Positions 1 to 64,000 of a DNA stretch of 64,000 nt are shown one piece after another (position 1 is the first letter of the stretch; every line of letters starts with the position of its first letter). The notes beneath the pieces are model-generated. The model made no database searches, was not told where the DNA came from, and saw only the letters and a list, made by a program, of their open reading frames with translations. The position numbers and the translations under genes are program-made. The stretch is from the NCBI GenBank assembly GCA_017445405.1, contig JAFSUD010000065.1, positions 28,404-92,403 of the forward strand, in the 5' to 3' direction. Source of the DNA: Synergistaceae bacterium. Lineage in GTDB: Bacteria; Synergistota; Synergistia; Synergistales; Aminobacteriaceae.

Positions 1-54
1 TGTCGTGCGGACGGTGAAACTGTTGTTGGAGAAAACCTGTAACTGATTGTTCAT
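1..54 (-). CDS. First 18 codons of a BRO-N-like antirepressor gene (continues past window start)
   Basis: Minus-strand ATG at 52-54 with AGGAG at 61-65. MNNQLQVFSNNSFTVRTT resembles BRO-N N-termini (compare MNDLVLFTTKTFNGVHF of the 1944-2717 gene). Confidence 0.35.
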   Translation of the reverse strand, partial: MNNQLQVFSNNSFTVRTT

Positions 55-169
55 TTGAACCTCCTGTGAAAGAAATCCTCCCCTGCTAAAATATTTGTGT
101 GTCAATCCAACGCAAGGGAGGTGATGTAAGAATGCAGACAAAACCGCTCTCTGGTAAGCGGCCTCACAG

Positions 170-253
170 CTACCATGACGATGTCTCGTCTAGCTCAGCT
201 ACCCAGCCGATAAGCACAACCACAGCGGCGAGCTTCAGTGCAAGCAGTGCCAT
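170..253 (-). CDS. 27-aa hydrophobic peptide MALLALKLAAVVVLIGWVAELDETSSW
   Basis: Below the ORF-track cutoff. ATG at 251-253 with GAGGAGG 8 nt upstream, overlapping the stop of the 268-570 gene. One predicted TM helix. Followed by a CCGCT/AGCGG hairpin (144-161) and a short T-run. Confidence 0.4.
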   Translation of the reverse strand: MALLALKLAAVVVLIGWVAELDETSSW

Positions 254-267
254 TCCTCTCGCCTCCT

Positions 268-570
268 CTATACCAATCTGTACCCGCAGGCTGTAGCAAA
301 AATATGCGCCTTATAGGTATGCACCTTGCGCAGAACTTCAAGCCTCTCCCACTCCGTACGCCTCTCGTTTGCGGACATCAAGGCGTACTCTCCCTTCCCA
401 GTCTCACAGTCCGACATCTTGGTGATGATGCCACTAAAAATTTTTGTGTGCTCTCGAAAGCACAGATACTCAGGTATGTCGGGCATAATCTCACTGTACC
501 CGCGCTCCTTCCGTAACAGCCTCCATTGGGGCAGGCACATTAACTCGAACAGTGCATCGCAATAGTTCAT
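268..570 (-). CDS. Hypothetical early protein (100 aa)
   Basis: ORF track. GGAAGGAGGAAG RBS directly upstream (573-586 on plus). No recognisable domain. Confidence 0.65.
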   Translation of the reverse strand: MNYCDALFELMCLPQWRLLRKERGYSEIMPDIPEYLCFREHTKIFSGIITKMSDCETGKGEYALMSANERRTEWERLEVLRKVHTYKAHIFATACGYRLV

Positions 571-590
571 AGAGCTTCCTCCTTCCTATA

Positions 591-621
591 AACAAAGACA
601 GGGGCAATGTTGCACCCTGTC
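591..621 (-). terminator. Rho-independent terminator/attenuator between early genes
   Basis: GACAGGG (597-603) pairs with CCCTGTC (615-621) across an 11-nt loop. On the minus strand a TTTGTT tail follows. Confidence 0.5.
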
Positions 622-627
622 TCAACC

Positions 628-1317
628 TTAGATGTGGCAGTCTACGATGGTCATCATCAGATTGGGGTCTGCATCCTTGATGAACTTCTCAAAGTAATGC
701 TCGTCCCAATCCGCTTCTTCATCAGGCGTTTCACCAGAAACTCCGAACCAGCCCATCTTCCCGCGTTCATGCCATTCACCATCCGGCGTTACTACAGCAT
801 GTGTCGTGAACGCCGCCCGCCTGCGGGCAAATGTCTCACGGTCTCCATAGCGGTCAATGTAGTACTTCTCGTTGTAGAGCGGGAAGTACTTTTCGTCAGG
901 CTCGGCATGGGCATGGCCGACTACTACGTCCCAGAAACGCAGAGCCCACCTGTGCGCTTCCTCATCGGGGCTGAAATCTATCTCTCCGATATGCGCCGTG
1001 TTCACGTGCTTCCCGTTCACCTGCAGATAGCCGTCCCAGCGGCCTCCTATTTCATACCAGTCCCACCTAGACTGCGGGTTGTACGTCGTATAGATGTTCC
1101 CGTCATCGTCCGTCTCGTACCCGTCCGCCATGAACTCCCAGCACTCTTCGTCGGATTTATCGCGGCACTCTTCGTAATGTTCCCTTGCGTAGCGTATCGC
1201 TTCTTCCTTCGTGTACTGCAAGCGCGGCTCGGTCTCCAGCTCCTCCGAGTATGGAGCTAACAGTTCATCAATGTCCTGCCATTCTTCGTGCAGGACTGCC
1301 AGTAAAAAATGCGACAT
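628..1317 (-). CDS. Acidic hypothetical protein (229 aa) with WDWYEIGGRW motif
   Basis: ORF track. AAGGAGGAG RBS upstream. Very D/E-rich. Family not recognised with certainty. Confidence 0.8.
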   Translation of the reverse strand: MSHFLLAVLHEEWQDIDELLAPYSEELETEPRLQYTKEEAIRYAREHYEECRDKSDEECWEFMADGYETDDDGNIYTTYNPQSRWDWYEIGGRWDGYLQVNGKHVNTAHIGEIDFSPDEEAHRWALRFWDVVVGHAHAEPDEKYFPLYNEKYYIDRYGDRETFARRRAAFTTHAVVTPDGEWHERGKMGWFGVSGETPDEEADWDEHYFEKFIKDADPNLMMTIVDCHI

Positions 1318-1336
1318 AACGTCTCCTCCTTAATTG

Positions 1337-1392
1337 TGGTCATCATCGGTAAACGCTTAACGTTTAGACCTGCACGCGGCAGGTTTCGACCT
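1337..1392 (-). promoter_or_regulatory. Conserved intercistronic leader motif, copy A
   Basis: Shares TGGTC-TCATCGG-AA.CGC..ACG.TT...ACGCGGCAGG...TTTCGACCT with 2741-2801. Contains hairpin AAACG/CGTTT (1351-1365). Confidence 0.5.
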
Positions 1393-1395
1393 CTC

Positions 1396-1467
1396 TTAGT
1401 CGAGGGCTAAGTACAATCCGAAGAGAACTGCGGCTAACAGTGCCTTTATAGCTATAACAAAGTTCAT
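1396..1467 (-). CDS. 23-aa hydrophobic peptide MNFVIAIKALLAAVLFGLYLALD
   Basis: Below the ORF-track cutoff. ATG at 1465-1467 preceded by AAGGAGGTGAG. Single TM-like segment. Confidence 0.4.
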   Translation of the reverse strand: MNFVIAIKALLAAVLFGLYLALD

Positions 1468-1547
1468 GTATCTCACCTCCTTAGATAAGCAAAAACCTCC
1501 TCTGTTAAAATAGCTGTGCAAGAACTCAGAACAGAGGAGGTGAAGAA

Positions 1548-1757
1548 ATGAAACGTATAGCTGTCAACTCCGGCGAACTGCTGTCTGTCGGCTACGATGC
1601 TGAACTCCAAGTGCTGGAAGCAGAGCTTACAGATGGAGGCCTATACCAGTTCGTGAAGGTATCTGCCGAAGTCTACGCGGCTTTGATGAATGCGCAAAAT
1701 AAGTACGGCTACTTCAAGGCATTCATCATGGAGCAGTATTTGGTTCGGAAGCTGTAG
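1548..1757 (+). CDS. KTSC domain protein (69 aa)
   Basis: GAGGAGGTGAAGAA RBS. LSVGYDAELQVLEAELTDGGLYQFVKVSAEVYAALMNAQNKYGYFKAFI matches the KTSC pattern (vgYd..L.veF..G.vY.y..Vp..vy..l..a.s.G.yf). Confidence 0.8.
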   Translation: MKRIAVNSGELLSVGYDAELQVLEAELTDGGLYQFVKVSAEVYAALMNAQNKYGYFKAFIMEQYLVRKL

Positions 1758-1932
1758 CCACAGAAGCAAGTGCTTCATCAATCAGGGTTATGGTTTCTTT
1801 GACGTTCACAACGTATGAACTACCGTCCGAATGAGACACTTGAACCCCGTCTAGAAGGCAGAGCTGAAAACGTGCATGTTCCAGTGCCCTTTGTACGGGG
1901 CTCATCTTATCTTCATCCACAAACCTAATCAC
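1726..1932 (-). CDS. Hypothetical protein (68 aa), GTG start
   Basis: ORF track. AGGAGGTGATGAT precedes the GTG and overlaps the end of the upstream antirepressor gene. Its 3' end overlaps the convergent KTSC gene by 32 nt. Confidence 0.5.
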   Translation of the reverse strand: MIRFVDEDKMSPVQRALEHARFQLCLLDGVQVSHSDGSSYVVNVKETITLIDEALASVATASEPNTAP

Positions 1933-1943
1933 ATCATCACCTC

Positions 1944-2717
1944 CTACAACAAAAGCCCGCTGTGCTCTTTGAACCAGTCAAGAGCGTTGCCGTTGTACAC
2001 AAACGTCGGGCATTGATGCGCAGAGTGTTGCGACTTGGAGAGTATCCATTTACCGAACTGCGAAACACCGCCCTCCTCTGACTTCAAGCCGTTCGCCTTC
2101 GCTATCCTGCCTATCTTCTTGGAGGACACTCCGAACAGTTCACCGAGCTCCGTTGCTGAGTAGAATTTCTCGTGTACCTCTGGGAGCATTGCTATGCATT
2201 CATGGCCGGTTATTATCTTGAACGCCTCGTGAATGAGAACAGCCTTGCTTTCGTCGGAGAGATGCAGTGCGGGCAGGTCTGCCATGCTCTGGATGAATTT
2301 AGCGCGCTCAAGGTCAATAGCCCTTAACTGCGCCTCATGGTTTGCTGTGCTGTGCAAGCTGTAGCTTCCTGTACGGCGTATCTCATCTGCAACATCCCAG
2401 AGCCAGTCCATAACTGCGTCGGCTTTCGGTTGGTTCGAGTACCGGCAAATCTCCAACAACCCCTTGAAGTTGTAGAGCACTACCTCCTGACTTCCTCCAG
2501 AGGGTAGCTCAATTTGAGCCACCCTTGAGAACCTATCGAGCCTGTCCTTATTGCGCAGGTGAATATTCTTGATTGCAGTACCAGGTTCAGAATATTCCAG
2601 TAATTCGCCTATCTGGGTACGTGTCGCCCAGAAGTCTCCGCTGTCTTCTTGTCCGACGTAGCAGTCGAAATGAACACCGTTAAATGTCTTGGTCGTAAAC
2701 AACACCAAGTCGTTCAT
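1944..2717 (-). CDS. Phage antirepressor (BRO-N domain plus C-terminal antirepressor-like domain)
   Basis: Start moved to MNDLVLF (ATG at 2715-2717, GGGGGTGA RBS). FNGVHFDCYV...DFWATRTQIGELLEY is BRO-N-like. The C-terminal half resembles KilAC/ANT modules. Confidence 0.85.
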   Translation of the reverse strand: MNDLVLFTTKTFNGVHFDCYVGQEDSGDFWATRTQIGELLEYSEPGTAIKNIHLRNKDRLDRFSRVAQIELPSGGSQEVVLYNFKGLLEICRYSNQPKADAVMDWLWDVADEIRRTGSYSLHSTANHEAQLRAIDLERAKFIQSMADLPALHLSDESKAVLIHEAFKIITGHECIAMLPEVHEKFYSATELGELFGVSSKKIGRIAKANGLKSEEGGVSQFGKWILSKSQHSAHQCPTFVYNGNALDWFKEHSGLLL

Positions 2718-2740
2718 GTAATCACCCCCTAAAAGTTTTC

Positions 2741-2801
2741 TGGTCGTCATCGGCAAGCGCATCACGCTTGGACGCGGCAGGATTTCACCGCGTTTCGACC
2801 T
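2741..2801 (-). promoter_or_regulatory. Conserved leader motif, copy B
   Basis: Paralogous to 1337-1392. Hairpin AAGCG/CGCTT (2755-2769) differs from copy A by a compensatory A-T to G-C pair. Confidence 0.5.
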
Positions 2802-3061
2802 GTCGTTGAGCGCGGGGCTCTCGCAGTCCCCTTCCTTTTACGCTCCTCCGCAGGTGTTTTCGCTCCTGTACTTTCGCTATTCCTGCTCGGCATCGGCTTT
2901 CATCGCAGGGCCGTAACGAATTTCCGTTGGCTTTTGGTTGGGTCTTCGCGGGTCTATTCGCTCGCCTCAACTTTCCCTTTGGGGCAACCCTCTGCGTCTC
3001 GGTTGCTGAGTTCCTACTTGTCAATTTGCCGGAGTTCCCTCCGTGTATCTGCTAGTTCTCC

Positions 3062-3295
3062 CTAGTCGTTGCAGTAAAAGAAGTCGTTGGGAGTTCTGTA
3101 TGTCATGTGAGCGATTTCAGCTATGTGCTCTGGTTTAAGCCTTAACTTTCCGTGCAGGACTTTCCATAACGTGCTGTAATTCACTCCAAGCCTTCTAGCT
3201 ATTTCCGCTTTGGAAATATGAGTTTCATCTATAGCTTTATTGATGTTCCGTAAAATGAGTTGACTAAAGCCACTATCCTTATTTTTCTTTATCAC
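3062..3295 (-). CDS. Cro-like XRE-family HTH regulator (77 aa, GTG start)
   Basis: ISKAEIARRLGVNYSTLWKVLHGK is a helix-turn-helix. GGAGG RBS. First gene of the leftward arm, divergent from the 3449 gene. Confidence 0.85.
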   Translation of the reverse strand: MIKKNKDSGFSQLILRNINKAIDETHISKAEIARRLGVNYSTLWKVLHGKLRLKPEHIAEIAHMTYRTPNDFFYCND

Positions 3296-3448
3296 CGCTC
3301 ACCTCCTTCATTTCAATGACAGAAATTATATTTCTATTTTAGAAAAAAATAATGCGTATAAATACTAAAATAAATCTAAATAATTTCCGAAAATGAAATT
3401 GAAAAGTATTTCCAATCTGGCATAATTACAAAAAGGAGAAGATAACAT
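3296..3448. promoter_or_regulatory. Divergent promoter/operator region (genetic switch)
   Basis: AT-rich. Palindrome AGAAATTATATTTCT (3321-3335) overlaps a leftward TATAAT. AATTTC-N7-GAAATT at 3382-3400. Rightward TTGAAA (3399-3404)-N16-CATAAT (3421-3426). Recurrent GAAAT/ATTTC half-sites. Confidence 0.55.
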
Positions 3449-3877
3449 ATGAGTAGTCAAGTTCCAGAAGTATTAATGCAAAGGACAAATAAGTTAATGG
3501 CGGAAAGGTATCTTACCAAGAAGGAAATGGCTGAAAGGCTGAAGATGGAATACCTTACTTTGTGGCGAAAGTTGAACGGAAAACGCGGTATAGATGTAAT
3601 CCTACTCATGGATATAGCTAAAGTGCTAGGAACATCTGTATCCTACCTAATCGGGGAGACAGATAATCCCTCTGCAAATATATCTGAGACACCCGTAGTA
3701 ATTCAGACTAATGATCCTTCTAGGGAGATAGTCTCCAAACCAGGCCGATTGAGCTTCAACAATGGTGAGGTCTCCATAGACATGCCAGATACGCCCGCTA
3801 ATAGAAGCTGGCTTGATAGCTTCGTAAGGAAAACGTTTGAGGGTAAATCTGGGAAGCCTGAACCGACATTAGCCTAA
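3449..3877 (+). CDS. CI-like XRE-family HTH repressor candidate (142 aa)
   Basis: AAAGGAGAAG RBS. LTKKEMAERLKMEYLTLWRKLNGKRGIDVILLMDIAKVLGTSVSYLIGE is an XRE HTH with a C-terminal extension. Confidence 0.85.
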   Translation: MSSQVPEVLMQRTNKLMAERYLTKKEMAERLKMEYLTLWRKLNGKRGIDVILLMDIAKVLGTSVSYLIGETDNPSANISETPVVIQTNDPSREIVSKPGRLSFNNGEVSIDMPDTPANRSWLDSFVRKTFEGKSGKPEPTLA

Positions 3878-3903
3878 GCATTACACGAAAGGAGACACTT
3901 CTA

Positions 3904-4446
3904 GTGAACCCGAAAGCAGGATATAAATCCAATTCGCTAATAGCTATGGCCAGCCATTACATGAAGCCATACCGTTTTTCGCCAGACGAGGCCGCTGAAG
4001 TCGGGATGTTTCCCAAAGACACAGGCTTAATCGTTCTGTTAATTCTTTATCTACTAGACTTCGAGGAGAAAGTCTGTCGCTCGAAGCTGGAGTACTATAT
4101 TCTGCTCCTAGACAGAAAGTGCTTTGGAGAAAAAGGTGCACCACTTTTCACCTGGAACTTAAAGAACGGGCGGATACGTAACTTCGACAAGTTCACTAAG
4201 TTCATGATGGAGAAAAGGCTGATATTCTCCAACGGCAGTGCGTACTTCATTTTGGATGAGGCGGGGCAGACTATCATCAATCAATGTTCTGCCTTACTAG
4301 TCAACGTCAAGTGCTGGCTGGACACTCTTCTGGCTGAATGGGGAGATAAAACGGTTGCCCAGATGAAGAACGAAGTAATGGGTGCACGACATGACAGGCA
4401 GTACCAAGATGCCCTGAACAATGTACGAGAGCTACTAGGCCTATAA
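3904..4446 (+). CDS. Hypothetical protein (180 aa, GTG start)
   Basis: ORF track. AAAGGAGA RBS. The segment SKLEYYILLLDRKCFGEKGAPLFTW only weakly recalls DUF4065/Panacea N-termini, so no assignment is made. Confidence 0.7.
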   Translation: MNPKAGYKSNSLIAMASHYMKPYRFSPDEAAEVGMFPKDTGLIVLLILYLLDFEEKVCRSKLEYYILLLDRKCFGEKGAPLFTWNLKNGRIRNFDKFTKFMMEKRLIFSNGSAYFILDEAGQTIINQCSALLVNVKCWLDTLLAEWGDKTVAQMKNEVMGARHDRQYQDALNNVRELLGL

Positions 4447-4473
4447 ATGATGTCATTCGGAGGCTACGCTAAC

Positions 4474-5163
4474 ATGAAGAAAGTTATTTTAGCTCTGTTA
4501 TTGATTATTCTGCTCCCATTAGTAGCTTGTTCTGATGATAGATTTGTCTATGTAGGGCTGGAAGCTAATGGTAATAGGTGGTATGTAGATAAAACTAATA
4601 TCACTAAAGATACTGGGACTGGTGTTATTAATTGCTGTTGTTGGGTTGTATTCAGCTCGCAATATCATAAAGATTTGATTTATAAGGCATTAAATAGCTC
4701 ACAGAAAGAACAGGACATAGCTAATAGAGCTACTGGTGTGCTTGTGTATCAGAAAATAGATACGGAGAAGCGTACATTCAGTAACTCTCGTATAGATTTC
4801 TACGATAAAAATGGCAAGTTCTTGAAGGAAGATACTCATAGGAGTAATGCTTGGCACACGATACCTCCCACTTCTATGGTTGATGCGACTTTAGCATTAA
4901 TAAATGGTGGTTCATTGCCTGTAACTAAGACTTCTTCAAAGACAGTAAGTTACGATACTCGAAGCATAGTATTTACTGCGCTGATTGGAGGAGTAACAAT
5001 AATCGCATTATTATTGGGGTTATACACAAAGTTCTCTCCAACAACACCTTCGAACTCTGCCAGCCAACAAAATACTCATCAAACTGGCTACGGCTCAGAC
5101 AGCAGGGCGGAGTATGATTTCGACTATCCTTACGAGGACATCGGGAAGGTAACGGGGATGTAG
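4474..5163 (+). CDS. Lipoprotein with C-terminal TM anchor
   Basis: Start moved to MKKVILALLLIILLPLVAC (lipobox LVAC, GGAGG RBS). Second hydrophobic helix IVFTALIGGVTIIALLLGLY. AT-rich. Confidence 0.8.
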   Translation: MKKVILALLLIILLPLVACSDDRFVYVGLEANGNRWYVDKTNITKDTGTGVINCCCWVVFSSQYHKDLIYKALNSSQKEQDIANRATGVLVYQKIDTEKRTFSNSRIDFYDKNGKFLKEDTHRSNAWHTIPPTSMVDATLALINGGSLPVTKTSSKTVSYDTRSIVFTALIGGVTIIALLLGLYTKFSPTTPSNSASQQNTHQTGYGSDSRAEYDFDYPYEDIGKVTGM

Positions 5164-5187
5164 CCATTATGTTGTACATAAAGGACG

Positions 5188-5766
5188 ATGACGATGGACG
5201 AGTTAATAATAATATTTTTACTGGTTATGGGCTATATAGGGATTATATACGCTTTAACGAGATGGTTGGATAACCCTAAGTATTATAAAGACCTTGAACG
5301 GATAAAACCGCTTTTTGGTAGCAAGCATCTAGGTATAATATTTTCAGCCTCTTGGAAATTTTGTGTTTGCGTTGCATTGCTTGTTTTGGGACTTGGAGCT
5401 AAAGGTTTAGTTAATGAGATAACTCATAAAACGCTTACACCATCTCCTGCAACGCTTATGCGTCAGTATGCTGAAGAAGGACTGAGGCGTTCTTACTCCT
5501 CTGAATATGTAAATCAATACACTTCTTATCAGCTAGAAGATTATCGCCGGTTTTGTAATTATATTACAACGTTATCTTCTCAGCCCGATTTTAATGAGTT
5601 TAATGATTGGCTCATAAAGAAGAATAATGCTAAGGGGGTAACACAAGAACAATTTGAAGCGAATATCCTCAAAACAGTGCAAAGAAATGGGAGTTATTCA
5701 GCAGCTCAGAGAGTAATAGAAGATTGGTATTATTCCTTTCGCAGAGAGAAATACAAGGGACGCTAA
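5188..5766 (+). CDS. Membrane protein (192 aa, two TM helices)
   Basis: ORF track. N-terminal LIIIFLLVMGYIGIIYAL and a second helix FCVCVALLVLGLGA. AT-rich. Confidence 0.75.
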   Translation: MTMDELIIIFLLVMGYIGIIYALTRWLDNPKYYKDLERIKPLFGSKHLGIIFSASWKFCVCVALLVLGLGAKGLVNEITHKTLTPSPATLMRQYAEEGLRRSYSSEYVNQYTSYQLEDYRRFCNYITTLSSQPDFNEFNDWLIKKNNAKGVTQEQFEANILKTVQRNGSYSAAQRVIEDWYYSFRREKYKGR

Positions 5767-5785
5767 CATTGCGAGAGGCATAAAC

Positions 5786-6586
5786 ATGAAAAAAGTTATC
5801 TTAGCACTGATACTACTTATGATGTTCGTATCATGTGGATATGCAAGTACACGACATCCTAGAAGTTGCGGAGAGATTACTGTTAGTTCCGCTATTACTG
5901 CACTAATCCTAACAGTAATTCAGTGGGCAGGAAGAGGAGAAGACAAGCACAATGAAGAAGAACCGCATTCCTCTTCATCAGGCCAAGCCCCGCCTCCGCA
6001 CGGGCATGATAGCTTCTCCAGCACCGAGCAGAGCACATATACCGAGCAGGACGCGGTTAGCCAGTTAGTAAACTTAGGCTTAGCATGTATAGGGCGCAGG
6101 TCCCAGTATCCTAACCCGTACTTTACCTCAGCACGAGAAGCTGAACGGCACAGGGCAGAGTATATTTTTCTTCGGCAACTAGCAGGAAGATACCATGATG
6201 CAGAGGTTCGCAAAGTACTAGCCAAGCACTTTATGCTGTTCAAGGAAGTCTGTCTGTATATCGCCTTCAGTTCTCTCCTTAAGAACGATACAGAGCTACA
6301 TATTCCAGTGAAAGAGGAACTGAATAAACGATTAACAGAGGGATTAGGGTTAGCAAGCATTGTACGCCGTAAAGACTATATGTACGCATTCTCCAAAGCC
6401 TTCTATGAAGAGTATAAGCGTACTCATGACATGGCACAGGCTCTCGGCTATATGTTTTGGAGCGTGGCGGCTAGCAAGTACCCCAGTTGGGTGCAAACTG
6501 CTGAACTCCACGCGTTGATGGGGTTAGGCGGCCTGTTGGACATCTACACGTACACCTACAGCGCGTTGAAGGAGGAGCTCGGGTAG
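5786..6586 (+). CDS. Putative lipoprotein (266 aa)
   Basis: MKKVILALILLMMFVSCGY signal peptide with lipobox FVSC. Its first 7 residues are identical to those of the 4474 lipoprotein. Confidence 0.75.
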   Translation: MKKVILALILLMMFVSCGYASTRHPRSCGEITVSSAITALILTVIQWAGRGEDKHNEEEPHSSSSGQAPPPHGHDSFSSTEQSTYTEQDAVSQLVNLGLACIGRRSQYPNPYFTSAREAERHRAEYIFLRQLAGRYHDAEVRKVLAKHFMLFKEVCLYIAFSSLLKNDTELHIPVKEELNKRLTEGLGLASIVRRKDYMYAFSKAFYEEYKRTHDMAQALGYMFWSVAASKYPSWVQTAELHALMGLGGLLDIYTYTYSALKEELG

Positions 6587-6606
6587 TGGGGGAAAGGAGA
6601 GATATT

Positions 6607-7302
6607 ATGCCAGACGAGGCAGAAAAATTAAGTGGCTATGTTAAGCTCTTGCAAGAAATGCAAGAAATACAGCAATTGCTTGGTTTAACAACAGAGTGGA
6701 AATGCCTGTTTCTCACTCTGTTTATCTCGATTACAGCATTGCTAGTGTGTGAAATACCGTCAATACGTATTATACTAGATAATATGTATACGACTATAAG
6801 AACAGCGGCGGCGTGTGGGTTAATAGTTGGGATTGTCGGAGTGGCTTACAGAATTGCGGCGGCATTGTATCAGACAATAGAACATTATTTTTCTGCAAAG
6901 AAAGAACAATGCGAGCAGGCTGAACGGGAAGAAAAAGAACGCCGAGAGCAAGCTGAACGTGAGGAAGCGGAGCGAAAATCATTTGCTGAGAGGTTAAGCC
7001 ATTTAACAGACACAGAGTTGAGCGTGCTCAAGTACATGGTGCAGAAAGGCGGAATAAGCTGGCTTCCTATCTCTGAGGGCACTACTCTAAATTTATATGG
7101 TACAGGCTTTATCTGCCCAGTATTTAACGTAACTATGTTACGAGGCGAATTGCTCGGAGAACATAAGCAGTGTTTGGCTTGCAAGGTCTCTGAGGAATGC
7201 GAGAAGAACATTCATTGGCTCTATGGCGATATGCTTCGCAGGTGGCAGTCCGTATCTCCAGCAGATTGGCTAGACATTTACGCGAACGCTATCGAGGCTT
7301 GA
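6607..7302 (+). CDS. Membrane protein with charged coiled-coil (SieB-like architecture, tentative)
   Basis: Start moved to MPDEAEK (AAGGAGAG RBS). Two TM helices, an EQAEREEKERREQAEREEAERK repeat, and a Cys-containing C-terminal domain. Confidence 0.7.
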   Translation: MPDEAEKLSGYVKLLQEMQEIQQLLGLTTEWKCLFLTLFISITALLVCEIPSIRIILDNMYTTIRTAAACGLIVGIVGVAYRIAAALYQTIEHYFSAKKEQCEQAEREEKERREQAEREEAERKSFAERLSHLTDTELSVLKYMVQKGGISWLPISEGTTLNLYGTGFICPVFNVTMLRGELLGEHKQCLACKVSEECEKNIHWLYGDMLRRWQSVSPADWLDIYANAIEA

Positions 7303-7307
7303 AGTCG

Positions 7308-7961
7308 ATGAACACAATGAAGAAGCTAGCAGTTACCCTCTGGAACTTCAAGGGCGGCGTTGGTAAGTCTACCATTGCTCTCGTCCTCGCTGAGATTGCC
7401 GCACAACAAGACTTGAAGGTACTCGCTATTGACTTGGATGAACAGCAGAACCTTGCGGGAGCTCTCAGCCTTTCACAGCGGACGTTTCCTACTCTGGAGG
7501 TCAGAACATCCTTCGCTCCTGAGTTCGCTGATGAGGACTTCGACTTCTTTGTCCTTGATACTCATCCGGCCAAGAACAACAGCATCAAAGAAGCTATCTG
7601 TTTTGCTGATATTGTCCTCGTTCCTGTGCTGTGCGATTACCTCAGCATCCTTAACCTCCGCTCTGTTTTCTCCTACCTCATTGAAACCGGCTTAGGCAAT
7701 GAACAGCTTGTTATCATCAAGAACTGCGTGAATGCTCTCAAAACATCTACTGAGGTTGAACACGCGCTCGATGAACACAGCTACCTTTCCGCTGGCAGGC
7801 TTCCCCGCAGCAACTTGCTTGTCAGGAACATCGCTGAGGGAAACAGATGGGATAAATACATGCAGGGGCATCAGCGCAATCCGTTCTTGGCTTTGTATGC
7901 TAACATATGGGAAGCCTTCAGCCGTATGTGCTCAGGGAAATTTCATAACGTTTGGAAGTGA
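7308..7961 (+). CDS. parA: ParA/Soj-type partition ATPase (small, no N-terminal HTH)
   Basis: Deviant Walker A FKGGVGKST, then VLAIDLDEQQNL and FFVLDTHP. Start taken at MNTMKK. Confidence 0.85.
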   Translation: MNTMKKLAVTLWNFKGGVGKSTIALVLAEIAAQQDLKVLAIDLDEQQNLAGALSLSQRTFPTLEVRTSFAPEFADEDFDFFVLDTHPAKNNSIKEAICFADIVLVPVLCDYLSILNLRSVFSYLIETGLGNEQLVIIKNCVNALKTSTEVEHALDEHSYLSAGRLPRSNLLVRNIAEGNRWDKYMQGHQRNPFLALYANIWEAFSRMCSGKFHNVWK

Positions 7962-7965
7962 TTTG

Positions 7966-9105
7966 ATGCCAGGTTTACGCGAAAACTTAACCGAAAGACT
8001 GAGCTGGGAACTCCAGATTGATGATGAGTTCGCCGCTCTCATTCCGCCGCTGACGGCCGATGAACTCTCACGCTTAGAGCAGAGCATCATCAAAGAGGGA
8101 TGCCGCGAGGCCATCATCACGTGGAACAACATCATTGTTGACGGGCACAACAGATATCGTATCTGCAAGGCTCACAACATACCGTATCAGACTGTCTCCA
8201 TGAGCTTCGAGGACAGAAATGCCGTCATGCTCTGGATGCTCCAGAACCAGTTAGCAAGGCGCAACCTCAATGACTTTCAGCGCGTCGAGCTCGTCCGCAA
8301 GTGCGAGGACGCTATCAAGGCAAGGGCAAGAGAACGGCAGGGTACACGCACTGACTTGATGCCGTCTGCTGAGCAACAGCTTTCTCTTACCGAAGAGGAC
8401 AACATTGTGGAAAAATTACCACAAGGTTCGAAATCTCGTGATGAGCTTGGTGCAATTGCAGGGGTCTCCGGCAAGACGTACGAACATGCAACCGCCATCC
8501 TCGACACCGCTCCAGCTCCTGTCGTTGATGCTACCCGTAGGAAGGAGCTCTCCATCAATGCCGCCTATCAGGTTACGAAGCTCCCGCCGGAACAACAGCA
8601 GGAAGTTGCCGAGCGCATCAGTCAGGGTGAGCAGCCCCGAAAGGTTGTTGCTGAGGTCAGAAAAAATGTTTCGGCTTCTGAGCCTATACCTAAAACAGAA
8701 CCTGCTATAGAGACTGAGCAAGTGGATACGCAGGAGGCGGGTTACTCGCTATGCATTCCCTTTATTGATGCCTTCATCAAAAACGGATGTTCTCCTGTAG
8801 ACGGCGTAACGGTCAACAAGTTCCTCCTGCACGCTTACGAACATTCTAAAGAGTTCAGGTTCAACAGGCTTGACATTTATGAAGGTAACCTTCAGCCGGA
8901 TGATGTCGAAGATATTGCGGCTCTCCTTAAACAACACGACATTCACGAGTTCACTCTCTCTGCTGATGGCGGGAAACTGTTACAATGCCTCGCTGACTTC
9001 CAAGCTCACGGCTTCTATGTTCACGAGATGGTTGCCCTGAAGTACAACAATATGGGGCACGACACCATTCCGGCCATCCTACTGCGCGACACCTCCCGCT
9101 CGTAA
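7966..9105 (+). CDS. ParB/Srx N-terminal-domain protein (379 aa)
   Basis: Start at MPGLREN, 4 nt after the parA stop. IIVDGHNRYRICKAHNIPY is the ParB-nuclease-domain DGHxR motif. Central HTH-like LGAIAGVSGKTYEHA. Confidence 0.85.
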   Translation: MPGLRENLTERLSWELQIDDEFAALIPPLTADELSRLEQSIIKEGCREAIITWNNIIVDGHNRYRICKAHNIPYQTVSMSFEDRNAVMLWMLQNQLARRNLNDFQRVELVRKCEDAIKARARERQGTRTDLMPSAEQQLSLTEEDNIVEKLPQGSKSRDELGAIAGVSGKTYEHATAILDTAPAPVVDATRRKELSINAAYQVTKLPPEQQQEVAERISQGEQPRKVVAEVRKNVSASEPIPKTEPAIETEQVDTQEAGYSLCIPFIDAFIKNGCSPVDGVTVNKFLLHAYEHSKEFRFNRLDIYEGNLQPDDVEDIAALLKQHDIHEFTLSADGGKLLQCLADFQAHGFYVHEMVALKYNNMGHDTIPAILLRDTSRS

Positions 9106-9141
9106 CCTAACGCTCTATGGGCTTCGCGTACTCTACCTGTA

Positions 9142-9210
9142 CTTATCAAAACTGGCTGTTTTTGACAAGATGACGGTGTATACTTGTCAAAATCACCACT
9201 TTTTGACAAG
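9142..9210. repeat. Two tandem 28-bp palindromes (candidate parS/operator)
   Basis: CTTATCAAAA-N8-TTTTGACAAG (9142-9169) and CTTGTCAAAA-N8-TTTTGACAAG (9183-9210), 13 bp apart, between the parB-like stop and the fic start. Confidence 0.7.
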
Positions 9211-9225
9211 ATAAGTGAAGTTAGG

Positions 9226-10434
9226 ATGGATGTTATGTTCGAGAGCCTCGCTAAAATCTTTTACACCAATGGAAAATCTCATGCTCAAATCTACAAGGAA
9301 AGGTTTTACTCCCCATCGGCTGTGCACTTGCCTATAACTATCAGACAGTTCAACCATGATAGGGCTTTTCAGGCGTTCTTCTATTACAATCAAGACTTAT
9401 CTATAGCTCTGGAGAAAATATACCTCAGGTTCTCCGATTTCTTGAGCATCCTGCCTAAACTCGCACTCATCATTCAGCGTCAGTTCGCTTTAGCGTCTAT
9501 CGTTGATGAAGTTCATTCTACAAGCGATATTGAGGGCATACATAGCACGCATAGGGAGCTGAGGGATATTATTGACGGAGGCGGCAATAACCAGCACTTC
9601 TCCAGCATCATCAAGATGTACGACCTACTCTCTTCCGGCGACTATCCTCAATTCAGCACTTGCGAGGACGTTAGGAGGTTCTATGACGAGTTCGTTCATC
9701 AGGATGCTATTGCGTATGACTTCAATAACCGGCTAGATGGGAAGCTGTTTCGCAAGGAGGGCGTTGATGTCAAAAACCCTTCAGGCAAGATTATCCACAG
9801 GGGAGTTGAACCTGAAGGCAAAATCATTGCCGTCATGTCGGAGGCTCTGCACTTCTTGAACTCGGACGAATATCCCGCCCTTATCCGTATCGCCATCTTC
9901 CACTATCTCTTCGTCTACATTCATCCATTCTACGACGGCAACGGCAGAACAGCACGTTTTATCTCGTCTTGCTACCTTGCCCAGCATTTGCATCCGCTTG
10001 TCGCTCTCAGGCTCGCCGTTACCATAAAGAGGCACAAGGGAAGGTATTACTCTCTCCTAAAGGAGACTGACGCTGAAATCAACTGCGGGGATATTACTCC
10101 CTTCATTCTAGGCTTCTTGCAGTTTGTTGCCGATACCCTGCTGGAGATTAACAGCAAGCTCCAGCATAAACTTACCCAGCTCAAGCGCATGAAGCAAGCT
10201 CTCTTCTCTGTCCTGCCTCACGATGAGGACACCCAGAACATCGCTTGGGCTATCCTTCAGGCCTGCACTTTCTATGGCAGAGGAGCATCCATAGAGGAAC
10301 TCATTGCCGCATCCGGCAAGACCAGAAACACCGTCATGAAGAAATTGGCTACTATGCCTGTACGTACTCTCACAAACGTGAGAAAACACTTTTACAAAAT
10401 CGACTGGGCGGCTATGAGGTACTTAGCTCACTAG
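9226..10434 (+). CDS. Fic-family protein, class II (intramolecular inhibitory helix)
   Basis: Active-site motif HPFYDGNGRTAR. Upstream TSDIEG fits the inhibitory [ST]xxxE[GN] motif. The start (ATG 9226 versus TTG 9184) is uncertain. Confidence 0.9.
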   Translation: MDVMFESLAKIFYTNGKSHAQIYKERFYSPSAVHLPITIRQFNHDRAFQAFFYYNQDLSIALEKIYLRFSDFLSILPKLALIIQRQFALASIVDEVHSTSDIEGIHSTHRELRDIIDGGGNNQHFSSIIKMYDLLSSGDYPQFSTCEDVRRFYDEFVHQDAIAYDFNNRLDGKLFRKEGVDVKNPSGKIIHRGVEPEGKIIAVMSEALHFLNSDEYPALIRIAIFHYLFVYIHPFYDGNGRTARFISSCYLAQHLHPLVALRLAVTIKRHKGRYYSLLKETDAEINCGDITPFILGFLQFVADTLLEINSKLQHKLTQLKRMKQALFSVLPHDEDTQNIAWAILQACTFYGRGASIEELIAASGKTRNTVMKKLATMPVRTLTNVRKHFYKIDWAAMRYLAH

Positions 10435-10440
10435 CTGCCC

Positions 10441-10890
10441 TTATAGCCCTAAATACTGAATGGCAGAAGTAACGAGGAACTTTCTGCGCTCGTAGAAGAC
10501 AGTTCTGCAACAATTGAGCTCGCCGAGAACCGTATCGACGCTGTTCCGCCCGAAGTAAAACAGTTTGAGTATCTTTCTGCAGTCATTTTTCTTGGAGTTC
10601 TCCAAGACGTTTGAGCTGTTGAAGTCATTAACAAGTCTTGTGATAGGTTCGGTGTAGCGTCTGACGTAGTTGATGCGGTACTCAAGGCGCATCTTGTGTT
10701 CGATGAAAGATGCTACAGGGTCAGAATGAACGCCGCAGACATTCTCCCCGACGTTGTAAGAGTGTCCGCGAGCATCGGATGAGCCGCAAACCAGAGCGAG
10801 TTCCTGCTCCAGACTGAGTAGCTTAGAGCAGTTAGAGGGGTACTCGTAAAGGCACTTCTCGGCGAAACGGTAATTATCTCTCTTCTTCAT
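10441..10890 (-). CDS. RinA/ArpU-like phage late-gene transcriptional activator
   Basis: 149 aa. N-terminal AEKCLYEYPS and C-terminal HTH-like CRTVFYERRKFLVTSAIQYLGL match the RinA/ArpU architecture. Coupled to the upstream rusA (ATGA overlap). Confidence 0.65.
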   Translation of the reverse strand: MKKRDNYRFAEKCLYEYPSNCSKLLSLEQELALVCGSSDARGHSYNVGENVCGVHSDPVASFIEHKMRLEYRINYVRRYTEPITRLVNDFNSSNVLENSKKNDCRKILKLFYFGRNSVDTVLGELNCCRTVFYERRKFLVTSAIQYLGL

Positions 10891-11252
10891 TGCCGGTATT
10901 CCTCGAGAGTGAGGCAGGTGGTGTCCTTAGTGCCATAGATACGCCTGACATGGAGGCTCTCGACCTGCCTGTCGTTGAGGATGATACCCGCACGTTCTAA
11001 GCAGTCCTGCAATGGCTTGATGCGGTTGTCTATATCCCACTTTCTGCGGTTGCTGGTCTCGAAAACAATGGAGAGTTCGAGAGGTAGAGAGATGGGAGGC
11101 TTGTTGTGCCATTCAGCGGCGAGCTGAGCAGTAGTTTTGAGCTGCCAGAGCCTGACGTGAGGTTTCCTGCAGACAGTTCTAGCAGTGCGGAGGTAGAAAG
11201 TATTAACGGTAGGGGGAAGCCCCTCTAAAAGGAACTGAGCGAGCACATGCAC
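10887..11252 (-). CDS. rusA: RusA-family Holliday junction resolvase
   Basis: WDIDNRIKPLQDCLERAGIILNDRQV matches the RusA catalytic Asp cluster (D.DN..K...D.L......DD.qv). Confidence 0.85.
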   Translation of the reverse strand: MHVLAQFLLEGLPPTVNTFYLRTARTVCRKPHVRLWQLKTTAQLAAEWHNKPPISLPLELSIVFETSNRRKWDIDNRIKPLQDCLERAGIILNDRQVESLHVRRIYGTKDTTCLTLEEYRQ

Positions 11253-11415
11253 AACACCTTTCTGAATAAATTGTCAATAGACGAAGAAAAATTTAGGCAA
11301 TTATAGCAAGAATATGTAAGAGGCGGAAAAAAGTCGAATAAAACGCGGACAAAACAGGGACAAAAGTTGCGTATCTGGTAGTAGACTAATAGCATCGCAA
11401 GAAAGCGCAGAGGAG

Positions 11416-11443
11416 ACGGCATCTGGAAGGGTGTCGTTTTTTT
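11416..11443 (+). terminator. Hairpin + T7 run in an intergenic region (possible terminator)
   Basis: ACGGCA (11416-11421) pairs with TGTCGT (11432-11437), including one G-U pair, and is followed by TTTTTTT. No annotated plus-strand gene lies upstream. Confidence 0.35.
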
Positions 11444-11579
11444 GTGTTCATAGCGAACCTCTTTTGTGAAAAGTTGGGTAACCGCGGCAGGGGAGCAAGT
11501 ATATAGATGGGGCAGCCAGAACGCGCGGGCAGCTTAACTGTGAAGCATGAGAGGAACAGTAAGGAAGGAGAGAGGATGA

Positions 11580-11861
11580 ATGGCAGAATTAGGTGGCTGG
11601 AATATCGATGAGATGAAGGGATGCAACCTCCCGCAGAAGGCGGAGAGTGCGTTTACGGCCGTAACGGGCGGAATGACGGGAGCAGAGTATCAGCCTGTGT
11701 TGTACGTAGGCTCACAGCTGGTGAATGGGACGAACTACTGCATTCTGGCGGTACAGACGCTGGTAACGGCGACTGCATCGAAGCGACTGGTGAAGATGGT
11801 AATCCATGAGACATTAGACGGGACGGCGACGCTTGTGAGCATCAGGGGAGTAGCCCTGTAG
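11580..11861 (+). CDS. Stefin/cystatin-like protein (93 aa)
   Basis: GGAAGGAGAGAGG RBS. YQPVLYVGSQLVNGTNYCILA parallels the stefin A segment AVQYKTQVVAGTNYYIKV, including the QxVxG inhibitory loop. Confidence 0.65.
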   Translation: MAELGGWNIDEMKGCNLPQKAESAFTAVTGGMTGAEYQPVLYVGSQLVNGTNYCILAVQTLVTATASKRLVKMVIHETLDGTATLVSIRGVAL

Positions 11862-11871
11862 CAATAGACAT

Positions 11872-11937
11872 GTCGGAGTAGCTCAAGGGAGGAGCGGTCA
11901 GAGATGGCGGGTGAAGGTTCGAGCCCTTCCTCCGGCG
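11872..11937 (+). other. tRNA-like element (acceptor, D and T arms present, anticodon arm defective)
   Basis: GTCGGAG pairs with CTCCGGC as a 7-bp acceptor stem. D arm GCTC-AAGGGAG-GAGC. T arm GAAGG-TTCGAGC-CCTTC. Only 17 nt lie where 22-23 are needed. Confidence 0.3.
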
Positions 11938-11980
11938 CAACTTAAGAAAGGCACAGTCCGCAGCGCGCAAATAGCGGAAT

Positions 11981-12011
11981 ACACGGGGTTGTCTCCTTCC
12001 CCGTGTTTTTT
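11981..12011 (+). terminator. Rho-independent terminator
   Basis: ACACGGGG (11981-11988) pairs with CCCCGTGT (11999-12006) across a 10-nt loop, followed by a T6 run. Confidence 0.6.
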
Positions 12012-12045
12012 GTGCCACGCAAGGGGACAGAGAAGGAGACGGAGA

Positions 12046-13071
12046 ATGATGAATTATCAGGTAATGCCGGAACTGACGGCTGAGGAATACGCGGAGCTGA
12101 AGGCAGATATAGCCCTTCGCGGTGTGATGGTGCCGATAGAGTACGACGAGGCGGGAAATGTCCTTGACGGTTACCACCGGCTGAAGATATGCTCGGAGTT
12201 AGGCATCAAGGACTATCCGCGCGTGATACGTTCTGGGATGTCGGAGAGTGAGAAGCTAACCCATGCACGAAAGCTGAACATGGCACGTCGGCACTTAACC
12301 AGTGAGCAGAAGCGCGGGCTAATCCGAGAGCAACTGAAGGAAACGCCCGAGCAGTCAGACCGGCAGATAGCACAAGCACTTGGAGTACATCACACGACAG
12401 TAAGTAGCCAACGTAGGGAGCTAGAAGCGAACGGAGATGTGGCTAAATTAGCCACGTCAACGGATACTCTGGGGCGAGAACAGCCCCGTGCCCGCAAGCC
12501 GGTGAGTATTTTCATCCCCGCCGAGCCCGAAGAGCCCGAAGCTCAAGCAGCTCCCGAAGAACCTGCATCACCGCGACCTTTCGTGTCGTACAACAGCGGC
12601 AACAACGAGTGGTACACACCCGCTGAATACATCGAGCTTGCCCGAGAAGTTATGAGGAGCATAGACTTAGACCCCGCAAGCAGTGATATAGCGAATGAGG
12701 TAGTGAGAGCAAGGGAATACTATACCAGCGATACGGACGGGCTGTCTAACGGCTGGTTCGGGAAAGTGTGGCTGAACCCGCCTTATAGTTCAGAGCTGAT
12801 AACGAAGTTCACGGATAAGCTGCTGGAGGAACTGCCCAACATTGAGGAGGCTATAATGCTTGTAAACAACGCAACGGAGACGGAATGGTTCAACAAGCTG
12901 GTGAAAAGTTCCAGTGCAGTATGTTTCCCTAGAGGCAGAGTGAAATTCCATATGCCAGACGGAACGACAGGTGCGCCATTGCAGGGACAGGCATTGCTTT
13001 ACTTTGGAGGAGACAGGGGAAAGTTCATCGAAGTATTCAGCAGAAAAGGCTGGTGCGCAGTCCCCGAATGA
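12046..13071 (+). CDS. ParB-like nuclease domain fused to DNA N6-adenine methyltransferase (phage Dam family)
   Basis: Start moved to MMNYQ (GAAGGAGACGGAGA RBS). VLDGYHRLKIC is a ParB-domain motif. NNEWYTPAEYI...DLDPASS...VWLNPPYS are N6A-methylase motifs. Confidence 0.85.
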   Translation: MMNYQVMPELTAEEYAELKADIALRGVMVPIEYDEAGNVLDGYHRLKICSELGIKDYPRVIRSGMSESEKLTHARKLNMARRHLTSEQKRGLIREQLKETPEQSDRQIAQALGVHHTTVSSQRRELEANGDVAKLATSTDTLGREQPRARKPVSIFIPAEPEEPEAQAAPEEPASPRPFVSYNSGNNEWYTPAEYIELAREVMRSIDLDPASSDIANEVVRAREYYTSDTDGLSNGWFGKVWLNPPYSSELITKFTDKLLEELPNIEEAIMLVNNATETEWFNKLVKSSSAVCFPRGRVKFHMPDGTTGAPLQGQALLYFGGDRGKFIEVFSRKGWCAVPE

Positions 13072-13499
13072 AATACGAAGACAGCAGTCGTGGAAAGATA
13101 CAGTACCGAGACAGAGCCCGACAACTGATAGACTTCAGCGGAATAAAGTACGGACGAATAACACCGACGGACATAGACGGATTTCTTGAGTACAAGGGTA
13201 AGGCGTTCGTGTTCTATGAGTATAAACTGCCAGAGGTGGAGATGCCGGACGGACAAGGATTGGCGTTGACGCGAATGGTGGATGTTCTGAGCACTGCAGG
13301 GAAAGAGGCGGTGCTTTTTTTATGCCGTCATAACGAGACGAACCCGAACAAGGACATCATCGGCTCAGACGCGATAGTGGAGGGAGTATATTGGCACGGT
13401 AAATGGCATCAGGGAGCGCAGCAGACAGTGAAACAGCAGACGGATAAATTCATACAATGGGTAAATAGGAAGTCTAAGAGGAACGGAGTGGGTGTATAG
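13068..13499 (+). CDS. Hypothetical protein, possible PD-(D/E)xK fold (143 aa)
   Basis: ATGA overlap with the methyltransferase stop. ITPTDIDGFLEYKGKAFVFYEYK contains a D...ExK arrangement. The fold assignment is tentative. Confidence 0.65.
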   Translation: MKYEDSSRGKIQYRDRARQLIDFSGIKYGRITPTDIDGFLEYKGKAFVFYEYKLPEVEMPDGQGLALTRMVDVLSTAGKEAVLFLCRHNETNPNKDIIGSDAIVEGVYWHGKWHQGAQQTVKQQTDKFIQWVNRKSKRNGVGV

Positions 13500-13582
13500 T
13501 GAAAATGATGAAGAAATTGTTAGGGCGTGTGTACCCGTAAAGGTGAGAAGCAGCATGGGGAGCTGTTATGTCCCCCGTAAGG

Positions 13583-14005
13583 CTAATTATAGCGACGGGC
13601 AGATACTTTGCGGTATATGCCGAGTTTGCTCATTAGAGCATCACGCAGAGTTTCCGAGAAGTTGATTTTCTCCCTGAGAGCGGCTCTGTTGAGCCATCTC
13701 GGAAGTGTAACAGTGCGTTTCTCAGACTTGCTATCCATCTCTTCGCGGTAAGCTGGGAGATAGATGCGTACAGGAACAGTAGCAGTATCCTCTTCATGAG
13801 GAATATCCTGAATGCGGGACGGCTCAGGCAAGGTTTCTACTTCAGCATCAGCGAGATAAAAGCCAAGAGTTTCCTGAGCATAGGCGTAAACATCGCAGTC
13901 TTTTCTGCACTGCCCCGTGCATCCCGGCAAATCGGGAAAGGTAACCGCGACTTCATCAGGAATGTCATACCAGAATAGAGCTGGATAAACGATAAAATCA
14001 TTCAT
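13583..14005 (-). CDS. hicB: HicB-family antitoxin (HicB fold + C-terminal RHH)
   Basis: YPALFWYDIPDEVAVTFPDLPGCTGQC is typical of a HicB N-terminus. The C-terminus RTVTLPRWLNRAALREKINFSETLRDAL is RHH-like. AAAGGAGAC RBS. Confidence 0.85.
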   Translation of the reverse strand: MNDFIVYPALFWYDIPDEVAVTFPDLPGCTGQCRKDCDVYAYAQETLGFYLADAEVETLPEPSRIQDIPHEEDTATVPVRIYLPAYREEMDSKSEKRTVTLPRWLNRAALREKINFSETLRDALMSKLGIYRKVSARRYN

Positions 14006-14020
14006 TGTGTATAGTCTCCT

Positions 14021-14092
14021 TTATGCGAGCACAACAACCCATCTATTAGCTTCAAGAAGAGCCTTAATTTCCCTTGAGGAGTAAGACTTCAT
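14021..14092 (-). pseudogene. hicA: hicA toxin remnant (23 codons)
   Basis: MKSYSSREIKALLEANRWVVVLA* matches a HicA N-terminus (MKs.elik.Le.nGW) but stops before the GSH catalytic region, 15 nt upstream of hicB. Confidence 0.5.
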
Positions 14093-14165
14093 GAACATCA
14101 CCTCTTTTCCCCTCAAGGATTGTGAGATTATAGCACATATAAAAAATACATATTAGGTGAAAGAT

Positions 14166-14498
14166 ATGGATAACGAGACAACGATAGAGCGAGATGACAA
14201 AGGCCGTTTCGTGAAAGGGCAGTCTGGCAATCCGTCCGGCCGCCCGAGAGTACCTGAAGAGGTACGGAACGCCATCAAGGCAGCGTGTCCCGAAGCAGTG
14301 CAGAGGCTGATAGGGTTCATGAGCCACGAGAACGCGAAGATAGCGATGATGGCAATCACGGAGATACTGGACAGGGGCTACGGGAAGGCGACGCAAATGC
14401 AGGATGTGCAGATAGACGTGAACGGAGCGGCAGGATTGCGTGAGGAGATACGCAGTCTATTGCTGGAGCGCGAGGCGGAACGTGGAACTGACAGCTGA
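14166..14498 (+). CDS. Small terminase candidate (DUF5681-like)
   Basis: GRFVKGQSGNPSGRPR is the DUF5681 signature often found just upstream of TerL. It overlaps the terminase large subunit start. Confidence 0.6.
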   Translation: MDNETTIERDDKGRFVKGQSGNPSGRPRVPEEVRNAIKAACPEAVQRLIGFMSHENAKIAMMAITEILDRGYGKATQMQDVQIDVNGAAGLREEIRSLLLEREAERGTDS

Positions 14499-15933
14499 GG
14501 AACTCCAAGAGACACTAGCCGCCGAAGAGCGCGCGATGCATTCACTAGTAGCGTTCCGAGAGACGTTCATCCCGTCGAAGGATGATGTACGCCCTGCGCC
14601 GTTTCATGAAGAGTGGAGCAAAATCCTCTTGGAGGGCAAGGAGAACTTTGCGATAGAGGCGTTCCGAGAGAGCGCGAAGACGCAGATAGTAATCCGAGCA
14701 AACCTTCTTCACGCGCTGACATACCCGCAGGAGCACCGCAGCTACCTAGTGATAATCTGCGCCACGCAGACGCAGGCGAGCAAGAAGCTGGTAGAGGTAT
14801 CGCGTGAGTACATGGCGAACGCTGCGATGAACGGCCTGATGGAGAGTGTTAGGGACAACTCCGGGCTAGCGTTAGAGGTGCATTACCGCAACGGAGCGAA
14901 AGTGAGGATAGAGGCATACGGTAAAGGAGCGGCAGTACGAGGTCTCTCGTGGGGAGCAAAACGACCCGACCTAGTGATAATCGATGACCCGCAAGATAGT
15001 GAGGACGCGCGTAGTGAGGCAGTAACGACGAGCGACTGGGACTGGTTTCTCTCAGACGTATATTTCTTGGGAAAGAACACGAGAATATTCCTAATCGGGA
15101 ACAATCTCGGAGAACGCTGCATAATAGAACGAGTAATCAAGTCAAGCGAGCTGCTGAACTTCACATCGAGGCGCATCCCGATACTGACGGAGGATGGCAA
15201 AAGCGCGTGGCCTTCGAAGTGGCCTCTGAGGGAGATAGAACGTAGCCGTGATAACGCCGCCCTACTAGGGAAGACGGACATCTGGTACAGGGAGAGGATG
15301 TGCGAGACAATCAGCCCCGACAGCCAGAAGTTCAAGCGACAGTATTTCAGGTACTACGAGAAAGCCCCCTCGCCGCGCGAGCTGAACATCTACACAGCGG
15401 TAGACCTAGCAATCAGCCAGAAAGCGAACGCCGACTGTTCAGCAATAGTAACAGTAGGGGTAAACAAGGAAGGGCACTGGTTCGTGCTAGATGTGGAGTA
15501 CGGGAGATATGACCCAAGCACGACAATGGACGCGATATTCAGTGCAGTGAAGAAGTGGCGGCCTTTGTGCGTAGGAGTAGAGGCAGTAGCCTATCAGGCA
15601 GCCCTGCAGCATTTCTTGGAGAAGGAGATGCCGAAACGCGGGGTATTCTTCCGCATCCAGCCGTTGAAGGCTGAGAAGAAGAAGGAGCTCAGGATAGACG
15701 CGATACAGCCGCGATTTGTGGTAGGGACGGTTTGGTTCAAGGCTCGTGCCTCGTGGCTGGACAAGATAGAGAGCGAGCTCTTGGCGTACCCGAACGGAGC
15801 GCATGATGACGTGATAGACGCGCTGGCATACATGGAACAGATGACAAATGAGCCGTTCGATAATGGATATGACAAAGATTATTACGGAGGGAGTGAAACA
15901 GATGAATGGAATCCGATAGCTGGGATGATGTAA
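14482..15933 (+). CDS. terL: Terminase large subunit
   Basis: ATPase motifs (AFRESAKTQ, Walker B LVIIDDPQDSED) and C-terminal nuclease motifs (YTAVDLAIS..., HDDVIDALAY). The start (GTG 14482) is uncertain. Confidence 0.85.
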   Translation: MELTAEELQETLAAEERAMHSLVAFRETFIPSKDDVRPAPFHEEWSKILLEGKENFAIEAFRESAKTQIVIRANLLHALTYPQEHRSYLVIICATQTQASKKLVEVSREYMANAAMNGLMESVRDNSGLALEVHYRNGAKVRIEAYGKGAAVRGLSWGAKRPDLVIIDDPQDSEDARSEAVTTSDWDWFLSDVYFLGKNTRIFLIGNNLGERCIIERVIKSSELLNFTSRRIPILTEDGKSAWPSKWPLREIERSRDNAALLGKTDIWYRERMCETISPDSQKFKRQYFRYYEKAPSPRELNIYTAVDLAISQKANADCSAIVTVGVNKEGHWFVLDVEYGRYDPSTTMDAIFSAVKKWRPLCVGVEAVAYQAALQHFLEKEMPKRGVFFRIQPLKAEKKKELRIDAIQPRFVVGTVWFKARASWLDKIESELLAYPNGAHDDVIDALAYMEQMTNEPFDNGYDKDYYGGSETDEWNPIAGMM

Positions 15934-17885
15934 GGATAGTCTCGGACAAAGAGACGGAGCAGGACAAGAAGGTAAAGAAGGCGGTGCTTGCGGACATCCA
16001 GAGAGCTAATGACTTTTTCACATCAAAGATAGAACCAGTGCTACGAGTTAGACACAAGATATATGAGGCAGACCGAGAGTACTACAAACAGCGTTTCAGG
16101 AACACGGCGGCGCAGAGCGACTTTGTGAGCTTTGACTTCTGGAGCATGGTGCAATGGGCAATTCCGAACGTGATGAACTCATTTTTCGGGAGTGATGACG
16201 CAGTAGTTATCGTAGGGCGCAGTGAAGAGGACGTGCCGCGCGCGGAGGTTCTGAAGTCGTTAATTAACTTCCAGCTGATGACGCAGAACAAGGGCTTCTT
16301 GGTGCTGTGGGACTGGTTCAGCGACGCATTCGAGTACAATCTCGGAGCAGTAAAAATTTGGTGGGAGAGAGTAGAGGACTGGCAGGACGAGCACCTGGAG
16401 TACGTAGACGCAATGACGCTGTTGCAGATGCAGATGAATGAATGGTGTCAGATAGAGTACGCGCTCGGGCCAGACTTGCTAGGAAACTATCAGATAGGCT
16501 ACCGAATAGGACGGCTGAAGAGCAACAAGCCTGTGATAGAGCCAGTGAGGGTAACAGACCTGCGCTGGTCTCCAGAGGCCAAGAGCCTGAAGGACGCGAA
16601 CTTTGTAGCACACCGACAGGCAGTAACAGCCGACCACCTTCGCAGACAGGCACAGCGCGAGGTGTATGACCCTGAAGCAGTAGAGAAGGCCATAGAGAAA
16701 GCAGGCAACGGAGGGATAATCTATAACTCCTTCGAGACAGAGCTGAACGACGAGCTGAATACGCGCCCCAATGAGGAAGATGATGCGCGCTCGCTGTATG
16801 AGCTGTATGAATGCTATGTGAAGGTAGACATCAATGGCGACGGAATGCTTGAAGACGCGATAGTCTCAGTGGTTGGGGACGAAATCCTGAGAGTGATGGA
16901 GAACCCGTACAACCGAGTACCGATATTCACGCTCTCGCCAGTGCGCGACCCGTTCAAGGTGCTTGCTGATGTATCTCTAGCGGAGATAGTAGGCGAAGTG
17001 CAGACAATCAAGACCGCGCTGATGCGCCAGCTGTTGGTGAACACGGTGAACATAAACAATCAGCGATGGTTCATCGACGGTAAGGGAGTAGACGTGAAGG
17101 ACATCCAGCAGGGTCGCCAGTTCATCAAGGTGAGCGGCAACCCGAGCGCGATAGTGTATCCGTTCCCCCAGCAGGGGATAGCCCCCTGGACTATGAACCT
17201 GTTTGAGTACCTCGAAGGAGCACTAGAGGAATGGACAGGACGTAGCCGATACAACCAGGGCTTGAGTAGCAAGACGCTGAACAAGACGGCGACGGGAATA
17301 TCGCTTCTCCAGCAGGCAAGTGAACAGCGAATAGACTACATAGTGAGGGTGTTCGCGGAGACGGGAGTTGGAGAGGTACTGCGTTTCTTGGTGGAGCTGA
17401 ACCAGAGGTATATAGACCAGCCGCAGGTGATACGACTGCAGAACACGATGCTAGAGGTAAGTCCCGATGACTTGAAAGGCGAGTTCGACATAGATGTGAA
17501 CACTGAGGCCGGAATAGGGAAGAGGAAGCAGACGATAGAGAACCTGCAGGTGTATCTTGCCAGCTTGGCGCAGACAGGTATCCAACTTGGAGCAATAACG
17601 CCCGCTGAATGGGCAATAGCGGCACGTAAGCTACTGCAGGAGAGCGGTATCCGAGATGCAAGCCAGTACGTGAAAGACCCCGAGCAGGTGAAGCAGGAGT
17701 TCTATACGGCGATGATGCAGCAGATGCAAGCTCAACAGGCACAGGAACAGGCAGCGCAAGAACAGGCGGCACTAGAAGGACTGCAGAACGCGGCGAAACA
17801 GCAGGCAGTGCTAGGGAAGTTGCAGGCAGCGGCTCAGCAGGGAGGCGGGTATGTTGCGCCGAACTTAGGAGGGCTGCAGTTATGA
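15906..17885 (+). CDS. Portal protein (659 aa)
   Basis: Position immediately after TerL with an overlapping start. Size and Q/A-rich C-terminal tail (QQMQAQQAQEQAAQEQAA) are typical of portal proteins. Confidence 0.8.
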   Translation: MESDSWDDVRIVSDKETEQDKKVKKAVLADIQRANDFFTSKIEPVLRVRHKIYEADREYYKQRFRNTAAQSDFVSFDFWSMVQWAIPNVMNSFFGSDDAVVIVGRSEEDVPRAEVLKSLINFQLMTQNKGFLVLWDWFSDAFEYNLGAVKIWWERVEDWQDEHLEYVDAMTLLQMQMNEWCQIEYALGPDLLGNYQIGYRIGRLKSNKPVIEPVRVTDLRWSPEAKSLKDANFVAHRQAVTADHLRRQAQREVYDPEAVEKAIEKAGNGGIIYNSFETELNDELNTRPNEEDDARSLYELYECYVKVDINGDGMLEDAIVSVVGDEILRVMENPYNRVPIFTLSPVRDPFKVLADVSLAEIVGEVQTIKTALMRQLLVNTVNINNQRWFIDGKGVDVKDIQQGRQFIKVSGNPSAIVYPFPQQGIAPWTMNLFEYLEGALEEWTGRSRYNQGLSSKTLNKTATGISLLQQASEQRIDYIVRVFAETGVGEVLRFLVELNQRYIDQPQVIRLQNTMLEVSPDDLKGEFDIDVNTEAGIGKRKQTIENLQVYLASLAQTGIQLGAITPAEWAIAARKLLQESGIRDASQYVKDPEQVKQEFYTAMMQQMQAQQAQEQAAQEQAALEGLQNAAKQQAVLGKLQAAAQQGGGYVAPNLGGLQL

Positions 17886-18106
17886 CAGATGTACTTCATG
17901 TGATAGCGGATGTACTGTTGCTGGTAATAGTAGTGTGGTACGACCGGCGAATAGAACAGCTAGAGGCTGATAGCGAGGAATATGAAGCCCATCTAAGGAC
18001 GTTAAGGCGGAGGCTGGACAGTCTTGCGGAACGAACGCCGCCTGTAGCTGGAGGAACGTCGGGCTGGCATGAATTGTGGTGTGCAGAGCCGACATGCGAG
18101 GCTTGA
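17882..18106 (+). CDS. Small N-terminally TM-anchored coiled-coil protein (74 aa)
   Basis: ATGA overlap with the portal stop. VIADVLLLVIVVWY hydrophobic helix, then a charged helix. Confidence 0.5.
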   Translation: MTDVLHVIADVLLLVIVVWYDRRIEQLEADSEEYEAHLRTLRRRLDSLAERTPPVAGGTSGWHELWCAEPTCEA

Positions 18107-18202
18107 TTAACAAGAGCGGGTAGTCTTAATTCAAAAATCGGCGAAAATTGAACTAAGACGAGCAAAAATACTCTCCATATTGCAATTTCAGGTAGATACC
18201 GA

Positions 18203-18230
18203 TTACAACATCATGGACTAAAGGTATACT
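18203..18230 (+). promoter_or_regulatory. Sigma70-like promoter of the Panacea moron
   Basis: TTACAA (18203-18208)-N16-TATACT (18225-18230), 25 nt upstream of the first Panacea gene. A 12-bp inverted repeat (18123-18134 / 18148-18159) lies just upstream. Confidence 0.35.
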
Positions 18231-18254
18231 TCAAAGAGAAAGGATGTGTGTAGT

Positions 18255-18689
18255 ATGCTGAGTATCTTTGATGTAGCCGCATATATTCTCGAACGTTGCG
18301 GGGCAATGTCAGCAATGAAGCTCCAAAAGTTGTGTTATTACTCTCAGGCATGGAGCTTGGTGTGGGATGATGAACCGCTGTTCCCCGAACCGATAGAAGC
18401 GTGGGTCAATGGACCTGTTATCCCAGTTCTTTACAGTAAGCATAAGGGTATCTTTAAGATTGAAGTCGGAGCAGTTGGAGGAAATCCCGATGCTTTAAGC
18501 GACCGCCAGAGAGAAACTGTTAATGCGGTATGCGATGCATATTCCCGCATGAATGCGCAGGAGTTAAGCGACCTTACGCACTCCGAGCAGCCATACATAA
18601 GAGCAAGGAGAGGGCTGGAACCTTTTGAGAGAGGGCATGAGGTTATCTCTTTGGCGGATATGTCAGAATACTATTCCAGTATCCAGTAA
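18255..18689 (+). CDS. Panacea/SocA (DUF4065) domain protein, copy 1
   Basis: FDVAAYILERCGAMSAMKLQKLCYYSQAWSLVWDDEPLFPEPIEAWVNGPV is the canonical DUF4065 N-terminal pattern. Confidence 0.85.
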   Translation: MLSIFDVAAYILERCGAMSAMKLQKLCYYSQAWSLVWDDEPLFPEPIEAWVNGPVIPVLYSKHKGIFKIEVGAVGGNPDALSDRQRETVNAVCDAYSRMNAQELSDLTHSEQPYIRARRGLEPFERGHEVISLADMSEYYSSIQ

Positions 18690-18799
18690 TGGGACGGGAC
18701 AAGGATATATGATTAAGGAATAATCATCGTAGTGAACGCTCAGTACGTAAGAGCGAAGTTGATTATTCTTCTCTCCCCGTATGCTGGCAGTTTTCCTTA

Positions 18800-19120
18800 A
18801 TGGATATGTCTGGTCCTTTTTCTTGTGCAGATATTACGCTCGACGAGTGGCGGCTTATCCTAGACAAGATGCGGCTGTGGGAGAAAATGACATGGCATGA
18901 AATAGCAGGCAGACGAGACCACGCTATCGAGGTTGATAATATCAGCCCTGAAGCGAAGAAAAGGTTAATCGAGCTTCAGCTTGATGATATTGACGAAGTG
19001 TTTTCTCTTCATATAGATGGCATTAAACGTTTGTTTGGCATAAGGGATAGACACATCTTCAAAGTGCTTTGGTGGGACAGAGAGCATAAAGTCTGCCCAT
19101 CGTATCTGAAGCATACGTGA
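18800..19120 (+). CDS. Unknown 106-aa protein between the two Panacea genes (candidate toxin/effector)
   Basis: ORF track. No domain recognised. C-terminal RLFGIRDRHIFKVLWWDREHKVCPS. No clear RBS at 18800, and an alternative start at 18887 (GGGAGAAA-ATG) is possible. Ends 14 nt before Panacea copy 2. Confidence 0.6.
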   Translation: MDMSGPFSCADITLDEWRLILDKMRLWEKMTWHEIAGRRDHAIEVDNISPEAKKRLIELQLDDIDEVFSLHIDGIKRLFGIRDRHIFKVLWWDREHKVCPSYLKHT

Positions 19121-19134
19121 GGACGGTGAATAGT

Positions 19135-19572
19135 ATGGCGACAGTATTCGACGTAGCGAAATATATTCTGAAACGTCAAGGAAGTATGTCATCATGGAAG
19201 TTGCAAAAGCTCTGTTACTATTCACAGGCATGGGCTTTGGCATGGACTGAACATGAGCTATTCCCAGAGGACTTCGAGGCATGGAGCAACGGGCCTGTTT
19301 GTTCTGTACTTTTCAGAGAGCACAAGGGGCTGTTTATGGTTAATGCCTCAGACATCACCAAAGGCACGCCAGAAAATCTTACCCACGATGAGCAAGATAC
19401 TGTAGACGTAGTATTGCGGGACTATGGCGGCATGTCTCCCTATGAGCTGCGCGAGCTTTCTCACAGTGAAGCTCCATACATAGAAGCCAGACATGGTTTG
19501 CCCGACGGAGCACGGTGCAGTTCAGTAATCTCGAAGGCATCAATGGGAGCTTTTTACCGAAGGAGGCCGTAA
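19135..19572 (+). CDS. Panacea/SocA (DUF4065) domain protein, copy 2, C-terminus replaced by IS insertion
   Basis: FDVAKYILKRQGSMSSWKLQKLCYYSQAWALAWTEHELFPEDFEAWSNGPV. After codon Tyr (19555-19557) the frame enters the IS left end and stops after RRRP. Confidence 0.8.
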   Translation: MATVFDVAKYILKRQGSMSSWKLQKLCYYSQAWALAWTEHELFPEDFEAWSNGPVCSVLFREHKGLFMVNASDITKGTPENLTHDEQDTVDVVLRDYGGMSPYELRELSHSEAPYIEARHGLPDGARCSSVISKASMGAFYRRRP

Positions 19573-19659
19573 AGCCCCTAGCTTCAGCTATGGGGATATA
19601 AGGCCTTTATCTTTTAATATTGCTTTGTATTATTTATACTATTCTTATATAATACATGC

Positions 19660-20064
19660 ATGCAATATAAATCTAATCGTAATATCGTTTATTCCTGCAA
19701 ATATCATGTCGTTTGGTGTCCTAAGTATCGCCGTAAAGTCCTCGTCGAGGCAGTTGAGACTAGGCTTAGAGAACTCATTATCTCCATGTGTCGTGAGTCC
19801 TCCGTTGAACTACTTAAACTTGAGATTATGCCTGACCATGTTCACTTGCTCGTTGATGTTGACCCCCAGCTTGGTATCCATACTTTGATAAAGAAGCTCA
19901 AAGGCAGGACATCAAGGCTGCTCAGGCAGGAGTTCCCATACCTTAAAACAAAGTTGCCTACGTTATGGACGAACAGCTACTTTGTCTCAACCGTAGGCGG
20001 AGCACCGCTAAAGATAGTGAAGCAGTACATAGAAAGCCAAAAGACAAGTCAACGGCAGAAATGA
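19660..20064 (+). CDS. tnpA: IS200/IS605 Y1 (HUH) transposase TnpA
   Basis: YHVVWCPKYRRKVL, HUH motif DHVHLLV, and catalytic Tyr context WTNSYFVSTVG. Confidence 0.92.
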   Translation: MQYKSNRNIVYSCKYHVVWCPKYRRKVLVEAVETRLRELIISMCRESSVELLKLEIMPDHVHLLVDVDPQLGIHTLIKKLKGRTSRLLRQEFPYLKTKLPTLWTNSYFVSTVGGAPLKIVKQYIESQKTSQRQK

Positions 20065-21221
20065 AAACGTTTCGCTTCAAGCTATATCACTCTGACCATA
20101 ACAGTGCATTGATGAGACAGATTAACATCGCTGGCCTCATATATAACCATTGCATAGCCCTGCAAAAGAGATACTACCGGCTGTTCGGCAAGTACATCAA
20201 ACCCTATGCTCTGATGAAGCACCTGACGAAGCTGAAGCGCACAAAACGTTTTGCGTATATGCGCCAGCTTGGGTCGCAGGCAGTGCAGGATGTGGCAGAG
20301 AGAATAGACCGTGCCTATAACCTGTTCTGGTCGAACCTGAAACGCAAGGTTAAGTGCTCGCCGCCAAAGTTCAAGGCTGTCCGCCGCTACAAATCGTTCA
20401 CGCTGAAGCAAGCGGGCTGGTCTCTTGATGAGGCTTGTGGACGTATTCGCTTGGGCAAAAGGTGGTACGGATACTTTCAGAGCCGTCGTATAGAGGGCAA
20501 AGTCAAAACGGTAACGGTGAAGCGTGATGCAGTAGGAAATATATACGTCTATCTGTGCTGTGATACTCAGTCTGTGCCGGTCGAGACACGAACGGGTAAG
20601 AGCGTCGGTTTCGACTTCGGGCTGAAACAGTTTCTCACAGCGAGTGATGGACAAGATATAACTTCACCCGATTTCTTCAAGCAGAACGTAAGAACAATAA
20701 GAACCAAATGCCGCGCACTCTCCCGCAAACAGAAAGGATCTCATAGCCGAGAACGTGCCCGCCTTGAACTGGCTCGTGCCTACCGCAGAATGGAGAACCA
20801 GCGCAAAGATTTTCACTTCAAGCTGGCCCGGAAACTCTGTGAGGAGTATGCGTGTATCTGCCTAGAGACGCTGAACATCAAGGGGATGGCGCGTTTGTTG
20901 GGACAAAAGATACACTCTCTAGGCTTCTCGGAGTTCGTGAAGATTCTTGAGTACGAGGCATCAAAGTTCGGGACGCAGATAGTCTTTGTGCCGCCGTTCT
21001 TCCCGTCCTCTCAGCTGTGCAGTGCCTGCGGGTATCAGAATCCTGATGTGAAGAATCTCAAAGTTCGTGAGTGGACTTGTCCGCAGTGCCATACGCACCA
21101 CGAACGGGACAGGAACGCGGCCAAGAATATATTGATGGCAGGGGCATCAGCCATTAGCGGAGACGCAGTAAGCCCGGAGCAATCCGGCAGTGTTGTAGAT
21201 GCTAGAAGCCCCCGCCTTTAG
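20061..21221 (+). CDS. tnpB: TnpB RNA-guided endonuclease (OrfB_IS605 + zinc ribbon)
   Basis: ATGA overlap with tnpA. RuvC triad contexts VGFDFG, ICLETLN and ERDRNAAKNI. Zinc ribbon CSACG...CPQC. Confidence 0.92.
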   Translation: MKTFRFKLYHSDHNSALMRQINIAGLIYNHCIALQKRYYRLFGKYIKPYALMKHLTKLKRTKRFAYMRQLGSQAVQDVAERIDRAYNLFWSNLKRKVKCSPPKFKAVRRYKSFTLKQAGWSLDEACGRIRLGKRWYGYFQSRRIEGKVKTVTVKRDAVGNIYVYLCCDTQSVPVETRTGKSVGFDFGLKQFLTASDGQDITSPDFFKQNVRTIRTKCRALSRKQKGSHSRERARLELARAYRRMENQRKDFHFKLARKLCEEYACICLETLNIKGMARLLGQKIHSLGFSEFVKILEYEASKFGTQIVFVPPFFPSSQLCSACGYQNPDVKNLKVREWTCPQCHTHHERDRNAAKNILMAGASAISGDAVSPEQSGSVVDARSPRL

Positions 21222-21239
21222 GCGTGGGGAGTATGTCAA

Positions 21240-21332
21240 TGGGACAGCATAGCCGAACCAGTAAGCATAGAGGAGCTAGAACGGGTACTAGAAGAGCTAG
21301 ATGCAGATATACCCGACATAGAACAAAGATAG
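21240..21332 (+). pseudogene. Displaced 3' end (30 codons) of Panacea copy 2
   Basis: Joining 19557 to 21240 keeps the frame: ...MGAFY|WDSIAEPVSIEELERVLEELDADIPDIEQR*. Confidence 0.65.
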
Positions 21333-21356
21333 CACTCCAGCAATGGGGTGCTTTTT
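21332..21356 (+). terminator. Rho-independent terminator closing the moron
   Basis: GCACTCC (21332-21338) pairs with GGGGTGC (21345-21351), followed by TTTTT. Confidence 0.6.
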
Positions 21357-21373
21357 CATGCACAGGAGGCAGA

Positions 21374-21454
21374 ATGGGAATAGCGGTACGTATCCCCGCA
21401 CTGGGGCGCGTAATAGAGTGGCTTCGCAAGAAGCTGAGGGAATTAGGTTACTAG
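21374..21454 (+). CDS. Possible 26-aa peptide MGIAVRIPALGRVIEWLRKKLRELGY
   Basis: AGGAGG 5 nt upstream of ATG 21374. It is the only plausible part of the 21224-21454 track ORF. Confidence 0.3.
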   Translation: MGIAVRIPALGRVIEWLRKKLRELGY

Positions 21455-21469
21455 AGAGGAGAGGTAGCT

Positions 21470-21769
21470 ATGGACACGAGAGAACTGAGGACGCTTGAAT
21501 ACAGTCCCGAACGTGAGCGCGAAGAACTAATGGCGCAGGCGGAGCAGGGACGGCGGTACAGGGTAGCGAACGATGTGCTCGACGAGATATTCGTCGCTCA
21601 GAGAGAACACGTAATCCGCCAGCTGGAGAGTGCCGACCTGCACTCGGACAATGACGCAATAGGGCTGGTGCAGTATCTTCGGGTACTGAAGATATTTGTA
21701 GACACGATAAGAAGCCGGATAGACAGCGGAGAAATCGCAGAAAAGGAGTTGATTAATGATGGCGACTAA
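21470..21769 (+). CDS. Hypothetical head-module protein (99 aa)
   Basis: ORF track. GAGAGGAGAGG RBS. Confidence 0.7.
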   Translation: MDTRELRTLEYSPEREREELMAQAEQGRRYRVANDVLDEIFVAQREHVIRQLESADLHSDNDAIGLVQYLRVLKIFVDTIRSRIDSGEIAEKELINDGD

Positions 21770-21956
21770 GAAGGCAATCGAGCTTGATGCAAGGTTGGAA
21801 GCAATAATCCGTGAAGAATACGCTGAGTTCAAAACATATCTTCCAATGCCGCAGGAGAAGGCAATGTATGACCGTAAGCAGAATGAGTACTGGGACAGGA
21901 TACATGCGCGCGTAAAGGAAGGAGAGCTTATCGATGGACGAACAGCAGACGAGTAG
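21756..21956 (+). CDS. Hypothetical protein (66 aa)
   Basis: ORF track. Overlapping start and stop with both neighbours. Confidence 0.6.
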   Translation: MMATKKAIELDARLEAIIREEYAEFKTYLPMPQEKAMYDRKQNEYWDRIHARVKEGELIDGRTADE

Positions 21957-22884
21957 CTGGTCAGTGGAGGCGGACGGCCTTGTATACAGTGAGGGAGAAG
22001 CGAGCGTAGCCGAAAGTTACGCCCCCGAACCCGAATCCGAGCCCGCCCCAATAACGAGCGACAACGGTAATGTAAGCCTGAACGAGGACGGAGAAGTAGA
22101 GTTCCGTGATGAGTTCTTCGGAGACTTGGGACTAGATGAGCCCGAACGTCCCGCAAGGTACACAGAGCAGGAGCTTAGGCAGACCCCGTACGAGCAGTGG
22201 GACGAAAGCCGTCTGGAAGGCGACGTTAAGGACTACATCCCGATAGTGAGGGAGCAGATGCAGCGTCGCCAGATAGAGGAGCAGATGGCGCAGCGTTCGC
22301 AGACCCCGCCGATGTTCACCGCCCCCCAGCAGTACACTCCGAAAGAACTCGCCGACGACGCACAGAAGCTCGCCTGTGAAAGGTTAGGGCTTGAAGACCC
22401 AGACGACTTTGACGAATACGAGAGCGAGCACCGAGCGGCACTGAGCTTGGCGATGCAGGAGCTCTCAAACCGCCGCACAGCTGAAATAGCGCAGTATCAG
22501 AGGATGTCGAACGACTACCAGCAGCTGCAGAACTTCAACGCCCAGTTAGTAAGGCAGCCAGACTACATGGAGTTTGACCGCTGGTTCACGGGCAAGCTGC
22601 AGGAAGCTAAGGTAACCCCTGCACAGGTGAACGCCGGACTGATGGAGTACGCGAGGCAGAGCGGAGGAGACTTCCGCAGTATTCAGGGAGTGCTGTCGAA
22701 TTGGTATCAGGAGTTCCGTGCAGAGCAGGGCAGAAACCGTCCTGCACCGCGCAACCGTCCTCCTGTACTTGAGGGAGCTGGAGGAACGTCGTACGAAGGC
22801 CGCCGTAGTGTGGACATGAGGAAGTTCAGCAGCATGGACATGGACGGACAGGCAGAGGCATTGATGAGGATGGGCTACGCGTGA
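21934..22884 (+). CDS. Scaffolding-protein candidate (316 aa)
   Basis: Acidic, helix-rich, low-complexity protein lying upstream of the major capsid gene. Called by position and composition only. Confidence 0.55.
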   Translation: MDEQQTSSWSVEADGLVYSEGEASVAESYAPEPESEPAPITSDNGNVSLNEDGEVEFRDEFFGDLGLDEPERPARYTEQELRQTPYEQWDESRLEGDVKDYIPIVREQMQRRQIEEQMAQRSQTPPMFTAPQQYTPKELADDAQKLACERLGLEDPDDFDEYESEHRAALSLAMQELSNRRTAEIAQYQRMSNDYQQLQNFNAQLVRQPDYMEFDRWFTGKLQEAKVTPAQVNAGLMEYARQSGGDFRSIQGVLSNWYQEFRAEQGRNRPAPRNRPPVLEGAGGTSYEGRRSVDMRKFSSMDMDGQAEALMRMGYA

Positions 22885-22894
22885 GGTGATAGCA

Positions 22895-23065
22895 ATGGAT
22901 GAGGAACTGAAACCCTGCCCGTTCTGCGGCAGTATCCCCGAAGTCTGTGAAGCGGAGAATGACGGTGAACTACTGAAGATGGTAGCGTGCCTCAATTGCG
23001 GAGTATCGACGTTTGCCAGCGAGGACGAAGCCAAAGTGATAGAAGCATGGAACAGACGGGTGTAG
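22895..23065 (+). CDS. Lar-family restriction-alleviation protein (56 aa)
   Basis: Below the ORF-track cutoff. KPCPFCGS...ACLNCG...EDEAKVIEAWNRR matches the Lar pattern (CPFCG, CxxC, A..WN.R). Confidence 0.7.
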   Translation: MDEELKPCPFCGSIPEVCEAENDGELLKMVACLNCGVSTFASEDEAKVIEAWNRRV

Positions 23066-23067
23066 CA

Positions 23068-23388
23068 ATGCAGAAAATATTTGTCTCCATGCCGATGCGG
23101 GACTTGTTCGAGGACGAGATACGCAGTCGGCAGGAGACCCTGCTCAAAAAGGTTGGAGAGTATCTAGGCAAGCCCGTGATGCTTGTAGAGACATTCATAA
23201 ACGACGGGAAGCTGACAGCTCTTGAGTGCTTAGGTGAGCTCATAAAAAGGATGGCCGGAGCAGACTGGGTATTGTTTGCGTCCGGCTGGGAAACGGCGCG
23301 CGGGTGCAAGATAGAGATGGCCTGCGCATTGCAGTATAACAAAAAAATTCTATTAGAGAATGGAAGTATAATTCAGGAGGTTAATTAA
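23068..23388 (+). CDS. DUF4406 / nucleoside 2-deoxyribosyltransferase-like protein (106 aa)
   Basis: Start moved to MQKIFVSMPM. ADWVLFASGWETARGCKIEMACALQYNKKI matches the DUF4406 C-terminal pattern. Confidence 0.65.
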   Translation: MQKIFVSMPMRDLFEDEIRSRQETLLKKVGEYLGKPVMLVETFINDGKLTALECLGELIKRMAGADWVLFASGWETARGCKIEMACALQYNKKILLENGSIIQEVN

Positions 23389-24285
23389 ATGGCAAGTAAT
23401 ACTTACGCAGCAGTAGGAAACAAGGAAGATGTAAGCGACATCATAACGAACATAGCTCCGTATGATACGCCGCTGTACTCGAGGATAGGAAAGACGAGGG
23501 CAACACAGGTACTTCATGAATGGCTTGAAGATGAGTTAGGACAGCCTGTAGTGAACCAGCAGGATGAAGGCTACACTTACTTCACGCTGAATGTAGTACC
23601 GCGCACGAGACTGCACAACTACACGCAGATAATGCACAGGGGTATTCAGGTAACGGACAGCCAGGAGGCAGTACTTCATTATGGTATACGTTCAGAAATG
23701 GCGTACCAGATGGCAAAGACGCTCAAGGAGCTGGCGTTCGACTGTGAAAAGGCACTGATAGAGCAGGCTACCCAGTCTCCAGGTGCTATGGGTTCACCTA
23801 GAATATTCGGAGGCCTGCCGTTCTGGATAGTAACGAACGTGTTTGCTAACGGCGGCACTCCGAGACCTCTTACGTTCGACCTTGTAAACACTGCATTAGA
23901 GCAGACATGGACAGCCGGAGGAAAGCCCAGCATTCTGCTTGTCTCGCCGCGCAACAAGAGGGTAATCTCAACATTCACAGCCGGAAATACGAAGTACATG
24001 GACGGGAATAAGACGAACAAGCTGACGCAGATGATTAGCGTACTTGAGACAGATTTCGGAACGCTCCAGTGCATAACGGACAGGTTCATGCCTACAGATA
24101 ACAGAGAGATTTACGGCCTCAGCCCCGAATACATGAAGAAGGCGTTTCTGAGGAACTTCAAGACGGGCGACATTCCGAAGATAAACGACATGCAGCGCAG
24201 GATGATAAATGGAGAATGGACGCTTGAGATGAGAGCTGAGAAAGCACACTTCGTGATTAAGGACCTCGACGGTGTAGTGTATTAG
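23389..24285 (+). CDS. Major capsid protein (SU10/DUF5309-type HK97 fold)
   Basis: NKEDVSDIITNIAPYDTPLYSRIGKTRATQVLHEWLEDEL matches the DUF5309 N-terminal signature. Size and position fit. Confidence 0.85.
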   Translation: MASNTYAAVGNKEDVSDIITNIAPYDTPLYSRIGKTRATQVLHEWLEDELGQPVVNQQDEGYTYFTLNVVPRTRLHNYTQIMHRGIQVTDSQEAVLHYGIRSEMAYQMAKTLKELAFDCEKALIEQATQSPGAMGSPRIFGGLPFWIVTNVFANGGTPRPLTFDLVNTALEQTWTAGGKPSILLVSPRNKRVISTFTAGNTKYMDGNKTNKLTQMISVLETDFGTLQCITDRFMPTDNREIYGLSPEYMKKAFLRNFKTGDIPKINDMQRRMINGEWTLEMRAEKAHFVIKDLDGVVY

Positions 24286-24295
24286 TAAGCGGCTA

Positions 24296-24601
24296 ATGAT
24301 TTTAGAGCAAGAGCTAGAGGAGCACGGCGGTGAGTATCGGCTCCTTACTCATTTCAACACAGACGACGAGCAAAGGCTGAACTGGGAGATGCTGCAACAT
24401 TCCGGCAAGGGATTTATCCGCGATGAACGGGGAAGTGTCTCTGGCCGTCTGGTAGCGAACATTCCAGTAGAGGAGGCGGCAATGTTAGAGGCAGCATACG
24501 ACCTCGACTACCTGAGCTTCTCGAGAAACAACGACAAAGCGGCGTTCCGTCGTCTGCTGAAGAGATTTCCGCACTGGAAGTGCTGTGAAGGAGGAGTGTA
24601 G
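24296..24601 (+). CDS. Hypothetical head protein (101 aa)
   Basis: ORF track. Position after the capsid gene. Confidence 0.6.
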   Translation: MILEQELEEHGGEYRLLTHFNTDDEQRLNWEMLQHSGKGFIRDERGSVSGRLVANIPVEEAAMLEAAYDLDYLSFSRNNDKAAFRRLLKRFPHWKCCEGGV

Positions 24602-24604
24602 GCT

Positions 24605-25168
24605 ATGGCAATACCGGTGGTAAGGCTGGTAAAGTCCCTGCGGTACGCGTTGAAGGACATGCAGGGCATCAAGTATTCGGACTATGAGCTAGTAGAGAGT
24701 ATAAATCAGGCGGCCTCTCTCCTCTACGGCCGTCTGAGTGAACGATATGTGTACGCGGCGCAGAAGAAGGCGGTGCTGAACATACCCTCAACAGGGTATG
24801 CACCGTTGCCGAATGACTTTGTGCGGATTCATCAGATAGTGGGAGATGACGGAGAGCTTATTCCGACAACGAAGCTTCCAGCAGTCGAAGGGACGTACAG
24901 GATAATCAACGACACGATATACGCAACGCCCGCGATGTACAGCTTGGAGTACTACTATGTGCCGAACCGAGTAAGGGACTTGGGCGACAACCTCGATGTG
25001 CCTTTGTCAATGGAGGCATACATCCAGCAGATAAGCCTAGCGATGTTTGGTAACAACCCTGCGCTGGCAGAACAGATAGTACAGCAGTGCAGCCAGACAC
25101 TGGCAGTTCGTGAGCTGTCGCACTTCACGGATGCCGGGCCTGTACAGGTACTCGGAGGGAAGATATGA
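24605..25168 (+). CDS. Head-tail connector/adaptor candidate (187 aa)
   Basis: ORF track. Called by position only. Confidence 0.6.
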   Translation: MAIPVVRLVKSLRYALKDMQGIKYSDYELVESINQAASLLYGRLSERYVYAAQKKAVLNIPSTGYAPLPNDFVRIHQIVGDDGELIPTTKLPAVEGTYRIINDTIYATPAMYSLEYYYVPNRVRDLGDNLDVPLSMEAYIQQISLAMFGNNPALAEQIVQQCSQTLAVRELSHFTDAGPVQVLGGKI

Positions 25169-25674
25169 CACCTGCTCAGATGGTAGCAATGGTGAGGCGT
25201 TTCATAAGCGACGAACAGGCGACAGGTTTCTCAACTGGCGGGAATATGGAACAGCCTGAAGGAACGCAGGAACTGTTGACGTACCTAGATAGGGCGGTAG
25301 ATGACTACTCGAAGCGTCAGGCCGCACTTGGTGATGTACGTCTGTTGAAGACGATAACCGGCTCAAGCGGGACAATGCTGCCGCCGGATTTTTTGATGCT
25401 GTGCGGGACAGTGCCCGTGAGTGTAGAAGGTAGAGTGCTGCGGTACTATGACGATGAAGGAACAATGCCCTATATGCCGGTTCGATACTTTGCGCGTTTG
25501 CCGTACGTAACAGACTACGGCGACACACAGAATATCCCGTACCAGCGCGACCAAGAGATGAGTATCTGTGCATTGGCGGCAATCTATGCACTGAACAAGC
25601 ATGAGTTCAACGTGTCGCAGGATTTGATGCTTTTGGGATATGGGGCGGTGAACAATGCCAACGCTGAGCAGTAA
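25165..25674 (+). CDS. Head-tail joining candidate (169 aa)
   Basis: ORF track. ATGA overlap with the upstream gene. Confidence 0.6.
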   Translation: MTPAQMVAMVRRFISDEQATGFSTGGNMEQPEGTQELLTYLDRAVDDYSKRQAALGDVRLLKTITGSSGTMLPPDFLMLCGTVPVSVEGRVLRYYDDEGTMPYMPVRYFARLPYVTDYGDTQNIPYQRDQEMSICALAAIYALNKHEFNVSQDLMLLGYGAVNNANAEQ

Positions 25675-27202
25675 GCATCCCAACGCGCGCAGAGAGTTTT
25701 ACCCAAGCTTCGACGGAGGCGTGAACTTGGCCGTACCCGCCGAGAGCATGGCAAAGAATGAGCTGAAAGAAGCCATGAACGTAGAGTTCTCACCGCTGAC
25801 AGGAAGCATGAAGGTACGCGGAGGGCTTGTGTGGTCAGGACGCTTCGGCAGTAAGACGGGCGATGTAGTGCCTGTGTACGGACGCAGAGGATTTCTGGTG
25901 AACGAGCAAAACACGCCTTCACTGCGCTACTTCAAGTGGAACAATGTCTGGCCAGTTGCACAAAGCGGGGTATCATGGCTGACGGACTGGGACGAGAAGA
26001 TGTCGATAGCCTCGTGGGAGGAAAAAGTAGACGATGGGGATGACGCAGAAGAGAGAGACTGCTGGCTATTATCAGCTGGAGGTTCTCTTCAGAAATTCAC
26101 TGAGAGCCCAATACCAACCTTGAAGACAATAACGTCTGCACCAGAGAATTGCCGCCTAGTGTTCGTGAGGAACGGACGAGTAGGAGTAGTGGACGGGACA
26201 GACAGAATAACTTTCTCAGCGGTTGGAGACTGCGAGAACTGGACGACGGACGATAACGATACAAGTAGTGCGCAGTGGATAGACATCGGGTATAAGGACG
26301 GGATGGACATCACAGCAGTAATCCCGCTCTCGAAAGACCTGATAATCTTCAAGAACCCGCCAGGTGAACCCGACAAGGGCATAATCTGGAGGCTCACAGG
26401 AGACTATCCCGACTGGCAGGCAGTAGAGGTAGCGCACAACACAGGAACATTCAGCCAGCAGAGCGTGTGTGCAGTCGGCAATGACATATTCTATGCGACA
26501 GTGGCAGGCATCGCGACACTCTCGACGGTAACGAACTACGGCGAGGTCAAGACAGCATGGCCAGACAGGAAGGTAAACAATGCCTTAACTCCATTGCTGA
26601 CGGATACGGCAAAGCTGTTTGACGTGCCGGTGAAGCAACAGCTGTGGATAATGCCAAGCGCAGACAGCAAAGAAGTGTGGGTGTTCGACTATGCGCACGG
26701 TATCTGGACGACGTTCAAGTTCCCCGAGCCCGTGATTTACGCGGCAGGAGTGGATAACAGCCTGTATGTGTTCATGGGGCGCAACCTGTACGAACTGAGC
26801 GATGGCTACACGCAGGATGAAGTAGAGTACGGGAGCACTGGTACGCTGTGGAAGAGTACGATAGAGGCGCGGATGAAGCTGGGCACTGTGCTGAGCGGGA
26901 TGCAAACGCTGATTAAAGGAGTGTTCGCGTCGTTCGAGCTGATGCCGCAGTGCGACGCTGAGCTGTGGCTGGGGAAGTTCAAAATGCCGTTCAGCTATGG
27001 AGGAGACGTAGAGCTTATCTACGACCCGCCGAACGATACGCAGTACGCCTGCGAAGATGATGACCCGCTAGTGCCGACCGGCGGAGTGTTGACTTCGCGG
27101 CGCAGGTGCATAGTGAGGGAGTGGGCAATAACGCCTGAGATAAAGATACGCGGCGGAGGCTGTGCAGTGTCAACGCTCGGGCTAGAAGTAGCGGAGGTGT
27201 AA
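25655..27202 (+). CDS. Virion structural protein, tail hub/nozzle candidate (515 aa)
   Basis: ORF track. Repetitive beta-rich sequence lying between the connector genes and the first fibre gene. Confidence 0.65.
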   Translation: MPTLSSKHPNARREFYPSFDGGVNLAVPAESMAKNELKEAMNVEFSPLTGSMKVRGGLVWSGRFGSKTGDVVPVYGRRGFLVNEQNTPSLRYFKWNNVWPVAQSGVSWLTDWDEKMSIASWEEKVDDGDDAEERDCWLLSAGGSLQKFTESPIPTLKTITSAPENCRLVFVRNGRVGVVDGTDRITFSAVGDCENWTTDDNDTSSAQWIDIGYKDGMDITAVIPLSKDLIIFKNPPGEPDKGIIWRLTGDYPDWQAVEVAHNTGTFSQQSVCAVGNDIFYATVAGIATLSTVTNYGEVKTAWPDRKVNNALTPLLTDTAKLFDVPVKQQLWIMPSADSKEVWVFDYAHGIWTTFKFPEPVIYAAGVDNSLYVFMGRNLYELSDGYTQDEVEYGSTGTLWKSTIEARMKLGTVLSGMQTLIKGVFASFELMPQCDAELWLGKFKMPFSYGGDVELIYDPPNDTQYACEDDDPLVPTGGVLTSRRRCIVREWAITPEIKIRGGGCAVSTLGLEVAEV

Positions 27203-27205
27203 GCA

Positions 27206-27898
27206 ATGCCAATATTAGGGCCGTTCGATGTGGGATACCCAGTGGACTTTAGGAGCGGCGGAGATACGACAAGGGACGCATTCGGGAAGCATATCCAAGA
27301 GATAAAGAGGATATACGGCTGCCTTAACGCTTTGGACGCAGGGAAAGTAAGTGCAGAAGAGGTGGCAGGAGGAATAGGTAGCATAAGCAACGACCTCCTG
27401 AACCACATAAACAGTACGAACCCGCACCCGAACTGGAAGCCGAGCTGGTCAGACATAAGGAACAAGCCGAACCTTTCCGACTTGAGCGGTAATCTTGATG
27501 CATCAAGGATAACTGGGCTCACTAGCTTGATAGACGGGAAAATCCCAGAACCAAGCGGAGACGGAATAACGTCAGGCAGTTACGAAGAGAATGGGTACGT
27601 GAAGTTCAAAAGCGGGCTGATAGTAGAGTGGGGAAATCATTATGTAGACACGAAGTCAGATAACAAAGAATATGTAGTAGATTTTCCACTTAGTTTCCCC
27701 AATAGATGCCTAAATGTAACGTTGTCAACGCAGGTAGATAAGTTCTCAGGAGTAGCGGATGCGTGGGCTGAATTAATTAAAGAGGCAATATCGTCGACAT
27801 CATTCAAGTATTTTTTGCAGTACACAACAGAGGCCTATAACGGAATGAGCAACTTTACAGGCAATATAGGAGTTTCATACATAGCGATGGGAGTGTGA
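27206..27898 (+). CDS. Tail fibre protein with gp53-like C-terminal domain
   Basis: NGYVKFKSGLIVEWGNHYV...VDFPLSFPNRCLNV matches the common fibre-tip pattern (nG..k..nGli.qWG...v.FP..Fpn.c). Confidence 0.75.
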   Translation: MPILGPFDVGYPVDFRSGGDTTRDAFGKHIQEIKRIYGCLNALDAGKVSAEEVAGGIGSISNDLLNHINSTNPHPNWKPSWSDIRNKPNLSDLSGNLDASRITGLTSLIDGKIPEPSGDGITSGSYEENGYVKFKSGLIVEWGNHYVDTKSDNKEYVVDFPLSFPNRCLNVTLSTQVDKFSGVADAWAELIKEAISSTSFKYFLQYTTEAYNGMSNFTGNIGVSYIAMGV

Positions 27899-27902
27899 GG
27901 AA

Positions 27903-28322
27903 ATGCCGACATACAGGAACAACACAGACACAGCAATAAATTATTCGAGCAACGGGAAGCTGTACAGTTTTCCGCCGAAGACAGATTACCCGTGCAATTT
28001 TTGGGTGCCGTATCAGGAACTCGGGCTGAAGCTAGTGAACCCAGACTATCCGCCCGTACCGAACAGCATAATGCTGAGCGGGACGTTCAAGTTCGCGAAG
28101 GGAGTAGAGCGGAGGTTCAACTTCGAGCACTGCGGGAAGTACCGCGTGAAAGTGCGAGTGAAGAGCGGAGCTGTAAGGCTGTTCACGGGCAGTTCAAGGA
28201 CAGGCGCGGAGATAGATGGAGAATACGAGGCAGTATTCGACTGGGAGAAAGCACCGCATATCAGGGTAACAGGCATAGAGGGCGAGAATGAAATACGGAT
28301 AGACGCAGAGGCCGTAGACTGA
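27903..28322 (+). CDS. Hypothetical tail-module protein (139 aa)
   Basis: ORF track. Confidence 0.6.
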   Translation: MPTYRNNTDTAINYSSNGKLYSFPPKTDYPCNFWVPYQELGLKLVNPDYPPVPNSIMLSGTFKFAKGVERRFNFEHCGKYRVKVRVKSGAVRLFTGSSRTGAEIDGEYEAVFDWEKAPHIRVTGIEGENEIRIDAEAVD

Positions 28323-28702
28323 TGCCAACGCCGTACAGTGAACTAGTCGAAGAGTTCTTCATGCGTTACGAGTACCCGAGCGTGGAGGAACTGACAGTAG
28401 GCTTCAGCGACATCGACCCTCCGCTGAAGAATGACAACGCCACGATGAACCATGAGGAGCTGGAGAACCTGATGGGCGGGGACGAAGACGGGCATTACCA
28501 CTTGACGCGGGACTTGTGGCTCAAAGTGATAGAGCTGCTAAACAGGAAGGACTACGACGGCGGGTATGCGTCAACAAGAGAGACAGAGTACTTGGAGAAC
28601 GAAGACGAGTGGTTTGATGGAGGGTACGCCACGACAACAGACGAGGAGTACCTAGAGAGTGAAGACAACTGGCGGGACGGAGGCGAGGCGGACAATGATT
28701 GA
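28322..28702 (+). CDS. Short adaptor-motif protein (126 aa)
   Basis: LTVGFSDIDPP plus NHEELENLMGGDEDGHYHLT (motif family 1). Confidence 0.65.
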   Translation: MPTPYSELVEEFFMRYEYPSVEELTVGFSDIDPPLKNDNATMNHEELENLMGGDEDGHYHLTRDLWLKVIELLNRKDYDGGYASTRETEYLENEDEWFDGGYATTTDEEYLESEDNWRDGGEADND

Positions 28703-28844
28703 GCGCGGGATAGCCGACAGGTTCTGCATATGCTGGTGGGACGGAGACGGCGAAGACTGGGTGCAACAGCTGGCTAGTCTCATCGGCTGGCCTGTAGTAA
28801 TAGAAACAGATAACATAGAAGTATGGGATGCGGGAGGAGCTTAG
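28695..28844 (+). CDS. Possible small protein (49 aa)
   Basis: Internal ATG of track ORF 28659-28844, overlapping the upstream stop by 8 nt. Weak support. Confidence 0.3.
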   Translation: MIERGIADRFCICWWDGDGEDWVQQLASLIGWPVVIETDNIEVWDAGGA

Positions 28845-28848
28845 AGAC

Positions 28849-29643
28849 ATGCCAACATACATCAAGATAAAGATACGTAGGGACAGCACAGAGAACTGGG
28901 AGAGCGTGAACCCCGTGCTGGACATGGGAGAACTTGGCGCGGATATGACCAAGCATGGCCTGAAGGTGGGCAACGGGTTATCCAACTGGACAGAGCTGCC
29001 GTTCTGCAGTCCCGAGATAGTGAATGACCTAGTAACGGGCGGAGCTACTTCAGCTCTCAGCGCAGAGATGGGTGTGGAGCTGAAACAGTTAGTGGATAGC
29101 AAGCCTGATGCAACGACAGTCAATACTCTGATTCAGAGTAGCAAAGTAACAGTAGAAGACCAGAACTGGAGCAGCACCAGTACGACAAATGCATTGAGTG
29201 CAAACAGCGGGCGTGTGTTGAAGAACCTATTAAACGGCAAAGCAGACCAGTCAGCATTGAACAGCTTGCAGACGCAGGTGAATAACATTATTACGTCTGG
29301 AGGGACAACCGTAGTAGACAGCCTGACTAGCACAAGTCCGACAAGTGCTCTGAGCGCAAATCAGGGACGGGTGTTGAAGGACTTAGTGGATGCCGTCAGT
29401 AACCAAGTAACGAACCTCAACAACCAAGTGAACGGCTTGGGAATGTTCGGGATGGGGTATACGATAAACAGCTGGAACGCATACGACAAGCCGACGAAAA
29501 TAACCTTTGAGGATGGGGTAACGGCAACATTGACATGGACGGGACAGTTCCTTCAGAGGATAACGGCGAGTACGGGCGAGGTAATGACGCTGAACTATGA
29601 CGGGAACGGCAGGATAACCGGCAGGACAATAACGAGGAGCTGA
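28849..29643 (+). CDS. Tail fibre protein with Mtd-N-like N-terminus (264 aa)
   Basis: GGGAGGAG RBS. IKIRRDSTENW...LDMGELGADMTKHGLKVGNGLSNWTELP (motif family 2), then GGATSALSAEMGVELKQLV and repeated SALSANxGRVLK units. Confidence 0.75.
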   Translation: MPTYIKIKIRRDSTENWESVNPVLDMGELGADMTKHGLKVGNGLSNWTELPFCSPEIVNDLVTGGATSALSAEMGVELKQLVDSKPDATTVNTLIQSSKVTVEDQNWSSTSTTNALSANSGRVLKNLLNGKADQSALNSLQTQVNNIITSGGTTVVDSLTSTSPTSALSANQGRVLKDLVDAVSNQVTNLNNQVNGLGMFGMGYTINSWNAYDKPTKITFEDGVTATLTWTGQFLQRITASTGEVMTLNYDGNGRITGRTITRS

Positions 29644-29650
29644 TGGGCAG

Positions 29651-30379
29651 ATGGCGGATGTTATCTTTAAGGTGCGGGGGAAGACGGCGGAGGAGTGGGA
29701 GGCATTCCCCTTCGCCCCCGTAACCAACGAAATAACGTTAGACAAGACGAGCGGGCGCATCAAGATAGGGGACGGTGTGAGCGCGTGGAAAGACCTCCCG
29801 TTCGTGAAGCCGGAAGTTATAGATGACCTAACGACTGGCGGGAGCTATGACGCACTGAGTGCGGAACAGGGCAAGAGGCTGAAGCTGTTAGTGGACAAGA
29901 AGGCTGAGCAGACTGCGCTTAATACACTGGTGCAAACAGTCAATAACAACTACTCCACGCTCGATAATCGCATAACGAATGTTCAGAACAGCCTTACCAC
30001 ATTAATTAACAACAAACCCAGCACGACCGCCACAATCTCCATAGGAAAAGTAACGACACTTGCTGCGGGTAAAAGAGCGACAGTAACGAACAGCGGAACA
30101 GATACCAATGTAGTTCTTGACTTCGGCATCCCGCGCGGAGCAATGGGAGCAACTGGATCAACGGGTGATAGAGGACCGCAGGGAGTAAAGGGTGATAAAG
30201 GCGATAAAGGAGACAGCGTAACCGTCCTGAACAGCTGGAGCACCAGCACAACAGCGGCTTTGAGTGCGGCGAAAGGTAAGGAACTGAATGACAAGTTGTC
30301 AGCATATTCTACGGAGAACTGGACATTCACGCTGACTGGCGGAAGTACGGTAACAAAGAAAGTAGTGTTGAGTTCATGA
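29651..30379 (+). CDS. Tail fibre protein with Mtd-N-like N-terminus and collagen-like triplets
   Basis: FKVRGKTAEEW...IKIGDGVSAWKDLP. G-X-Y run GAMGATGSTGDRGPQGVKGDKGDKGDS. Confidence 0.8.
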   Translation: MADVIFKVRGKTAEEWEAFPFAPVTNEITLDKTSGRIKIGDGVSAWKDLPFVKPEVIDDLTTGGSYDALSAEQGKRLKLLVDKKAEQTALNTLVQTVNNNYSTLDNRITNVQNSLTTLINNKPSTTATISIGKVTTLAAGKRATVTNSGTDTNVVLDFGIPRGAMGATGSTGDRGPQGVKGDKGDKGDSVTVLNSWSTSTTAALSAAKGKELNDKLSAYSTENWTFTLTGGSTVTKKVVLSS

Positions 30380-31170
30380 CTGTAGCTTTTGCAAATGTTA
30401 CTGCTGTTAGGATACCGCAGGGAGAAGTTGTGAAGATAGCGGAGACTTCCGGCGGGCGTGTGCTTTGGCAGAAGCAAACTGCAGAAACAGGCTATCCGCG
30501 TTTCTTTATGCTCGCAGAAACTACTTTAGGCAAGTGGTCAACAGATTTCCGTAAGTATAATGCTCCGAGTTACACTTCGTATGACCCTCCGTCCGGCATC
30601 ATAAAGACACGGAGCTTAGGTATAAATTCGGTGCTCTTAACACCAACAGGAGCTATCCAGACAACTACAGTGCTATCAACGGGCAACAAATTTACAGCAT
30701 GTTATGTTACCGGCTCATCAGATGAAACAAATATCCCGACAACAGCCAGGAAGCTGACGGATGCAAGATGGGGAGTTACTAAACTTCGGTTAAGGGCATG
30801 TACTCAAGGACGAGCGTATGTCGGTCAGGGGCTTGATATGAGCAGCAGTGTTGGTATAGATTTGCCTACCAGCCAGACACCGATAAAATTCTCAGGGACG
30901 AGCGGGGCTTCAATAAGCATAACGAGCATAACAGCACCTGCTTCATATAGCAGTATATACGAAAGTTATTCAGGGGACAGCCGTTACGTGAACAAAACGA
31001 CAGCACCTTATTTGCTAGGAGAGTTCGTTTTGGGATATACCTCAGCAAGTTTAGAAACTCTTGCAGGTGGAATGTCCTCAACATATAGCGGTTACGCGAG
31101 CCAATCTATATTCTATGGTTTCCCAGACTACAGCCCAACTATAACATTTTTCTTCGTAATCCAGAGATAA
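30376..31170 (+). CDS. Hypothetical fibre-associated protein (264 aa)
   Basis: ORF track. ATGA overlap with the upstream gene. Visibly lower GC than its neighbours. Confidence 0.6.
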   Translation: MTVAFANVTAVRIPQGEVVKIAETSGGRVLWQKQTAETGYPRFFMLAETTLGKWSTDFRKYNAPSYTSYDPPSGIIKTRSLGINSVLLTPTGAIQTTTVLSTGNKFTACYVTGSSDETNIPTTARKLTDARWGVTKLRLRACTQGRAYVGQGLDMSSSVGIDLPTSQTPIKFSGTSGASISITSITAPASYSSIYESYSGDSRYVNKTTAPYLLGEFVLGYTSASLETLAGGMSSTYSGYASQSIFYGFPDYSPTITFFFVIQR

Positions 31171-31191
31171 TCAAAGGAGATGTAAACAACA

Positions 31192-31647
31192 ATGTACTAT
31201 GTAAATTACGATGAAGACACAGGAGAAATTTTAGGGATATACCCATCAAGCGAGAGCTACGATGATGTTCCTTATCCGAAGATAACCATAACAGACGAAG
31301 AATACGAGAGGCTCGGCAGCGGAGAATGGACAGTCAGAGATAACGCCCTCCAGCTTGTCTCCGAAGAGCCCACCCCAAGCGCAGGGAGCGTCGAGGTGCT
31401 GCAAACCGAGTATGCGGAGAAGTTCGCACGTTTGAGAAACTCCTATACTGGAGCAGAAATCATGGGAGACAGAACCAACACGGCGGACATTCAGAGGGAC
31501 TACAGACTGCTAATAGACGACTTCAAGGCAGCTTTAGCCGCACTAGATGACGGCCAGCCCTACGAGGGAGGAGCGCACGAACACTGCGAGATTTGCGGTG
31601 CAAGACTGAATGCTGGCGAATGCCTACGCTGCCACTGGAGGCTGTAA
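31192..31647 (+). CDS. Tail-fibre assembly/chaperone-like protein (151 aa)
   Basis: MYYVNYDEDTGEILGIY... N-terminus is typical of Tfa-like proteins. C-terminal CxxC...CxxC. Tentative. Confidence 0.5.
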   Translation: MYYVNYDEDTGEILGIYPSSESYDDVPYPKITITDEEYERLGSGEWTVRDNALQLVSEEPTPSAGSVEVLQTEYAEKFARLRNSYTGAEIMGDRTNTADIQRDYRLLIDDFKAALAALDDGQPYEGGAHEHCEICGARLNAGECLRCHWRL

Positions 31648-31653
31648 GATGAC

Positions 31654-31959
31654 ATGCTGGAACGTTTTGAGGAGTTCTACAAGCACTACGAGCGTCCCGA
31701 AATTGAGGAGCTGACGGTAGGCTTCAGCGGAATTGACCCGCCGGAGAAGACTGGCACAAATGACCACGAAGAGCTAGAGAACCTTCTAGGTGGCGACGCT
31801 ATGGGGCACTATCACCTGACAGGCTCTCAGCTAGAGAAGCTCGCCGCAATGTTCAGAGAGAGTTACCCGCCATACATAACTACCAGACAAATAACAGTAA
31901 CAGCCGACGAACCAATGACCCCGTATACGATAACGGGGGAGAACACGACACTAAGTTAG
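31654..31959 (+). CDS. Short adaptor-motif protein (101 aa)
   Basis: LTVGFSGIDPP plus DHEELENLLGGDAMGHYHLT. Ends MTPYTITGENTTLS, then TAG. Confidence 0.65.
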   Translation: MLERFEEFYKHYERPEIEELTVGFSGIDPPEKTGTNDHEELENLLGGDAMGHYHLTGSQLEKLAAMFRESYPPYITTRQITVTADEPMTPYTITGENTTLS

Positions 31960-31971
31960 AGGAGCGATAAG

Positions 31972-32268
31972 ATGCCCAAGAATATAACGAGCGTAACATG
32001 GAGCGCAACAGGACTGCCGAGCGCGCTGACCATCAACAGTGCCACAGGAGTAATAAGCGGCACACCGAACGTCCAGCCTGGAGACTATACCGCTTCAGTA
32101 ACGGTAACGACGAATTACGGGACGGACACGAAGCCTGTAACAGTCAGAGTAGGTATACCTGCAGCTTGGTTGCCGCAGATTGACCCTAATCAGATAGTGA
32201 ACACCATAGCAGGCGATGTAATGACCCCCTACACCGTAACCGGCCAGAATGTAACGCTTGGAGGCTAG
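31972..32268 (+). CDS. He_PIG-like (putative Ig) domain protein (98 aa)
   Basis: WSATGLPSALTINSATGVISGTPNVQPGDYTASVTVTTNYG. Same frame as 31654-31959, separated by one TAG plus 4 sense codons. Confidence 0.65.
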   Translation: MPKNITSVTWSATGLPSALTINSATGVISGTPNVQPGDYTASVTVTTNYGTDTKPVTVRVGIPAAWLPQIDPNQIVNTIAGDVMTPYTVTGQNVTLGG

Positions 32269-32270
32269 AG

Positions 32271-33485
32271 ATGCCGACCAAGCAGATAACCAGCGTAGTA
32301 TGGAGCTGCGGAGCACTGCCCGCCGGTGTTAGCTTCAACACAGCGACGGGGACATTCAGCGGTACTCCAGAGGTTGAGGGCGAGTATATAGTGCCTGTAA
32401 CAGTAACGACCAACTACGGGACAGACATGAAGAATGTAACTCTGAGCGTAGCAGAGCCTGAGGTAGAGGAAGACGGAGAATACGGACCGGTGTACGCTAT
32501 AGGGACGAAAGCCAAAACATGGAGCGGGAATGCGGAGGCTGATGCTGACGGTTTCAGGAAGCTCAACATGCCTGACGCTTGCAGACTTGTGAAATTGTGT
32601 ACTGGTTTTGCGGCGAAAACAGACAGCCTCCAGTGGTACGTTTGCGGCACCACTATACATGGTTCTTCAAGCGCGCATCCTAAACCATATGGTGTTACTG
32701 GCCTTTCACCTTCTGTGCCTGTGCAATTTCCAGTTGAAGATGTTGTTGATATGTCATCAGGTTGGTATCGCGTTACAAGTTCAGTTTCCGGCTCTTACTA
32801 CTTTGCTTATCTCACTTCAGACCACGTATCTCATGTAGTTCTGCTAATGACCGCAAATTCTGCTATTACTAGTGTCGGTAATATAAAGAAATTGAGTAGC
32901 GGGTATGGTGCTGGTGTAATGACAATCGACAACACTGGAGCAACACGCTATGAGAATGCAACAGTGCGTGGGCAGCTAGCAGTGGGTGTATCACCTTCTC
33001 AGGTAAAAAAACTCTTAGCTACTGGTATGTACTCTAAACCTCGAATGCCTACATACATTACAACGTCCGGCTATCTTTATAAAGGGGCAGAACGCGTGGA
33101 TTTTGGCGGTGGGAAGATAAGAAACATTTGGGGATACCCGCATGGTGAAAAACAGCATCTGTTCGCTGTTACCGAAGATAATCAGCTCTATGCGATGGGA
33201 GAAAACACGTATCACAGTCTCGGACTTGATGGAACAGAAACAAGGACAGAGCTTGAATTAGTCGGAGAATGGGACGTTAAGACTATAGCTCAGGGAAGTA
33301 CAATGGACACGTTTTTGCTTACTAACGACGGTAAACTGTACCATTCAGGTGCGGCTATGTCAGTATACGACATATCGAAAATTGTTAGTACGCATGAGAG
33401 TTTTACACACATATACCCAGACAAAAGATTTATTGATATAGCAATGTATTCCAGCACTACATTAGTAGCTATACTGAAGGAGTGA
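32271..33485 (+). CDS. He_PIG-like domain + propeller-like C-terminal domain protein (404 aa)
   Basis: WSCGALPAGVSFNTATGTFSGTPEVEGEYIVPVTVTTNYG. The C-terminus has RCC1-like strings (NQLYAMGENTYHSLG, DGKLYHSGA). The C-terminal part has lower GC. Confidence 0.7.
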   Translation: MPTKQITSVVWSCGALPAGVSFNTATGTFSGTPEVEGEYIVPVTVTTNYGTDMKNVTLSVAEPEVEEDGEYGPVYAIGTKAKTWSGNAEADADGFRKLNMPDACRLVKLCTGFAAKTDSLQWYVCGTTIHGSSSAHPKPYGVTGLSPSVPVQFPVEDVVDMSSGWYRVTSSVSGSYYFAYLTSDHVSHVVLLMTANSAITSVGNIKKLSSGYGAGVMTIDNTGATRYENATVRGQLAVGVSPSQVKKLLATGMYSKPRMPTYITTSGYLYKGAERVDFGGGKIRNIWGYPHGEKQHLFAVTEDNQLYAMGENTYHSLGLDGTETRTELELVGEWDVKTIAQGSTMDTFLLTNDGKLYHSGAAMSVYDISKIVSTHESFTHIYPDKRFIDIAMYSSTTLVAILKE

Positions 33486-33489
33486 GACG

Positions 33490-33831
33490 ATGAGATACTT
33501 AGAATATGAGACAGCGACAGGACGGATAATCAGCGAGCTGACCAGCAGGGACAAACCCACCCCTTCCGAAGGGTTCTCTCTGCTTGAGATACCTGAAGAC
33601 GCAGATATAGACACCACGCTGTACGCGGTGAAGAACGGAGTACTGGTGAAGTGCTACGAAACAAACGAGGAGCGTCTGGAGCGAGAGAGGCTGAAGCGCG
33701 AGCATCTGGAGAAAGTGCGAATGAGGATGAAGGCGATGATGTACGAGGTGGGAATAGCACTCCTTGAAGAGGACGACAATGCAATAAAGCAACTCAGACA
33801 GGAATACCGAGAACTGAAGGCGTATCTGTGA
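33490..33831 (+). CDS. Tail-fibre assembly/chaperone-like protein (113 aa)
   Basis: MRYLEYETATGRIISEL... resembles the 31192 gene N-terminus. Tentative. Confidence 0.5.
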   Translation: MRYLEYETATGRIISELTSRDKPTPSEGFSLLEIPEDADIDTTLYAVKNGVLVKCYETNEERLERERLKREHLEKVRMRMKAMMYEVGIALLEEDDNAIKQLRQEYRELKAYL

Positions 33832-35906
33832 TGAGCTACCTAGATGAATTTCTCAAGAAATACCATGCACCAAGCGTTAATGACATCACAGTAGGCTTCT
33901 CTGGCATAGACCCATCACCGATAGTCAGCAGTAGTACGAGCCTCACTGAGGAGGAGATAACTCGGCTGATAGCTCTGTACCTCTCAAGGCTGAAGGTGCG
34001 GGTAGACAGCGGAAACGTTGTCCCTGATGCGGAAGAGCCCGAAGTGCCTGCGGATGTAGGGAGCGTCGTGCTCCCTGAAGAGATAGATATGACCTGCGAC
34101 GGCAAGTGCCGGAAGAATTGTTCATTCTACGACGGGCACTGGTTCAAGTGTTTTGACGAGCTCAAGACATGGCATGAAGCGAAGGCGGCCTGTGAAGCTC
34201 TGGGCGGGCATCTGGCGACATCAACCAGTGCGGAGAAGAACGAGTTTCTGGCTGACCTTGTGGGCAAAGCAGAAGCAACGCTGGGGGGCAACAGGCAGGT
34301 GTGGCTTGGAGCGACGGACGAAGAGCGGGAAGGTACGTGGAAGTGGGTAACCGGCGAAGACTGGAATTACACAAACTGGCGAACAGGACAGCCGGACAAT
34401 GCAGGCGGGAAGGAACATTATCTGCACTTCAACTGGGGCGAGAGAGGCAAATGGAATGATTATCTGCCCACTGTTAGGCTGGGTTATGTCTGCGAGTGTG
34501 ATGCAGTACTGCACGAAGCTCTGCCTGACCTTATGGGCGGCAACGCAAATGGACATTATCACCTGACACTGGATGAGCTCTCCAAGCTGTATATGCTGAT
34601 TAGGGAGCTGATACCTGCAGGGCGTGTAGTTATCCCGCCAAGCGGCACAGACGACCACGAGGAGCTGAACAGCCTTCTCGGAGGAGACAGCACAGGGCAC
34701 TATCATTTCAATGCTGACGAATGGCATAAGATTAAGACACTAATAACAACGACGTTCCCGCCGGGCAGTACTACGCCGGTGTTCCCGGGCAGTCCGACGA
34801 ATCCCAACATCCCTGACGTTCCTTTGCCAGATTACAGCGCGATGTTCGCTGGGAAAGCCCCACAGTGGGGTAAGAGCAGCATACCAGGCAGCTACAAGTC
34901 AGCGGCTGACGGGGGAAGGATGTACTCAGGGACAATAGCAATAACCTCCAGCCCCTATGTATTCCCTGCTCTTGTTATGCCGATGACGTATAAGAACAGT
35001 AGCACGAAGGTGAAGTTAATGTACACCACAGACCTCACCAGCTGGAAGTTGTTGCGAGACCTCACGATAAAGTCGCACGGTTCATCATTGGGAGAGCTAG
35101 TATACGGACATATCTCCCCGACATCAAAACTGAAAGCGAGATCTGAAGCCAAAGCGCACTTCATCTTCTACGCATCATATGCCGGAACAAGCAAAGCCGT
35201 GTATTACAAGAGTGCGGGCACGGGCAGCAGTATCCATAATCCAAGTACTAATGCTTCAGGATACTTAGCGGGCGACTATAGCCCTGATGGACGGAAATTT
35301 GTCCTCTCGAATGGCAACGGCAACATTGTTGTTGTCTCATACAAGAAAGATACTTCAACCGCTGTTATTCTTCAGGTAACGGACAAGGGCGCAACAATAG
35401 GAATGAGTGTAAACCCGGGATGCTTGAAGTACGGCAAGGGGATATATTGCGCGACCGGCCCGAACGGAACAGCGCAGAGTGCGGACGGAGCGAACTGGAC
35501 AGTGAACAACAATGCGCCCAAAGATATGATAGGTTTGGCGTACCGCGAGGACTGGACATACACTGACAGTAACGGGGCGAGCTTCACTGGAGCGTTTTTG
35601 GCGTGCAGTCGAGATACGAGAGTGTTCTACTACTCAGGGGACGGCAAGAACTGGACGCAGTGCAGTACGGTGAGGATACCGCTTGAGGGTGTGAGCGGAG
35701 TAGCCTATAGTCCCGAACGGCAGGAATATTGTGCAGTAGGGATGCCAGGCAATGTGGCTTGTATCAGCAAGGACTTGGTAACGTGGACACCGACATACGT
35801 ATCAGTGGCAGACATAACCGCATCTGATGTAGTGTGGGCATCATTTGCAGGCAAGTTTGTGCTGATGCCGAATAGTAGCAATGATTTCTACACATACCCC
35901 CAGTGA
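33831..35906 (+). CDS. Receptor-binding protein: adaptor motifs + C-type lectin domain (QPD) + BNR/Asp-box propeller
   Basis: ITVGFSGIDP. C-type lectin domain (CTLD) WHEAKAACEALGGHLATS...WLGATDEEREGTWKWVTGEDWNYTNWRTGQPDNAG...WNDY...YVCE (QPD at 34389-34397). Two GGDxxGHYH motifs. Asp-box strings SADGANWT and SGDGKNWT. Confidence 0.85.
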   Translation: MSYLDEFLKKYHAPSVNDITVGFSGIDPSPIVSSSTSLTEEEITRLIALYLSRLKVRVDSGNVVPDAEEPEVPADVGSVVLPEEIDMTCDGKCRKNCSFYDGHWFKCFDELKTWHEAKAACEALGGHLATSTSAEKNEFLADLVGKAEATLGGNRQVWLGATDEEREGTWKWVTGEDWNYTNWRTGQPDNAGGKEHYLHFNWGERGKWNDYLPTVRLGYVCECDAVLHEALPDLMGGNANGHYHLTLDELSKLYMLIRELIPAGRVVIPPSGTDDHEELNSLLGGDSTGHYHFNADEWHKIKTLITTTFPPGSTTPVFPGSPTNPNIPDVPLPDYSAMFAGKAPQWGKSSIPGSYKSAADGGRMYSGTIAITSSPYVFPALVMPMTYKNSSTKVKLMYTTDLTSWKLLRDLTIKSHGSSLGELVYGHISPTSKLKARSEAKAHFIFYASYAGTSKAVYYKSAGTGSSIHNPSTNASGYLAGDYSPDGRKFVLSNGNGNIVVVSYKKDTSTAVILQVTDKGATIGMSVNPGCLKYGKGIYCATGPNGTAQSADGANWTVNNNAPKDMIGLAYREDWTYTDSNGASFTGAFLACSRDTRVFYYSGDGKNWTQCSTVRIPLEGVSGVAYSPERQEYCAVGMPGNVACISKDLVTWTPTYVSVADITASDVVWASFAGKFVLMPNSSNDFYTYPQ

Positions 35907-35920
35907 GGACGTGATTTAGA

Positions 35921-36271
35921 ATGGCAAATGAATGCAAGACTGTCAAGATAAACCTGAAGACAGCCCCACACGAGAGGCTTGGCGGACTTCTCGGCGGGGA
36001 TGATGGAGGGCACTACCACCTCTCGGAGGAGGAGTACGGGCTAGTATCGGAGCTGGTTGAGGAACGTCGGCTAGAGAACGAAGCGGGCGGATGTTTTCAT
36101 AAACTCCAAGATGATGAACACGACAAGCTGTTAAAGCTGCTTGATATATTCTTCCCTGACGAAGAGGCAGATATAGCAGACACCTTCGCGACGCTGATGG
36201 ATGCGCGTATAGCGGCCTACATCAAGACGATAGACAGCGGAGAGATAACAGCTCCGAACGCAGGAGGCTAG
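35921..36271 (+). CDS. Short adaptor-motif protein (116 aa)
   Basis: PHERLGGLLGGDDGGHYHLSEEEY. Paralogue of the 37712 gene (shared GGCFHKL...LLDIFFPDE). Confidence 0.65.
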   Translation: MANECKTVKINLKTAPHERLGGLLGGDDGGHYHLSEEEYGLVSELVEERRLENEAGGCFHKLQDDEHDKLLKLLDIFFPDEEADIADTFATLMDARIAAYIKTIDSGEITAPNAGG

Positions 36272-36273
36272 CG

Positions 36274-37707
36274 ATGACATTCACAGATAACTTCGGAAAT
36301 GAGTATTTAGACACCTACATACCTGACAAGATAGTAGGCTTCATAGGGATAGACCCTGACATGAAGAACGGTGGCGGCGGCGGAAGCGACATAGATAACC
36401 ACGAAGAACTGTCCACGCTTCTTGGAGGTGATGTTTCTGGGCACTGGCATTTGACGTTTGAGGAGCTGGATAAGTTGAAGGCACTGCTGAGCTTAACCTT
36501 CCCGCCTGGCAGCACAACACCTGTTTTCCCAAGCGGGCCGGTTACTCCAAGCGAGCCAGATGACCCCACACCTGCTGATGACCCAGACCTTGAGACAGAC
36601 GCGGGATTGCCGCCAAACGAACCTCCAGCATGGGGAACAGCGAAGTTAAAGTCCGATAAGTACACAGCATACGAAGACGCAGGAGCTATGTATTACGGGC
36701 AGATAGTCCAGACCTCAAAGCCTTACTTCCCCGAAGCCCTTGTAGTCCCAATGATAAACAACGGGAGCACGAAGAACATAGATTGCGAATGGACAACAGA
36801 TTTAGCTACATGGAAAGCATTTGACAGCTCCATAGCGATAAAGACATACGGCAAGACATTAGCACAGTGCTTGTTCATAGACTGGAACATAGGGACATCG
36901 ATAAGCAATGACAGCTACCGCAAGATTGCCTGCATAACCTATCCGTCAACCTCAACATACGTACGGTGGAAGTACAAAGGCGGATGGGGAAATATGGGAC
37001 TGGCACAGGCGAAGTCATTAGTTGCTATGGCATACTCGTCATCTCTGGGCAGAGCAATATTCATTACGGACACAGGGACAGTATCAATAGTGGACAGAAA
37101 AACCAGCAAGTCAACAATGAGCTTCAAGAAGGTAACTACATCCTACAACTGCAGCATAGGCTCGGTAAATCATGGTTGCGCAATATGGCTTGACGCGTAT
37201 AACTGCTTCTGCGTAACAGGTGCAGACGGTGTAGCAACAAGCCAGCTTGGCGAGGTGTGGACTAAAAAAACTGGCGACGGAGTGAACATTCCGAAAGACT
37301 TGCGCGGCCTGACATACCGCTCAGACATCGTATATACCGACACGAACGACCAAGAATACACAGGGTGCGTATTCGGCTGGAGTGGAGACGATAAGACATT
37401 CTGGAAGTCGTACGACGGGCAGAACTGGATGCGGCACAACACGAAGCCCATTCCCCTCCAAGAGGTAAAGTCTGTAGCTTACAGTCCAGAGCATGGCATA
37501 TACTGTGCCGTAGGAATACCTAATACAGCAGAGGAAGGGATGTTCGCCTACCTCAGCAAGGACTTGACGGGCTGGAGGAAGTCGAAAGTTACGAGCGATA
37601 GCAATACGGCAGAGAGCGTAATCTGGATGCCGAGCACGAGTAAGTTTGTGCTCTTGCCGACAAGCGGAAGCAAACTATACACATTTAACCCTGCAGATTG
37701 GAGATAG
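36274..37707 (+). CDS. Receptor-binding protein: adaptor N-terminus + BNR/Asp-box propeller (477 aa)
   Basis: MTFTDNFGNEYLDTYIPDKIVGFIGIDPDMKNGGGGG, NHEELSTLLGGDVSGHWHLT, and a C-terminal propeller paralogous to the 33831 and 38647 genes (SYDGQNWM). Confidence 0.8.
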   Translation: MTFTDNFGNEYLDTYIPDKIVGFIGIDPDMKNGGGGGSDIDNHEELSTLLGGDVSGHWHLTFEELDKLKALLSLTFPPGSTTPVFPSGPVTPSEPDDPTPADDPDLETDAGLPPNEPPAWGTAKLKSDKYTAYEDAGAMYYGQIVQTSKPYFPEALVVPMINNGSTKNIDCEWTTDLATWKAFDSSIAIKTYGKTLAQCLFIDWNIGTSISNDSYRKIACITYPSTSTYVRWKYKGGWGNMGLAQAKSLVAMAYSSSLGRAIFITDTGTVSIVDRKTSKSTMSFKKVTTSYNCSIGSVNHGCAIWLDAYNCFCVTGADGVATSQLGEVWTKKTGDGVNIPKDLRGLTYRSDIVYTDTNDQEYTGCVFGWSGDDKTFWKSYDGQNWMRHNTKPIPLQEVKSVAYSPEHGIYCAVGIPNTAEEGMFAYLSKDLTGWRKSKVTSDSNTAESVIWMPSTSKFVLLPTSGSKLYTFNPADWR

Positions 37708-37711
37708 AGAG

Positions 37712-38167
37712 ATGGCAGAAGAATACAGTGCGGTAACGATAAACATAAAGACAGCTCCACATGAAGAGCTTGACGGGCTTCAGGGAGGAGACGACGACGG
37801 GCACTATCACCTGACAGAGGAAGAGTATTCGCTGATGTCGTCTGTGCTCGGTGAACGCCGTGAAGAAGATGAAAGCGGCGGATGTTTCCACAAGCTGGAG
37901 GACGAACAGTACGAGAAACTGCTTGAGCTGCTTGATGTGTTTTTCCCTGACGAAAATTCAATGGCAGAGGACACGCTGGCAGAGCTAATAGATGAGCGAG
38001 CGGGCACAGAAGACCATGAACAGCTCACCCATCTTTTGGGCGGGGAAGATACGGGACATTACCACGTAACAGCGGCTCAGTACCAGATACTCCAAAACTT
38101 AGATGAGTACATCGCAGAACGGGTAGCAGCTGTTCTTAGGGAAATGTCGGTTGATGTTCACCCATAA
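37712..38167 (+). CDS. Short double adaptor-motif protein (151 aa)
   Basis: Start moved to MAEEYSAV. PHEELDGLQGGDDDGHYHLT and DHEQLTHLLGGEDTGHYHVT. Confidence 0.65.
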   Translation: MAEEYSAVTINIKTAPHEELDGLQGGDDDGHYHLTEEEYSLMSSVLGERREEDESGGCFHKLEDEQYEKLLELLDVFFPDENSMAEDTLAELIDERAGTEDHEQLTHLLGGEDTGHYHVTAAQYQILQNLDEYIAERVAAVLREMSVDVHP

Positions 38168-38182
38168 GCAGGAGGCTAGGGC

Positions 38183-38647
38183 ATGAGCTTCAGAGACAGC
38201 TTCGGGAATGAGTACTTAGACACTTGTATTCCCGATAAGATAGTTGGCTTCACAGGAATAGACCCCAGTCTCATACCAAACATCGACACCGAAGATATTG
38301 TCGGTGGTGAAGATGAGCACCCAGTTGCATGGCATGACAGCCTTGAAGAAATCTTAGGCGGGGATGATGACGGATGCTACCATTTGACGCATGACGAGTA
38401 CGAAAAATTAGTACTGCTCCTGAATGAACGCTATGGAGAGAATGATGATGACGAGGGAGATGCACCAGAAGACAATAACCGAACTCTGACAGCAGAAGAG
38501 TATGCTATGCTATCAAGGCTGTTGAGTGAAGTTTACGGCGAAGAAGGCGACGACCCAGTCTTTCCCCTCAACTTGGCCGATGAAGAGCTAACGGAGCTGA
38601 TTGATAATAGGATAGCTGAGTATCTCAGCAGCACAGGAGTCCACTGA
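38183..38647 (+). CDS. Short adaptor-motif protein (154 aa)
   Basis: MSFRDSFGNEYLDTCIPDKIVGFTGIDPS and WHDSLEEILGGDDDGCYHLT. Acidic. Confidence 0.65.
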   Translation: MSFRDSFGNEYLDTCIPDKIVGFTGIDPSLIPNIDTEDIVGGEDEHPVAWHDSLEEILGGDDDGCYHLTHDEYEKLVLLLNERYGENDDDEGDAPEDNNRTLTAEEYAMLSRLLSEVYGEEGDDPVFPLNLADEELTELIDNRIAEYLSSTGVH

Positions 38648-41168
38648 TGCCGTATATAACTAGTGATTATCCTGAAATGATGAGCTACGAAGGCGGAGCG
38701 GCAATGCTCTGCAGCGGAATGGGGTTCGGCGAAAGATGCGCTTATTTGCCTGACAGCTCCAGCCGCATCAAGATAACCAACTCCACCGGCATGTTTAATC
38801 TGTCTCCGTCAAAAGCCTGCGAGTTTGAAGTCTTCATCAAGCCGACAGACCGTACAGCCCAATACACAGAGCAGGGTTACAGCTTCTACGACGGGCACAC
38901 GTTCAAATGCTTCACCACACTCATGACGTGGGCAGAGGCAAAGGCGGCCTGTGAGGAGATAGGCGGACATTTAGCCACAAGCACTAACTCGGCGAAGAAT
39001 GCCTTTCTGGCCAGCCTAACCAATGCTAATGCGTGGCTTGGAGCGACAGATGAAGAAAGCGAGGGTACGTGGAAATGGATTACGGGCGAAGATTGGAGCT
39101 ACACCAATTGGAACGTCGGCCAGCCTGACAATGCAGGACAGAATGAACACTACCTGAACATCAATTTCGGTTCGGCGGGAAAATGGAATGACTGGACACC
39201 AACTAAAACTCTGCACTTCATTTGCGAATGGGATTACGATTTCAGGGACAACAGCAGCATCATCAGGCTCGGAGATTTAGTGCTTGCTTTGACTGCCGAG
39301 AACCACCTCAAGCTGAGCTCTTCTACATGGAGCATAGAGAAAAACATACAGCAGGATTTAGCGGCTCAGGGGTATAAATTCTATGACGGGCACTCCTTCA
39401 AGTTCTTCAACGACAAAGTCTCGTGGACAACAGCAAAGGCAGCCTGCGAGGCTCTAGGGGGACATCTTGCTACCAGCACCAGCGCAGAGAAAAATTCGTT
39501 CTTAACCGCTATCACGACTGAGTACTCATGGCTCGGAGCAACAGACGAGGCACAGGAAGGCGTTTGGCAGTGGGTTACAGGCGAGGACTGGAACTATAAC
39601 AACTGGAACAGTAACGAGCCTAACAATAGCGGCGGTGCTGAGCACTATTTGCAGCTCAACTATGGAAGGGTAGGAGGCTGGAACGATTACTCCAACTATC
39701 AGCAACTCGGCTATATCTGTGAATGGGACGAAGATTTCAACAAGTGCTTAAAGCCTGAGCAGTGGTATCGCATCATTCTCAGAGTAAGTGATGAGTGTGT
39801 AACAGTAATTCTCGACGGTGTTGAAGTAATCAGGGAGAACATTACGGGTTCAGAGGAGATAAAGCCTGAGTGTCTAGAGTTAGGCGGGTTCAGCGGTTAC
39901 ATGGATGGTTTCTCGTATAGGAGGAGTAGCGATTCAGGAGGTTTTGAAGTGTATCATGAAGAGTTAATCGGCATATTGGGCGGTGATAATAACGGGCACT
40001 ATCACTTCACTAGCGAAGAATGGGCAAAAATGAGGAAGCTGATAGCAGCAGCTTATCCAGATGGAGCAGAAGACCCTGTAATAGGCGGAGGGAATGTTTC
40101 TAACCCAGACTTACCAGACGACACGATGATAGATTACGGTCCGGCTGGTATGTTGCCTAGTAGTCAGCCGCCTGCGTGGGGTATTGCCGCTCTGCCCAAG
40201 AAATACAGTCTGTGGGGTAACCCTAGCAAAATGTATTACGGGTGTATCGACAAGAAAGGGTATTTCACTAATGAAGTCCTTGTCGTCCCCATGAGGTACG
40301 GGAACTCCACCAAAAGTCAGGATCTCATGTTCACTAATGACTTGCAGACCTGGACTAGACATCGCTCGCTGAGGACAAGTACTTATGGGACGGGTTTCAC
40401 TGAATATGCCTATGCCTCGATGGATAATAAGTGCAGTCTCTATACCGTCGGCCTCCAGAGTAATAAAAAGCAGATATACTATCATTACACCTTCACAGCG
40501 AGCAAAGGAGGAGGTATCTCCAGTTTCGCAACGAAGATTGCGGGGTTTTCTGATACGCAGTCTTTCATCGCCTGTGCTCATTCGCCGGAGATTAACCTTA
40601 CTATCTTTGTTGCTGATAACGGCGCAGTGATTCGCAGAAGAGCAGGTTTATGGCAACGAAAAGAAGGCATACACATAGGTATGAATGTCAATCCCGGCTG
40701 TGCAGCTTGGGACAGCTACCACAAGATATTCTGTGTAACTGGAGCAAACGCCTCAGCAGTTAGTTCGAACGGAGTGGACTGGACTGTATCGGAAAATGCA
40801 CCTCAGCTTCTCTATGGGCTCGAGTACAGAGATGATTTGAAGGTATTTATAGCTTGGAGCTTGGAGGACAGACTTTTCTACGTCTCTGCGGACGGTATCA
40901 ACTGGACGAGGTACAGTCAGACAGCTATACCGCTTGCTAATGCCAGTGCAGTAGCTTATTGTCCTGACTTCGGGTGGTATTGTGCAATAGGCAGCAGAAG
41001 CCAGTACGCATACTTCAGCAAAAACCTCAAGACTGGACAGGCACGAAAGTCAGTAATGCAGACTTGAATATGTCCGACGTAATCTGGATGCCGAGCACCA
41101 AGAAATTCGTATTAACAACACAGGGCGGAGAAAGCCTTTATGTCTTTGACCCTGCAGATTGGCAGTGA
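38647..41168 (+). pseudogene. Receptor-binding protein with two C-type lectin domains (QPD, EPN), LamG-like domain and BNR propeller, frameshifted near the 3' end
   Basis: CTLD signatures around QPD (39121-39129) and EPN (39616-39624). Frame 1 stops at 41067, but the -1 frame from the A5 run (41020-41024) encodes the conserved paralogue C-terminus ...DWTGTKVSNADLNMSDVIWMPSTKKFVLTTQGGESLYVFDPADWQ*. Confidence 0.8.
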
Positions 41169-41178
41169 GGAGAATAAA

Positions 41179-41466
41179 ATGAGCTTTAGAGACAACTTCG
41201 GGAACGAGTATTTAGACACCTACATACCAGATAAGATAGTGGGTTTCATAGGCATAGACCCCGATATGAAGAACGGCGGAGGGGGCGGAAGCGGAACGGA
41301 TGACCACGAACAGCTGACGAACCTTCTCGGAGGAGATGCTACGGGACATTGGCACGTAAATGCAGAGCAGTATCACTGTCTCTTAGACATAATGAGCGGA
41401 AGGCTGAACAGCATAATAGATGCCCGGGTGGCGAAGTACATAACCGACAACAACATAGGCGGCTAA
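41179..41466 (+). CDS. Short adaptor-motif protein (95 aa)
   Basis: MSFRDNFGNEYLDTYIPDKIVGFIGIDPDMKNGGGGGSG and DHEQLTNLLGGDATGHWHV. The 5' DNA is closely similar to that of 36274. Confidence 0.65.
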   Translation: MSFRDNFGNEYLDTYIPDKIVGFIGIDPDMKNGGGGGSGTDDHEQLTNLLGGDATGHWHVNAEQYHCLLDIMSGRLNSIIDARVAKYITDNNIGG

Positions 41467-41532
41467 CGGGATTAACGGGCAGAGCCCAGAACAATCCATA
41501 GATAATCACAACTCACAGGAGGAACAAACAAC

Positions 41533-41859
41533 ATGGCAACATTCAATGAAGGCGTAATGTCAATCAGCGGCCCCATCCAGCATAAGAGAGGAACTAGCGC
41601 GGCTCTTGCTGCTTCGGGCTACGTACCTGCGGCGGGAGAAATTATCATCGCAACAGATACGGGCGAAATACGTTCAGGCGATGGAGTAAACACTTGGAGC
41701 AACCTCCCCAGCTATGATGGGACGGAAATCGCGAACAACCTCACGACAGCTACGGCCGGAAAGGCACTTGATGCTTCGCAGGGCAAGGCACTCAACGACA
41801 GGGTAGGAACTCTCGAGAACATCACAGGCATTGACTGCGGCGTAATCACAGCTGACTAA
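41533..41859 (+). CDS. Mtd-N-like N-terminal module only (108 aa)
   Basis: IQHKRGTSAALAASGYVPAAGEIIIATDTGEIRSGDGVNTWSNLP...GKALDASQGKALNDR...IDCG. Followed by a terminator. Confidence 0.7.
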   Translation: MATFNEGVMSISGPIQHKRGTSAALAASGYVPAAGEIIIATDTGEIRSGDGVNTWSNLPSYDGTEIANNLTTATAGKALDASQGKALNDRVGTLENITGIDCGVITAD

Positions 41860-41884
41860 CCAGAACATCGCAAGAACTTAACAG

Positions 41885-41925
41885 GGGAGCATTCAACCAG
41901 AGGAGTGCTCCCTTAATCTTTTATC
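41885..41925 (+). terminator. Hairpin + T-rich tail
   Basis: GGGAGCA (41885-41891) pairs with TGCTCCC (41906-41912), followed by TTAATCTTTT. Confidence 0.45.
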
Positions 41926-41940
41926 TGCAGGAGGATAAAC

Positions 41941-42618
41941 ATGGCGATAAATGAAGGTATTATGCAGTTCACAAGGGCTATTCAGTACAAGCGCGGCATC
42001 AGCTCAGACCTTGAGGATTTGCTCTACATCCCAACTGAGGGTGAAATCATCATAGCTACAGACACAGGGGATATTCGGGCTGGAGACGGAGTTCATATGT
42101 GGAAAGACCTTCCCAGCTACGACGGAACAGAGATTGCAAACAACCTCAACACTGCAACTGCAGGGAAAGCTCTCGACGCATCTCAGGGCAAGCTGCTGAA
42201 TGACAGGGTAGAAGTGCTTGAAGCTGTCGGCGGCATCGACTGCGGAGCTCTTGTCAGGGCACGGAGCAACATCACATGCACGCAGAACTACGACGGAAGC
42301 GCATCCCAGACCGCTAACTTCAATGCAGGCTTCGGCTTCGGGCACATCAGCAAGACCTATCTCAGCTATGAGCAGATACTCTCTGACCTCGAACTCAACG
42401 CTTCATCAGAGGCTGCAGCAGTAACCCAGAAGTTCACGGCCGCATTCTCTCTCACCAACGGCACAAACACCTATACCTATGGCACAGACTTCAACATCAT
42501 TCAGGGGAGCGATACTGACAGCACCACAAACGAACATACTGTGCAGGTTCAGTGGATTAGCGGCGGAGAACATCCTGCGGGAGACTACGACATTATTTAC
42601 AGCGGACGGGCAGCATAA
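41941..42618 (+). CDS. Fibre/receptor-binding protein with Mtd-N-like N-terminus (225 aa)
   Basis: IQYKRGISSDLEDLLYIPTEGEIIIATDTGDIRAGDGVHMWKDLP. The C-terminal domain is paralogous to that of 42634. Confidence 0.75.
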   Translation: MAINEGIMQFTRAIQYKRGISSDLEDLLYIPTEGEIIIATDTGDIRAGDGVHMWKDLPSYDGTEIANNLNTATAGKALDASQGKLLNDRVEVLEAVGGIDCGALVRARSNITCTQNYDGSASQTANFNAGFGFGHISKTYLSYEQILSDLELNASSEAAAVTQKFTAAFSLTNGTNTYTYGTDFNIIQGSDTDSTTNEHTVQVQWISGGEHPAGDYDIIYSGRAA

Positions 42619-42633
42619 TTGAGGTGATTAGAC

Positions 42634-43338
42634 ATGGCAGACTTTAACAGAAACGTAATGACAATAACCGGGCCTATTCAGCACAGGCGCGGCACGAGTG
42701 CGGCACTGGAAGCGAGCACATACATCCCTGCGGCGGGAGAAATCGTTATCGCCACCGACACAGGAGAGATACGCTCCGGCGACGGCATCAACACATGGAG
42801 CAATCTTCCGAGCTACGACGGAACAGAACTTGCAGATAACCTCACGACGGCAGACACCGGCAAAGCCTTAGACGCTACTCAGGGTAAAATCCTCAACGAC
42901 AGGATTAACGATGTAGCGGGCAGAGTTGAGATTGTGGAGGACTTCGACAGCATTGACTGCGGAGAAATAGCACCGGCAAACGGAGACATCAGATGCACGC
43001 TCCATTATGAGGACGGAGACAGTCAGGAGCTCGTGTTCAATGCGGGGCTGGGCTTCGGGCACATCGGAGGTATCTCGCTCAGCTACGAGCAGGTACTTGA
43101 TGACTTGGGGCTCACAGCTTCATCGGACGCAGAGACTGTTGCTCAGAAGTTTGCGGAAGCCTTCAGTCTCAGCGACGGAACGGACCCCTACGCTTACGGG
43201 GAGGACTTCAGCATTGTTCAGGGCACGGCAGTTGATGCAAGCTCCAATGAGCACAGCATACTTCTCGTCTGGCAGGAAGACGTTGCGCCTTCTGAAGGAG
43301 AGCTCTACGCAGTCTATAGCGGACGCAGCAACGGATAG
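42634..43338 (+). CDS. Fibre/receptor-binding protein with Mtd-N-like N-terminus (234 aa)
   Basis: IQHRRGTSAALEASTYIPAAGEIVIATDTGEIRSGDGINTWSNLP. Shares FNAGLGFGHI...LSYEQ with 41941. Confidence 0.75.
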   Translation: MADFNRNVMTITGPIQHRRGTSAALEASTYIPAAGEIVIATDTGEIRSGDGINTWSNLPSYDGTELADNLTTADTGKALDATQGKILNDRINDVAGRVEIVEDFDSIDCGEIAPANGDIRCTLHYEDGDSQELVFNAGLGFGHIGGISLSYEQVLDDLGLTASSDAETVAQKFAEAFSLSDGTDPYAYGEDFSIVQGTAVDASSNEHSILLVWQEDVAPSEGELYAVYSGRSNG

Positions 43339-43354
43339 GGCATAGGCAGGCACG

Positions 43355-44650
43355 ATGGCAGACATCAACGAAGGCGTGATATTCTTCGATCATGCTCTCC
43401 AGAACAGACGGGGCACAAGTGCTGACCTGGCTCTATGCGAGTACGTGCCTGCACCTGGCGAGCTGGTGATTGCTACAGATACCGGCGAGATACGCTACGG
43501 GGACGGAGTGAATGTTTGGGCGAACCTGAAGACGTGCGACAACACAAAGATTACGAACAACTTGGAGACCTCCGACACAGGCGAGGCACTTGATGCGGCG
43601 CAGGGTAAAGTGCTGAACGATAGGCTGAGGATGCTTGAGGGATTGAGGGGAATAGACTGCGGGGAGATTACGCTGTTCATACGCATTGACCAAGATGATA
43701 CTGAACCTGTTACCGATTTCTACTACTACAAGTACGCGTCCCTGACCTTTACAGCGACATACGTTGCCCCGCCGGAACTGGAAGGCTCGTATCCAGTCTG
43801 GAACGTAGAAGGACTGCCCGAAGGCCTGACAGCCGCGAGCTCGAACGGTGTGCTGACTATCTCGGGGTATGCTCAGGAGCAGGGAATGAAGGATGTTGCT
43901 ATCACAGCTAGCTTCGGGACGTGCTCAGACACTAAGGTGTACAGCTTCGAAGTGCAAGGCGGCCCGAGCATAGAAATTTCGAACTCTGGCTTAGGGGATT
44001 GGAATATAGGTAGCAGCAAATCAGTTACGCTCACTTCATCCGTAATAGGGGATATATCGGGGACGACAACGTATTATGCTGAAGACAGGCCGTCGTGGAT
44101 GTCTCTGAACTCTTCGACTGGTGTGCTGTCAGGCAGCCCTTCGGGAAGTGCAGGCACGTACTCTGTTTCTGCTTATGTTACGAAAGGAGATTACAGAAGT
44201 CCGGCTAAATCTCTGAGCTATAGGGTTATCAATTTGACACCAAGATGGGCACGCTCCAGTATTACTCTTGACATTACAGCTCTTAGCAGAAATTCAAAGA
44301 GCATTAGTTCCGAATCAGTTAGTTTGATGAATTTTATTGCCTCATCTGATAAGAGTTTAAATTTCTCAATAGATGATGAGTCGGTTCATCTATCATCAGG
44401 AACATCGTTTTTGGCTATTTCCCTATCATGTTCATACAACTTAACCCAAACCCGTCCTTTCTGTTCGCTCATAATAGGGAGAAAAGGAAAGAATACTCAA
44501 TCAAAGAGCTATTCAGGAAGCACGACCATCGTGATGAGTAATGCTTATGGTTCAAGCAGTATGCACATATTCTTAAAAATAGCCGATAAAGCCACTTACA
44601 CGAATAATTCATCAGGGAAATATGCCAGTACAGCCCCAATAGTAACGTAG
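43355..44650 (+). CDS. Fibre/receptor-binding protein: Mtd-N-like N-terminus + He_PIG-like repeats (431 aa)
   Basis: LQNRRGTSADLALCEYVPAPGELVIATDTGEIRYGDGVNVWANL, then WNVEGLPEGLTAASSNGVLTISGY. The C-terminal ~150 codons are AT-rich. Confidence 0.75.
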   Translation: MADINEGVIFFDHALQNRRGTSADLALCEYVPAPGELVIATDTGEIRYGDGVNVWANLKTCDNTKITNNLETSDTGEALDAAQGKVLNDRLRMLEGLRGIDCGEITLFIRIDQDDTEPVTDFYYYKYASLTFTATYVAPPELEGSYPVWNVEGLPEGLTAASSNGVLTISGYAQEQGMKDVAITASFGTCSDTKVYSFEVQGGPSIEISNSGLGDWNIGSSKSVTLTSSVIGDISGTTTYYAEDRPSWMSLNSSTGVLSGSPSGSAGTYSVSAYVTKGDYRSPAKSLSYRVINLTPRWARSSITLDITALSRNSKSISSESVSLMNFIASSDKSLNFSIDDESVHLSSGTSFLAISLSCSYNLTQTRPFCSLIIGRKGKNTQSKSYSGSTTIVMSNAYGSSSMHIFLKIADKATYTNNSSGKYASTAPIVT

Positions 44651-44663
44651 GGAGGGAAATCAC

Positions 44664-44918
44664 ATGCAGGTAGAACATATACAGTTATTGCGCGGAACAT
44701 CAGATGCACTCGCCAGCACAAACCCGACGCTTCTAGCCGGAGAGCTCGGTTTCGAGACAGACACGGGAAAGTTCAAGTTCGGAGACGGAGTTACGGCATG
44801 GAGGGAGCTGAAGTACGCGGCGGCAAAAGCAGACGGCCTCACGCAGGAGACGTGGAGGGTTGTTCTCGATGACGGATTGGACACCGAGATACAGAAAAAG
44901 GTAGCAATATGGAGTTAG
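44664..44918 (+). CDS. Mtd-N-like module protein (84 aa)
   Basis: IQLLRGTSDALASTNPTLLAGELGFETDTGKFKFGDGVTAWRELKY. Confidence 0.65.
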   Translation: MQVEHIQLLRGTSDALASTNPTLLAGELGFETDTGKFKFGDGVTAWRELKYAAAKADGLTQETWRVVLDDGLDTEIQKKVAIWS

Positions 44919-45937
44919 AAGACGTTAAGCAGGTATTCATGCCCGAAGGCGAGGCAAGGAAGATACTTGAGGGGGAAACGGTGCTGTGGGAGAAGCTGGA
45001 AGGCATACTGATAACCGACTTCAAGCACTACAGGTACGCCTCGTACGCAATCCTAGCACCAGCCGGAGTACCTGAAGATGTTACCCCAGTCTGGGAGGTA
45101 TCGGAGCTTCCCGCAGGGCTGTCATACAAAACAGCTCCAAAGGGGATTACTATCAGCGGCTACGCGGAACGTGTCGGCAGAAAGCGAGTAACAGTCAGGG
45201 TAACTCTCGGAGAACAGACAGAAGAAACGCTGTACACATTTGCGATAACCAGCGATGGGAACGAGATAGCCATTGCAAGCCCTGATTTGGGTGTCTGGTA
45301 CAATGCTGAGAGCGGCGCAAAGAGCGGCACTACAGCTTTGTCTTTATCTGGCAGTGGAGCTAGCGGAAGTTCGGTAACATACTACAGCACAGGTAAACCG
45401 TTATGGATGGGTATCAACAGCAGCTCAGGGGCACTCTCTGGTACGCCGAACATAGGCTACGAGGCTCAGAGCGGGTGGGTTACTGTCTACGCAATCAGGG
45501 GCGGAGTAAATGCGGAAGGAAGCTATAAAACGCCACGCAAGGTTCTGCAGTGGAGAACAACCAACTCAGTACCGCACTTCAGGTACACGAATATAAGACT
45601 TGACTGCACTACTGCCTTGAGAGCGAGCGGTAATAATAAAACTACATTCTTCAGCCTAGACTTATCTCAGTACTATTATCCCATAGAAGGCGGAGCGAAC
45701 GGAATAACCTACACGATAGACAGTGCGCAGGGCAAGCACGTAACGCCGTATATCTCAGGGAATACCTTGCACCTGCAGAAGAAGAGCAAATGCACGACAA
45801 CAAGCGGCTGTGATTCGTACATCACTATCGTAGCCAGAAACTCTAGCGGCGCGAGCGGAACACTGTACATTCATTGCGACGTACACGCCAAAAAAGCTGC
45901 GTGCTCAACCACCACAGTTGTAGAAGCAGTCAGTTAA
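44909..45937 (+). CDS. He_PIG-like repeat protein, paralogue of the 43355 C-terminal part (342 aa)
   Basis: WEVSELPAGLSYKTAPKGITISGYAERVG and YYSTGKPLWMGINSSSGALSGTPN parallel the 43355 protein. Confidence 0.7.
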   Translation: MELEDVKQVFMPEGEARKILEGETVLWEKLEGILITDFKHYRYASYAILAPAGVPEDVTPVWEVSELPAGLSYKTAPKGITISGYAERVGRKRVTVRVTLGEQTEETLYTFAITSDGNEIAIASPDLGVWYNAESGAKSGTTALSLSGSGASGSSVTYYSTGKPLWMGINSSSGALSGTPNIGYEAQSGWVTVYAIRGGVNAEGSYKTPRKVLQWRTTNSVPHFRYTNIRLDCTTALRASGNNKTTFFSLDLSQYYYPIEGGANGITYTIDSAQGKHVTPYISGNTLHLQKKSKCTTTSGCDSYITIVARNSSGASGTLYIHCDVHAKKAACSTTTVVEAVS

Positions 45938-45948
45938 GGGGAGACAGC

Positions 45949-46296
45949 ATGAGTATAGAACACATACAGTTATTGAGAGGGACGGCGGAAGCTCTGGCGG
46001 CAAAGAACCCTGTCCTTCTAGCCGGTGAGCTTGGACTGGAGACGGACACCGGCAGGTTCAAGTTCGGAGACGGGACAGCAGCGTGGAACAGCCTCAGCTA
46101 CGCAGGGGGCGGGACAGAGCTGCCAACTAATGGAGTATACATAATTAAGGACGGGCAGTACGTGCAGGCACAGACAGTAGACATGACCACAGACTGGCAA
46201 CCTGACATAGATAACACGCAGCAGATTGTGGTGGCAGTAGACGAGGATATGATAGCCTACCAGCTCACGGGCGTGAACGTGGAGGTGAGCGAATGA
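45949..46296 (+). CDS. Mtd-N-like module protein (115 aa)
   Basis: Start moved to MSIEHIQ (AAGGGGAGA RBS). IQLLRGTAEALAAKNPVLLAGELGLETDTGRFKFGDGTAAWNSLSY. Confidence 0.65.
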   Translation: MSIEHIQLLRGTAEALAAKNPVLLAGELGLETDTGRFKFGDGTAAWNSLSYAGGGTELPTNGVYIIKDGQYVQAQTVDMTTDWQPDIDNTQQIVVAVDEDMIAYQLTGVNVEVSE

Positions 46297-47891
46297 GTTT
46301 CAGGAACTTCGGGCACATTAAGAGCCTTCTGCACTTCGACTACCCGTATTTTAATGAGCCAGGCGACGGACTGGGAGACGAGGTAGGACTAGAGACATGG
46401 AGCAGAGAAAATTCTAACGTTAAGCTGTACGGCTCGGCAATCCCTAACGAGGGCACGCAAGCTCCTAAATTCGGGTACAGGTGTGCATACTTCGGGGCGG
46501 GGGCAGTTCTAGGCACAAACACCAGCGGGATGTGGAACTTGAACTCCAGCGGAAAGCACGAGATAGAGTTTTTCTTGTACCTTAAAGCTACAGGCACACC
46601 GCAATACCTGTTCAGGCTAATGGACGGTGATACGGCAGTCCTGACGCTGAGTATCGACGACAGCGCATACATTGGATTAACGTGCAGTGCATGGAATGTC
46701 AGCATGACGGGCACAATTGCTGTTGCGACTGACGGCTGGCGGCATGTATTGCTGAGGATTTCGGGTAGCAAGGCTGCGCTTTACCTTGACGGCGAAGAGT
46801 ACGCATCACAGACATTGACTGAAGATGTAACACTGTCAGTCTCTCAGGCAAGGATAGGCTACGCCGAAAGCGGAAGTTTCTGCATAGACGAATTTGCGTT
46901 TAGAGACTACGCTAGGACAGGCGCACCTACAATTCCGACAGAACCGTACAGTGGGAAGCTGGACATCTCCAAAATAGGTGGCTACGGCACTGGAGCGCAG
47001 GGAGACGTAACCATCAGTGCAAACACACAGATAAATAGTTACGGGAAGGTAAACACTGTAACAGACAACCACAAATTCAAAGTATCATCGTGGAGCAACG
47101 GTTCATATATAGCCAGTGCAGGGAGTGAAGTAATGCTCCAGAATGTGTATAACGGGCTGTACTGCTTCGCGAAGGTAAAGAGCATCGCCGGTACTACCGT
47201 AACACTGGAGCAGGATATTTCTACGGAGAACGGTTATCCCTTTAACCTCAACACACAGCTTCAGGTAATCACTGTACCGAACTATAAGAGCCTGATGGTG
47301 AACGCGGGATGCTACGTGATGCCTCTGACATATGATTCAAGCAAGGGCGGCGGCATCGTAGCTTTCAGGTGTAAGGGAGACTGTACAATCAACGGCGCAA
47401 TCCTTACACACGGGGCTGGTAAGGAACGTTCAGACACAATCCAGATGACACACGGACAGCTGGTAGACCATTTTCTGCTGACTAGTGGCGGCAATACATT
47501 TATCACCTGTGGAGGGACATTCACAGCTCCCAGCACGGCGCGTCTCGGCGCATCATGGGGCGGGAACGGAGGAAGCGGCAACGGTGCGGCAGGCTATGGC
47601 GGAAATGGCGGAAGCACACAACAGGCTTCTGGAGGTAATGGCGGTGTAGGAGGCGGTGGAGGCGGTGCTCCAAGCGGCAATGGCGGTAATGGCGCAAAAT
47701 TAAACAACTCTTTAGCAGGTGGAATTGCCGGTGCGAACGTCCTCCTTGTGTGCGATACCTTGAAGCTCGATAAAGAGGCTCTATCCACCGGCGGACAGAC
47801 GGGAGAGAGTGATATAAATACAACACGTATAGGAGCGGCAGGCGGCGGCGGTACAGGCTTCGCGTACATAGCCTGCAGAAAGAGGGGGTAA
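46293..47891 (+). CDS. LamG/ConA-like domain protein with beta-rich middle and glycine-rich C-terminal tract (532 aa)
   Basis: DGWRHVLLRISGSKAALYLDGEEY...CIDEFAFRDYA is LamG-like. GGNGGSGNGAAGYGGNGGS...GGVGGGGGGAPSGNGGNG at about 47556-47700. Confidence 0.75.
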   Translation: MSFRNFGHIKSLLHFDYPYFNEPGDGLGDEVGLETWSRENSNVKLYGSAIPNEGTQAPKFGYRCAYFGAGAVLGTNTSGMWNLNSSGKHEIEFFLYLKATGTPQYLFRLMDGDTAVLTLSIDDSAYIGLTCSAWNVSMTGTIAVATDGWRHVLLRISGSKAALYLDGEEYASQTLTEDVTLSVSQARIGYAESGSFCIDEFAFRDYARTGAPTIPTEPYSGKLDISKIGGYGTGAQGDVTISANTQINSYGKVNTVTDNHKFKVSSWSNGSYIASAGSEVMLQNVYNGLYCFAKVKSIAGTTVTLEQDISTENGYPFNLNTQLQVITVPNYKSLMVNAGCYVMPLTYDSSKGGGIVAFRCKGDCTINGAILTHGAGKERSDTIQMTHGQLVDHFLLTSGGNTFITCGGTFTAPSTARLGASWGGNGGSGNGAAGYGGNGGSTQQASGGNGGVGGGGGGAPSGNGGNGAKLNNSLAGGIAGANVLLVCDTLKLDKEALSTGGQTGESDINTTRIGAAGGGGTGFAYIACRKRG

Positions 47892-47897
47892 AGCAAG

Positions 47898-48752
47898 ATG
47901 GCAAATATCACAACAGCTAACAGAATAGCTTACGAGCTAGACAGCATAGCATCAGCTCCCGCAGACGTAGACGGCCTCTCAGTACTCCAGCATTTCGACT
48001 ACCCTGAAAGCCTGAGCTGGAACGGCAACTCTTCATTCTTGGATAGTGGCGCGAAGTTCGGCAAGGGATGCGCGTACTTCCCTGACACAGAGAGCAACAT
48101 CACTATCACCAACAAGACGAGAATGTTCACCCTCTCGCCGTTAGGGAACTATGAAGCAGAATGCTTCATCAAACTTGACAGCGTAACAGCGGAGGGAGGA
48201 GAAGACGCGCCACACGGCAACATCCTAGATTTCGGCGGTGAGCTTATCCTCAGTCATTCAGGCACAATCCTTATGCTAACTTCCAGTACATGGGACATCG
48301 ACAAAACCTCACAGGCTACCATCACAGCCGAAGAGTGGCATCACATCCTTCTGCGAATTACGGGAGAGGAAGTGTACGTCTACCTTGACGGGGCAGAAGC
48401 TCTCCGTGCGCCAATCTACGGCAATTTAGAGGACATTACTCCAGAAGTCATGACGCTCGGCGGTTACGTCGGATACATGGATGAGTTTGCTTTCCGGCGC
48501 AACGCTGGCACAGGTGCTCCCGCAGTACCTGAATACCCCTATGAGACGAACGTGGTAACGAAGCAGGTAGTCAGGAGCGCGCCCGTAACACGTGCATCAT
48601 GGAGCTGTGCTAACCTCCCCGAAGGCCTGACGCTCTCAAGCTCGGGACAGCTCACGGGGCATCCCACGACGGCGGGAACTTACGACTGCGATGTAACAGT
48701 AGCCACGAACTGGGGCACGGACACAAAGACGATAAAGATAGTGGTTCAGTGA
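47898..48752 (+). CDS. LamG-like + He_PIG-like domain protein (284 aa)
   Basis: EEWHHILLRITGEEVYVYLDGAEAL...GYMDEFAFRRNA, then WSCANLPEGLTLSSSGQLTGHPTTAGTYDCDVTVATNWG. Confidence 0.75.
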   Translation: MANITTANRIAYELDSIASAPADVDGLSVLQHFDYPESLSWNGNSSFLDSGAKFGKGCAYFPDTESNITITNKTRMFTLSPLGNYEAECFIKLDSVTAEGGEDAPHGNILDFGGELILSHSGTILMLTSSTWDIDKTSQATITAEEWHHILLRITGEEVYVYLDGAEALRAPIYGNLEDITPEVMTLGGYVGYMDEFAFRRNAGTGAPAVPEYPYETNVVTKQVVRSAPVTRASWSCANLPEGLTLSSSGQLTGHPTTAGTYDCDVTVATNWGTDTKTIKIVVQ

Positions 48753-48781
48753 TTGATAAATAAGTGTATACGGTATATACT
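48753..48781 (+). promoter_or_regulatory. Near-consensus sigma70 promoter of the vapBC cassette
   Basis: TTGATA (48753-48758)-N17-TATACT (48776-48781), immediately after the last fibre gene stop. Confidence 0.45.
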
Positions 48782-48807
48782 TAATAAAAAGTATGGGGGA
48801 TGAGGCT

Positions 48808-49077
48808 ATGCTAATCAAGGCAAGAAAAGTCGGGAACAGCTTTGCATTAACAATCCCTTCGTCTATTGTTGAGACTATGGATTTGGCGGACGGGCAGGAA
48901 ATGCTCGTTGACTATAACCCGTACAGTAGGACACTGTCGTACCGTCTTAACAGAGTTAGCGAAATCAACTGGGGAGAGTTCGTGTCGAAAGACGGAGAAG
49001 ACATCAGGGATGGAATGTCGCCGGAGGATTATGTCAGAAGTCTGAGGGATAACGACCGTGAAGAAATCGTTTTTTGA
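48808..49077 (+). CDS. AbrB/MazE/SpoVT-type antitoxin (VapB-like)
   Basis: LIKARKVGNSFALTIPSSIVETMDLADGQEMLV is the SpoVT-AbrB swapped-hairpin pattern. Overlaps the PIN gene start. Confidence 0.8.
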   Translation: MLIKARKVGNSFALTIPSSIVETMDLADGQEMLVDYNPYSRTLSYRLNRVSEINWGEFVSKDGEDIRDGMSPEDYVRSLRDNDREEIVF

Positions 49078-49474
49078 TACGTCGATTTTTATCTACGCGT
49101 TAGAGAACAACTCCACAGCGGCCCAGAACTTATTTCAGCGGGCACTTACTGAGGGGACAGTCGGCACATCCACCATTACAATCATGGAGTATGCTACGGG
49201 TTGCCTGAAGTACGGTAAGATAGAGCGTCTCAATAACTTTAGGTATTTCTTGAAATCCCTGATGTTCGAGGTTGTGTCAGTGGATGATGTTATTGCTCTG
49301 AAAGCTGCGGAGATACGTGCTAACTATCAGTTCTTCAAGCCTATGGATGCTCTACAGCTCGCAACAGCTTTTGTTGCCAGAGCTGATGTGTTCTATACGA
49401 ATGATAAGCAGCTTTTACAGTATCAAGATATTGCGGTAGAGCTACTCCCAAACGTTGAAGATGCCCAATCCTGA
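49058..49474 (+). CDS. vapC: PIN-domain toxin VapC
   Basis: GTG start. FFDTSIFIYALE (first acidic residue), MEYATG, MDALQLATA and FYTNDKQL fit the four conserved PIN acidic positions. Confidence 0.8.
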   Translation: MKKSFFDTSIFIYALENNSTAAQNLFQRALTEGTVGTSTITIMEYATGCLKYGKIERLNNFRYFLKSLMFEVVSVDDVIALKAAEIRANYQFFKPMDALQLATAFVARADVFYTNDKQLLQYQDIAVELLPNVEDAQS

Positions 49475-49709
49475 ATGGGTAGTAAATGCTGTAGAAATCC
49501 GAGAGGATTATATTCTGCGCCTCTGGTTTGAAGACGGTAGTATCAAAGACTTCGACTGCCATGAAATCTTCAACGACAAACCTTTTGAACCATTGCAGGA
49601 TAGGCTGTTCTTTGCTCGGGCACATGTGTTTGCGGACACAGTAGCATGGAGCGACGAAATCGACATTGCGCCGGAGTACCTCTACGAACACGGCAAGGAC
49701 GTAACTTAA
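49461..49709 (+). CDS. DUF2442 domain protein
   Basis: VVNAVEIREDYILRLWFEDGSIKDFD...FADTVAWSDEIDIAPEYLYE matches the DUF2442 pattern. Confidence 0.7.
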   Translation: MPNPEWVVNAVEIREDYILRLWFEDGSIKDFDCHEIFNDKPFEPLQDRLFFARAHVFADTVAWSDEIDIAPEYLYEHGKDVT

Positions 49710-49738
49710 TCCCAAATACTACAACAAGATAATTTTAT

Positions 49739-49773
49739 GAGAGAAGCTCTCGACGGGCTTCTCTCTCATTTTA
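49739..49773 (+). terminator. Hairpin terminator closing the vapBC-DUF2442 cassette
   Basis: GAGAGAAGC (49739-49747) pairs with GCTTCTCTC (57-65 of the same kb) across a 9-nt loop, followed by TCATTTTA. Confidence 0.5.
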
Positions 49774-49784
49774 TGGAGGTAAAT

Positions 49785-50165
49785 ATGGCTAACGACACAA
49801 AAAATTTCAAGGTGAGCGAGTTCGCCTGCAAGCACTGCGGCGAGAATAAGATAGACCAGAAAGTTATCGACATAGCACAGGCACTGCGTGATGAGCTCGG
49901 CGTTCCTGTCCGCGTAAACTCTGGCTACAGGTGTGAGAAGCACAACGCCAAAGTCGGAGGAGTGAAGGGCAGTTTCCACACTAAGGGACTGGCGGCTGAC
50001 CTCTCTTGCGAGCTTGGCGCGGCCAAGATGTTCGACACTGTCCAGAAGCTGTGGCGGCAGAACAAGCTCCCCGAGCTGAAGTACTGCATCTACTACGCAC
50101 ACAAGAACTTCATCCACGTGGACTGCGGGAAACAGAGGAAGAATTATTTTGAGGTACGTACGTAA
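49785..50165 (+). CDS. Peptidase M15A-family endolysin
   Basis: Start moved to MANDTK (GGAGG RBS). VNSGYRCEKHNAKVGGVKGSFHTKGLAADL and FIHVD are the M15 zinc-ligand motifs. Confidence 0.85.
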   Translation: MANDTKNFKVSEFACKHCGENKIDQKVIDIAQALRDELGVPVRVNSGYRCEKHNAKVGGVKGSFHTKGLAADLSCELGAAKMFDTVQKLWRQNKLPELKYCIYYAHKNFIHVDCGKQRKNYFEVRT

Positions 50166-50647
50166 TGGAGGATACAGCAGCAGATTTCGCTGTAGGCGCA
50201 TCAATCGGCCTCTTCGGCTGGTTCTTCGGTGGGTTGGACGGCTTCTTCAAGGTGCTGCTCACCTTCGCAATCATCGACTACTTCTCGGGACTGTCGGTAG
50301 CTGCGTGGGTTAAGCACAACATCTCCAGCACGATAGGTTTCAAGGGCATCACGAAGAAGTGCTTGATGTTCTCATTCGTCGGGATTGCACATATCCTAGA
50401 CAAGTACCTTCTTGGAGGGACGCGGGCACTGAGGACTGCGGTGTGCTTGTTTTACATCGGGAATGAAGGCATCAGCATAATCGAGAATGCTGACCTGCTG
50501 GGAGTGCCCTTCCCGAAGATACTGAAGGATAAGTTCTTGGGGATGAAAGAGCACCGAAGCGATGATAAGAAGCCAACCAGACGCAAACACAGTAAGCATG
50601 ACAGCAAAGACGGCGATGCGAGCAGTGAGGATGGCGGCGAAGAGTGA
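50165..50647 (+). CDS. Holin (Phage_holin_4_1 / TcdE-like family)
   Basis: TM helices, and FYIGNEGISIIENADLLGVPFP matches the family signature. Charged C-terminal tail. Confidence 0.8.
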   Translation: MEDTAADFAVGASIGLFGWFFGGLDGFFKVLLTFAIIDYFSGLSVAAWVKHNISSTIGFKGITKKCLMFSFVGIAHILDKYLLGGTRALRTAVCLFYIGNEGISIIENADLLGVPFPKILKDKFLGMKEHRSDDKKPTRRKHSKHDSKDGDASSEDGGEE

Positions 50648-50660
50648 AGGAGGATAAAAT

Positions 50661-52148
50661 ATGGCAAACTTTTGGCCAGGCATTACAAAAACACGAAATC
50701 AAGCAAACAACAACAGCTTAACCGACCTACTAGGTAATAACACAGGGAATAGCAACAATATAATCAATAATAATCCAGCCCCTGTGAACCCACAGACAAG
50801 CCCACAGCAGAGAGACATTTTCACTCAGCGTGTTGGAGACGGGACATTCATAAGTGTACCTAAACGCGACCCAGAGCCAGAAGCATTGACAGATTTGCGC
50901 AAACAGCTCAGCGATATAGCAAAGCAGGGACTGGGTAATTTCAATAATGATAACTGGCAACAGGCACAGAACCTCACAAACCAAGCGTTGGCTCAACAGG
51001 GCAAACTTCTTGGACAGAGCAGTGATATTGTTCAGCAAATATTGAACATTGCACAGAACGGTACACTTCCCAGCAACCTCATCAATGCAATGAATGCGAG
51101 CGTAAATCAGGGCTTGCAGTCCTCGATGGGCAACATGCTGAATAACCTCGCCAACAGAGGAATACTGAACAGCTCGGTAACTACAGCGGGAACTAATCAG
51201 CTCTCACAGGCGGCAGCAGATGCCTTCAACCGCAACTACCTCACGGCATACCAGTCCGCGCTTGGTGGTTTAGGACAGGGCTTGCAGAGTACTCTATCGG
51301 CACTAAGTGCGGCAGGAAGTGCGCCATCGCAGGCATACAACAGCATAGGTGCTGGACTGACAATACCATATAACTTCTGGAAGGACTGGCAGAACTTCTA
51401 TCAGAGCGATGACCCTTACGAGAGCATTTACGTACAAGACACTCCTAAGCAGAAATCGGGATGCCTGACTGGCGATACGCTGGTAACTCTTGAGGATGGG
51501 CATGAAATCCCTGTCCGCGAGCTTAAGGATAATGACAGACTGAGAGTTTGGGACTTTGAGAGTGGTCGTATCTCTTCTGCTCCGCTGGCTGCTTTCGTCA
51601 AACGTACCAACGCTGACGGATTCGACGTTATACGCGTGGAGTTCGAGGACGGTTCTAGCGTAGGTGTTGTTCTCGGGCATCTGTTCTTTGACATCACGCT
51701 CGGGAAGTTTGTTGAAATTAACGCAGATAATCAGGACTTCGTGGGGCAGGAGTTCGCAAAGGTGATTGACGGAAAGGCTGTGCCTGTGAAGGTTACGGCA
51801 ATCCACACGGACGGCAGAGAGAAAGAGTGCTATGCTCCGCAGGCTGAGGGAAGCTGGAACTACATCACCGAAGGTTTCATCACGGGCAACGAGGGACAGC
51901 TGGCAATATGCAACATGTTCTACTTCGACGGCTTGCGCTGGGACGCAAAGAAGAGAGCTAAAGATTTAGCACAGTTCGGGCTTCTGGACTATGACGTGTT
52001 CAATGGCATTATCTCCAAGAGAGTATTCGACGCTAATCACGCTGAGGAACTCTCTGTAGCGTTCGGCAAGGGGTTAGCAGACTGTGAGGAGTTCAGAGCT
52101 TACCTGAAGAAGTATTCGGATGATATATTCGGCAAGGAGGGCGCGTAA
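50661..52148 (+). CDS. Q/N-rich virion protein with internal Hint (bacterial intein-like) domain
   Basis: SGCLTGDTLVTLEDGHEIPV (Cys codon 51462-51464) ... VLGHLFF ... GFITGN (Asn codon 51888-51890). The N-terminal 260 aa are Q/N/L-rich. Confidence 0.75.
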   Translation: MANFWPGITKTRNQANNNSLTDLLGNNTGNSNNIINNNPAPVNPQTSPQQRDIFTQRVGDGTFISVPKRDPEPEALTDLRKQLSDIAKQGLGNFNNDNWQQAQNLTNQALAQQGKLLGQSSDIVQQILNIAQNGTLPSNLINAMNASVNQGLQSSMGNMLNNLANRGILNSSVTTAGTNQLSQAAADAFNRNYLTAYQSALGGLGQGLQSTLSALSAAGSAPSQAYNSIGAGLTIPYNFWKDWQNFYQSDDPYESIYVQDTPKQKSGCLTGDTLVTLEDGHEIPVRELKDNDRLRVWDFESGRISSAPLAAFVKRTNADGFDVIRVEFEDGSSVGVVLGHLFFDITLGKFVEINADNQDFVGQEFAKVIDGKAVPVKVTAIHTDGREKECYAPQAEGSWNYITEGFITGNEGQLAICNMFYFDGLRWDAKKRAKDLAQFGLLDYDVFNGIISKRVFDANHAEELSVAFGKGLADCEEFRAYLKKYSDDIFGKEGA

Positions 52149-52670
52149 ATGTCATTAACGTATGTAAAACCTCAACAGCAGCAGAAGAGCGGTGGTATTC
52201 TTGGCACTCTCGGAACGCTGGCAAGCATTGGCGGTATGGCATTCGGGCAACCGTGGCTAAGTGCTCTTGGAATGGGAATGAGCGGAGTTGACAGCCTGAT
52301 GAATGGAGGGAGCAGTAGCGGAGGTAGTACTCAGGCAGCAAAGCAGACCGGCGGAGCATTAAGCGAGTTGCTGAAAGGGATAAAAACAGGCTGGGAGAAC
52401 CCTGCGGCTGGCAACATAGGAAGCGGCCAGCCTGGTGATGATACGAAAGTTTTGCAGAAGATAAGGGAGATAAACTCTGAGCCCTCAGATGACGAGTTTG
52501 CGCAGAGATGGGGCGGCTATTCAACGCCAGTATGGAGTACTGGTGCTACTGGCAATATGACACCGCCGCTAGGAATGGAATTTGACCCTAGAGGCGGTTG
52601 TTTTGGCACAGGCGGTTGGAGAGCGGCAAATCCTTTCAATGGAGTATTTGACCTTTTTAGGGGGTATTAG
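52149..52670 (+). CDS. Glycine-rich hypothetical virion protein (173 aa)
   Basis: ORF track. The start abuts the upstream stop. Confidence 0.6.
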   Translation: MSLTYVKPQQQQKSGGILGTLGTLASIGGMAFGQPWLSALGMGMSGVDSLMNGGSSSGGSTQAAKQTGGALSELLKGIKTGWENPAAGNIGSGQPGDDTKVLQKIREINSEPSDDEFAQRWGGYSTPVWSTGATGNMTPPLGMEFDPRGGCFGTGGWRAANPFNGVFDLFRGY

Positions 52671-52673
52671 CGG

Positions 52674-55600
52674 ATGAGTTTACACGTAATACAGCAACCG
52701 CAGCAAACGAATGTTCCCGACTGGCGTTGGCAGATGGCGGCTAATTTCTTGATGCCGCTGGTTACGGACGCAATACAGGGGCAGAGACAGCGCGACGCAA
52801 ACAGGAAGCAGAATGCTATGGCAGGAGAGGTGCTTAAACAGCTGGCGGAGCTGCAAGGTGGGACAACTACTCAGCAGAGTAGAGGCTTGCAGGGGTTGCC
52901 TGAGCCTGAAGGATACAACTCTAACGGCTGGACACAGGTATTTCACCAGCAGGGTAGCCCTCTGGCGCAGATGGACGCTGGGCTTCTGCCACCGAGCACT
53001 CAGGGACAGCAGAGGATACCTACACAGGCAGATATTCAGAAAGTTATTGCGCAGACACTAGTAACGCCTAGATTTTCGATGCTTGACCCGAAAGCTGTAC
53101 AGGAGTACTTAGCTCCAATGCTTCAGGCTAATGAGGCGGCGAGAAAAGAAGCACAGCGTCAGAGCATTGCTGACCAGTACATGAACGCGACGGATGCAAG
53201 GACAAAACGCGATGCGTTGATGTATGGGGCTATTCAGCAGATAATCTCTGAGAACCTCGCGAACATGGGGCAGGGACAGTACGTAGCAGACAGGCCGCAG
53301 TATGCAGGACGTGATTTAGGTGGCTCGATACAGGACGGGTACGTTGACACGACGACTGGCACATTCACTCCTACAGGTACAACGCCCAAGACACTTAATC
53401 CCCAGCAGGTAGGAGATAATGCATATAGAGACAGAACTTTTGCTGAAACTGTAAGGGCGAACAGAGCCAATGAGGACTATCGGGACAGGCAGCTTAGACA
53501 GCAGAATGACCAGTTCAACACCCAGATTGGTTACAACAGGGAGACCCGAGACCTGCAGAGAGAAGATGCGCGCCGTGTAGCAGAAGCAGACTTCAGCTCT
53601 GTAGAGAAAACGCAAATGGCACAGCTAGAGGCTAAGAGGCAAGGGCTTATTCAGCAACAGACGGCGTTAATGACTGCTCTCGGGACTGCGACGACAGACC
53701 AGCAGCGCGCAGCGATACAGGCAGAGCTTGACAAGATAAACGTTCAGCTGAACACCATAAACAATAGAATAGACACTATGTACAGGGACAAACTTGCTCC
53801 TGCTAGGATGAGAGCAGCTGGTAAACTATGGAACTCCCCGAAGTCTGATGACCCGCTGAATGACGACATCGGTGCTCACATGACGGGCAACGCGCACGGC
53901 GGGGTTAAGGGTATCTCTACTCCGTACAAGACCATACGTGTCAAAAAGGGCGGAGATAAGTACACTCATTACGGAGTAGATTACATGACCCCGAACGGTA
54001 CAGAAATACTCGTGCCGGATATTGGTGTACCGCTGACAGTAAGTTATGTCGGTAATCAGCCGGACGGATACGGCCATCACGTGAAGCTCACAGGCCAAGT
54101 CAACGGGCACAGAGTAGACTTCACAATAGCGCACATGCAGGATGGTGTAAACGTTAAGAGGGGAGACACAGTTGGTGCGGGAGAATTGATAGGGTTGTCC
54201 GGCAACAGCGGGAACTCCAGAGGCAAGAACGGCGGCTATCATATGCATCTGGAAGTCAAGGTAGACGGAGAATACGTAGACCCGACAAAAGCTAGGGCGA
54301 TAATCAGGCAATACGCAGGGGAAAAAGCGGATAGCAACCCTGCAACCCCGAACAACCCTAGTGATATCCCGCCTGTAGCTCCAGAATATGCACCGCAGGG
54401 ACAGCAGCAAGCAAATGGTGAGCACGCATTCCTTCCCCTGCCGAATGGACTTAATCGTGAAGATGTCTTACAAATGATAGAGGTTGCTAGAAATTCAGGA
54501 GTATCTGAGGATGATATAAAGGCAACATATGGCGATTATGTAGATATACCACTATCGTCTCAAGGCGATACTACTACTGTTGCACAGGCAGTGAATGCGT
54601 TGGGTAATTTCTTTGGAGCACAGCCTGCTTATGCTGACGAAATCGACAGTGCTACGGAAGCTGTACCAGCGCAAGGCAAAGCGACGCTACCTCCATCATC
54701 AGACAGCAGCGTTTCAGACCAGATAGATTACTACGCCAGTCAGCCAATGCCAGAGATGACAGACGACATGGAGCTAGCAGCAAGCCTCCGTCCCTCATTG
54801 CGCAGACCTGTAGCACGGCATACCGCGCCTGCACGTCAGACAGGAGGCAGGACGAGCTACGCCGAGCAGAAGAGCATCATTGACGGGGCAGCTCAGAAGC
54901 ACGGCATAGACAACGAGCTCATACAGGCAATCATTGAGGTAGAGAGCACGTGGAAGCCTAACGCACGCTCTAAGGCTGGGGCTATGGGGTTAATGCAGCT
55001 CATGCCCGCAACCGCGCACAGCTTGGGTGTACGTAACGCTTATGACCCTGCACAGAACGTCGAGGGCGGCTCAAGGTACATCGCACAGCTCATCAGGCGA
55101 TACGGTGGAGATGTTAGCAAAGCCCTCATGGCATACAACTGCGGGCCTGGAAATGTCGCTAAGGGAAGGATACCGCAGGCTTCAAGAAACTACGCGCAGA
55201 AAGTAATGAACATCTACAACCGTCTCAAGGGACAGCGCACCGCTCCGACAGTACAGCCGCAGACAGCTCCAGATGGCGGAAATATATCGTGGCTGAACAG
55301 TAACGGACAGCCAGCGGTAACGAGCAGCGGCCAGCCCTTTACCGACGAAACCTACAGAGGATGGGTAAACGCGGTGAACGCCGGAGAGTACCGCGATGTA
55401 GGGCTGAACTCACAGGCTGACCTTGACAGATGGCTTGAGAGCAGAGGTATGCGCATGGCACGTCCCGCAGAAGAACAAGGGCTGTCGCGCCTTAACTCGG
55501 GCAGCAGAGGCAGTACGGAGGATGTTTACGATGCAAACATAGCCCCACTGCCGCCGACACCGCAGAACAGTCCGACACTCTACCCTGCTCCGTACTTCAC

Positions 55601-55739
55601 GGATGAGATTAACGGGACGAGGGCGCAAGACACACAGGCGATGCTTGATGCGTTGAACGGGATAACGAGGGGCGAGAGCTCGGGCTGGAGCTCAGCATTT
55701 CACGATAGATTTGGTGCACCAGCACTATTATGGAGGTAG
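52674..55739 (+). CDS. Virion-associated peptidoglycan hydrolase: M23 peptidase + SLT lytic transglycosylase (1021 aa)
   Basis: HYGVDYMTPNGTEI...GYGHHV...GNSGNSRGKNGGYHMHLEV is M23/LytM. EVESTWKPNARSKAGAMGLMQLMPATA...AYNCGPGNV is SLT. Confidence 0.85.
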   Translation: MSLHVIQQPQQTNVPDWRWQMAANFLMPLVTDAIQGQRQRDANRKQNAMAGEVLKQLAELQGGTTTQQSRGLQGLPEPEGYNSNGWTQVFHQQGSPLAQMDAGLLPPSTQGQQRIPTQADIQKVIAQTLVTPRFSMLDPKAVQEYLAPMLQANEAARKEAQRQSIADQYMNATDARTKRDALMYGAIQQIISENLANMGQGQYVADRPQYAGRDLGGSIQDGYVDTTTGTFTPTGTTPKTLNPQQVGDNAYRDRTFAETVRANRANEDYRDRQLRQQNDQFNTQIGYNRETRDLQREDARRVAEADFSSVEKTQMAQLEAKRQGLIQQQTALMTALGTATTDQQRAAIQAELDKINVQLNTINNRIDTMYRDKLAPARMRAAGKLWNSPKSDDPLNDDIGAHMTGNAHGGVKGISTPYKTIRVKKGGDKYTHYGVDYMTPNGTEILVPDIGVPLTVSYVGNQPDGYGHHVKLTGQVNGHRVDFTIAHMQDGVNVKRGDTVGAGELIGLSGNSGNSRGKNGGYHMHLEVKVDGEYVDPTKARAIIRQYAGEKADSNPATPNNPSDIPPVAPEYAPQGQQQANGEHAFLPLPNGLNREDVLQMIEVARNSGVSEDDIKATYGDYVDIPLSSQGDTTTVAQAVNALGNFFGAQPAYADEIDSATEAVPAQGKATLPPSSDSSVSDQIDYYASQPMPEMTDDMELAASLRPSLRRPVARHTAPARQTGGRTSYAEQKSIIDGAAQKHGIDNELIQAIIEVESTWKPNARSKAGAMGLMQLMPATAHSLGVRNAYDPAQNVEGGSRYIAQLIRRYGGDVSKALMAYNCGPGNVAKGRIPQASRNYAQKVMNIYNRLKGQRTAPTVQPQTAPDGGNISWLNSNGQPAVTSSGQPFTDETYRGWVNAVNAGEYRDVGLNSQADLDRWLESRGMRMARPAEEQGLSRLNSGSRGSTEDVYDANIAPLPPTPQNSPTLYPAPYFTDEINGTRAQDTQAMLDALNGITRGESSGWSSAFHDRFGAPALLWR

Positions 55740-55745
55740 TAAACA

Positions 55746-56348
55746 ATGGCAAGCAAATACGGAGACGGCAGAAGCGGGAGAAGTATTGCAGTGAACCCTG
55801 AGAGCGGAGACGTTAGGGTTCGCGGTGCAAGGCAGGATAACTTCATGGGGGTATACGACGATGAAGAAGACTACAACCCTTACAGGGATTTCGGCCAAGA
55901 GAGGGACAACGACCCCAACTGGGGCTATGACAATTTCGACACCTATGATGATGGACTTACGGAAGAAGAGTACGGCAGGTACATGGGTAGCAGAGCGAAT
56001 AAATACGCTGACTACATGAGCCGTCCTCTAGAAGACTACGAGCGTCCAGAGCGTGAGATAGGGGTAAACTCCAATAATCATAGCCCACAGTGGGAGAACG
56101 GCTATACGACCTCAAGCAGCGATGAGGATGAGTACCTCGACTATCTCGAGCAATACGATAAGGGAGAAATCAGCAATCATGAGATGAGCCGTATCCAGAG
56201 GCGGTACGCAGAAAAGCCCTTCTGGGACACATTCAACCCGTCAGAGGAGCTCATAGAGCAGTACGGTAGCGGCAACGAGAGCACACGCTGGCCGATGTTT
56301 GAGCGCAGAGGAGGCCGCTGGAGGCCGGTTTTCTGGCGCAATGACTAG
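55746..56348 (+). CDS. Acidic Tyr/Asp/Glu-rich hypothetical protein (200 aa)
   Basis: ORF track. Confidence 0.6.
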   Translation: MASKYGDGRSGRSIAVNPESGDVRVRGARQDNFMGVYDDEEDYNPYRDFGQERDNDPNWGYDNFDTYDDGLTEEEYGRYMGSRANKYADYMSRPLEDYERPEREIGVNSNNHSPQWENGYTTSSSDEDEYLDYLEQYDKGEISNHEMSRIQRRYAEKPFWDTFNPSEELIEQYGSGNESTRWPMFERRGGRWRPVFWRND

Positions 56349-57120
56349 GACAATCGATACAAGCAGGCTATTAGGCGATACAGTAATCCCTTTATGGCTC
56401 GGAGCTGGCAAGACTGCAGGAAACCTTGTTCTTGGAGCAACCGGCGAAGCACTTAGAGGGCTTGGAAGCTACTTTGAGCCCACAGAGGAGCAGCTGAGAC
56501 AGCAACGGGAGCTGTACCGTCAGAGTGCGCAATTCTTTAGACTGCCCGAAGGAGTAACGTTCTATGAGCCTCCAGAACCGAACGCACTGACGACGGCAGG
56601 AAGGTATCTTCTGGGACTAAACGGGCAGGTGCAGGATAGCGTAGAGCAAGCGAGAGATGACCTGCTGGGAGACAGGCAGGGAGTATACACGAAAGCAATG
56701 GAGGGTGTCGGCGCAATGCTGATACCCTTTTTACTTGGCCGGAGCGGTATGGGGATTAAGGCACTGGCAGAGGCGGCATCAGAGACAGGGGACTTCGCGA
56801 CGCAGATGCACTCTCAAGGTAAGGATGCCAGCACGTCCCTGAAGAACTTTCTGGCTAACCTAGCACTGAACGCGGGGCTTGAGGCATTGCCGGAGGGGAG
56901 CGACCTGCTGAAGATGTATGACGGCGCGAGGGACTGGACACCGCTACAAAAGATTATAGCGGACTTCGGCAAGGAGATGCTTGAACAGCTGGCAGTACAA
57001 GAGCCGGTGCAAAGAGTAATTCAGGACGCTTCACAGGAGCAGGGAGGTTTTGCAGAGAACATGAGCAACGAATTAAGAAAATTACCTAACAAGGTTTATG
57101 AAGTTTGGACAGGGAGATAA
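56341..57120 (+). CDS. Hypothetical internal virion protein (259 aa)
   Basis: Start moved to MTRTIDTS (8-nt overlap with the upstream stop). Confidence 0.55.
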   Translation: MTRTIDTSRLLGDTVIPLWLGAGKTAGNLVLGATGEALRGLGSYFEPTEEQLRQQRELYRQSAQFFRLPEGVTFYEPPEPNALTTAGRYLLGLNGQVQDSVEQARDDLLGDRQGVYTKAMEGVGAMLIPFLLGRSGMGIKALAEAASETGDFATQMHSQGKDASTSLKNFLANLALNAGLEALPEGSDLLKMYDGARDWTPLQKIIADFGKEMLEQLAVQEPVQRVIQDASQEQGGFAENMSNELRKLPNKVYEVWTGR

Positions 57121-57123
57121 CAG

Positions 57124-60100
57124 ATGAATACTAACATACCAGGCTTAGCAGAGCTTCAGGAACAGAGGGCAGAAGAGGAGAGGCGGCGCAGGGCTGAACA
57201 ACAGAGGGCGTTGCAAAGCGGGCAGTATGTGCTTATGCCGCAGTCAATGACCAACATACCAGGCCTAGCGGACGCACAGGCGCGGGCGTACTCCATTGCG
57301 CATGAAGCACAGCCGCAGGATGCAGAAATACTCAGCGACGGGTTACCAGCCAATGTAGACAGAAGCAGGCCTATCGGGTTCAATATTTATGGAGATATAG
57401 GGTATGTAGACACTCAGGAAAAGATATTATCATGGAAGGATAGAATATCGAGAGACGGAGGAGTACCGCCAAGCCTGCAAAGGTATATGGGAAACTTCGG
57501 GCTTGGAGTAACTGATACATTTATAAGAGGTGCACTGAACGTACCAGCACAATACATACTTGACCCGCTGGGCAGAGCTTCGGAGACGTTATTCGGCGGA
57601 GAGAGCACGTTAAAAAGTGCAGCTAAACAGCTTTTCGACTGGGATGCAGCGTACAGTAAAGCGTCTACAGGTACACGTGAAGTGCTTAATGGTACTTCTG
57701 GACCTACATTTGCCGACAATGTGCTGCATGGTTCAGGAACAAGTCTAGGGCATATGCTGTTAGGGTACGGTGCGGGGAAAATAGCAAGCCTTCTCGGAGT
57801 AGTCTCGCCCCAAGCACTTAATTTCATCCGTTTTCTCGGAGAGAATTTTTCTGAATCATTAACTGAGGGCGGAAATGCGGCTAGTGATGCCTACGCTTCG
57901 GACAAAAGCCGCTACGATGATGCAATCCGTACAGGATGGTACAGCTTTTTACCCAATGCCGGAGTTAGCTTAGGGCAGAGCTGGCTCGAGGCAAAGCTCA
58001 AGACTTATCTTGATACACATATCATGCCCGGCACAACAGAGGGCATAAAGTGGCTGGGCAGAGAATGGCTCAAGGGCGCAATTAAGGAAGAAGCAAACGA
58101 GCTTCTAGAAGAGCCTAGACAACAAGCAATTGAACAGGCTGTGAAGAACACCTTTGATAGCGGCGACATGTCATGGGGCAATCTGTTCGTCAATCTCCTA
58201 GACGAGGGAAGGCGCATTCTGCCATACAGGGAGAAGGACGGCAGCATTAATCCTGGTTACTTCGCACAAGTAGCTCCTGAGACAGCGGCTTCAACTCTTT
58301 TAACCAGTCTGATAACTGCACCGCTGGAAATTAGCGGTGGCGGCAGACAGCAGAAACGTCAGAACGTAGACAACCGCACCCGAATGGAGCAGCTCACGAA
58401 GCGTCGCGACACTCTGCAGGAAGAGCTGACCAACACACAGATAGCGCAGGCCGAACATCCCAACGATGTTGACCTGTCCAGCATTATCGAAGGCCTCACC
58501 GCAGAGATAAACGGCATTAACCAGAGCATAGCAGACGTTCAGGACGAGCTTGACAGGGAGACGCTCAACCTTTACCCCAGTGATGATGATGCCACACCAT
58601 CCGCAGGACAGGACGGAGCACAGGATGAACAGTTCATCCCGCCGTTCGACCCCGACGAGAGCAACACCGCCGCCGCAGAACAGCAGGATGACTTAGACGG
58701 TGAGAGGTATAACCAAGCCAACAAGAGAAAGATGGGACTGAGAAACAGCCTCAGCTCCTTCTTTGATGCTTCATTGCCGTTGGACGACACGCGCCTAATC
58801 CCTCCGAGCACTCCAGAACGAAATACTAACACTGCTCGTATTCGTACAATGAGGGGCACAGAGGCGGACATACGCTACAGAGTTGTTGACGCTGATGACC
58901 TTATCACTTCGACAAATGAGCGCGGTGCTCCTAACTCTAATTATCCGCAGGAGCTCCAGCCCAGACAGAGAGACCGTGAAGCCAGCTTCCAGCAGATTGA
59001 AAGAATTGCGAATGACATCGACCCTGAGCTTCTGGCAGAGAGCAGGTTAGCGTCTAACGGTGCGCCTGTGATAGGTTCTGATATGGTTGTAGAGAGCGGC
59101 AACGGGCGCGTTATGGCACTCCGGCAGGCATACAGGACCGGCAAAGCTGAAGGGTATAGAAACTGGCTCAATGAAAGTGCAGGCAGGTTCGGACTTACTG
59201 CCAGAGACTTTGCAGGGATAGCTAACCCTGTGCTGGTACGCGAGAGGACTTCTGACGTTGACAGGGTACGCTTTGCACGTGAAGCCAACGAGAGCAGTAC
59301 CGCTGCATTCTCCGCAACCGAGAATGCCCAAGAGGATGCCCGCAGAATTACCACAGAGATGCTGAGGCTTTATGACCCCAGCAGAAATCTTCATGCTAAC
59401 CGTCAGTTCTTGAGCGCATTCATCGGCTCAATCCCTCCAAATGAGAGAGGTTCACTCATCCAGCATGACGGCATTATCTCCAGAGCAGGGCTTGAACGTG
59501 CACAGAATGCAATAGCGGCTCTGGCTTATGGCAATAACTCCATACTGAACAGGTTAGGCGAGCTATTCGATGATGACATAAAGAACATCAGCAATGCTCT
59601 AATTCAGGCCGCGCCCAAGATTGCTATGTTTGAGAACAGCGGCAGGAAGCAGGAACTCTCTCTCCAGAAAGATATTGCTGAAGCTGTGTCCTCTCTAGTC
59701 AATGCTAGAGAACAGGGCAAGAGCGTGGAAGCGTACCTTTCTCAGCCCAACCTATTTGGTGATGGCATTTCACCTGAGGCAGAAACACTCCTTCGCTTCT
59801 TCGATAAAAACAAGCGCAGTGCTAAGACGATAGCTGAAGGCCTGCAGCGTTATGCCGAGCTGGCCTCACGGGAAGCTGGAGCGGGACAAACGCTCATGTT
59901 TGACGACAGTGCAAGAGACAAGGGCGGTATTCTTGGCGAAGCTATAAACAACACGGGACGTGAGAGCTACAACCAGAGCGCAGAGGACGACACCGAACGC
60001 ACTGACATTACGCAGACTAGAGCAACCGATAAAGTCCGTACGCTGACGGTGGAGCATGAGGGCAAGAAGCAGACTTTCACGGTGCATGAGGGAGAGTTCA

Positions 60101-63100
60101 GCGACAAGCAGGCCAAGCATAAGCGACTGTTCGGGAAGTATCTGGAAGTCAGGGACAGCGATGGCAAGTCCGTAGCACGTTACTCTGTCTCTGGAGACAA
60201 GTTCTCCGCCGCACCAGACACGGATGCATCATTGGCTGAGGCAGTGGAAAGCGAACTTCGCGACAAGCTCGGGGCAATGCTGCGCACGGGACGTTCTGAC
60301 ACTCCGCACCGCCATACTGCCAAACCCACTGAGAAAAAGAGTTTCAGCGATAGACTGCATGACTTTGTGTTGGGACAGGAGGGCGACAGCAGAGGGTTCT
60401 TCCAGCGTACAAGAGATACTATCTCCGAGCGCAAGGCGTTTAATCACGCGCGCAAGCAGATACAGGAGAAGATAGAAAAGGCCTTTAGCGACTTAGTAGG
60501 TGGCAGCAAGCAGAATAAACAAGCCATAAGGTACATCGCTAAGCTCACCAGCTATGTATATGCGGCACGGCTTCAGGCATCAGCTCATCTTGGTGGCATG
60601 ACAATTAACGAACTTGCCGACATCTGGAGCTTGGATTTCCAGTTCAGCAACAAAACAACCAATAATAGAGGCACAACAGACTTTCAGCCCGCAGAGTTCG
60701 ACAAGAACGGCAACCTTCTTCACGCACCGAAGACCATCGTTTATCTGTACGAAGAAGCTAACCTCTCAACAATGCTCCATGAGGCGGGACACATCTTCTT
60801 ACACGATATGCGCAGGCTTGTGCAGATTGAGGGTGTGCCTGACAGCGTACTCAACGACTGGGCAACCCTGACTGAATGGCTGGGCGTGAGCGATATTGAC
60901 CTGACCAGAAGAACCGGCGAGCTGTCGCAGGAGGAGAAGGCTAGGTGGAAGGATGCGCACGAGAAGTTCGCGACGGCATTCGAGAAGTACCTTATGACTA
61001 ACGAAGCTCCTACAAGCAAGCTCAGGCGGGCATTCGAAGCGTTCAAGCGGTGGCTGTTAGACATCTACGAGCACATAACGAACATTCAGTACATGGGTTC
61101 GGACGGCAAGATGCATAGTTATCACATGTCCGACGAAATCCGCAAAGTGATGGACAGGATGCTGCAGGATGTGCAGTATGTGCCCGACACAGAGGCCGCT
61201 AAGAAGTCTCCATATCTGACAAACGAGAGGGAGATACACAGACAGGGGGCGGAGAGTGAAACCCAATCGTGGAGTGATACTATTGACCGCTTCATGAATG
61301 GAGAACTGAGCAGACGTGCGGATGGTAACCTTCTGCATGTTATGGATACGCCGGATGTCTTTACCCTCGTCGGTATGGAGAGGTTGCCTATCGAGATACA
61401 CATTGGCAACATAGATAAAATTCTGCGCAAGAAACATCATCTCAGCCCTGAAACTCTGAAGCAGATACCAAAAGCATTAGCTGACCCTGTTATGATATTC
61501 AAGTCTCAGCACGACATATCAAAAGACAGAGACAGTAGAGTTATTCTAACCGAGCTCAGGGAGAAAGATGCAAGAGGTATAGAGCGTAGCGTAATGGCGG
61601 CCATAACTCTAGGCAAGGCTAACTTATCCAGAGGATACGCTATCAATGAACTGACTACTGTATACAGAAAGGATACGAGCTCGAAACAACAGCTCACGCC
61701 TGAAGAGGATATATACAACTGGATAACTAGAACGTTCAAAGATGGTACTCCGATGAACTTGCTACTGTACATAAACAAAGAAAAAGCCCGTCAAGGAGCA
61801 ATGTCTCCAGGCATTTCGCCATTAGTATTTGACATCCTTAATGGACTGCCTAATAGTATACCAGATGAGCATGACCTTGCAAGGCTGAAATCACAGAGCA
61901 GAGAGCCCGACATACAGCAGGACAGCCTCTCCGATACTCCTGAAGGCTTCATCTCCAAGTCAGACATTGAGAGGTACGACCAGAGGCACTACCACGCCAC
62001 AGGGCACACGGTGAAGGATAACCGGCTGAGCACTGACTACGCATTTACTGGCGGCGGCTGGCACTCGAGAGGATACGGCATATACACTTCACAGCTGAAG
62101 AGTTCAGCAACACCGTACAGAACCAACAGCCTGAGTGAGGCAGACTTGGCCGAGCATGTCTACGAGTTCACACTCAGGGACGGGCGCAGAGTACGCAACG
62201 ACAACACTTCGATGAACTGGACTGACGGAGAGCGTACATTCGGGCAGGACACACCGGAAGGCAGGTTCTACAGCCACATCTTCAAGATGCTGGAGCAGTC
62301 GGGCGACAGGCAGGACACAGCCACGAAGATGCGGGCAGTAATAGAGGGCTATATCAACGGACTTACGAGGGAGATAGAGAACTACAGGAGTATTCTTGAC
62401 GGCCTCAAGGACAAGCCGGACAGCCCCAGAATGCGGATACGACGCAACTCAGTTGAACATAACCTAAGACAGGCTCAGGAGCAGCTGGCTTACGCACGGG
62501 ATAACGCACCAGTATATGCGGACTACATCGCGCCTAAGAAGGGCAACATATACACAGCGGAAGGGCCGGAGGATTACCAGCTGCTAGATTGGGACAAGCC
62601 GATACATGAGAGCCCGAGAGGTGTACGGAACATCCTGCGCTCGGTGATAAAGAACTTCGACAGGGTAAACATGACTGGCGGTGAGCTGTACCGCTTCTTG
62701 GCCAAGAGGTTCGGTTCAGAGAAGAAAGCCTCAATGTGGCTGATGAAGCAGGGTATACCTGGCTTGATGTACCTTGACGCGCAGAGCAGACAGGCGGGAG
62801 GCAACACCCATAACTACGTCGTGTGGGACGAGAATATGCTTCACCTGCTTGACGTTGAGGGGGACAGGGAGACGGTGGAGTACTTCAGGGAGACCAGAGA
62901 CACTCAGAAGACACCAACACGCATCGGCCGCACCAATGACACGCTGATTACGCCGGAGGAAATTGAACGCTACGACCAGATTGCCTATCAAGGTACTCCG
63001 CATATTGTGCACAACGGGTTCAATCTTAAGTATATCGGGACTGGTGAAGGTTCTCAGGTTTTTGGATGGGGGCTGTACTTCGCAGAAGAAAGAAGCACTG

Positions 63101-64000
63101 CAGAGACCTACAGGACTAACAGCAAAGATGAACTGACAATCAAGATGAAGGATGGCAGCCTATGGCACGGCGGCAATCTCTACAAAGTTGACCTGCCAGA
63201 CAATGATGTACTTCTTGACCTCGATGCAGAGCTCTCCGAACAGCCTCCGAAGGTTCAGAAAGCACTGCGCAAATTCATAGAGTGGGTTAAAGGCCGCAAC
63301 CTGTCTGATGGAGCGTTGAAGAGACTACAAATAGCTGAGACTGGATTTGCCTTTTACGGCGCGCTGGTTGACCAAGTTATGCCGGAACTCATGGATAAAT
63401 TCAAACGTCAGGGCGGAACACTCGGACGTATTGACAGGGCAGATATGGCTGCCTCTCTCTTCCTCAACAGATACGGCATCCCGGGCCTGCGTTTTCTCGA
63501 TAAATTCAGCAGGTACGACGAGACAGGCAATTACAACACCCACAATTTTGTAATCTGGAACACCGACCTCATCAAGATGCTGGGTATCTCTGCGGACAGT
63601 GCTCCAAGTGCTATAGACGCGTTCAGAAAGGAGTACGGCGGGGAAGTCTACCAGCAGTCAGCACTCGGGAGGCAGAACTCCATACGTGATGTGCTTGACA
63701 TCATGCAGACTGAGCAGGGCAGGAGAAACTCCGGCAATGTGTGGGCGGATTATGCCCGTGTATCACCAGAAGAGGCAAGACGCATCTCAGAGGCTACGGG
63801 GCTGGACATCAGCGACAGGTATGTTCATACAATCATAGGCAGTGCTGTAACCCACACGCTTAACCGTCATGGAGAAGGGAACGAACAGAGAGGCGACCAG
63901 CTGCCTATCACTGACGAGGACTTCGAACGCATACCGTATATCATTCAGAACGCCGATGAAATAAGGCTTGGCACTGACAAAACCACAGGCAACCTCAATG
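57124..64000 (+). CDS. Giant polyvalent protein (more than 2290 codons, 3' end outside window)
   Basis: No stop in this frame from ATG 57124 to the window end (absent from the track because it is unclosed). ParB-like GSDMVVESGNGRVMALRQAY (about 59.07-59.13 kb). HEAGH zincin motif (60778-60792). Two paralogous modules (YHATGHTV...GGGWHSRGYGIYTS / YQGTPHIV...GEGSQVFGWGLYFA, each followed by GIPGL.(Y/F)LD...N(Y/F)V(V/I)W). PBECR-like VHTIIGSAVTHTLNRHGEGNE at the end. Confidence 0.85.
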   Translation, partial: MNTNIPGLAELQEQRAEEERRRRAEQQRALQSGQYVLMPQSMTNIPGLADAQARAYSIAHEAQPQDAEILSDGLPANVDRSRPIGFNIYGDIGYVDTQEKILSWKDRISRDGGVPPSLQRYMGNFGLGVTDTFIRGALNVPAQYILDPLGRASETLFGGESTLKSAAKQLFDWDAAYSKASTGTREVLNGTSGPTFADNVLHGSGTSLGHMLLGYGAGKIASLLGVVSPQALNFIRFLGENFSESLTEGGNAASDAYASDKSRYDDAIRTGWYSFLPNAGVSLGQSWLEAKLKTYLDTHIMPGTTEGIKWLGREWLKGAIKEEANELLEEPRQQAIEQAVKNTFDSGDMSWGNLFVNLLDEGRRILPYREKDGSINPGYFAQVAPETAASTLLTSLITAPLEISGGGRQQKRQNVDNRTRMEQLTKRRDTLQEELTNTQIAQAEHPNDVDLSSIIEGLTAEINGINQSIADVQDELDRETLNLYPSDDDATPSAGQDGAQDEQFIPPFDPDESNTAAAEQQDDLDGERYNQANKRKMGLRNSLSSFFDASLPLDDTRLIPPSTPERNTNTARIRTMRGTEADIRYRVVDADDLITSTNERGAPNSNYPQELQPRQRDREASFQQIERIANDIDPELLAESRLASNGAPVIGSDMVVESGNGRVMALRQAYRTGKAEGYRNWLNESAGRFGLTARDFAGIANPVLVRERTSDVDRVRFAREANESSTAAFSATENAQEDARRITTEMLRLYDPSRNLHANRQFLSAFIGSIPPNERGSLIQHDGIISRAGLERAQNAIAALAYGNNSILNRLGELFDDDIKNISNALIQAAPKIAMFENSGRKQELSLQKDIAEAVSSLVNAREQGKSVEAYLSQPNLFGDGISPEAETLLRFFDKNKRSAKTIAEGLQRYAELASREAGAGQTLMFDDSARDKGGILGEAINNTGRESYNQSAEDDTERTDITQTRATDKVRTLTVEHEGKKQTFTVHEGEFSDKQAKHKRLFGKYLEVRDSDGKSVARYSVSGDKFSAAPDTDASLAEAVESELRDKLGAMLRTGRSDTPHRHTAKPTEKKSFSDRLHDFVLGQEGDSRGFFQRTRDTISERKAFNHARKQIQEKIEKAFSDLVGGSKQNKQAIRYIAKLTSYVYAARLQASAHLGGMTINELADIWSLDFQFSNKTTNNRGTTDFQPAEFDKNGNLLHAPKTIVYLYEEANLSTMLHEAGHIFLHDMRRLVQIEGVPDSVLNDWATLTEWLGVSDIDLTRRTGELSQEEKARWKDAHEKFATAFEKYLMTNEAPTSKLRRAFEAFKRWLLDIYEHITNIQYMGSDGKMHSYHMSDEIRKVMDRMLQDVQYVPDTEAAKKSPYLTNEREIHRQGAESETQSWSDTIDRFMNGELSRRADGNLLHVMDTPDVFTLVGMERLPIEIHIGNIDKILRKKHHLSPETLKQIPKALADPVMIFKSQHDISKDRDSRVILTELREKDARGIERSVMAAITLGKANLSRGYAINELTTVYRKDTSSKQQLTPEEDIYNWITRTFKDGTPMNLLLYINKEKARQGAMSPGISPLVFDILNGLPNSIPDEHDLARLKSQSREPDIQQDSLSDTPEGFISKSDIERYDQRHYHATGHTVKDNRLSTDYAFTGGGWHSRGYGIYTSQLKSSATPYRTNSLSEADLAEHVYEFTLRDGRRVRNDNTSMNWTDGERTFGQDTPEGRFYSHIFKMLEQSGDRQDTATKMRAVIEGYINGLTREIENYRSILDGLKDKPDSPRMRIRRNSVEHNLRQAQEQLAYARDNAPVYADYIAPKKGNIYTAEGPEDYQLLDWDKPIHESPRGVRNILRSVIKNFDRVNMTGGELYRFLAKRFGSEKKASMWLMKQGIPGLMYLDAQSRQAGGNTHNYVVWDENMLHLLDVEGDRETVEYFRETRDTQKTPTRIGRTNDTLITPEEIERYDQIAYQGTPHIVHNGFNLKYIGTGEGSQVFGWGLYFAEERSTAETYRTNSKDELTIKMKDGSLWHGGNLYKVDLPDNDVLLDLDAELSEQPPKVQKALRKFIEWVKGRNLSDGALKRLQIAETGFAFYGALVDQVMPELMDKFKRQGGTLGRIDRADMAASLFLNRYGIPGLRFLDKFSRYDETGNYNTHNFVIWNTDLIKMLGISADSAPSAIDAFRKEYGGEVYQQSALGRQNSIRDVLDIMQTEQGRRNSGNVWADYARVSPEEARRISEATGLDISDRYVHTIIGSAVTHTLNRHGEGNEQRGDQLPITDEDFERIPYIIQNADEIRLGTDKTTGNLN

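Follow-up and report, generated by a model that had tools for sequence, protein, structure and literature searches.

The Cassette between the Portal and Scaffold Genes

Within the window, that is, the whole 64,000-nucleotide stretch of DNA analyzed here, the host element is a prophage of the SU10-like type in a Synergistaceae bacterium of the ruminant gut, and in it an SU10_portal gene (15906-17885) is followed by a cassette of 3,154 bp and then by scaffold and capsid genes. This cassette (table 1) comprises two genes for Panacea/DUF4065 proteins, PanA1 and PanA2, a gene for a putative toxin that is interrupted by an in-frame stop, and an IS608-like element with two genes of its own, the ensemble being bordered by a promoter-like site and a terminator-like hairpin. 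An initial annotation had recognized both Panacea copies, which profile searches indeed place in DUF4065, along with the location of the insert, the terminator, and a 106-aa open reading frame (ORF) just ahead of the second Panacea copy, all of which hold; however, it had described a self-contained promoter-to-terminator unit and overlooked that half of it is an inserted transposable element.

Table 1. Features of the cassette and of the element inserted in it (positions counted from the first letter of the window; all on the + strand).
Feature	Position	Strand	Basis
Promoter-like site ATTACA-N17-TATACT, upstream of PanA1	18202..18230	+	Scan match 9/12; function predicted
PanA1, standalone Panacea/DUF4065 antitoxin, 144 aa	18255..18689	+	PF13274 E=1.7e-18, above gathering score
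PanT toxin gene, putative, RelE/YafQ-like (BECR) family, 143 codons, in-frame stop inside	18689..19120	+	Frame reading, homologs, profile matches
Premature in-frame TGA, toxin codon 8	18710..18712	+	Aligned L001 position is CGG (Arg)
106-aa ORF, sole translatable remainder of the toxin gene	18800..19120	+	Tail 3′ of the TGA; ends 14 nt before PanA2
PanA2, second-lineage Panacea antitoxin, 145 aa	19135..19572	+	PF13274 E=8e-16, above gathering score
TTAC target tetranucleotide	19554..19557	+	Sequence reading
IS608-like IS200/IS605 element, 1,682 bp	19558..21239	+	TnpA/TnpB matches, end comparison
Left-end subterminal imperfect hairpin CCCCTAGC-TTCA-GCTATGGGG, preceded by AAAG	19575..19595	+	Sequence reading
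tnpA, Y1 HUH transposase, 134 aa	19660..20064	+	PF01797 E=1e-44; NF033573 E=1.5e-46, 157.7 bits (cutoff 55)
tnpB, RNA-guided endonuclease family, 385 aa	20064..21221	+	OrfB_IS605 and Cas12f1-like TNB domain; NF040570 guided_TnpB 262.7 bits (cutoff 100)
Right-end imperfect hairpin plus 10 nt to TCAA, right cleavage site	21209..21239	+	Sequence reading
Original sequence resuming after the IS; continues the PanA2 frame for another 30 codons (WDSIAEPVSIEELERVLEELDADIPDIEQR, then stop)	21240..21330	+	Frame reading
Terminator-like hairpin and T-run, cassette 3′ end	21331..21357	+	Scan (hairpin and T-run at 21331-21352); kept in L009

Six related viral contigs (L096, L100-L103, and L112), whose portal is 65-73% identical, carry the p99 homolog directly after the portal gene and lack the insert, which argues for an insertion of the moron type. 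The cassette can be classed as a phage moron at a variable site, with predicted promoter activity: like other morons, it comes with a promoter-like site and a terminator of its own, is lower in G+C (46% vs. 50% for the window), and gives way to other cargo in a sister phage, and nothing in it is unusual for the class, the cargo being of the toxin–antitoxin (TA) type and partly decayed. The terminator is also found 3′ of the last cassette gene in this sister phage (L009). As for the promoter proposed at 18203-18230, the site reaches only 9/12 when taken alone, and sites of that quality number 9 in 3.8 kb versus 5.0 ± 2.3 in shuffles, but a GATTACA-N17-TATACT/TATATT-like motif precedes the PanA genes at the same distance in both modules of L009, and weaker versions lie upstream of PanA in L079 and L077. 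The 74-aa ORF at 17882-18106, once suggested as a further toxin candidate, overlaps the portal stop codon, sits 5′ of the cassette promoter, and is conserved in L009, where the cassette begins with a gene of the other PanA type; nothing supports a toxin role, and these features assign it to the phage backbone rather than to the cassette.

Pairing of Panacea Antitoxins with Their Partner Genes

Type II TA systems with Panacea/DUF4065 antitoxins are known as PanAT (Kurata et al. 2022, PMC8832971; Ernits et al. 2023, PMC10440598). The cassette resembles them in that a standalone Panacea antitoxin of ~144 aa lies directly 5′ of a small partner gene and overlaps it, in that the pairing is conserved over many genomes and mobile elements, phages included, and in that the partner can be swapped, Fic standing in place of the BECR toxin in L009. 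In every context examined (L001, L077-L084, L085-L093, L009, a Rhizobium plasmid, and a P. aeruginosa plasmid), PanA was found directly 5′ of the toxin gene and usually overlapping it. This synteny supports the view that the middle gene encodes the predicted toxin partner of a PanA antitoxin, and to that extent the initial annotation, which saw in it a PanT-type candidate, was right. The locus departs from described PanAT systems in that no validated pair involves the toxin family found here, that its toxin gene is nonsense-mutated, and that its second PanA is partnerless.

The two antitoxins belong to different lineages. PanA1 is 66-74% identical to the PanAs preceding close homologs of the toxin and clusters in sequence with antitoxins that accompany this toxin lineage. 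PanA2 is only 49% identical to PanA1, compared with 89% to PanA-a of L009 and 67-79% to P0036, P0053, and P0064, and antitoxins of its type elsewhere precede a toxin of their own, which is either of the same toxin family or, in L009, Fic; this runs counter to the earlier picture of two PanAs set around one toxin. No toxin gene or remnant linked to PanA2 was found at this locus, nor a promoter motif of its own, and by analogy with these other modules the PanA2-linked toxin has presumably been lost. At the same site, the sister phage carries PanA-Fic-PanA-toxin, and intact PanA-toxin modules of both lineages occur on other elements (L079, L085, L087, and L090) of the same metagenomes, ERZ28653813 and ERZ28019070.

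A Premature Stop Codon in the Toxin Gene

The toxin gene opens with an ATG at 18689 that shares bases with the PanA1 stop (TAATG). The ORF beginning at 18800 lies in the same frame and, far from being a complete gene, is the tail of a 143-codon reading frame cut by a TGA. The PanA1-toxin pair shares ~82% DNA identity with the L001 bicistron, and the TGA is identical across seven independently assembled contigs; as all contigs with this allele represent a single clone (no mismatch in 20 kb), their agreement speaks for a real stop, not for an old or selected one. The toxin ORF is otherwise intact 3′ of the TGA, with all invariant residues kept, and the mutation could be recent.

The 106-aa ORF starts at residue 30 (Met30) of the modeled segment and is thus devoid of strand β1 (residues 24-26, CWQ) and of the invariant Trp; in the AF2 model (pLDDT 86), CWQ forms a confidently predicted strand that precedes Met30. 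There is no start codon between the TGA and 18800, nor can a Shine-Dalgarno sequence be seen ahead of 18800; TGA serves as a normal stop in the neighboring genes, and no tRNA genes, suppressor tRNAs included, were found within the window. Some toxin product could arise from read-through of the TGA or from a restart at 18800, and a working PanAT TA or abortive-infection module might then be envisioned, in which PanA1 and/or PanA2 would restrain such a product until a trigger, for example superinfection. Besides the intact downstream ORF, the persistence of the promoter-like site and terminator and the existence of validated TA systems among published PanAT pairs (PMC8832971) agree with such a module, as does the fact that some representatives of the toxin family are just 105-126 aa long and start near the same position; these short representatives may, however, be contig-end fragments. 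Given the premature stop and the missing core strand, we consider it unlikely that the active prophage-expressed module originally proposed exists here.

A Putative RelE/YafQ-Like Toxin Family

Intact homologs of the toxin are 141-157 aa long with a conserved N-terminal CWQF motif, and the family amounts to about 2,500 clusters at 50% identity, so that the middle gene does not stand as the new, isolated toxin that had been suspected. Its relatives include the effector of a known defense system: the toxin matches the C-terminal domain of the PADLOC NsnC profile (positions 184-280 of 284, E=2e-7), a match shared by 22 of 23 members of the family (best 1e-10). All 23 likewise match the NCBIfam model MAG6450_fam (E=1e-5 for the toxin), and the protein of the window, which scores 25.9-26.7 bits against a curated cutoff of 40 bits for NF046006, is related to MAG6450 without being a member by NCBI's threshold.

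When the AF2 model was compared with the PDB using Foldseek, 19 of the top 20 hits were HigB, YoeB, YafQ, or RelE (TM 0.5-0.58), although none was significant (best E=0.26). Searches with the toxin in Pfam, including the RelE, YafQ, and HigB models, and in PDB sequences gave no match, and the RelE-like assignment consequently rests on one HMM link and on the fold assignment in the literature. Residues H70, R106, R111, and H125 are invariant, a C-terminal His-Thr is conserved, and a catalytic role may be proposed for them; the pattern is similar to the catalytic C-termini of YafQ and HigB. RelE, YafQ, HigB, and YoeB, the top structural neighbors of the model, are ribosome-dependent mRNA interferases of the RelE/ParE, BECR superfamily. 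The toxin is comparable to them in its candidate catalytic set His70, Arg106/Arg111, and His125, but it exceeds them by ~50 residues and has a basic extension at its N-terminus, lacks a significant sequence or Foldseek match, and is paired with a Panacea antitoxin instead of RelB, DinJ, HigA, or YefM.

The HMM link leads to Menshen, whose NsnC protein ends, according to PMC12065111, in a BECR RNase domain bearing an H-R-H triad. The whole toxin core is homologous to this C-terminal PB-BECR1 domain and has the same kind of H-R-H set (PMC12065111); unlike NsnC, it is a stand-alone protein of 143 aa that is paired with PanA and has no inactive-PIN N-terminal domain, and neither NsnA (ParB-DUF262) nor NsnB (ABC ATPase and DUF3696) is encoded nearby, the neighbors being PanA and phage genes. 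RelE/YoeB/HigB-like clusters are also listed among the PanT clusters of Dataset S1 (88 T clusters; PMC8832971), whereas the validated RNase toxins of PanAT systems are MazF-like (PMC8832971). We regard the family as widespread, uncharacterized, putative RNases of the RelE/YafQ-like (BECR) type.

An IS608-Like Insertion at the End of PanA2

The insertion sequence accounts for 1,682 of the 3,154 bp of the cassette and lies in the last codons of PanA2, 3′ of a TTAC in codons 140-141. IS608 of Helicobacter pylori is known to insert 3′ of TTAC and to have TCAA 10 nt 3′ of its right hairpin (PMC3201880). The present element resembles it in its co-oriented, overlapping tnpA and tnpB, its TTAC insertion, the lack of inverted repeats and of target duplication, the AAAG guide beside the CCCCTAGC...GCTATGGGG left hairpin, and the right end GGGGAGTATGTCAA, whose TCAA follows the hairpin by 10 nt; it differs in the spacing from TTAC to the left hairpin (17 nt vs. 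19 nt in IS608) and in the sequence of the right hairpin. These characters place it by sequence in the IS200/IS605 family, as an IS608-like member.

The borders are delineated by comparison of copies. At the left, related elements are preceded by TTAC, in one case TTAT, and keep the motif AAAGCCCCTAGC, and copies from Helicobacter and Alicyclobacillus phage records match the segment 19566-19604 at 97% identity. At the right, the 19-mer GGCGTGGGGAGTATGTCAA is found exactly in 66 genome loci, whose sequences diverge from the first base after TCAA. Among reference genomes, the closest copies found (Fretibacterium, Synergistaceae) reach only about 70% identity, and no empty insertion site, which would prove the borders directly, was found. 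Within PanA2, the native part spans 19135-19557, and the last four codons and the stop are supplied by the left end of the element. Homologs of PanA2 finish in ...FYGSL at 144 aa, and the in-frame tail found beyond the insertion (WDSIAEPVSIEELERVLEELDADIPDIEQR) is present in 0 of the 120 best homologs.

Evolutionary Interpretation of the Locus

Taken together, the locus is probably composed of two tandem PanA-PanT modules that have both become toxin-less while keeping intact antitoxin genes, and that were later invaded by the IS608-like element. Module 1 would consist of PanA1 and the translationally coupled 143-codon toxin. By analogy with published PanAT work, the toxin of intact relatives would be bound and neutralized by the standalone Panacea protein and, once freed, would cut RNA and arrest growth. 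Here, the TGA at codon 8 would leave at most the 106-aa fragment, and since this fragment has neither the first β-strand nor the invariant Trp and no recognizable ribosome-binding site precedes it, module 1 has most likely lost its toxin activity. Of module 2, only PanA2 would remain, its partner toxin gone, and the insertion after TTAC would have come later, giving PanA2 its present last residues and stop.

That both antitoxin genes are intact when both toxin functions are missing could also indicate that the two PanAs were retained for counter-defense or anti-addiction, against BECR toxins of the host or of competing elements (PanT, conceivably NsnC of Menshen), the phage's own toxin having been discarded. 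The co-occurrence of intact modules of both lineages in the same metagenomes (ERZ28653813 and ERZ28019070) and the homology of the toxin family with the NsnC effector domain fit this scenario, and in published PanAT work two substitutions altered PanA specificity (PMC8832971). However, all of this is circumstantial, and neutral decay is also expected to leave antitoxin-only remnants, since a prior loss of the toxin does no harm; in addition, the insertion in the 3′ end of PanA2 speaks against strong selection on this gene, the two PanAs are only 66-74% (PanA1) and 67-79% (PanA2) identical to those of intact modules, and Menshen genes are absent from the window. Such a retention is accordingly quite improbable, and its fuller version, in which the phage dropped its toxins and keeps two diverged, expressed PanAs that neutralize BECR-type RNase effectors (PanT of the same family, even NsnC) of hosts or competitors, strikes us as very doubtful; if true, PanA would be a phage-encoded inhibitor of a defense system.

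Finally, a single PanA-novel toxin-PanA unit from 18203 to 21356, in which both PanAs would belong to the middle gene, is scarcely credible: although the promoter-like site and terminator exist, PanA2 begins 14 nt past the toxin stop without a promoter motif of its own, and L085 and L086 show the order PanA-toxin-(51 aa)-PanA, the extent of such a unit is already refuted by the two-gene insertion sequence, close toxin homologs in five other contexts have PanA upstream only, PanA2-type antitoxins precede their own toxins elsewhere, and in L009 the two module types are reversed in order, with a separate promoter-like motif for each.

With the reading of two tandem modules that lost their toxins, the locus is a fairly ordinary, partly broken example of the known PanAT kind, not a new system. 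As the instance in the window is decayed, its value lies in a correction of annotation and in a natural variant in which the toxin is off and the antitoxins are on. More broadly, a previously unnamed family of ~145-aa proteins (~2,500 clusters, no Pfam model) is linked both to Panacea antitoxins and to the effector domain of Menshen NsnC, and thereby gains a testable predicted function as a RelE-like RNase toxin neutralized by PanA, whereas the portal/scaffold junction of rumen SU10-like phages emerges as a swap site for tandem PanAT modules, with BECR or Fic toxins, in either order.

A Probable Decayed PanAT Locus between the Portal and Scaffold Genes

The insert between the portal and scaffold genes of the prophage is most likely a Panacea-antitoxin type II toxin–antitoxin (PanAT) locus of a known kind, in a decayed state. 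The initial annotation was right in part, both in its observations and in its interpretation: the two flanking genes encode Panacea (DUF4065) proteins, hereafter PanA1 and PanA2, and the middle ORF and the terminator-like hairpin exist (see table). However, what had been described as a promoter-to-terminator cassette of three genes consists for more than half of an overlooked insertion sequence (IS), and the 106-aa ORF, taken for a whole gene, is the downstream part of a 143-codon gene with a premature stop. Nor does anything link the 74-aa ORF to PanA1, for which it had been proposed as a toxin candidate: it lies upstream of the promoter-like site, has no family match in Pfam/PHROG and defence-profile scans, and is kept in the sister phage L009, there ahead of the other PanA type. 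An Rfam scan of 17800–21600 gave no match and thus no annotated omega-RNA or other RNA.

Features of the insert and its neighbors, and of the tail-fibre-like genes
Feature	Position	Evidence or remark
Large terminase	14440–15933	ORF map; Pfam/PHROG/NCBIfam scans
SU10-type portal	15906–17885	ORF map; Pfam/PHROG/NCBIfam scans
74-aa ORF	17882–18106	Overlaps portal stop codon
PanA1	18255–18689	PF13274, E=1.7e-18
ORF without Pfam family	18800–19120	ORF map; Pfam scan
PanA2	19135–19572	Panacea domain, E=8e-16
IS200-type Y1 transposase	19660–20064	E=1e-44
TnpB RNA-guided-nuclease homologue	20064–21221	Pfam/NCBIfam scans
Terminator-like hairpin	21331–21352	Sequence scan
Head-assembly genes	from 21470	ORF map; Pfam/PHROG/NCBIfam scans
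Tail-fibre-like genes	28828–29643, 29651–30379	Mtd_N and phage fibre repeats
Tail-fibre-like gene	32271–33485	Ig/RCC1-like repeats
Tail-fibre-like gene	33828–35906	C-type lectin domain

The comparison with related phages supports the status of the insert as a moron. In six related viral contigs, whose portals are 65–73% identical to that of the window, the portal runs straight into a homologue of the 99-aa protein, and the sister phage L009 (portal ~90% identical; ENA ERZ1667814 scaffold_24742, 2829–5493) carries at the same place a PanA, a Fic protein (404 aa), a second PanA and a BECR toxin (156 aa), followed by the same terminator. The G+C content of the cassette is 46%, against 50% for the window. 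The proposed cassette promoter is a weak call, matching at 9/12, to which some comparative support is lent by a GATTACA-N17-TATACT/TATATT motif that is found ahead of PanA1 in the window and ahead of each PanA of the two L009 modules, and that recurs in weaker form in the loci L079 and L077. Downstream of the cassette terminator and ahead of the 99-aa gene, there is a 26-codon ORF (MGIAVRIPALGRVIEWLRKKLRELGY; 21374–21454) that has the ribosome-binding site GGAGG; as a similar peptide (..WRVIERLLRKLRE..) occupies the same position in L009, this ORF may be a genuine small gene.

A Putative Toxin Gene with a Premature Stop

The reading frame of the middle gene was established against L001, the closest full-length locus, whose PanA and toxin genes share ~82% DNA identity with those of the window. 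In this alignment, the toxin gene starts at ATG 18689, overlapping the PanA1 stop (TAATG), and reads MGRDKDI, then TGA (18710–12) where L001 has CGG, beyond which the frame stays open across the CWQF motif up to ATG 18800, so that the gene has 143 codons, the eighth being a premature stop. The same alignment, with its in-frame TGA, rules out a frameshift after ATG 18709 as the origin of the toxin N-terminus. Seven independently assembled contigs, all of a single clone (0 mismatches over 20 kb), carry the identical TGA, and TGA is an ordinary stop of the neighboring genes; as a tRNA search of the window found none, no suppressor is encoded there. Initiation at 18800 would yield the 106-aa product, when homologues are 141–157 aa long and conserve the N-terminal CWQF motif. 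Between the TGA and 18800 there is no ATG, GTG, or TTG, nor is a ribosome-binding site visible before 18800. In an AlphaFold2 model built from 23 sequences (pLDDT 86, pTM 0.77), CWQ is predicted as a confident beta-strand (residues 24–26) upstream of Met 30, which opens the 106-aa ORF, and the Trp of this strand is invariant across the family.

The toxin has no match in Pfam or in a sequence-profile search of the PDB, and a viral fold library returned nothing useful. All 23 aligned members of its family match NCBIfam NF046006 ("MAG6450 family"), the window protein itself at ~26 bits, under the curated cutoff of 40 bits, and 22 of the 23 match PADLOC NsnC, the effector of the Menshen defence system, over its C-terminal 100 residues (best 1e-10; window protein 2e-7). 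The literature mentions MAG6450 only as a locus tag, in a table of Mycoplasma agalactiae mutants that gives no function. His70, Arg106, Arg111, and His125 (numbering of the modelled 135-aa segment) are invariant in the toxin family. Of the top 20 Foldseek matches of the model in the PDB, 19 are HigB, YoeB/ParE, YafQ, or RelE toxins, with target-normalised TM scores of 0.5–0.58 for the top matches and none significant (best E=0.26). The profiles thus make a firm sequence link to a predicted BECR-type effector domain, and the model suggests a weak fold link to RelE-type toxins; because of the MAG6450 and NsnC matches, the invariant residues, and the Foldseek neighbors, we read the protein as a putative RelE/YafQ-like RNase. 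Among 1.84 billion cluster representatives, a profile search retrieved 2,533 family members at E<=1e-3, of which 1,695 reached E<=1e-10; most have 140–160 aa. Collections of isolate phages and of plasmids almost lack the toxin, yielding one weak phage match and two plasmid matches.

Two Antitoxin Lineages

All contexts examined have a Panacea gene directly upstream of the toxin gene, mostly overlapping it, be it next to restriction-modification genes (L001), on elements that encode a primase and giant polyvalent proteins (L077–L081), in another phage (L082–L084), in phage-like elements and a chromosomal sugar operon (L085–L093), in the sister phage (L009), or on Rhizobium and Pseudomonas aeruginosa plasmids (L094, L095). 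Such conserved pairing is in line with how PanAT pairs are defined in the literature (PMC8832971), and in Panacea-only antitoxins the Panacea domain itself neutralises the toxin (PMC10440598). In the part covered, Dataset S1 of Kurata et al. includes PanT clusters with HigB/YoeB/RelE-like HHpred matches (PMC8832971), so that a RelE-like PanT is of an already known kind; within the supplement text covered, a comparison of the toxin with their T clusters by motifs and plasmid accessions gave no match.

PanA1 is 66–74% identical to the PanAs found upstream of close homologues of the window toxin. PanA2 shares only 47–50% identity with those PanAs, but 89% with the leading PanA of L009 and 67–79% with three further homologues (P0036, P0053, P0064). 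Elsewhere, PanA2-type antitoxins each lie upstream of their own toxin, which is a divergent member of the window toxin family in L085, L088, and L091 (profile E=1e-22 to 1e-36) and a Fic protein in L009; L085 and L088 have tandem arrays of PanAT modules as well. The L009 arrangement clearly exemplifies a swap of toxins (Fic against BECR) behind PanAs that are nearly identical. Downstream of PanA2 in the window, only the IS, the terminator, and the 91 bases between them are present. The window does encode a Fic protein in its early region (9235–10434; 399 aa), without an adjoining Panacea or other obvious antitoxin gene, which we rejected as the missing partner: its identity to the L009 cassette Fic is only 35%, over 55 aa, and outside the Fic motif the two are unrelated. 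PanA2 has no promoter-like motif of its own and its ribosome-binding region (GAGGACGGTGAATAGTATG) is that of L009 PanA-a, which suggests that recombination put it directly behind the first toxin gene.

An IS608-like Element at the End of PanA2

As read from the sequence, the left end of the IS is preceded by TTAC (19554–57) and consists of CGAAGGAGGCCGTAAAG, then an imperfect hairpin CCCCTAGC-TTCA-GCTATGGGG, and its right end consists of an imperfect hairpin followed by AGTATGTCAA, with 21239 as last base. This is the end layout of IS608, whose insertion, 3' of TTAC, neither adds nor removes DNA (PMC3201880). Copies in Helicobacter and Alicyclobacillus phage records match the left-end stretch 19566–19604 at 97% identity, and the right terminal 19-mer occurs at 66 reference-genome loci, many of them in rumen Synergistaceae, Fretibacterium, and Selenomonadaceae. 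At these loci, the flanks diverge from the very first base 3' of TCAA, and the left ends that could be located are preceded by TTAC (TTAT in one case), which delimits the element to 19558–21239 (1,682 bp). The closest full copies found are only ~70% identical. The element is present in every contig of the window phage that reaches the site; neither an empty site (in viral contigs or JGI metagenomes), nor the exact right-end pattern (in the viral contigs searched), nor a second copy within the window was found. At five loci on genome contigs of rumen Synergistales and Selenomonadaceae (L017, L032, L061, L068, L073), short elements of ~150–410 bp combine an IS608-like left end, or its remnant, with a right end and contain no genes; they resemble non-autonomous derivatives (MITE/PATE-like) of the IS family.

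The IS lies within the 3' end of the PanA2 gene, so that the last four codons (RRRP) and the stop are IS-derived. When it is removed in silico, ...GAFY joins in frame to 30 more codons ending just before the terminator. The resulting 171-aa protein may not be the ancestral form, its acidic 30-aa tail being found in none of the 120 best homologues, all of which end in ...FYGSL* at ~144 aa. An IS of 1,683 bp, with one base less at the junction, would restore a family-like FYGTA* end, but the right end is TCAA at 66 loci; a 1-nt difference at 21240 possibly lies behind the PanA2 end. By analogy with characterised TnpB systems (PMC8612924), the omega-RNA of tnpB would have as its guide the sequence immediately following the right end (21240–21260; TGGGACAGCATAGCC...), with TTAC as adjacent motif, and TnpB with such a guide would cleave an IS-free copy of the same PanA2 site.

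Other Small Genes and Putative Receptor-Binding Proteins of the Phage

Just upstream of the terminase genes, the minus strand encodes a protein with a HicB-like antitoxin domain (13583–14005; PF15919, E=6e-7). A Lar-type restriction-alleviation protein (22886–23065; PF14354, E=1e-15), also present in L009, lies between the scaffold and major capsid genes and may be another small anti-defence gene inside the head module. Further along (28340–41375), at least 10 copies of a ~58-nt motif coding for HEELxxLLGGDxxGHYHLT (Mtd_N-type), often behind a common "GIDPP" leader, are found within or close to the 5' portion of a long series of tail-fibre-like genes, in what looks like an array of alternative receptor-binding proteins.

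Proposed History and Meaning of the Locus

The most likely history would start from a two-module PanAT moron at a variable site. The toxin of the first module would have been disabled by the nonsense mutation, and that of the second removed by recombination, or never brought in; an IS608-like element from the host mobilome would later have inserted at the TTAC at the end of PanA2. The products still expressed from the cassette are probably the two antitoxins. These may be neutral leftovers, or they may aid the phage through anti-addiction or counter-defence against related BECR toxins, a possibility opened by the occurrence of intact modules of both lineages in the same metagenomes.

Follow-up and report, generated by a model that had tools for sequence, protein, structure and literature searches.

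The second of two Panacea (PanA) genes in this phage is interrupted close to its 3' end by one complete copy of an IS608-type element (IS200/IS605 family; 19558-21239), consisting of left end, tnpA, tnpB and right end. From sequence comparison, the insertion probably cost the gene only its last three codons and stop codon, T21240 being an extra base between the right end of the element and its target. A sequence-only reading of the same DNA had instead proposed the removal of the last 30 codons. Coordinates refer to the window (the whole stretch of 64,000 nucleotides that was analysed), and all features described lie on its forward (+) strand.

The host of the element is a tailed phage of rumen and gut metagenomes with SU10-like portal and capsid; it is carried, among others, by samples SRR12529067, SRR12529378 and SRR12529069 and by the runs behind ERZ28653813 and ERZ28019070. 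Panacea copy 1 (18255-18689, 144 aa, ending ...MSEYYSSIQ-stop, with a gene call in contig L003) and the present form of copy 2 (19135-19572, 145 aa, 100% identical to protein P0001) both pass the gathering score of the Pfam family SocA_Panacea (PF13274), with 67.9 and 58.7 bits for a cut-off of 25.7. Copy 1 is followed by a putative toxin partner of the phrog_8366 family (18689-19120; PHROG match), which carries an in-frame TGA (18710-18712), with an ORF of 106 aa restarting at 18800; it aligns without indel to a 143-aa gene of contig L034, where CGA occupies the place of this TGA, and relatives also have a form of 147 aa. Downstream of copy 2 there are the element, 92 nt and an intrinsic terminator (21331-21352, the stem running from 21331 or 21332 to 21352; conserved in the related phage L002), and no partner gene. 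In relatives, copy-2-like genes are immediately followed by a gene for Fic or by one of the phrog_8366 family, an adjacency expected of PanA-toxin pairs in phages (PMC8832971). Both the Pfam scores and this position among relatives liken the window copies to the PanA (Panacea/DUF4065) antitoxins of PanAT pairs, from which copy 2 differs in having neither an adjacent cognate toxin gene nor the G-x-L end of the family; judged from its sequence, it is a putative antitoxin.

The signals at the two ends, as described by the sequence-only reading, can all be read directly in the DNA. The TTAC target or left cleavage site (CL, 19554-19557) is flanking DNA, spans codons 140-141 of copy 2 (TTT TAC) and is also the expected TAM of TnpB. 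It is separated by 17 nt (CGAAGGAGGCCGTAAAG) from the left subterminal hairpin (IPL, 19575-19595; CCCCTAGC-TTCA-GCTA-T-GGGG, with T19591 bulged), and the left guide AAAG (GL, 19571-19574), which adjoins the foot of the hairpin on its 5' side, is identical to that of IS608 (PMC5934647). At the other end, the right guide GAAG (GR, 21205-21208) is followed by the right subterminal hairpin (IPR, 21209-21229; CCCCCGCC-TTTA-GGCG-T-GGGG, with T21225 bulged) and, 10 nt after it, by the right cleavage site TCAA (CR, 21236-21239), which lies within AGTATGTCAA and forms the final 4 nt of the element. Folded as single-stranded DNA, both hairpins are the minimum-free-energy structure (-11.4 kcal/mol left, -8.7 kcal/mol right; z about -2.3 each). 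Each end signal is unique in the window, with an expected number of 0.00 for the left hairpin (21 nt) and 0.11 for the right end (15 nt); these features, which recur at the ends of related copies, go far beyond chance. The hairpins are imperfect and subterminal, terminal inverted repeats are absent, and the flanks (TTAC vs TGGG) reveal no target duplication.

The claim that this geometry is the same as in IS608 (ISHp608 of Helicobacter pylori) stands for most of its parts: the two elements share the left guide AAAG with target TTAC, a right hairpin followed by AGTATGTCAA with TCAA 10 nt away, a bulged T in both hairpins and the gene order tnpA (Y1 HUH) then tnpB (geometry from PMC3201880, PMC5934647). 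It has to be amended for the left spacing, which is 17 nt here and 19 nt in IS608 (PMC3201880). Further differences are a right hairpin whose stem sequence has changed while its pairing is kept, the right guide GAAG in place of GAAT (PMC5934647), and the setting, a rumen/gut phage with related elements in Synergistaceae genomes. TCAA itself agrees with IS608 in position and sequence, but GAAG leaves the A beside the cut mispaired; from the sequence, this substitution should weaken excision.

The boundaries were examined with 21 related copies from Synergistaceae/Fretibacterium and Megasphaera genomes, metagenome contigs, an Alicyclobacillus phage and a Helicobacter phage. All share the end layout, with identical or nearly identical end sequences, and all 21 carry GAAT as right guide. 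Conservation begins directly after TTAC or TTAT and ceases directly after TCAA; because the copies diverge exactly at these points, the ends are fixed at 19558 and 21239, which confirms an IS608-type element inserted 3' of TTAC with the ends that had been named. Most right ends read ...GGGGAGTATGTCAA, with the single-base variants GGGAG (L012-L014), AGAATG (L001) and GCCAA (L006). The copy in Helicobacter phage Pt11509_1 has the IS608 end geometry with a left spacing of 19 nt, and its IPL differs from that of the window at one of 21 nt. Pair 5 of the IPR stem shows a compensatory change (C-G / T-A) among copies. In all 11 copies whose left end is readable, the fourth position of the left guide changes together with the fourth position of the target (AAAG with TTAC in seven, AAAA with TTAT in four), as the pairing rule of IS608 requires (PMC3201880, PMC5934647).

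Both genes of the element are intact, as had been noted. TnpA (19660-20064, 134 aa; Pfam Y1_Tnp, PF01797, 151.9 bits) is a Y1 HUH transposase that aligns over its full length with ISHp608 TnpA (2a6m, 197 bits) and conserves its catalytic residues, namely HxH (DHVHLL vs DHIHIL) and the tyrosine of YIExQ (KQYIESQ vs KQYIENQ). The start of tnpB overlaps the tnpA stop (ATGA). TnpB (20061-21221, 386 aa; Pfam OrfB_IS605 and TNB domain), an RNA-guided nuclease, aligns with ISDra2 TnpB (8bf8) at 200 bits over 360 residues, its D (GFDFG), E (CLETL) and D (ERDRNAA) matching column by column what we take to be RuvC D191, E278 and D361, and its zinc-finger cysteines (CxxC...CxxC) are present. Since the identity of TnpB to its closest relatives in the databases is 68-85%, the element is a distinct, unnamed one; exact look-up of TnpA and TnpB returned no exact copy outside this phage.

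A putative omega-RNA scaffold (21100-21239, the 5' limit approximate) covers the tnpB 3' end and the sequence up to the right end, with conserved stems and compensatory changes among 12 copies. An Rfam scan of 17000-23000 (E <= 1) gave no match, which places this RNA outside the named RNA families. In the TnpB mechanism the TAM is the transposon target site and the right-hand flank serves as guide (PMC8612924; bioRxiv 10.1101/2023.03.14.532601), and by this logic 21240-21255 would be the guide and, beside the TAM in the empty site, the TnpB target. The window holds no second site of TTAC plus guide. The D/E/D residues, zinc finger and covarying 3' stems resemble ISDra2 TnpB/omega-RNA, and by analogy the same retention logic would be expected; the expected TAM differs (TTAC vs TTGAT in ISDra2), and the RNA and cleavage of the window element are predicted from its sequence.

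In the Panacea protein, the insertion junction lies within the final turn of the C-terminal helix, and the ending, ...(F/Y)Y-G-x-L in the family, is now ...FY-RRRP: residues 1-141 of copy 2 are native, and RRRP and the stop codon (19558-19572) are supplied by the left end of the element. The present ORF thus terminates ...GAFYRRRP-stop, in agreement with the sequence-only reading. Among the 119 closest copy-2 homologues listed, 115 end in G-x-L/F-stop exactly three residues after the tyrosine, and none has a tail of more than 10 aa. Within the Panacea family G142 and L144 are each conserved at 90% or more. The AlphaFold2 model of an uninterrupted homologue 91% identical to copy 2 is complete at 144 aa, with a pLDDT of 95.8 and a last helix at 134-142. 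In the closest relative the DNA at this point reads TTTTAC GGT AGC CTC TAG. The right flank of the element holds the probable native end of copy 2 at 21241-21252, GGG ACA GCA TAG (G-T-A-stop), which would give a protein of 144 aa; the chance of a G-x-x-stop in the next frame at this point is about 0.004 per frame. This ending is shifted by one base, the single T at 21240, whose origin is unexplained, out of the Panacea frame.

The loss of 30 codons had been proposed from the frame obtained by joining 19557 to 21240. We verified that this frame (21240-21331, WDSIAEPV...IEQR-stop) stays open from the joint to TAG 21329-21331, immediately before the terminator stem. Copy 2 would then have been a 171-aa protein with an acidic tail of 30 residues where the family has G-x-L, and the element would have removed exactly those 30 codons. 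Such a history puts the junction precisely where it is expected from IS608 rules and from the comparison of copies, requires no additional mutational event and agrees with the frame remaining open until one base before the terminator. An open frame of 30 codons alone has a chance expectation of about 0.2, but the codon usage of the tail is coding-like (+7.2 bits, compared with 10.4 +/- 5.5 for true gene windows and -6.1 +/- 5.2 for open wrong-frame windows), with p = 0.004 given the open frame and a joint probability of 7e-4. It is this codon usage that leaves the 30-codon version a small share of our belief.

The protein family nevertheless speaks against it. No listed homologue has such a tail, and coverage of the restored protein with its 30-codon tail reaches only 81-82% in the 120 homologues listed. 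The tail (WDSIAEPVSIEELERVLEELDADIPDIEQR) has no homologue in an exhaustive HMMER search of 1.84 billion representative proteins, and tblastn against phage records gave no match, both searches being weak below about 75% identity for a query of 30 aa. A word-based search with a 41-aa tail query gave no candidates, a 50-aa junction peptide had no match in JGI metagenomes, and the tail matches none of the C-termini of relatives' partner genes. Moreover, the near-invariant G142 and L144 would be missing from a fold that the AlphaFold2 model already completes at 144 aa, agreement with the family consensus would stop precisely where the element is inserted, and the G-T-A-stop in the next frame would be a coincidence, as would the match to a second element described below. 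The sequence-only reading had itself named, as an observation that would count against it, a restored C-terminus unmatched among Panacea proteins, and this is what the comparisons showed. We consider the loss of 30 codons unlikely.

The register of the right flank was further compared with the nearest related element (L054), whose body is 83% identical in nucleotides and whose TnpB is 85% identical in amino acids, at a locus unrelated to that of the window. Its empty site is GGAGCTTTAC/GGGAGAG (the slash marking the junction), and that of the window, when T21240 is omitted, is GGAGCTTTTTAC/GGGACAG. Without T21240 the match was reached by none of 2000 shuffles, and with the T kept p = 0.006; the wider flanks are unrelated, and the similarity concerns this one pair of elements. 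The L054 site thus matches only without T21240, and from this together with the family endings and the G-T-A-stop we conclude that about three codons were probably lost and that T21240 is extra. Against this stand the IS608 rules and the copy comparison, which place T21240 in the flank, with TTAC/TGGG as the strict empty site. As no known transposition step adds a base, the three-codon reading needs one extra, unexplained event. Two other placements were considered. Moving the left boundary by one base (start at C19557, target TTTA) restores FYGTA-stop with no need of an added base and was rejected, as C19557 covaries with the guide like a target base; assigning T21240 to a conserved right end was likewise dismissed, since other copies can have a, g, c or t directly after TCAA.

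If three codons were lost, the 92 nt between element and terminator would never have been a Panacea C-terminus, and their coding-like look may be due to chance or to what is left of a downstream gene that was lost. A different possibility is that the right flank did not originally adjoin the left one: recombination between two copies of the element, in one genome or in co-infecting phages, would have deleted or exchanged the intervening DNA, and the 30 codons would form the 3' end of a different gene, such as a lost toxin partner. This would account for a coding-like tail without Panacea homology. In relatives the copy-2-like gene is always followed by a cassette gene (phrog_8366 family, Fic, or Panacea plus phrog_8366), related phages carry the cassettes in shuffled order, TnpB elements adjoin such cassettes elsewhere, and 21270-21282 weakly matches (12/13, p about 0.03) the ribosome-binding region of the L002 Fic gene. 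Yet the window holds one copy of the element and no contig of this phage holds a second; the tail matches no partner-gene C-terminus seen in relatives; its being in frame with copy 2 would be a matter of chance (1 in 3); and the G-T-A-stop and the L054 match would again be coincidences. We find this origin of the flank quite improbable.

A search for empty sites had been suggested as a check, and it was run in viral contigs, JGI metagenomes and the contigs of this phage; no empty site was found, which leaves the junction in either reading a reconstruction. The strict form, as given by the sequence-only reading, is GCTTTTTAC/TGGGACAGC, and the form without T21240 is GCTTTTTAC/GGGACAGC; the circle junctions for the two right-end forms would be GTATGTCAA/CGAAGGAGG and GTATGTCAAT/CGAAGGAGG. 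In viral contigs there were no exact matches to the empty-site and right-flank patterns, nor to the left-end pattern, and exact look-up among 15 billion sequences found none of the uninterrupted proteins (...FYGTA, ...FYGSL or the 171-aa form). An anchor gene (ORF 21470-21769) had no relatives in viral and JGI metagenome contigs. Every contig of this phage that is read across the site carries the element; this includes the site-reaching ones among the contigs that break near it (L041-L051), of which L041 and L042 stop inside copy 2. The first 19 nt of L051 are odd and resemble a sequencing-adapter tail. The description of the transposition as recent finds no support in these comparisons: no contig spanning the site lacks the element, and the right guide bears the substitution that should weaken excision.

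From the biochemistry of IS608, TnpA would move the top strand as single-stranded DNA, locating its cleavage sites through the 4 nt 5' of the hairpins (AAAG and GAAG), which would pair with TTAC and TCAA. TnpB, with a guide RNA made of the right end and adjacent flank, would cut any empty TTAC-plus-flank site, which would favour retention of the element. Two anomalies were observed at this locus, a mismatched right guide with an extra base at the same end, and near-identical extended sites in the two closest elements. A rather improbable proposal bears on both: this subgroup would select a site of about 19 nt (GGAGC-T3-5-AC/GGGA.AG), not TTAC alone, and the T-to-G change in the guide would shift the right-end cut by one base. 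The element would in that case carry the extra T along (1683 bp in place of 1682 bp), which would account for the one-base offset of the Panacea remnant. The extended site would parallel in nature the lengthened target pairing that has been engineered for IS608, or would mean that TnpB and its guide RNA take part in choosing the site.

For annotation, copy 2 is best described as a near-full-length Panacea protein with 141 of 144 native residues, in which the conserved G-x-L has been replaced by RRRP and probably no 30-residue domain has been lost. Any effect on antitoxin function would trace to those three residues. The locus is otherwise an ordinary IS608-type insertion in a phage, and it offers a clean natural example of guide/target covariation.

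Around 14–25 kb the window holds the structural genes of a tailed phage, with a terminase, an SU10-type portal and an SU10-type capsid, and the element belongs to a small accessory cassette that separates the portal gene from the conserved genes that follow. The cassette comprises Panacea copy 1 (18255–18689), a gene of the phrog_8366 family (18689/18800–19120) and Panacea copy 2 (19135–19572), followed by tnpA (19660–20064), tnpB (20061–21221) and, 92 nt past the element, an intrinsic terminator (21331–21352). The same sequence recurs, at 99.9–100% identity, in 14 or more contigs derived from some nine metagenome samples. The phrog_8366 family gene after Panacea copy 1, a putative toxin partner, encodes 143 aa in the related contig L034; in the window an in-frame TGA (18710–18712, codon 8) replaces the CGA of L034, with no indel, leaving only a 106-aa ORF from the ATG at 18800, and this sequence is common to all contigs of the window phage. 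Gene order varies among relatives: a copy-2-like PanA, Fic, a copy-1-like PanA and a 156-aa phrog_8366-like gene in the related phage contig L002 (2829–5493), PanA and a 147-aa phrog_8366 family gene in contig L030 (5001–6515), and two PanA genes and the 143-aa gene in L034 (275–1617). Among the relatives compared, copy 2 is the last gene before the terminator in the window only.

The element is of the ordinary IS608 type and has inserted into an accessory gene of the phage; the sequence-only reading gave its geometry correctly, all the coordinates having been confirmed by direct reading. The left flank TTAC (19554–19557) lies 17 nt before the left hairpin (CCCCTAGC/GCTA-T-GGGG, 19575–19595), AAAG being the final four of these nucleotides. 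The right hairpin (CCCCCGCC/GGCG-T-GGGG, 21209–21229) is followed by AGTATGTCAA, to 21239, and the predicted single-stranded DNA fold is a hairpin at both ends. Spacings are 17 and 10 nt instead of the published IS608 values of 19 (left) and 10 (right), which a copy in Helicobacter phage Pt11509_1 has. Along its entire length, TnpA aligned with that of ISHp608 (197 bits; HxH motif and tyrosine kept), at twice its score to ISDra2 TnpA. TnpB aligned with ISDra2 TnpB (200 bits), with its D, E and D in the columns of the ISDra2 residues and the zinc-finger cysteines kept. These alignments, together with a comparison of ends across 21 related copies, bear out the IS608-type identity.

The copies came from Synergistaceae/Fretibacterium and Megasphaera genomes, metagenome contigs, Alicyclobacillus phage KKP_3916 and the Helicobacter phage, which shows IS608 end geometry. 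In most of them the right hairpin is followed by the same end as in the window, with a single-base variant in a few, beyond which any of the four bases occurs; since a shared end gives way to a variable base, the element stops at 21239. On the left, conservation begins directly after TTAC in seven copies whose guide (the four nucleotides on the 5' side of the hairpin foot) is AAAG and directly after TTAT in the four with guide AAAA, a covariation predicted by the IS608 mechanism, in which these nucleotides pair with the cleavage site (PMC3201880, PMC5934647). Derivatives with tnpB alone, their left and right ends unchanged, are common among the relatives (L008, L009, L010, L015, L027 and L058, from Fretibacterium/Synergistaceae genomes and metagenome contigs), the left hairpin lying 30–60 nt upstream of tnpB; in 10 samples L058 sits at one and the same chromosomal position, flanked by an AIRS-domain gene and aspS. 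In the 517-bp public contig L051, the initial 19 nt (CACGACGCTCTTCCGATCT) fail to align with the window; they were rejected as a variant junction, being presumably a sequencing-adapter tail.

Joining 19557 to 21240 yields ...GAFY|WDSIAEPVSIEELERVLEELDADIPDIEQR*, with the stop adjoining the terminator stem, a 30-codon frame (21240–21331) that the sequence-only reading took for the lost end of Panacea copy 2. When the restored 171-aa protein was used as query, coverage was only 81–82% in all 120 listed of 874 homologues, indicating that homologues stop where the element starts. Among those listed, 115 of the 119 aligned end in G-x-L/F exactly three residues past the tyrosine, three have 1–10 extra residues and none has the long tail; conservation is 90% or higher at G142 and L144. 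The closest uninterrupted homologue, P0002 (91% aa identity; its phage is 86% identical in DNA), ends TTT TAC GGT AGC CTC TAG, and its AlphaFold2 model (pLDDT 95.8) is confident to the end, with residues 134–142 as the last helix; no further helix is needed by the modelled fold. No homologue of the tail turned up in phage records, JGI metagenomes or the fetched loci, or when 1.84 billion representative proteins were searched exhaustively with HMMER. By the condition that the sequence-only reading itself set, the removal of 30 codons is refuted as a claim on Panacea proteins, and the supposed loss of an acidic 30-residue helix is unsupported.

Read from 21241, the flank gives GGG ACA GCA TAG, a G-T-A-stop exactly at the family's position that makes a 144-aa protein; G-x-x-stop has a chance probability of about 0.004 in a given frame. 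A second, independent indication is given by L054, the closest related element (body 83% nt identical, TnpB 85% aa identical). Its locus is unrelated to that of the window (p = 0.14 and 0.98 for the wider flanks), and its empty site, GGAGCTTTAC|GGGAGAG, nearly coincides with GGAGCTTTTTAC|GGGACAG in the window only when T21240, the single base after TCAA, is omitted. No shuffle in 2000 reached the score of this match without the T (p = 0.006 with it). Because both observations place the target as TTAC|GGGACAG, we consider it likely that the insertion cut three codons and the stop, T21240 being an extra base; Panacea copy 2 most probably swapped the family's G-x-L end for RRRP. The near-identical 19-nt sites of the two elements (GGAGC-T3-5-AC|GGGA.AG; window 19546–19557 and 21241–21247, L054 57–76 and 1761–1767) suggest target recognition beyond TTAC. 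Short right-flank starts are also shared by other related pairs (L006/L007, AGTATT; L010/L055, CATCA).

That the uninterrupted gene carried the whole tail is nevertheless what T21240 itself argues for, as both the IS608 rule and the other copies assign this base to flank DNA, and no known step of IS608 transposition adds a base. The codon-usage score of the tail (+7.2 bits) is also more gene-like than expected: in the window phage, true-frame windows average 10.4 ± 5.5 and open wrong-frame windows −6.1 ± 5.2, and a score of 7.2 was reached by just 0.4% of the open shuffles and 1% of the open antisense windows. Set against the G-x-L/F ends of the listed homologues and a tail with no homologue in the searches, this version is improbable. 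We give still less credence to a rearrangement through the element that brought it next to the 3' end of some other gene, which may have been a lost toxin partner. If three codons were lost, the tail would owe its coding-like character either to being what is left of a downstream gene now gone, or to chance. Within it, GAGGAGCTAGAAC (21270–21282) matches the ribosome-binding region before the Fic start of L002 (3344–3356) at 12 of 13 nt (p about 0.03), which could be a trace of such a gene. The tail shares the tnpB frame (stop TAG at 21219–21221, then six sense codons into the 30-codon tail, 21219–21331), probably a 1-in-3 coincidence.

The proposal that the insertion is recent was not borne out, and neither was activity of the element: by exact-sequence look-up its TnpA and TnpB occur in the window phage only, the nearest relatives reach at most 85% identity, and no empty site was found in any collection searched (viral contigs, JGI metagenomes, exact proteins, contigs of the window phage). 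The right guide (21205–21208) is GAAG, versus GAAT in all 21 related copies, including those of the Helicobacter phage and L054. On an assumption that draws partly on the IS608 structures, its fourth base would be paired with the A beside the scissile bond. If this pairing holds, GAAG leaves a mismatch at that A, and right-end cleavage would be expected to be less efficient in the window element. Such pairing would extend the left-end scheme described for IS608, whose right guide is GAAT (PMC5934647). By the published TnpB mechanism (PMC8612924; bioRxiv 10.1101/2023.03.14.532601), TnpB guided by the sequence that starts at 21240, with TTAC as its TAM, would be expected to cleave empty sites and promote retention; no second TTAC plus guide target was found elsewhere in the window.

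TnpB elements also lie near the Panacea cassettes of other contigs (L034/L035, 2125–3889; L030/L032, 1–394), one being an IS607-type pair (serine recombinase and TnpB) 500 nt downstream of the cassette, and Panacea accessory regions may be frequent landing sites for them. In the window element, the mismatched right guide and T21240 share one end, and a one-base shift of right-end cleavage could, speculatively, link the two. For IS200/IS605 targeting, the small anomalies of note are the additional T, the right guide GAAG and the extended sites, nearly identical between the two closest elements.

Follow-up and report, generated by a model that had tools for sequence, protein, structure and literature searches.

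Positions 27206-48752 of the window (the 64,000-nucleotide stretch of DNA analysed here) are likely to form a receptor-binding supermodule, in which differing heads stand on shared proximal parts, belonging to a short-tailed phage of SU10-like type with a genome of ~108 kb; rumen Synergistaceae are its probable hosts. This array is a single, tightly packed 21.5-kb run of 28 co-oriented ORFs, all on the plus strand and counting the conserved 49-aa ORF, and occupies a fifth (~20%) of the podophage genome (Table 1). The initial annotation, which had claimed ~30 consecutive plus-strand ORFs, was close in this respect, and its idea of a very large receptor-binding region with shared N-terminal modules before differing distal domains is borne out. 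Its motif and Mtd_N counts and most of its domains were recovered as well, except for an 11-fold two-part motif and BNR; its interpretation is not supported for an 11-copy adaptor and for switchability. A small set of reusable proximal parts, the F1a leader, Mtd_N with Phage_fiber_rpt, and the F1b repeat, would mount roughly a dozen heads: one gp53-like tip, one RCC1-like propeller and three proteins with beta-propellers, of which two also have C-type lectins, besides heads of He_PIG Ig-like, LamG and Gly-rich type.

A 107,967-nt contig matches the window at 100% identity. PHROGs identified the terminase, the portal and the major capsid protein, the latter ~35% identical to podophage ones, and Pfam detected SU10_portal and SU10_MCP in relatives and SU10_adaptor in the window. 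By analogy with SU10, the adaptor (24605) would carry the long-fibre docks, and the position of the 515-aa protein (25655), which has no Pfam or PDB sequence match, makes it a candidate nozzle or hub. All ten genome-collection matches came from MAGs assigned to Synergistaceae, Fretibacterium or Synergistales, with goat or deer named in the titles of eight, and MAG binning points to rumen Synergistaceae as the probable host.

Table 1 Features of the array and its upstream neighbours, in window coordinates.
Feature	Position	Strand	Evidence
SU10-type head-to-tail adaptor	24605..25168	+	Pfam SU10_adaptor 27.0 bits, exactly at cut-off 27
Conserved 515-aa tail protein, directly upstream of array	25655..27202	+	>191 homologues, 54-71% identity
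Fibre, conserved N-terminus and gp53-like C-terminal tip	27206..27898	+	Pfam Gp53-like_C 46.3 bits
Conserved 139-aa protein	27903..28322	+	62-66% identical in L001, L002; dN/dS 0.17
Small F1a+F1b protein, acidic repeat tail; candidate proximal stalk	28322..28702	+	Motifs; dN/dS 0.11 vs L002
Conserved 49-aa ORF	28695..28844	+	Closely similar 49-50-aa ORFs in L001, L002, L018
Mtd_N protein, three Phage_fiber_rpt repeats	28849..29643	+	Pfam 41.7, 76.5 bits
Mtd_N (below cut-off), fibre repeats, short collagen tract (weak Pfam match)	29651..30379	+	Pfam, translation
Distal all-beta head	30376..31170	+	N-terminus kept at start of matching ORF in L002, L018; no family match
151-aa protein, C-terminal Cys4 ribbon	31192..31647	+	39% identical in L001; no family match
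Small F1a+F1b protein	31654..31959	+	Last ~25 residues match He_PIG strands A-B
98-aa link protein: He_PIG profile 34-95, then second A-B tail	31972..32268	+	Pfam 49.8 bits
Partial He_PIG (profile 46-95), then RCC1-like propeller head	32271..33485	+	Pfam
Conserved 113-aa helical protein	33490..33831	+	54-60% identical in L001-L003
F1a leader, C-type lectin, two F1b, Pro-rich linker, beta-propeller	33831..35906	+	Lectin_C 66.8 bits; paralogue of 36274 and 38647
Small F1b-only helical protein	35921..36271	+	62% identical to 37712; homologue in L018
F1a leader, F1b, Pro-rich linker, seven-blade-type beta-propeller	36274..37707	+	AlphaFold2 pLDDT 76
Small protein, two F1b repeats	37712..38167	+	Regex
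Small F1a+F1b protein	38183..38647	+	Detached N-terminal part of 38647 gene, vs fused 33831
LamG interrupted by two C-type lectins, then F1b, propeller	38647..41166	+	Lectin_C 121.6 bits, two stretches; LamG halves match 47898
Small F1a+F1b protein	41179..41466	+	71% identical to 36274 N-terminus
Headless Mtd_N + fibre-repeat module	41533..41859	+	Pfam; most conserved array gene
Terminator-like hairpin dividing array	41883..41914	+	12-bp stem, T-rich tail
Three genes (41941, 42634, 43355): 41533-type N-terminal 105 residues, differing heads	41941..44650	+	Pfam
Two-polypeptide fibre: 84-aa Mtd_N stub 44664-44918, 342-aa He_PIG head 44909-45937	44664..45937	+	
115-aa Mtd_N stub, LamG/Gly-rich 46293-47891, LamG/He_PIG 47898-48752	45949..48752	+	Pfam
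F1a copies, (V/T/I)(V/I)GFx(G/D)IDP	28394, 31714, 33888, 36331, 38240, 41236	+	6 genes
F1b copies	28451, 31765, 34512, 34656, 35969, 36400, 37760, 38015, 38333, 39955, 41305	+	Regex

Proximal modules and the shaft repeat

The first motif family had been described as a two-part motif repeated 11 times in nine genes. A six-frame search with the expression H[ED]xLxx[LI]xGG[DEN]xxG[HC][YW]H[LFV] found its HxH half, F1b, 11 times, on the plus strand only and in the nine genes named, but the VGFxGIDP half, F1a, occurs only six times, so the two-part motif is not present 11-fold. Each motif gave 0 matches in 200 shuffles of the region, and none is expected by chance. F1a always lies at residues 20-27 and is a genuine N-terminal leader, ~30 residues long, that may act as a docking module. 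F1b, proposed as an 11-copy adaptor, instead reads as a generic, uncurated fibre-shaft repeat of variable copy number, not as an adaptor or dock. It was found in 398 (about 400) metagenomic protein cluster representatives in 1-11 tandem copies, many with 2-11, and four window copies are not N-terminal: three lie deep in large proteins (residues 228 and 276 of 33831 (33828), residue 437 of 38647), and the fourth, at residue 102, is the second of two in the 151-aa ORF 37712. The architecture of P0121, from F1a through eight F1b repeats to a propeller, illustrates this arrangement.

The F1b unit spans ~35 residues, HExLxxLxGGDxxGH(Y/W)HLTxxE followed by a helix. Its profile matched no solved structure and has no PDB or Pfam counterpart; since it is also nearly without counterpart among cultured phages, its role was read from context alone. 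The F1a/F1b segment of 36274 (residues 1-108) is poorly modelled by AlphaFold2 in the monomer, with pLDDT below 50. By analogy with T4 gp37 and with the proposal for the SU10 short fibre, the HxH pair is likely to bind a metal ion and so hold the trimer together.

The second family, in three subtypes, is assigned by profile to Pfam Mtd_N plus Phage_fiber_rpt. The Pfam search returned the same eight genes that the initial annotation had named, six of them above the gathering score and two below it (29651, 21.8 bits; 41941, 18.9 bits). Fibre-tip proteins are known to carry Mtd_N at the N-terminus, and BPP-1 Mtd trimers sit at tail-fibre ends (PMC2408619). As a putative docking module, it would fix a trimer to another fibre or to the tail, where 24605 (SU10-type adaptor) and 25655 (515-aa protein) are candidate targets.

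Comparison with relatives shows that N-terminal modules are better conserved than downstream parts and that heads are swapped while N-termini stay conserved. The alignment of 27206 with its L001 counterpart is limited to residues 1-143, and the 41533 module (dN/dS 0.09) keeps 85-86% identity in L003 and L018, relatives whose 515-aa neighbour is only ~59-62% identical. L018 carries a complete DGR on its last Mtd_N protein, whose diversified head follows an Mtd_N of the same type: over its first 54 residues the target is 69% identical to 45949, and everything downstream is replaced. The window has no DGR, with neither a reverse transcriptase nor a TR/VR pair.

Distal heads and fibres probably made of several polypeptides

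Most distal parts listed in the initial annotation were found again. Pfam detected the gp53-like tip, a weak collagen match, Lectin_C (one copy in 33831 (33828), two in 38647), He_PIG (31972, 32271, 43355, 44909, 47898) and Laminin_G_3 (46293, 47898), and the Gly-rich tract of 46293 is visible in the translation. The "BNR propellers" had no Pfam BNR match, but residues 110-477 of the 36274 AlphaFold2 model form a confident beta-propeller, its best Foldseek matches being generic WD40-type propellers (E 5e-10). The heads may bind glycans.

Pairs of fused and split homologues indicate, at the level of sequence, that the small motif-only ORFs each encode the proximal half of a fibre composed of two or three polypeptides. 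Fused 43355 corresponds to split 44664 and 44909, a pair conserved in L018, the 44909 head being homologous to residues 119-401 of 43355 (E 3.5e-33), and fused 33831 corresponds to split 38183 and 38647. Many fibres would therefore be built in series, a small proximal protein receiving its head from the next gene through conserved non-covalent joints. Joint motifs, such as 'W.f.L..G....KKV' at the C-terminus of 29651 and 'P.GE..KI.....VLW.K' at the N-terminus of 30376, are missing from the fused version. One joint cuts a He_PIG Ig-like domain at the identical point in seven genomes; 31972 is a separate cistron in seven genomes, and its tail is 55% identical to that of 31654. Gene order, with the small ORFs as separate cistrons, is kept in at least six other genomes (L001, L002, L003, L006, L018, L019).

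Stop codons interrupting He_PIG domains, together with a frameshift of 38647 in this genome (an apparent 1-nt deletion near 41017-41030, the true frame running on to 41166), might suggest that cassette replacement left the small ORFs behind as relics, that they arise from larger genes by stop-codon recoding or frameshifting, or that they are an assembly artefact. We consider this highly improbable and largely refuted. Purifying selection acts on the small ORFs (dN/dS 0.09-0.26, vs 0.145 for the 515-aa protein). The split is kept in seven genomes, among which the stop codons differ, the gap ranges from 1 to 32 nt and every relative frame occurs. Each start is an ATG preceded by a Shine-Dalgarno sequence of its own, stop-codon use is balanced, with no tRNA, and paralogues share only 60-85% DNA identity. 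ENA and Logan contigs, separately retrieved, are each 100% identical to the window, arguing against an artefact.

Docking capacity and alternative roles

Pfam and family searches of the array did not detect a T4 gp10-like branching domain such as G7C, CBA120 and K64-1 use, and in this respect the branched docking suggested in the initial annotation is not supported. Nor is its "switchable" host range, since no invertase and no long inverted repeats were found; all genes lie on one strand, and paralogue identity is just 60-85%. Simultaneous display of the heads would allow multivalent or broad adsorption. The SU10 plan offers 6 + 6 docking sites, however, so that at least 15 different trimers could reach full copy number together only if fibres branch or compete. 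As an alternative to a single branched complex, competition for few docks among proteins that share a module could give mosaic, bet-hedging virions, each particle bearing a random subset of heads, the population covering many host surface types and the headless 41533 stub acting as a competitor that sets occupancy. This we regard as possible, though not the favoured account. It agrees with the sharing of one N-terminal module by four genes (~105 residues, 54-70% identical among 41533, 41941, 42634 and 43355) and of F1a by six, with the SU10 architecture, which has no more than six docks on the adaptor and six on the nozzle (PMC9509320), with the failure to detect a branching domain, and with the strong conservation of the stub, followed by a terminator-like hairpin that has a similar counterpart 3' of the 41533 homologue in L003. 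Yet small F1a proteins adjoin Mtd_N genes in several genomes, and a two-tier branched layout fits equally well.

It is unlikely that many of the lectin, Ig-like and LamG proteins are tethers to rumen glycans (plant polysaccharide, mucus or biofilm matrix) or assembly chaperones, and not host receptor binders. Lectin_C, He_PIG and LamG are of eukaryote type, a likeness at domain level only, and by position 31192 is a possible fibre-assembly chaperone and 33490 a possible chaperone. By contrast, the heads bear N-terminal fibre modules and shaft repeats found in clear fibres, their genes lie in the fibre operon, between tail genes and lysis and ejection genes, and they are exchanged among relatives, as is typical of receptor-binding proteins.

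Comparison with known receptor-binding systems

As a receptor-binding supermodule, the array takes a known strategy, that of anchors and conserved docking peptides (PMC6872550, PMC13352976), to an unusual size. Like KP32, KP34, K1-5/SP6, G7C, CBA120 and PhiK64-1, the last with 11 receptor-binding proteins (PMC6872550, PMC13352976, PMC11414711), it encodes several receptor-binding proteins adjacently, places short conserved N-termini before exchangeable heads and re-uses standard parts, widening host recognition. Unlike these Klebsiella phage and coliphage systems, it has no detected T4 gp10-like branching domain or T7-type anchor; its conserved modules are F1a and Mtd_N, in place of depolymerase beta-helices its heads consist of lectin, Ig-like, LamG and propeller domains, many of its fibres are split into two or three polypeptides, and it fills ~20% of a podophage genome.

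An N-terminal Mtd_N, in six cases above the Pfam cut-off, is shared with BPP-1 Mtd, other Mtd_N proteins (PF18454) and the HylP hyaluronidases of streptococcal prophages, and the window Mtd_N modules gave weak PDB sequence matches to HylP N-termini. The window differs in that a single genome holds eight Mtd_N genes, of which most lack a DGR-type lectin head and three are stubs (84-115 residues), and in having neither a reverse transcriptase nor a TR/VR pair. The invariant G-H-(Y/W)-H of F1b, within a repeated fibre segment, recalls the HxH metal sites of trimeric fibres in T4 gp37, R-type pyocins and Alteromonas phage R22Y (PMC11705849, PMC6116203); F1b is longer than these, with its own consensus and no PDB or Pfam counterpart, and its metal binding is putative. 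Finally, the portal, major capsid protein and adaptor are of the type of SU10 (Kuravirus), whose adaptor gives six fibre docks, whose long fibres combine a proximal and a distal trimer from separate genes, and whose short-fibre HxH pairs are proposed to bind Fe2+ (PMC9509320). The window phage differs in its 515-aa protein, which has no sequence match to the SU10 nozzle, in its ~108-kb genome, and in an array of at least 12 heads where SU10 has two fibre types.

The phage genome and its fibre genes

PHROGs profiles identified in the window a large terminase (14440; genes are named by their start coordinates), a portal protein (15906), a major head protein (23389) and a 1021-aa lytic internal virion protein (52674); no gene lying between those for the head and those for the fibres was recognised as a tape measure. 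Pfam matched SU10_portal and SU10_MCP in relatives with a capsid protein 77-79% identical to that of the window, and SU10_adaptor matches 24605 in the window at 27.0 bits, for a cut-off of 27. Together, the three profiles point to an SU10-like (Kuravirus-type) virion module, of which no nozzle was recognised. Among podophages, phiM5, HTVC106P and Pseudomonas podophage TL, for example, have capsid proteins ~35% identical to that of the window. Megablast of 24 kb against the cultured-phage collection returned zero nucleotide-level match, an IMG/VR scan with the 515-aa tail protein encoded just upstream of the array (25655-27202) recovered no relatives, and PDB sequence searches with 25655 and 24605 gave nothing meaningful. 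A 107,967-nt metagenome contig contains the window with 100% identity, a Logan contig retrieved separately also matches it at 100%, and circularly permuted contigs of ~111.8 kb were obtained for relatives; the genome is therefore ~108 kb long, with ~20% devoted to the array. The 515-aa protein has more than 190 homologues (54-71% identity), evidence of an entire clade of uncultivated phages of the rumen. In a species-representative genome collection, all ten matches fell in Synergistaceae, Fretibacterium or Synergistales MAGs, with goat or deer named in eight of the ten record titles. MAG binning thus provides a lead, not proof, for Synergistaceae as the host.

Several insertions and accessory genes were observed around these modules. 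An IS605/TnpB-like transposase (19965-21221) separates the portal from the capsid genes, and the related contig L001 carries a resolvase and OrfB_IS605 pair within its fibre array (L001:16000-17773). A Fic/DOC-domain protein is encoded in the early region (9184-10434); the Fic genes of L001 and L002 lie between portal and capsid genes. In L003, a more distant relative, the SU10-type adaptor gene (24605 homologue) is tandemly duplicated (L003:8132-9347). A MazE-like antitoxin and PIN-domain toxin pair (48793-49474) adjoins the 3' end of the array, followed by an M15 peptidase (49737-50165), a holin-like protein (50165-50647) and then structural genes again, with a 495-aa protein bearing a Hint module (50661-52148) directly ahead of the ejection-protein genes.

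Between 27206 and 48752 we counted 28 co-oriented ORFs, most preceded by a Shine-Dalgarno sequence, whose stops and starts overlap or nearly abut. The initial annotation described a first motif in 11 copies over nine genes. With the six-frame regular expression H[ED]xLxx[LI]xGG[DEN]xxG[HC][YW]H[LFV], its HxH half (F1b) indeed gave 11 plus-strand matches in the same nine genes, and its VGFxGIDP half (F1a) only six. The second motif, an Mtd_N-like string attributed to eight genes, was found in six by regular expression and in all eight by the Pfam Mtd_N profile (PF18454). In 200 shuffles of the region, 0 matches to any motif were obtained. Among the distal domains (heads) then proposed, Pfam confirmed the gp53-like tip (Gp53-like_C in 27206), C-type lectins (Lectin_C, once in 33828, also called 33831, and twice in 38647), He_PIG Ig-like domains in five genes (PF05345, above the threshold of 24 bits, in three of them over part of the profile) and LamG (Laminin_G_3 in 46293 and 47898), reduced the collagen triplets to a weak tract in 29651, and matched BNR nowhere. 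Pfam further placed Phage_fiber_rpt behind most Mtd_N copies and RCC1-like repeats in 32271. Overall, the picture drawn at first is partly supported.

The small motif-only ORFs are found as separate cistrons, in the same gene order, in six related metagenomic contigs (L001, L002, L003, L006, L018 and L019), in which the 515-aa neighbour is ~59-72% identical to that of the window; a 49-aa ORF (28695 in the table) has a closely similar 49-50-aa counterpart in L001, L002 and L018. The small ORFs are under purifying selection, with dN/dS of 0.09-0.26, computed at unsaturated synonymous sites only, vs 0.145 for the 515-aa protein. Such conservation indicates that they are real genes. Three other explanations of the array were considered and rejected: stop-codon recoding, because stop use is balanced and no suppressor tRNA is present; an assembly artefact, because paralogues share only 60-85% DNA identity, two retrieved contigs being moreover 100% identical to the window; and inversion by an invertase or shufflon, because long inverted repeats are absent, which also leaves the switchable host range envisaged at first unsupported.

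N-terminal modules and the shaft repeat

The two halves of the first motif behave differently. F1a, with the consensus x(F/Y)xxxYxxPxxxxLx-VGF(S)GIDP, invariably begins 20-27 residues after the initiator Met, in six genes of the window and in every relative examined, and by this position behaves as an N-terminal leader. The F1b unit comprises the HxH motif and the following helix, ~35 residues, with invariant H6, L9, G14, G15, G19 and H22 and a nearly invariant G-H-(Y/W)-H. All eleven copies were first described as N-terminal; three of them are internal (33828, residues 228 and 276; 38647, residue 437), and the 151-aa ORF 37712 carries its second copy at residue 102.

An F1b profile run against 1.84 billion cluster representatives retrieved 398 proteins (E <= 1e-3) of 67 to 3132 residues, many with 2-11 tandem copies and several of them giant and fibre-like. 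One metagenomic protein (P0121) consists of F1a, eight F1b repeats and a propeller; another (P0125) has four F1b repeats followed by a C-terminal part like that of 27206. Every one that was looked up proved to be an unnamed metagenomic protein, and Pfam, applied to seven of them, matched only NosD-type beta-helix and YadA_stalk. No counterpart of F1b was found in Pfam, PHROG or PDB, a word-indexed protein search with a 43-residue F1b alignment yielded nothing at E <= 1e-3, and, against cultured phages, tblastn gave no match with the F1b-rich P0121 and P0170 and four weak matches with a 48-residue F1b consensus. Tandem copies in many proteins, with almost no known counterpart, argue that F1b is a shaft repeat of variable copy number and not an adaptor, and the 11-copy motif, first regarded as an adaptor, is reclassified here in this sense. 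HxH pairs coordinate iron in T4 gp37, and the same has been proposed for the SU10 short fibre (PMC11705849, PMC9509320); by analogy, the HxH pair of F1b might bind metal. The true leader, F1a, is now separated from the shaft repeat, which is widespread yet uncurated and merits definition as a family and structure determination.

For Mtd_N, the gathering threshold of 26.3 bits and an N-terminal position were required. Six genes score 30.1-43.4 bits; 29651, at 21.8 bits, and 41941, at 18.9, do not reach the threshold, and both align with their paralogues. Score and N-terminal position thus point to membership in the Mtd_N family. These modules, followed by Phage_fiber_rpt, form three subtypes (see table). 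The N-terminus of structurally solved streptococcal prophage hyaluronidases aligned weakly with 41533, and in BPP-1 the tail-fibre ends bear Mtd trimers (PMC2408619). A strong terminator-like hairpin (41883-41914; 12-bp stem, T-rich tail) lies 3' of 41533, a headless Mtd_N gene, and a similar one lies 3' of its L003 homologue; the hairpin may divide the array into two expression units.

Features of the fibre array and of the diversity-generating retroelement (DGR) of the related contig L018
Feature	Location	Strand	Description
ORF, 49 aa	28695-28844	+	ATG overlaps 28322 stop; sequence begins MIERGIADRFCICWWDG...
Mtd_N subtype 1	28849, 29651		
Mtd_N subtype 2	41533, 41941, 42634, 43355		~105 residues common, 54-70% identity
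Mtd_N subtype 3	44664, 45949		55% identical
VR	L018 19087-19180		last codons of 323-aa Mtd_N protein
TR	L018 19803-19896		20/23 mismatches at TR adenines
Avd-like 179-aa ORF, then reverse transcriptase	L018		RVT_1 30.9 bits

Probable multi-polypeptide fibres and their heads

The same fibre plans occur fused and split. Gene 43355 encodes a single chain with an Mtd_N module and a head, and its residues 119-401 are homologous to residues 35-316 of 44909 (E 3.5e-33), which is encoded on its own, behind the 84-residue Mtd_N stub 44664. Likewise, 33831 carries F1a, lectin, F1b and propeller on one chain, and the pair 38183 (F1a and F1b) and 38647 (LamG/lectins, F1b, propeller) follows the same plan in two. 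Split pairs end upstream with 'W.f.L..G....KKV' and begin downstream with 'P.GE..KI.....VLW.K', and the fused versions have neither; these terminal motifs, present in 29651/30376 and 44664/44909, are kept in L002 and L018. Taken together, the fused and split pairs and the extra terminal motifs suggest that the small ORFs are most likely the proximal parts of multi-polypeptide fibres. The SU10 long fibre is likewise made of separate proximal and distal proteins (PMC9509320).

A second type of joint is suggested by He_PIG, which is matched only over its positions 34/46-95 in 31972, 32271 and 47898 (34-95 in 31972, 46-95 in 32271). The C-terminus of 31654 reads '...ITVTADEPMTPYTITGENTTLS*' and the N-terminus of 31972 'MPKNITSVTWSATGLP...'. 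When the two proteins were artificially joined, the match extended to positions 2-95 and the score went from 53.0 to 56.3 bits, and two other Ig-like profiles extended likewise across the join. The C-terminal tail of 31972 is homologous to that of 31654 (55% identical), and 32271 begins as 31972 does; joining this second junction increased coverage without a rise in score. The three-cistron layout occurs in seven genomes with varying stop codons and gaps of 1-32 nt, and every relative frame is represented, so that a read-through or frameshift signal common to them is excluded. Complementation of an Ig fold across chains is the likeliest explanation, on modest evidence; AlphaFold2 modelling of an artificial 31654-31972-32271 fusion, from a single sequence without alignment, gave a pLDDT of 48 and unstructured joint segments, a result that weighs neither for nor against it. 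In such a joint, ~25 C-terminal residues would provide He_PIG strands A-B and the next protein the remaining strands, twice in series (31654 to 31972 to 32271), an arrangement kept in the 7 genomes. The other joint, confined to split fibres, would be a hairpin pair formed by the two terminal motifs. From the split He_PIG joint, and from the conserved fibre plans encoded both whole and in pieces, testable rules of how the polypeptides connect can be drawn, as phage host-range engineering needs.

Regarding the heads, the BNR assignment of the propellers in the initial annotation was not borne out. AlphaFold2 modelled 36274 (14-sequence alignment) with a pLDDT of 76 and confident residues 110-477, for which the best Foldseek matches are WD40-type beta-propellers (E 5e-10), along with phage propeller proteins. 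One viral match carries the name 'BNR repeat domain protein', and SxDGxxW-like strings are visible in the sequence. Neither a Pfam Asp-box repeat nor a sialidase-like structure was found, a PDB sequence search with the propeller alignment gave nothing meaningful, and we class these proteins as beta-propellers. The N-terminal 108 residues of 36274 (F1a, F1b and a Pro-rich linker) were not modelled as a monomer, as would also be the case for a segment that folds only in an oligomer or at an interface, though this proves nothing. Lectin_C (PF00059, threshold 22.6 bits) scores 66.8 bits in 33828 and 121.6 over the two copies of 38647, where two eukaryote-type C-type lectin domains are inserted in a LamG jelly-roll whose two parts, residues 7-72 and 360-431, align with the LamG that is continuous in 47898. 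An apparent 1-nt deletion in 38647, at or near the A5 run 'AGCAAAAACCTCAAG' (41017-41030), truncates the last ~45 propeller residues; a -1 shift would restore the homologous frame, which runs on to 41166 in comparison with paralogues and the intact 747-aa L018 homologue. Two contigs retrieved separately agree over this stretch, and the L018 homologue has it intact; a true mutation, a slippage site or an error common to both contigs could each account for the deletion.

Head exchange, proposed docking and comparison with known systems

The modules are re-used with different partners, and the N-terminal ones vary less than the parts behind them: the L003 and L018 counterparts of 41533 share 85-86% identity with it, and the alignment of 27206 with L001 is confined to residues 1-143. 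The 16-kb array of L018 has the same order as the window and different heads. It ends with a complete DGR (L018:18219-21272; ENA ERZ27256812 k141_1637937). At the syntenic place, the window carries 45949, an Mtd_N stub that shares 69% identity with residues 1-54 of the L018 DGR target, and then LamG proteins. The same Mtd_N N-terminus followed by different downstream parts is direct evidence of head exchange behind a constant module, the behaviour that would be expected of an attachment module. A BPP-1-type DGR was rejected for the window: no reverse transcriptase or TR/VR pair was found within the 64 kb, tblastn with the reverse transcriptase and the Avd-like protein of L018 gave no match there, and no repeat pair has more than 39% adenine-biased mismatches. 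The clade thus shows two routes to receptor diversity, head swaps behind constant anchors and, in one relative, a DGR.

In the mechanism that we propose, F1a and Mtd_N would dock trimers on other fibres or on the tail, there through adaptor 24605 or through the 515-aa protein, F1b would stiffen the shaft, and the heads would recognise glycans or proteins on the surface of Synergistaceae. Genes for small F1a proteins adjoin Mtd_N genes, 28322 preceding 28849/29651 and 41179 preceding 41533 and its followers, and this adjacency recurs in L001, L002, L018 and L019. Such gene order suggests a two-tier arrangement, with F1a stalks on the tail and Mtd_N heads on the stalks. That non-covalent joints and two-tier docking form an assembly kit, into which heads could be plugged combinatorially without gene fusion, is a tentative and rather doubtful extension of this scheme. 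The branching of the G7C, CBA120 or K64-1 type first invoked for the array was not recovered: a T4 gp10-like branching domain is absent from the Pfam matches of 27 ORFs and the PHROG matches of 10 array ORFs, though a remote structural similarity may exist. With this result, and with the 6 + 6 docks of the SU10 plan (PMC9509320), mosaic virions, in which fibres compete for sites instead of forming a single branched complex, are a serious alternative. The headless stub 41533 and its hairpin are explained by neither the mosaic nor the branched model.

With 16-21 kb given to receptor binding, few multi-head arrays described for a short-tailed phage rival these in size. Close to them are the long fibre of SU10, with its two parts, and the Mtd_N proteins of fibre tips, and closest are the anchor, conserved-peptide and branching systems of Klebsiella phages and coliphages (PMC6872550, PMC13352976, PMC11414711), which the array resembles in its way of working. 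By contrast with those systems, the array uses F1a, F1b and Mtd_N modules instead of T7-type anchors and gp10-like domains, its heads are non-enzymatic (lectin, Ig-like, propeller), and it differs further in its size and in the extent to which its fibres are split into polypeptides.
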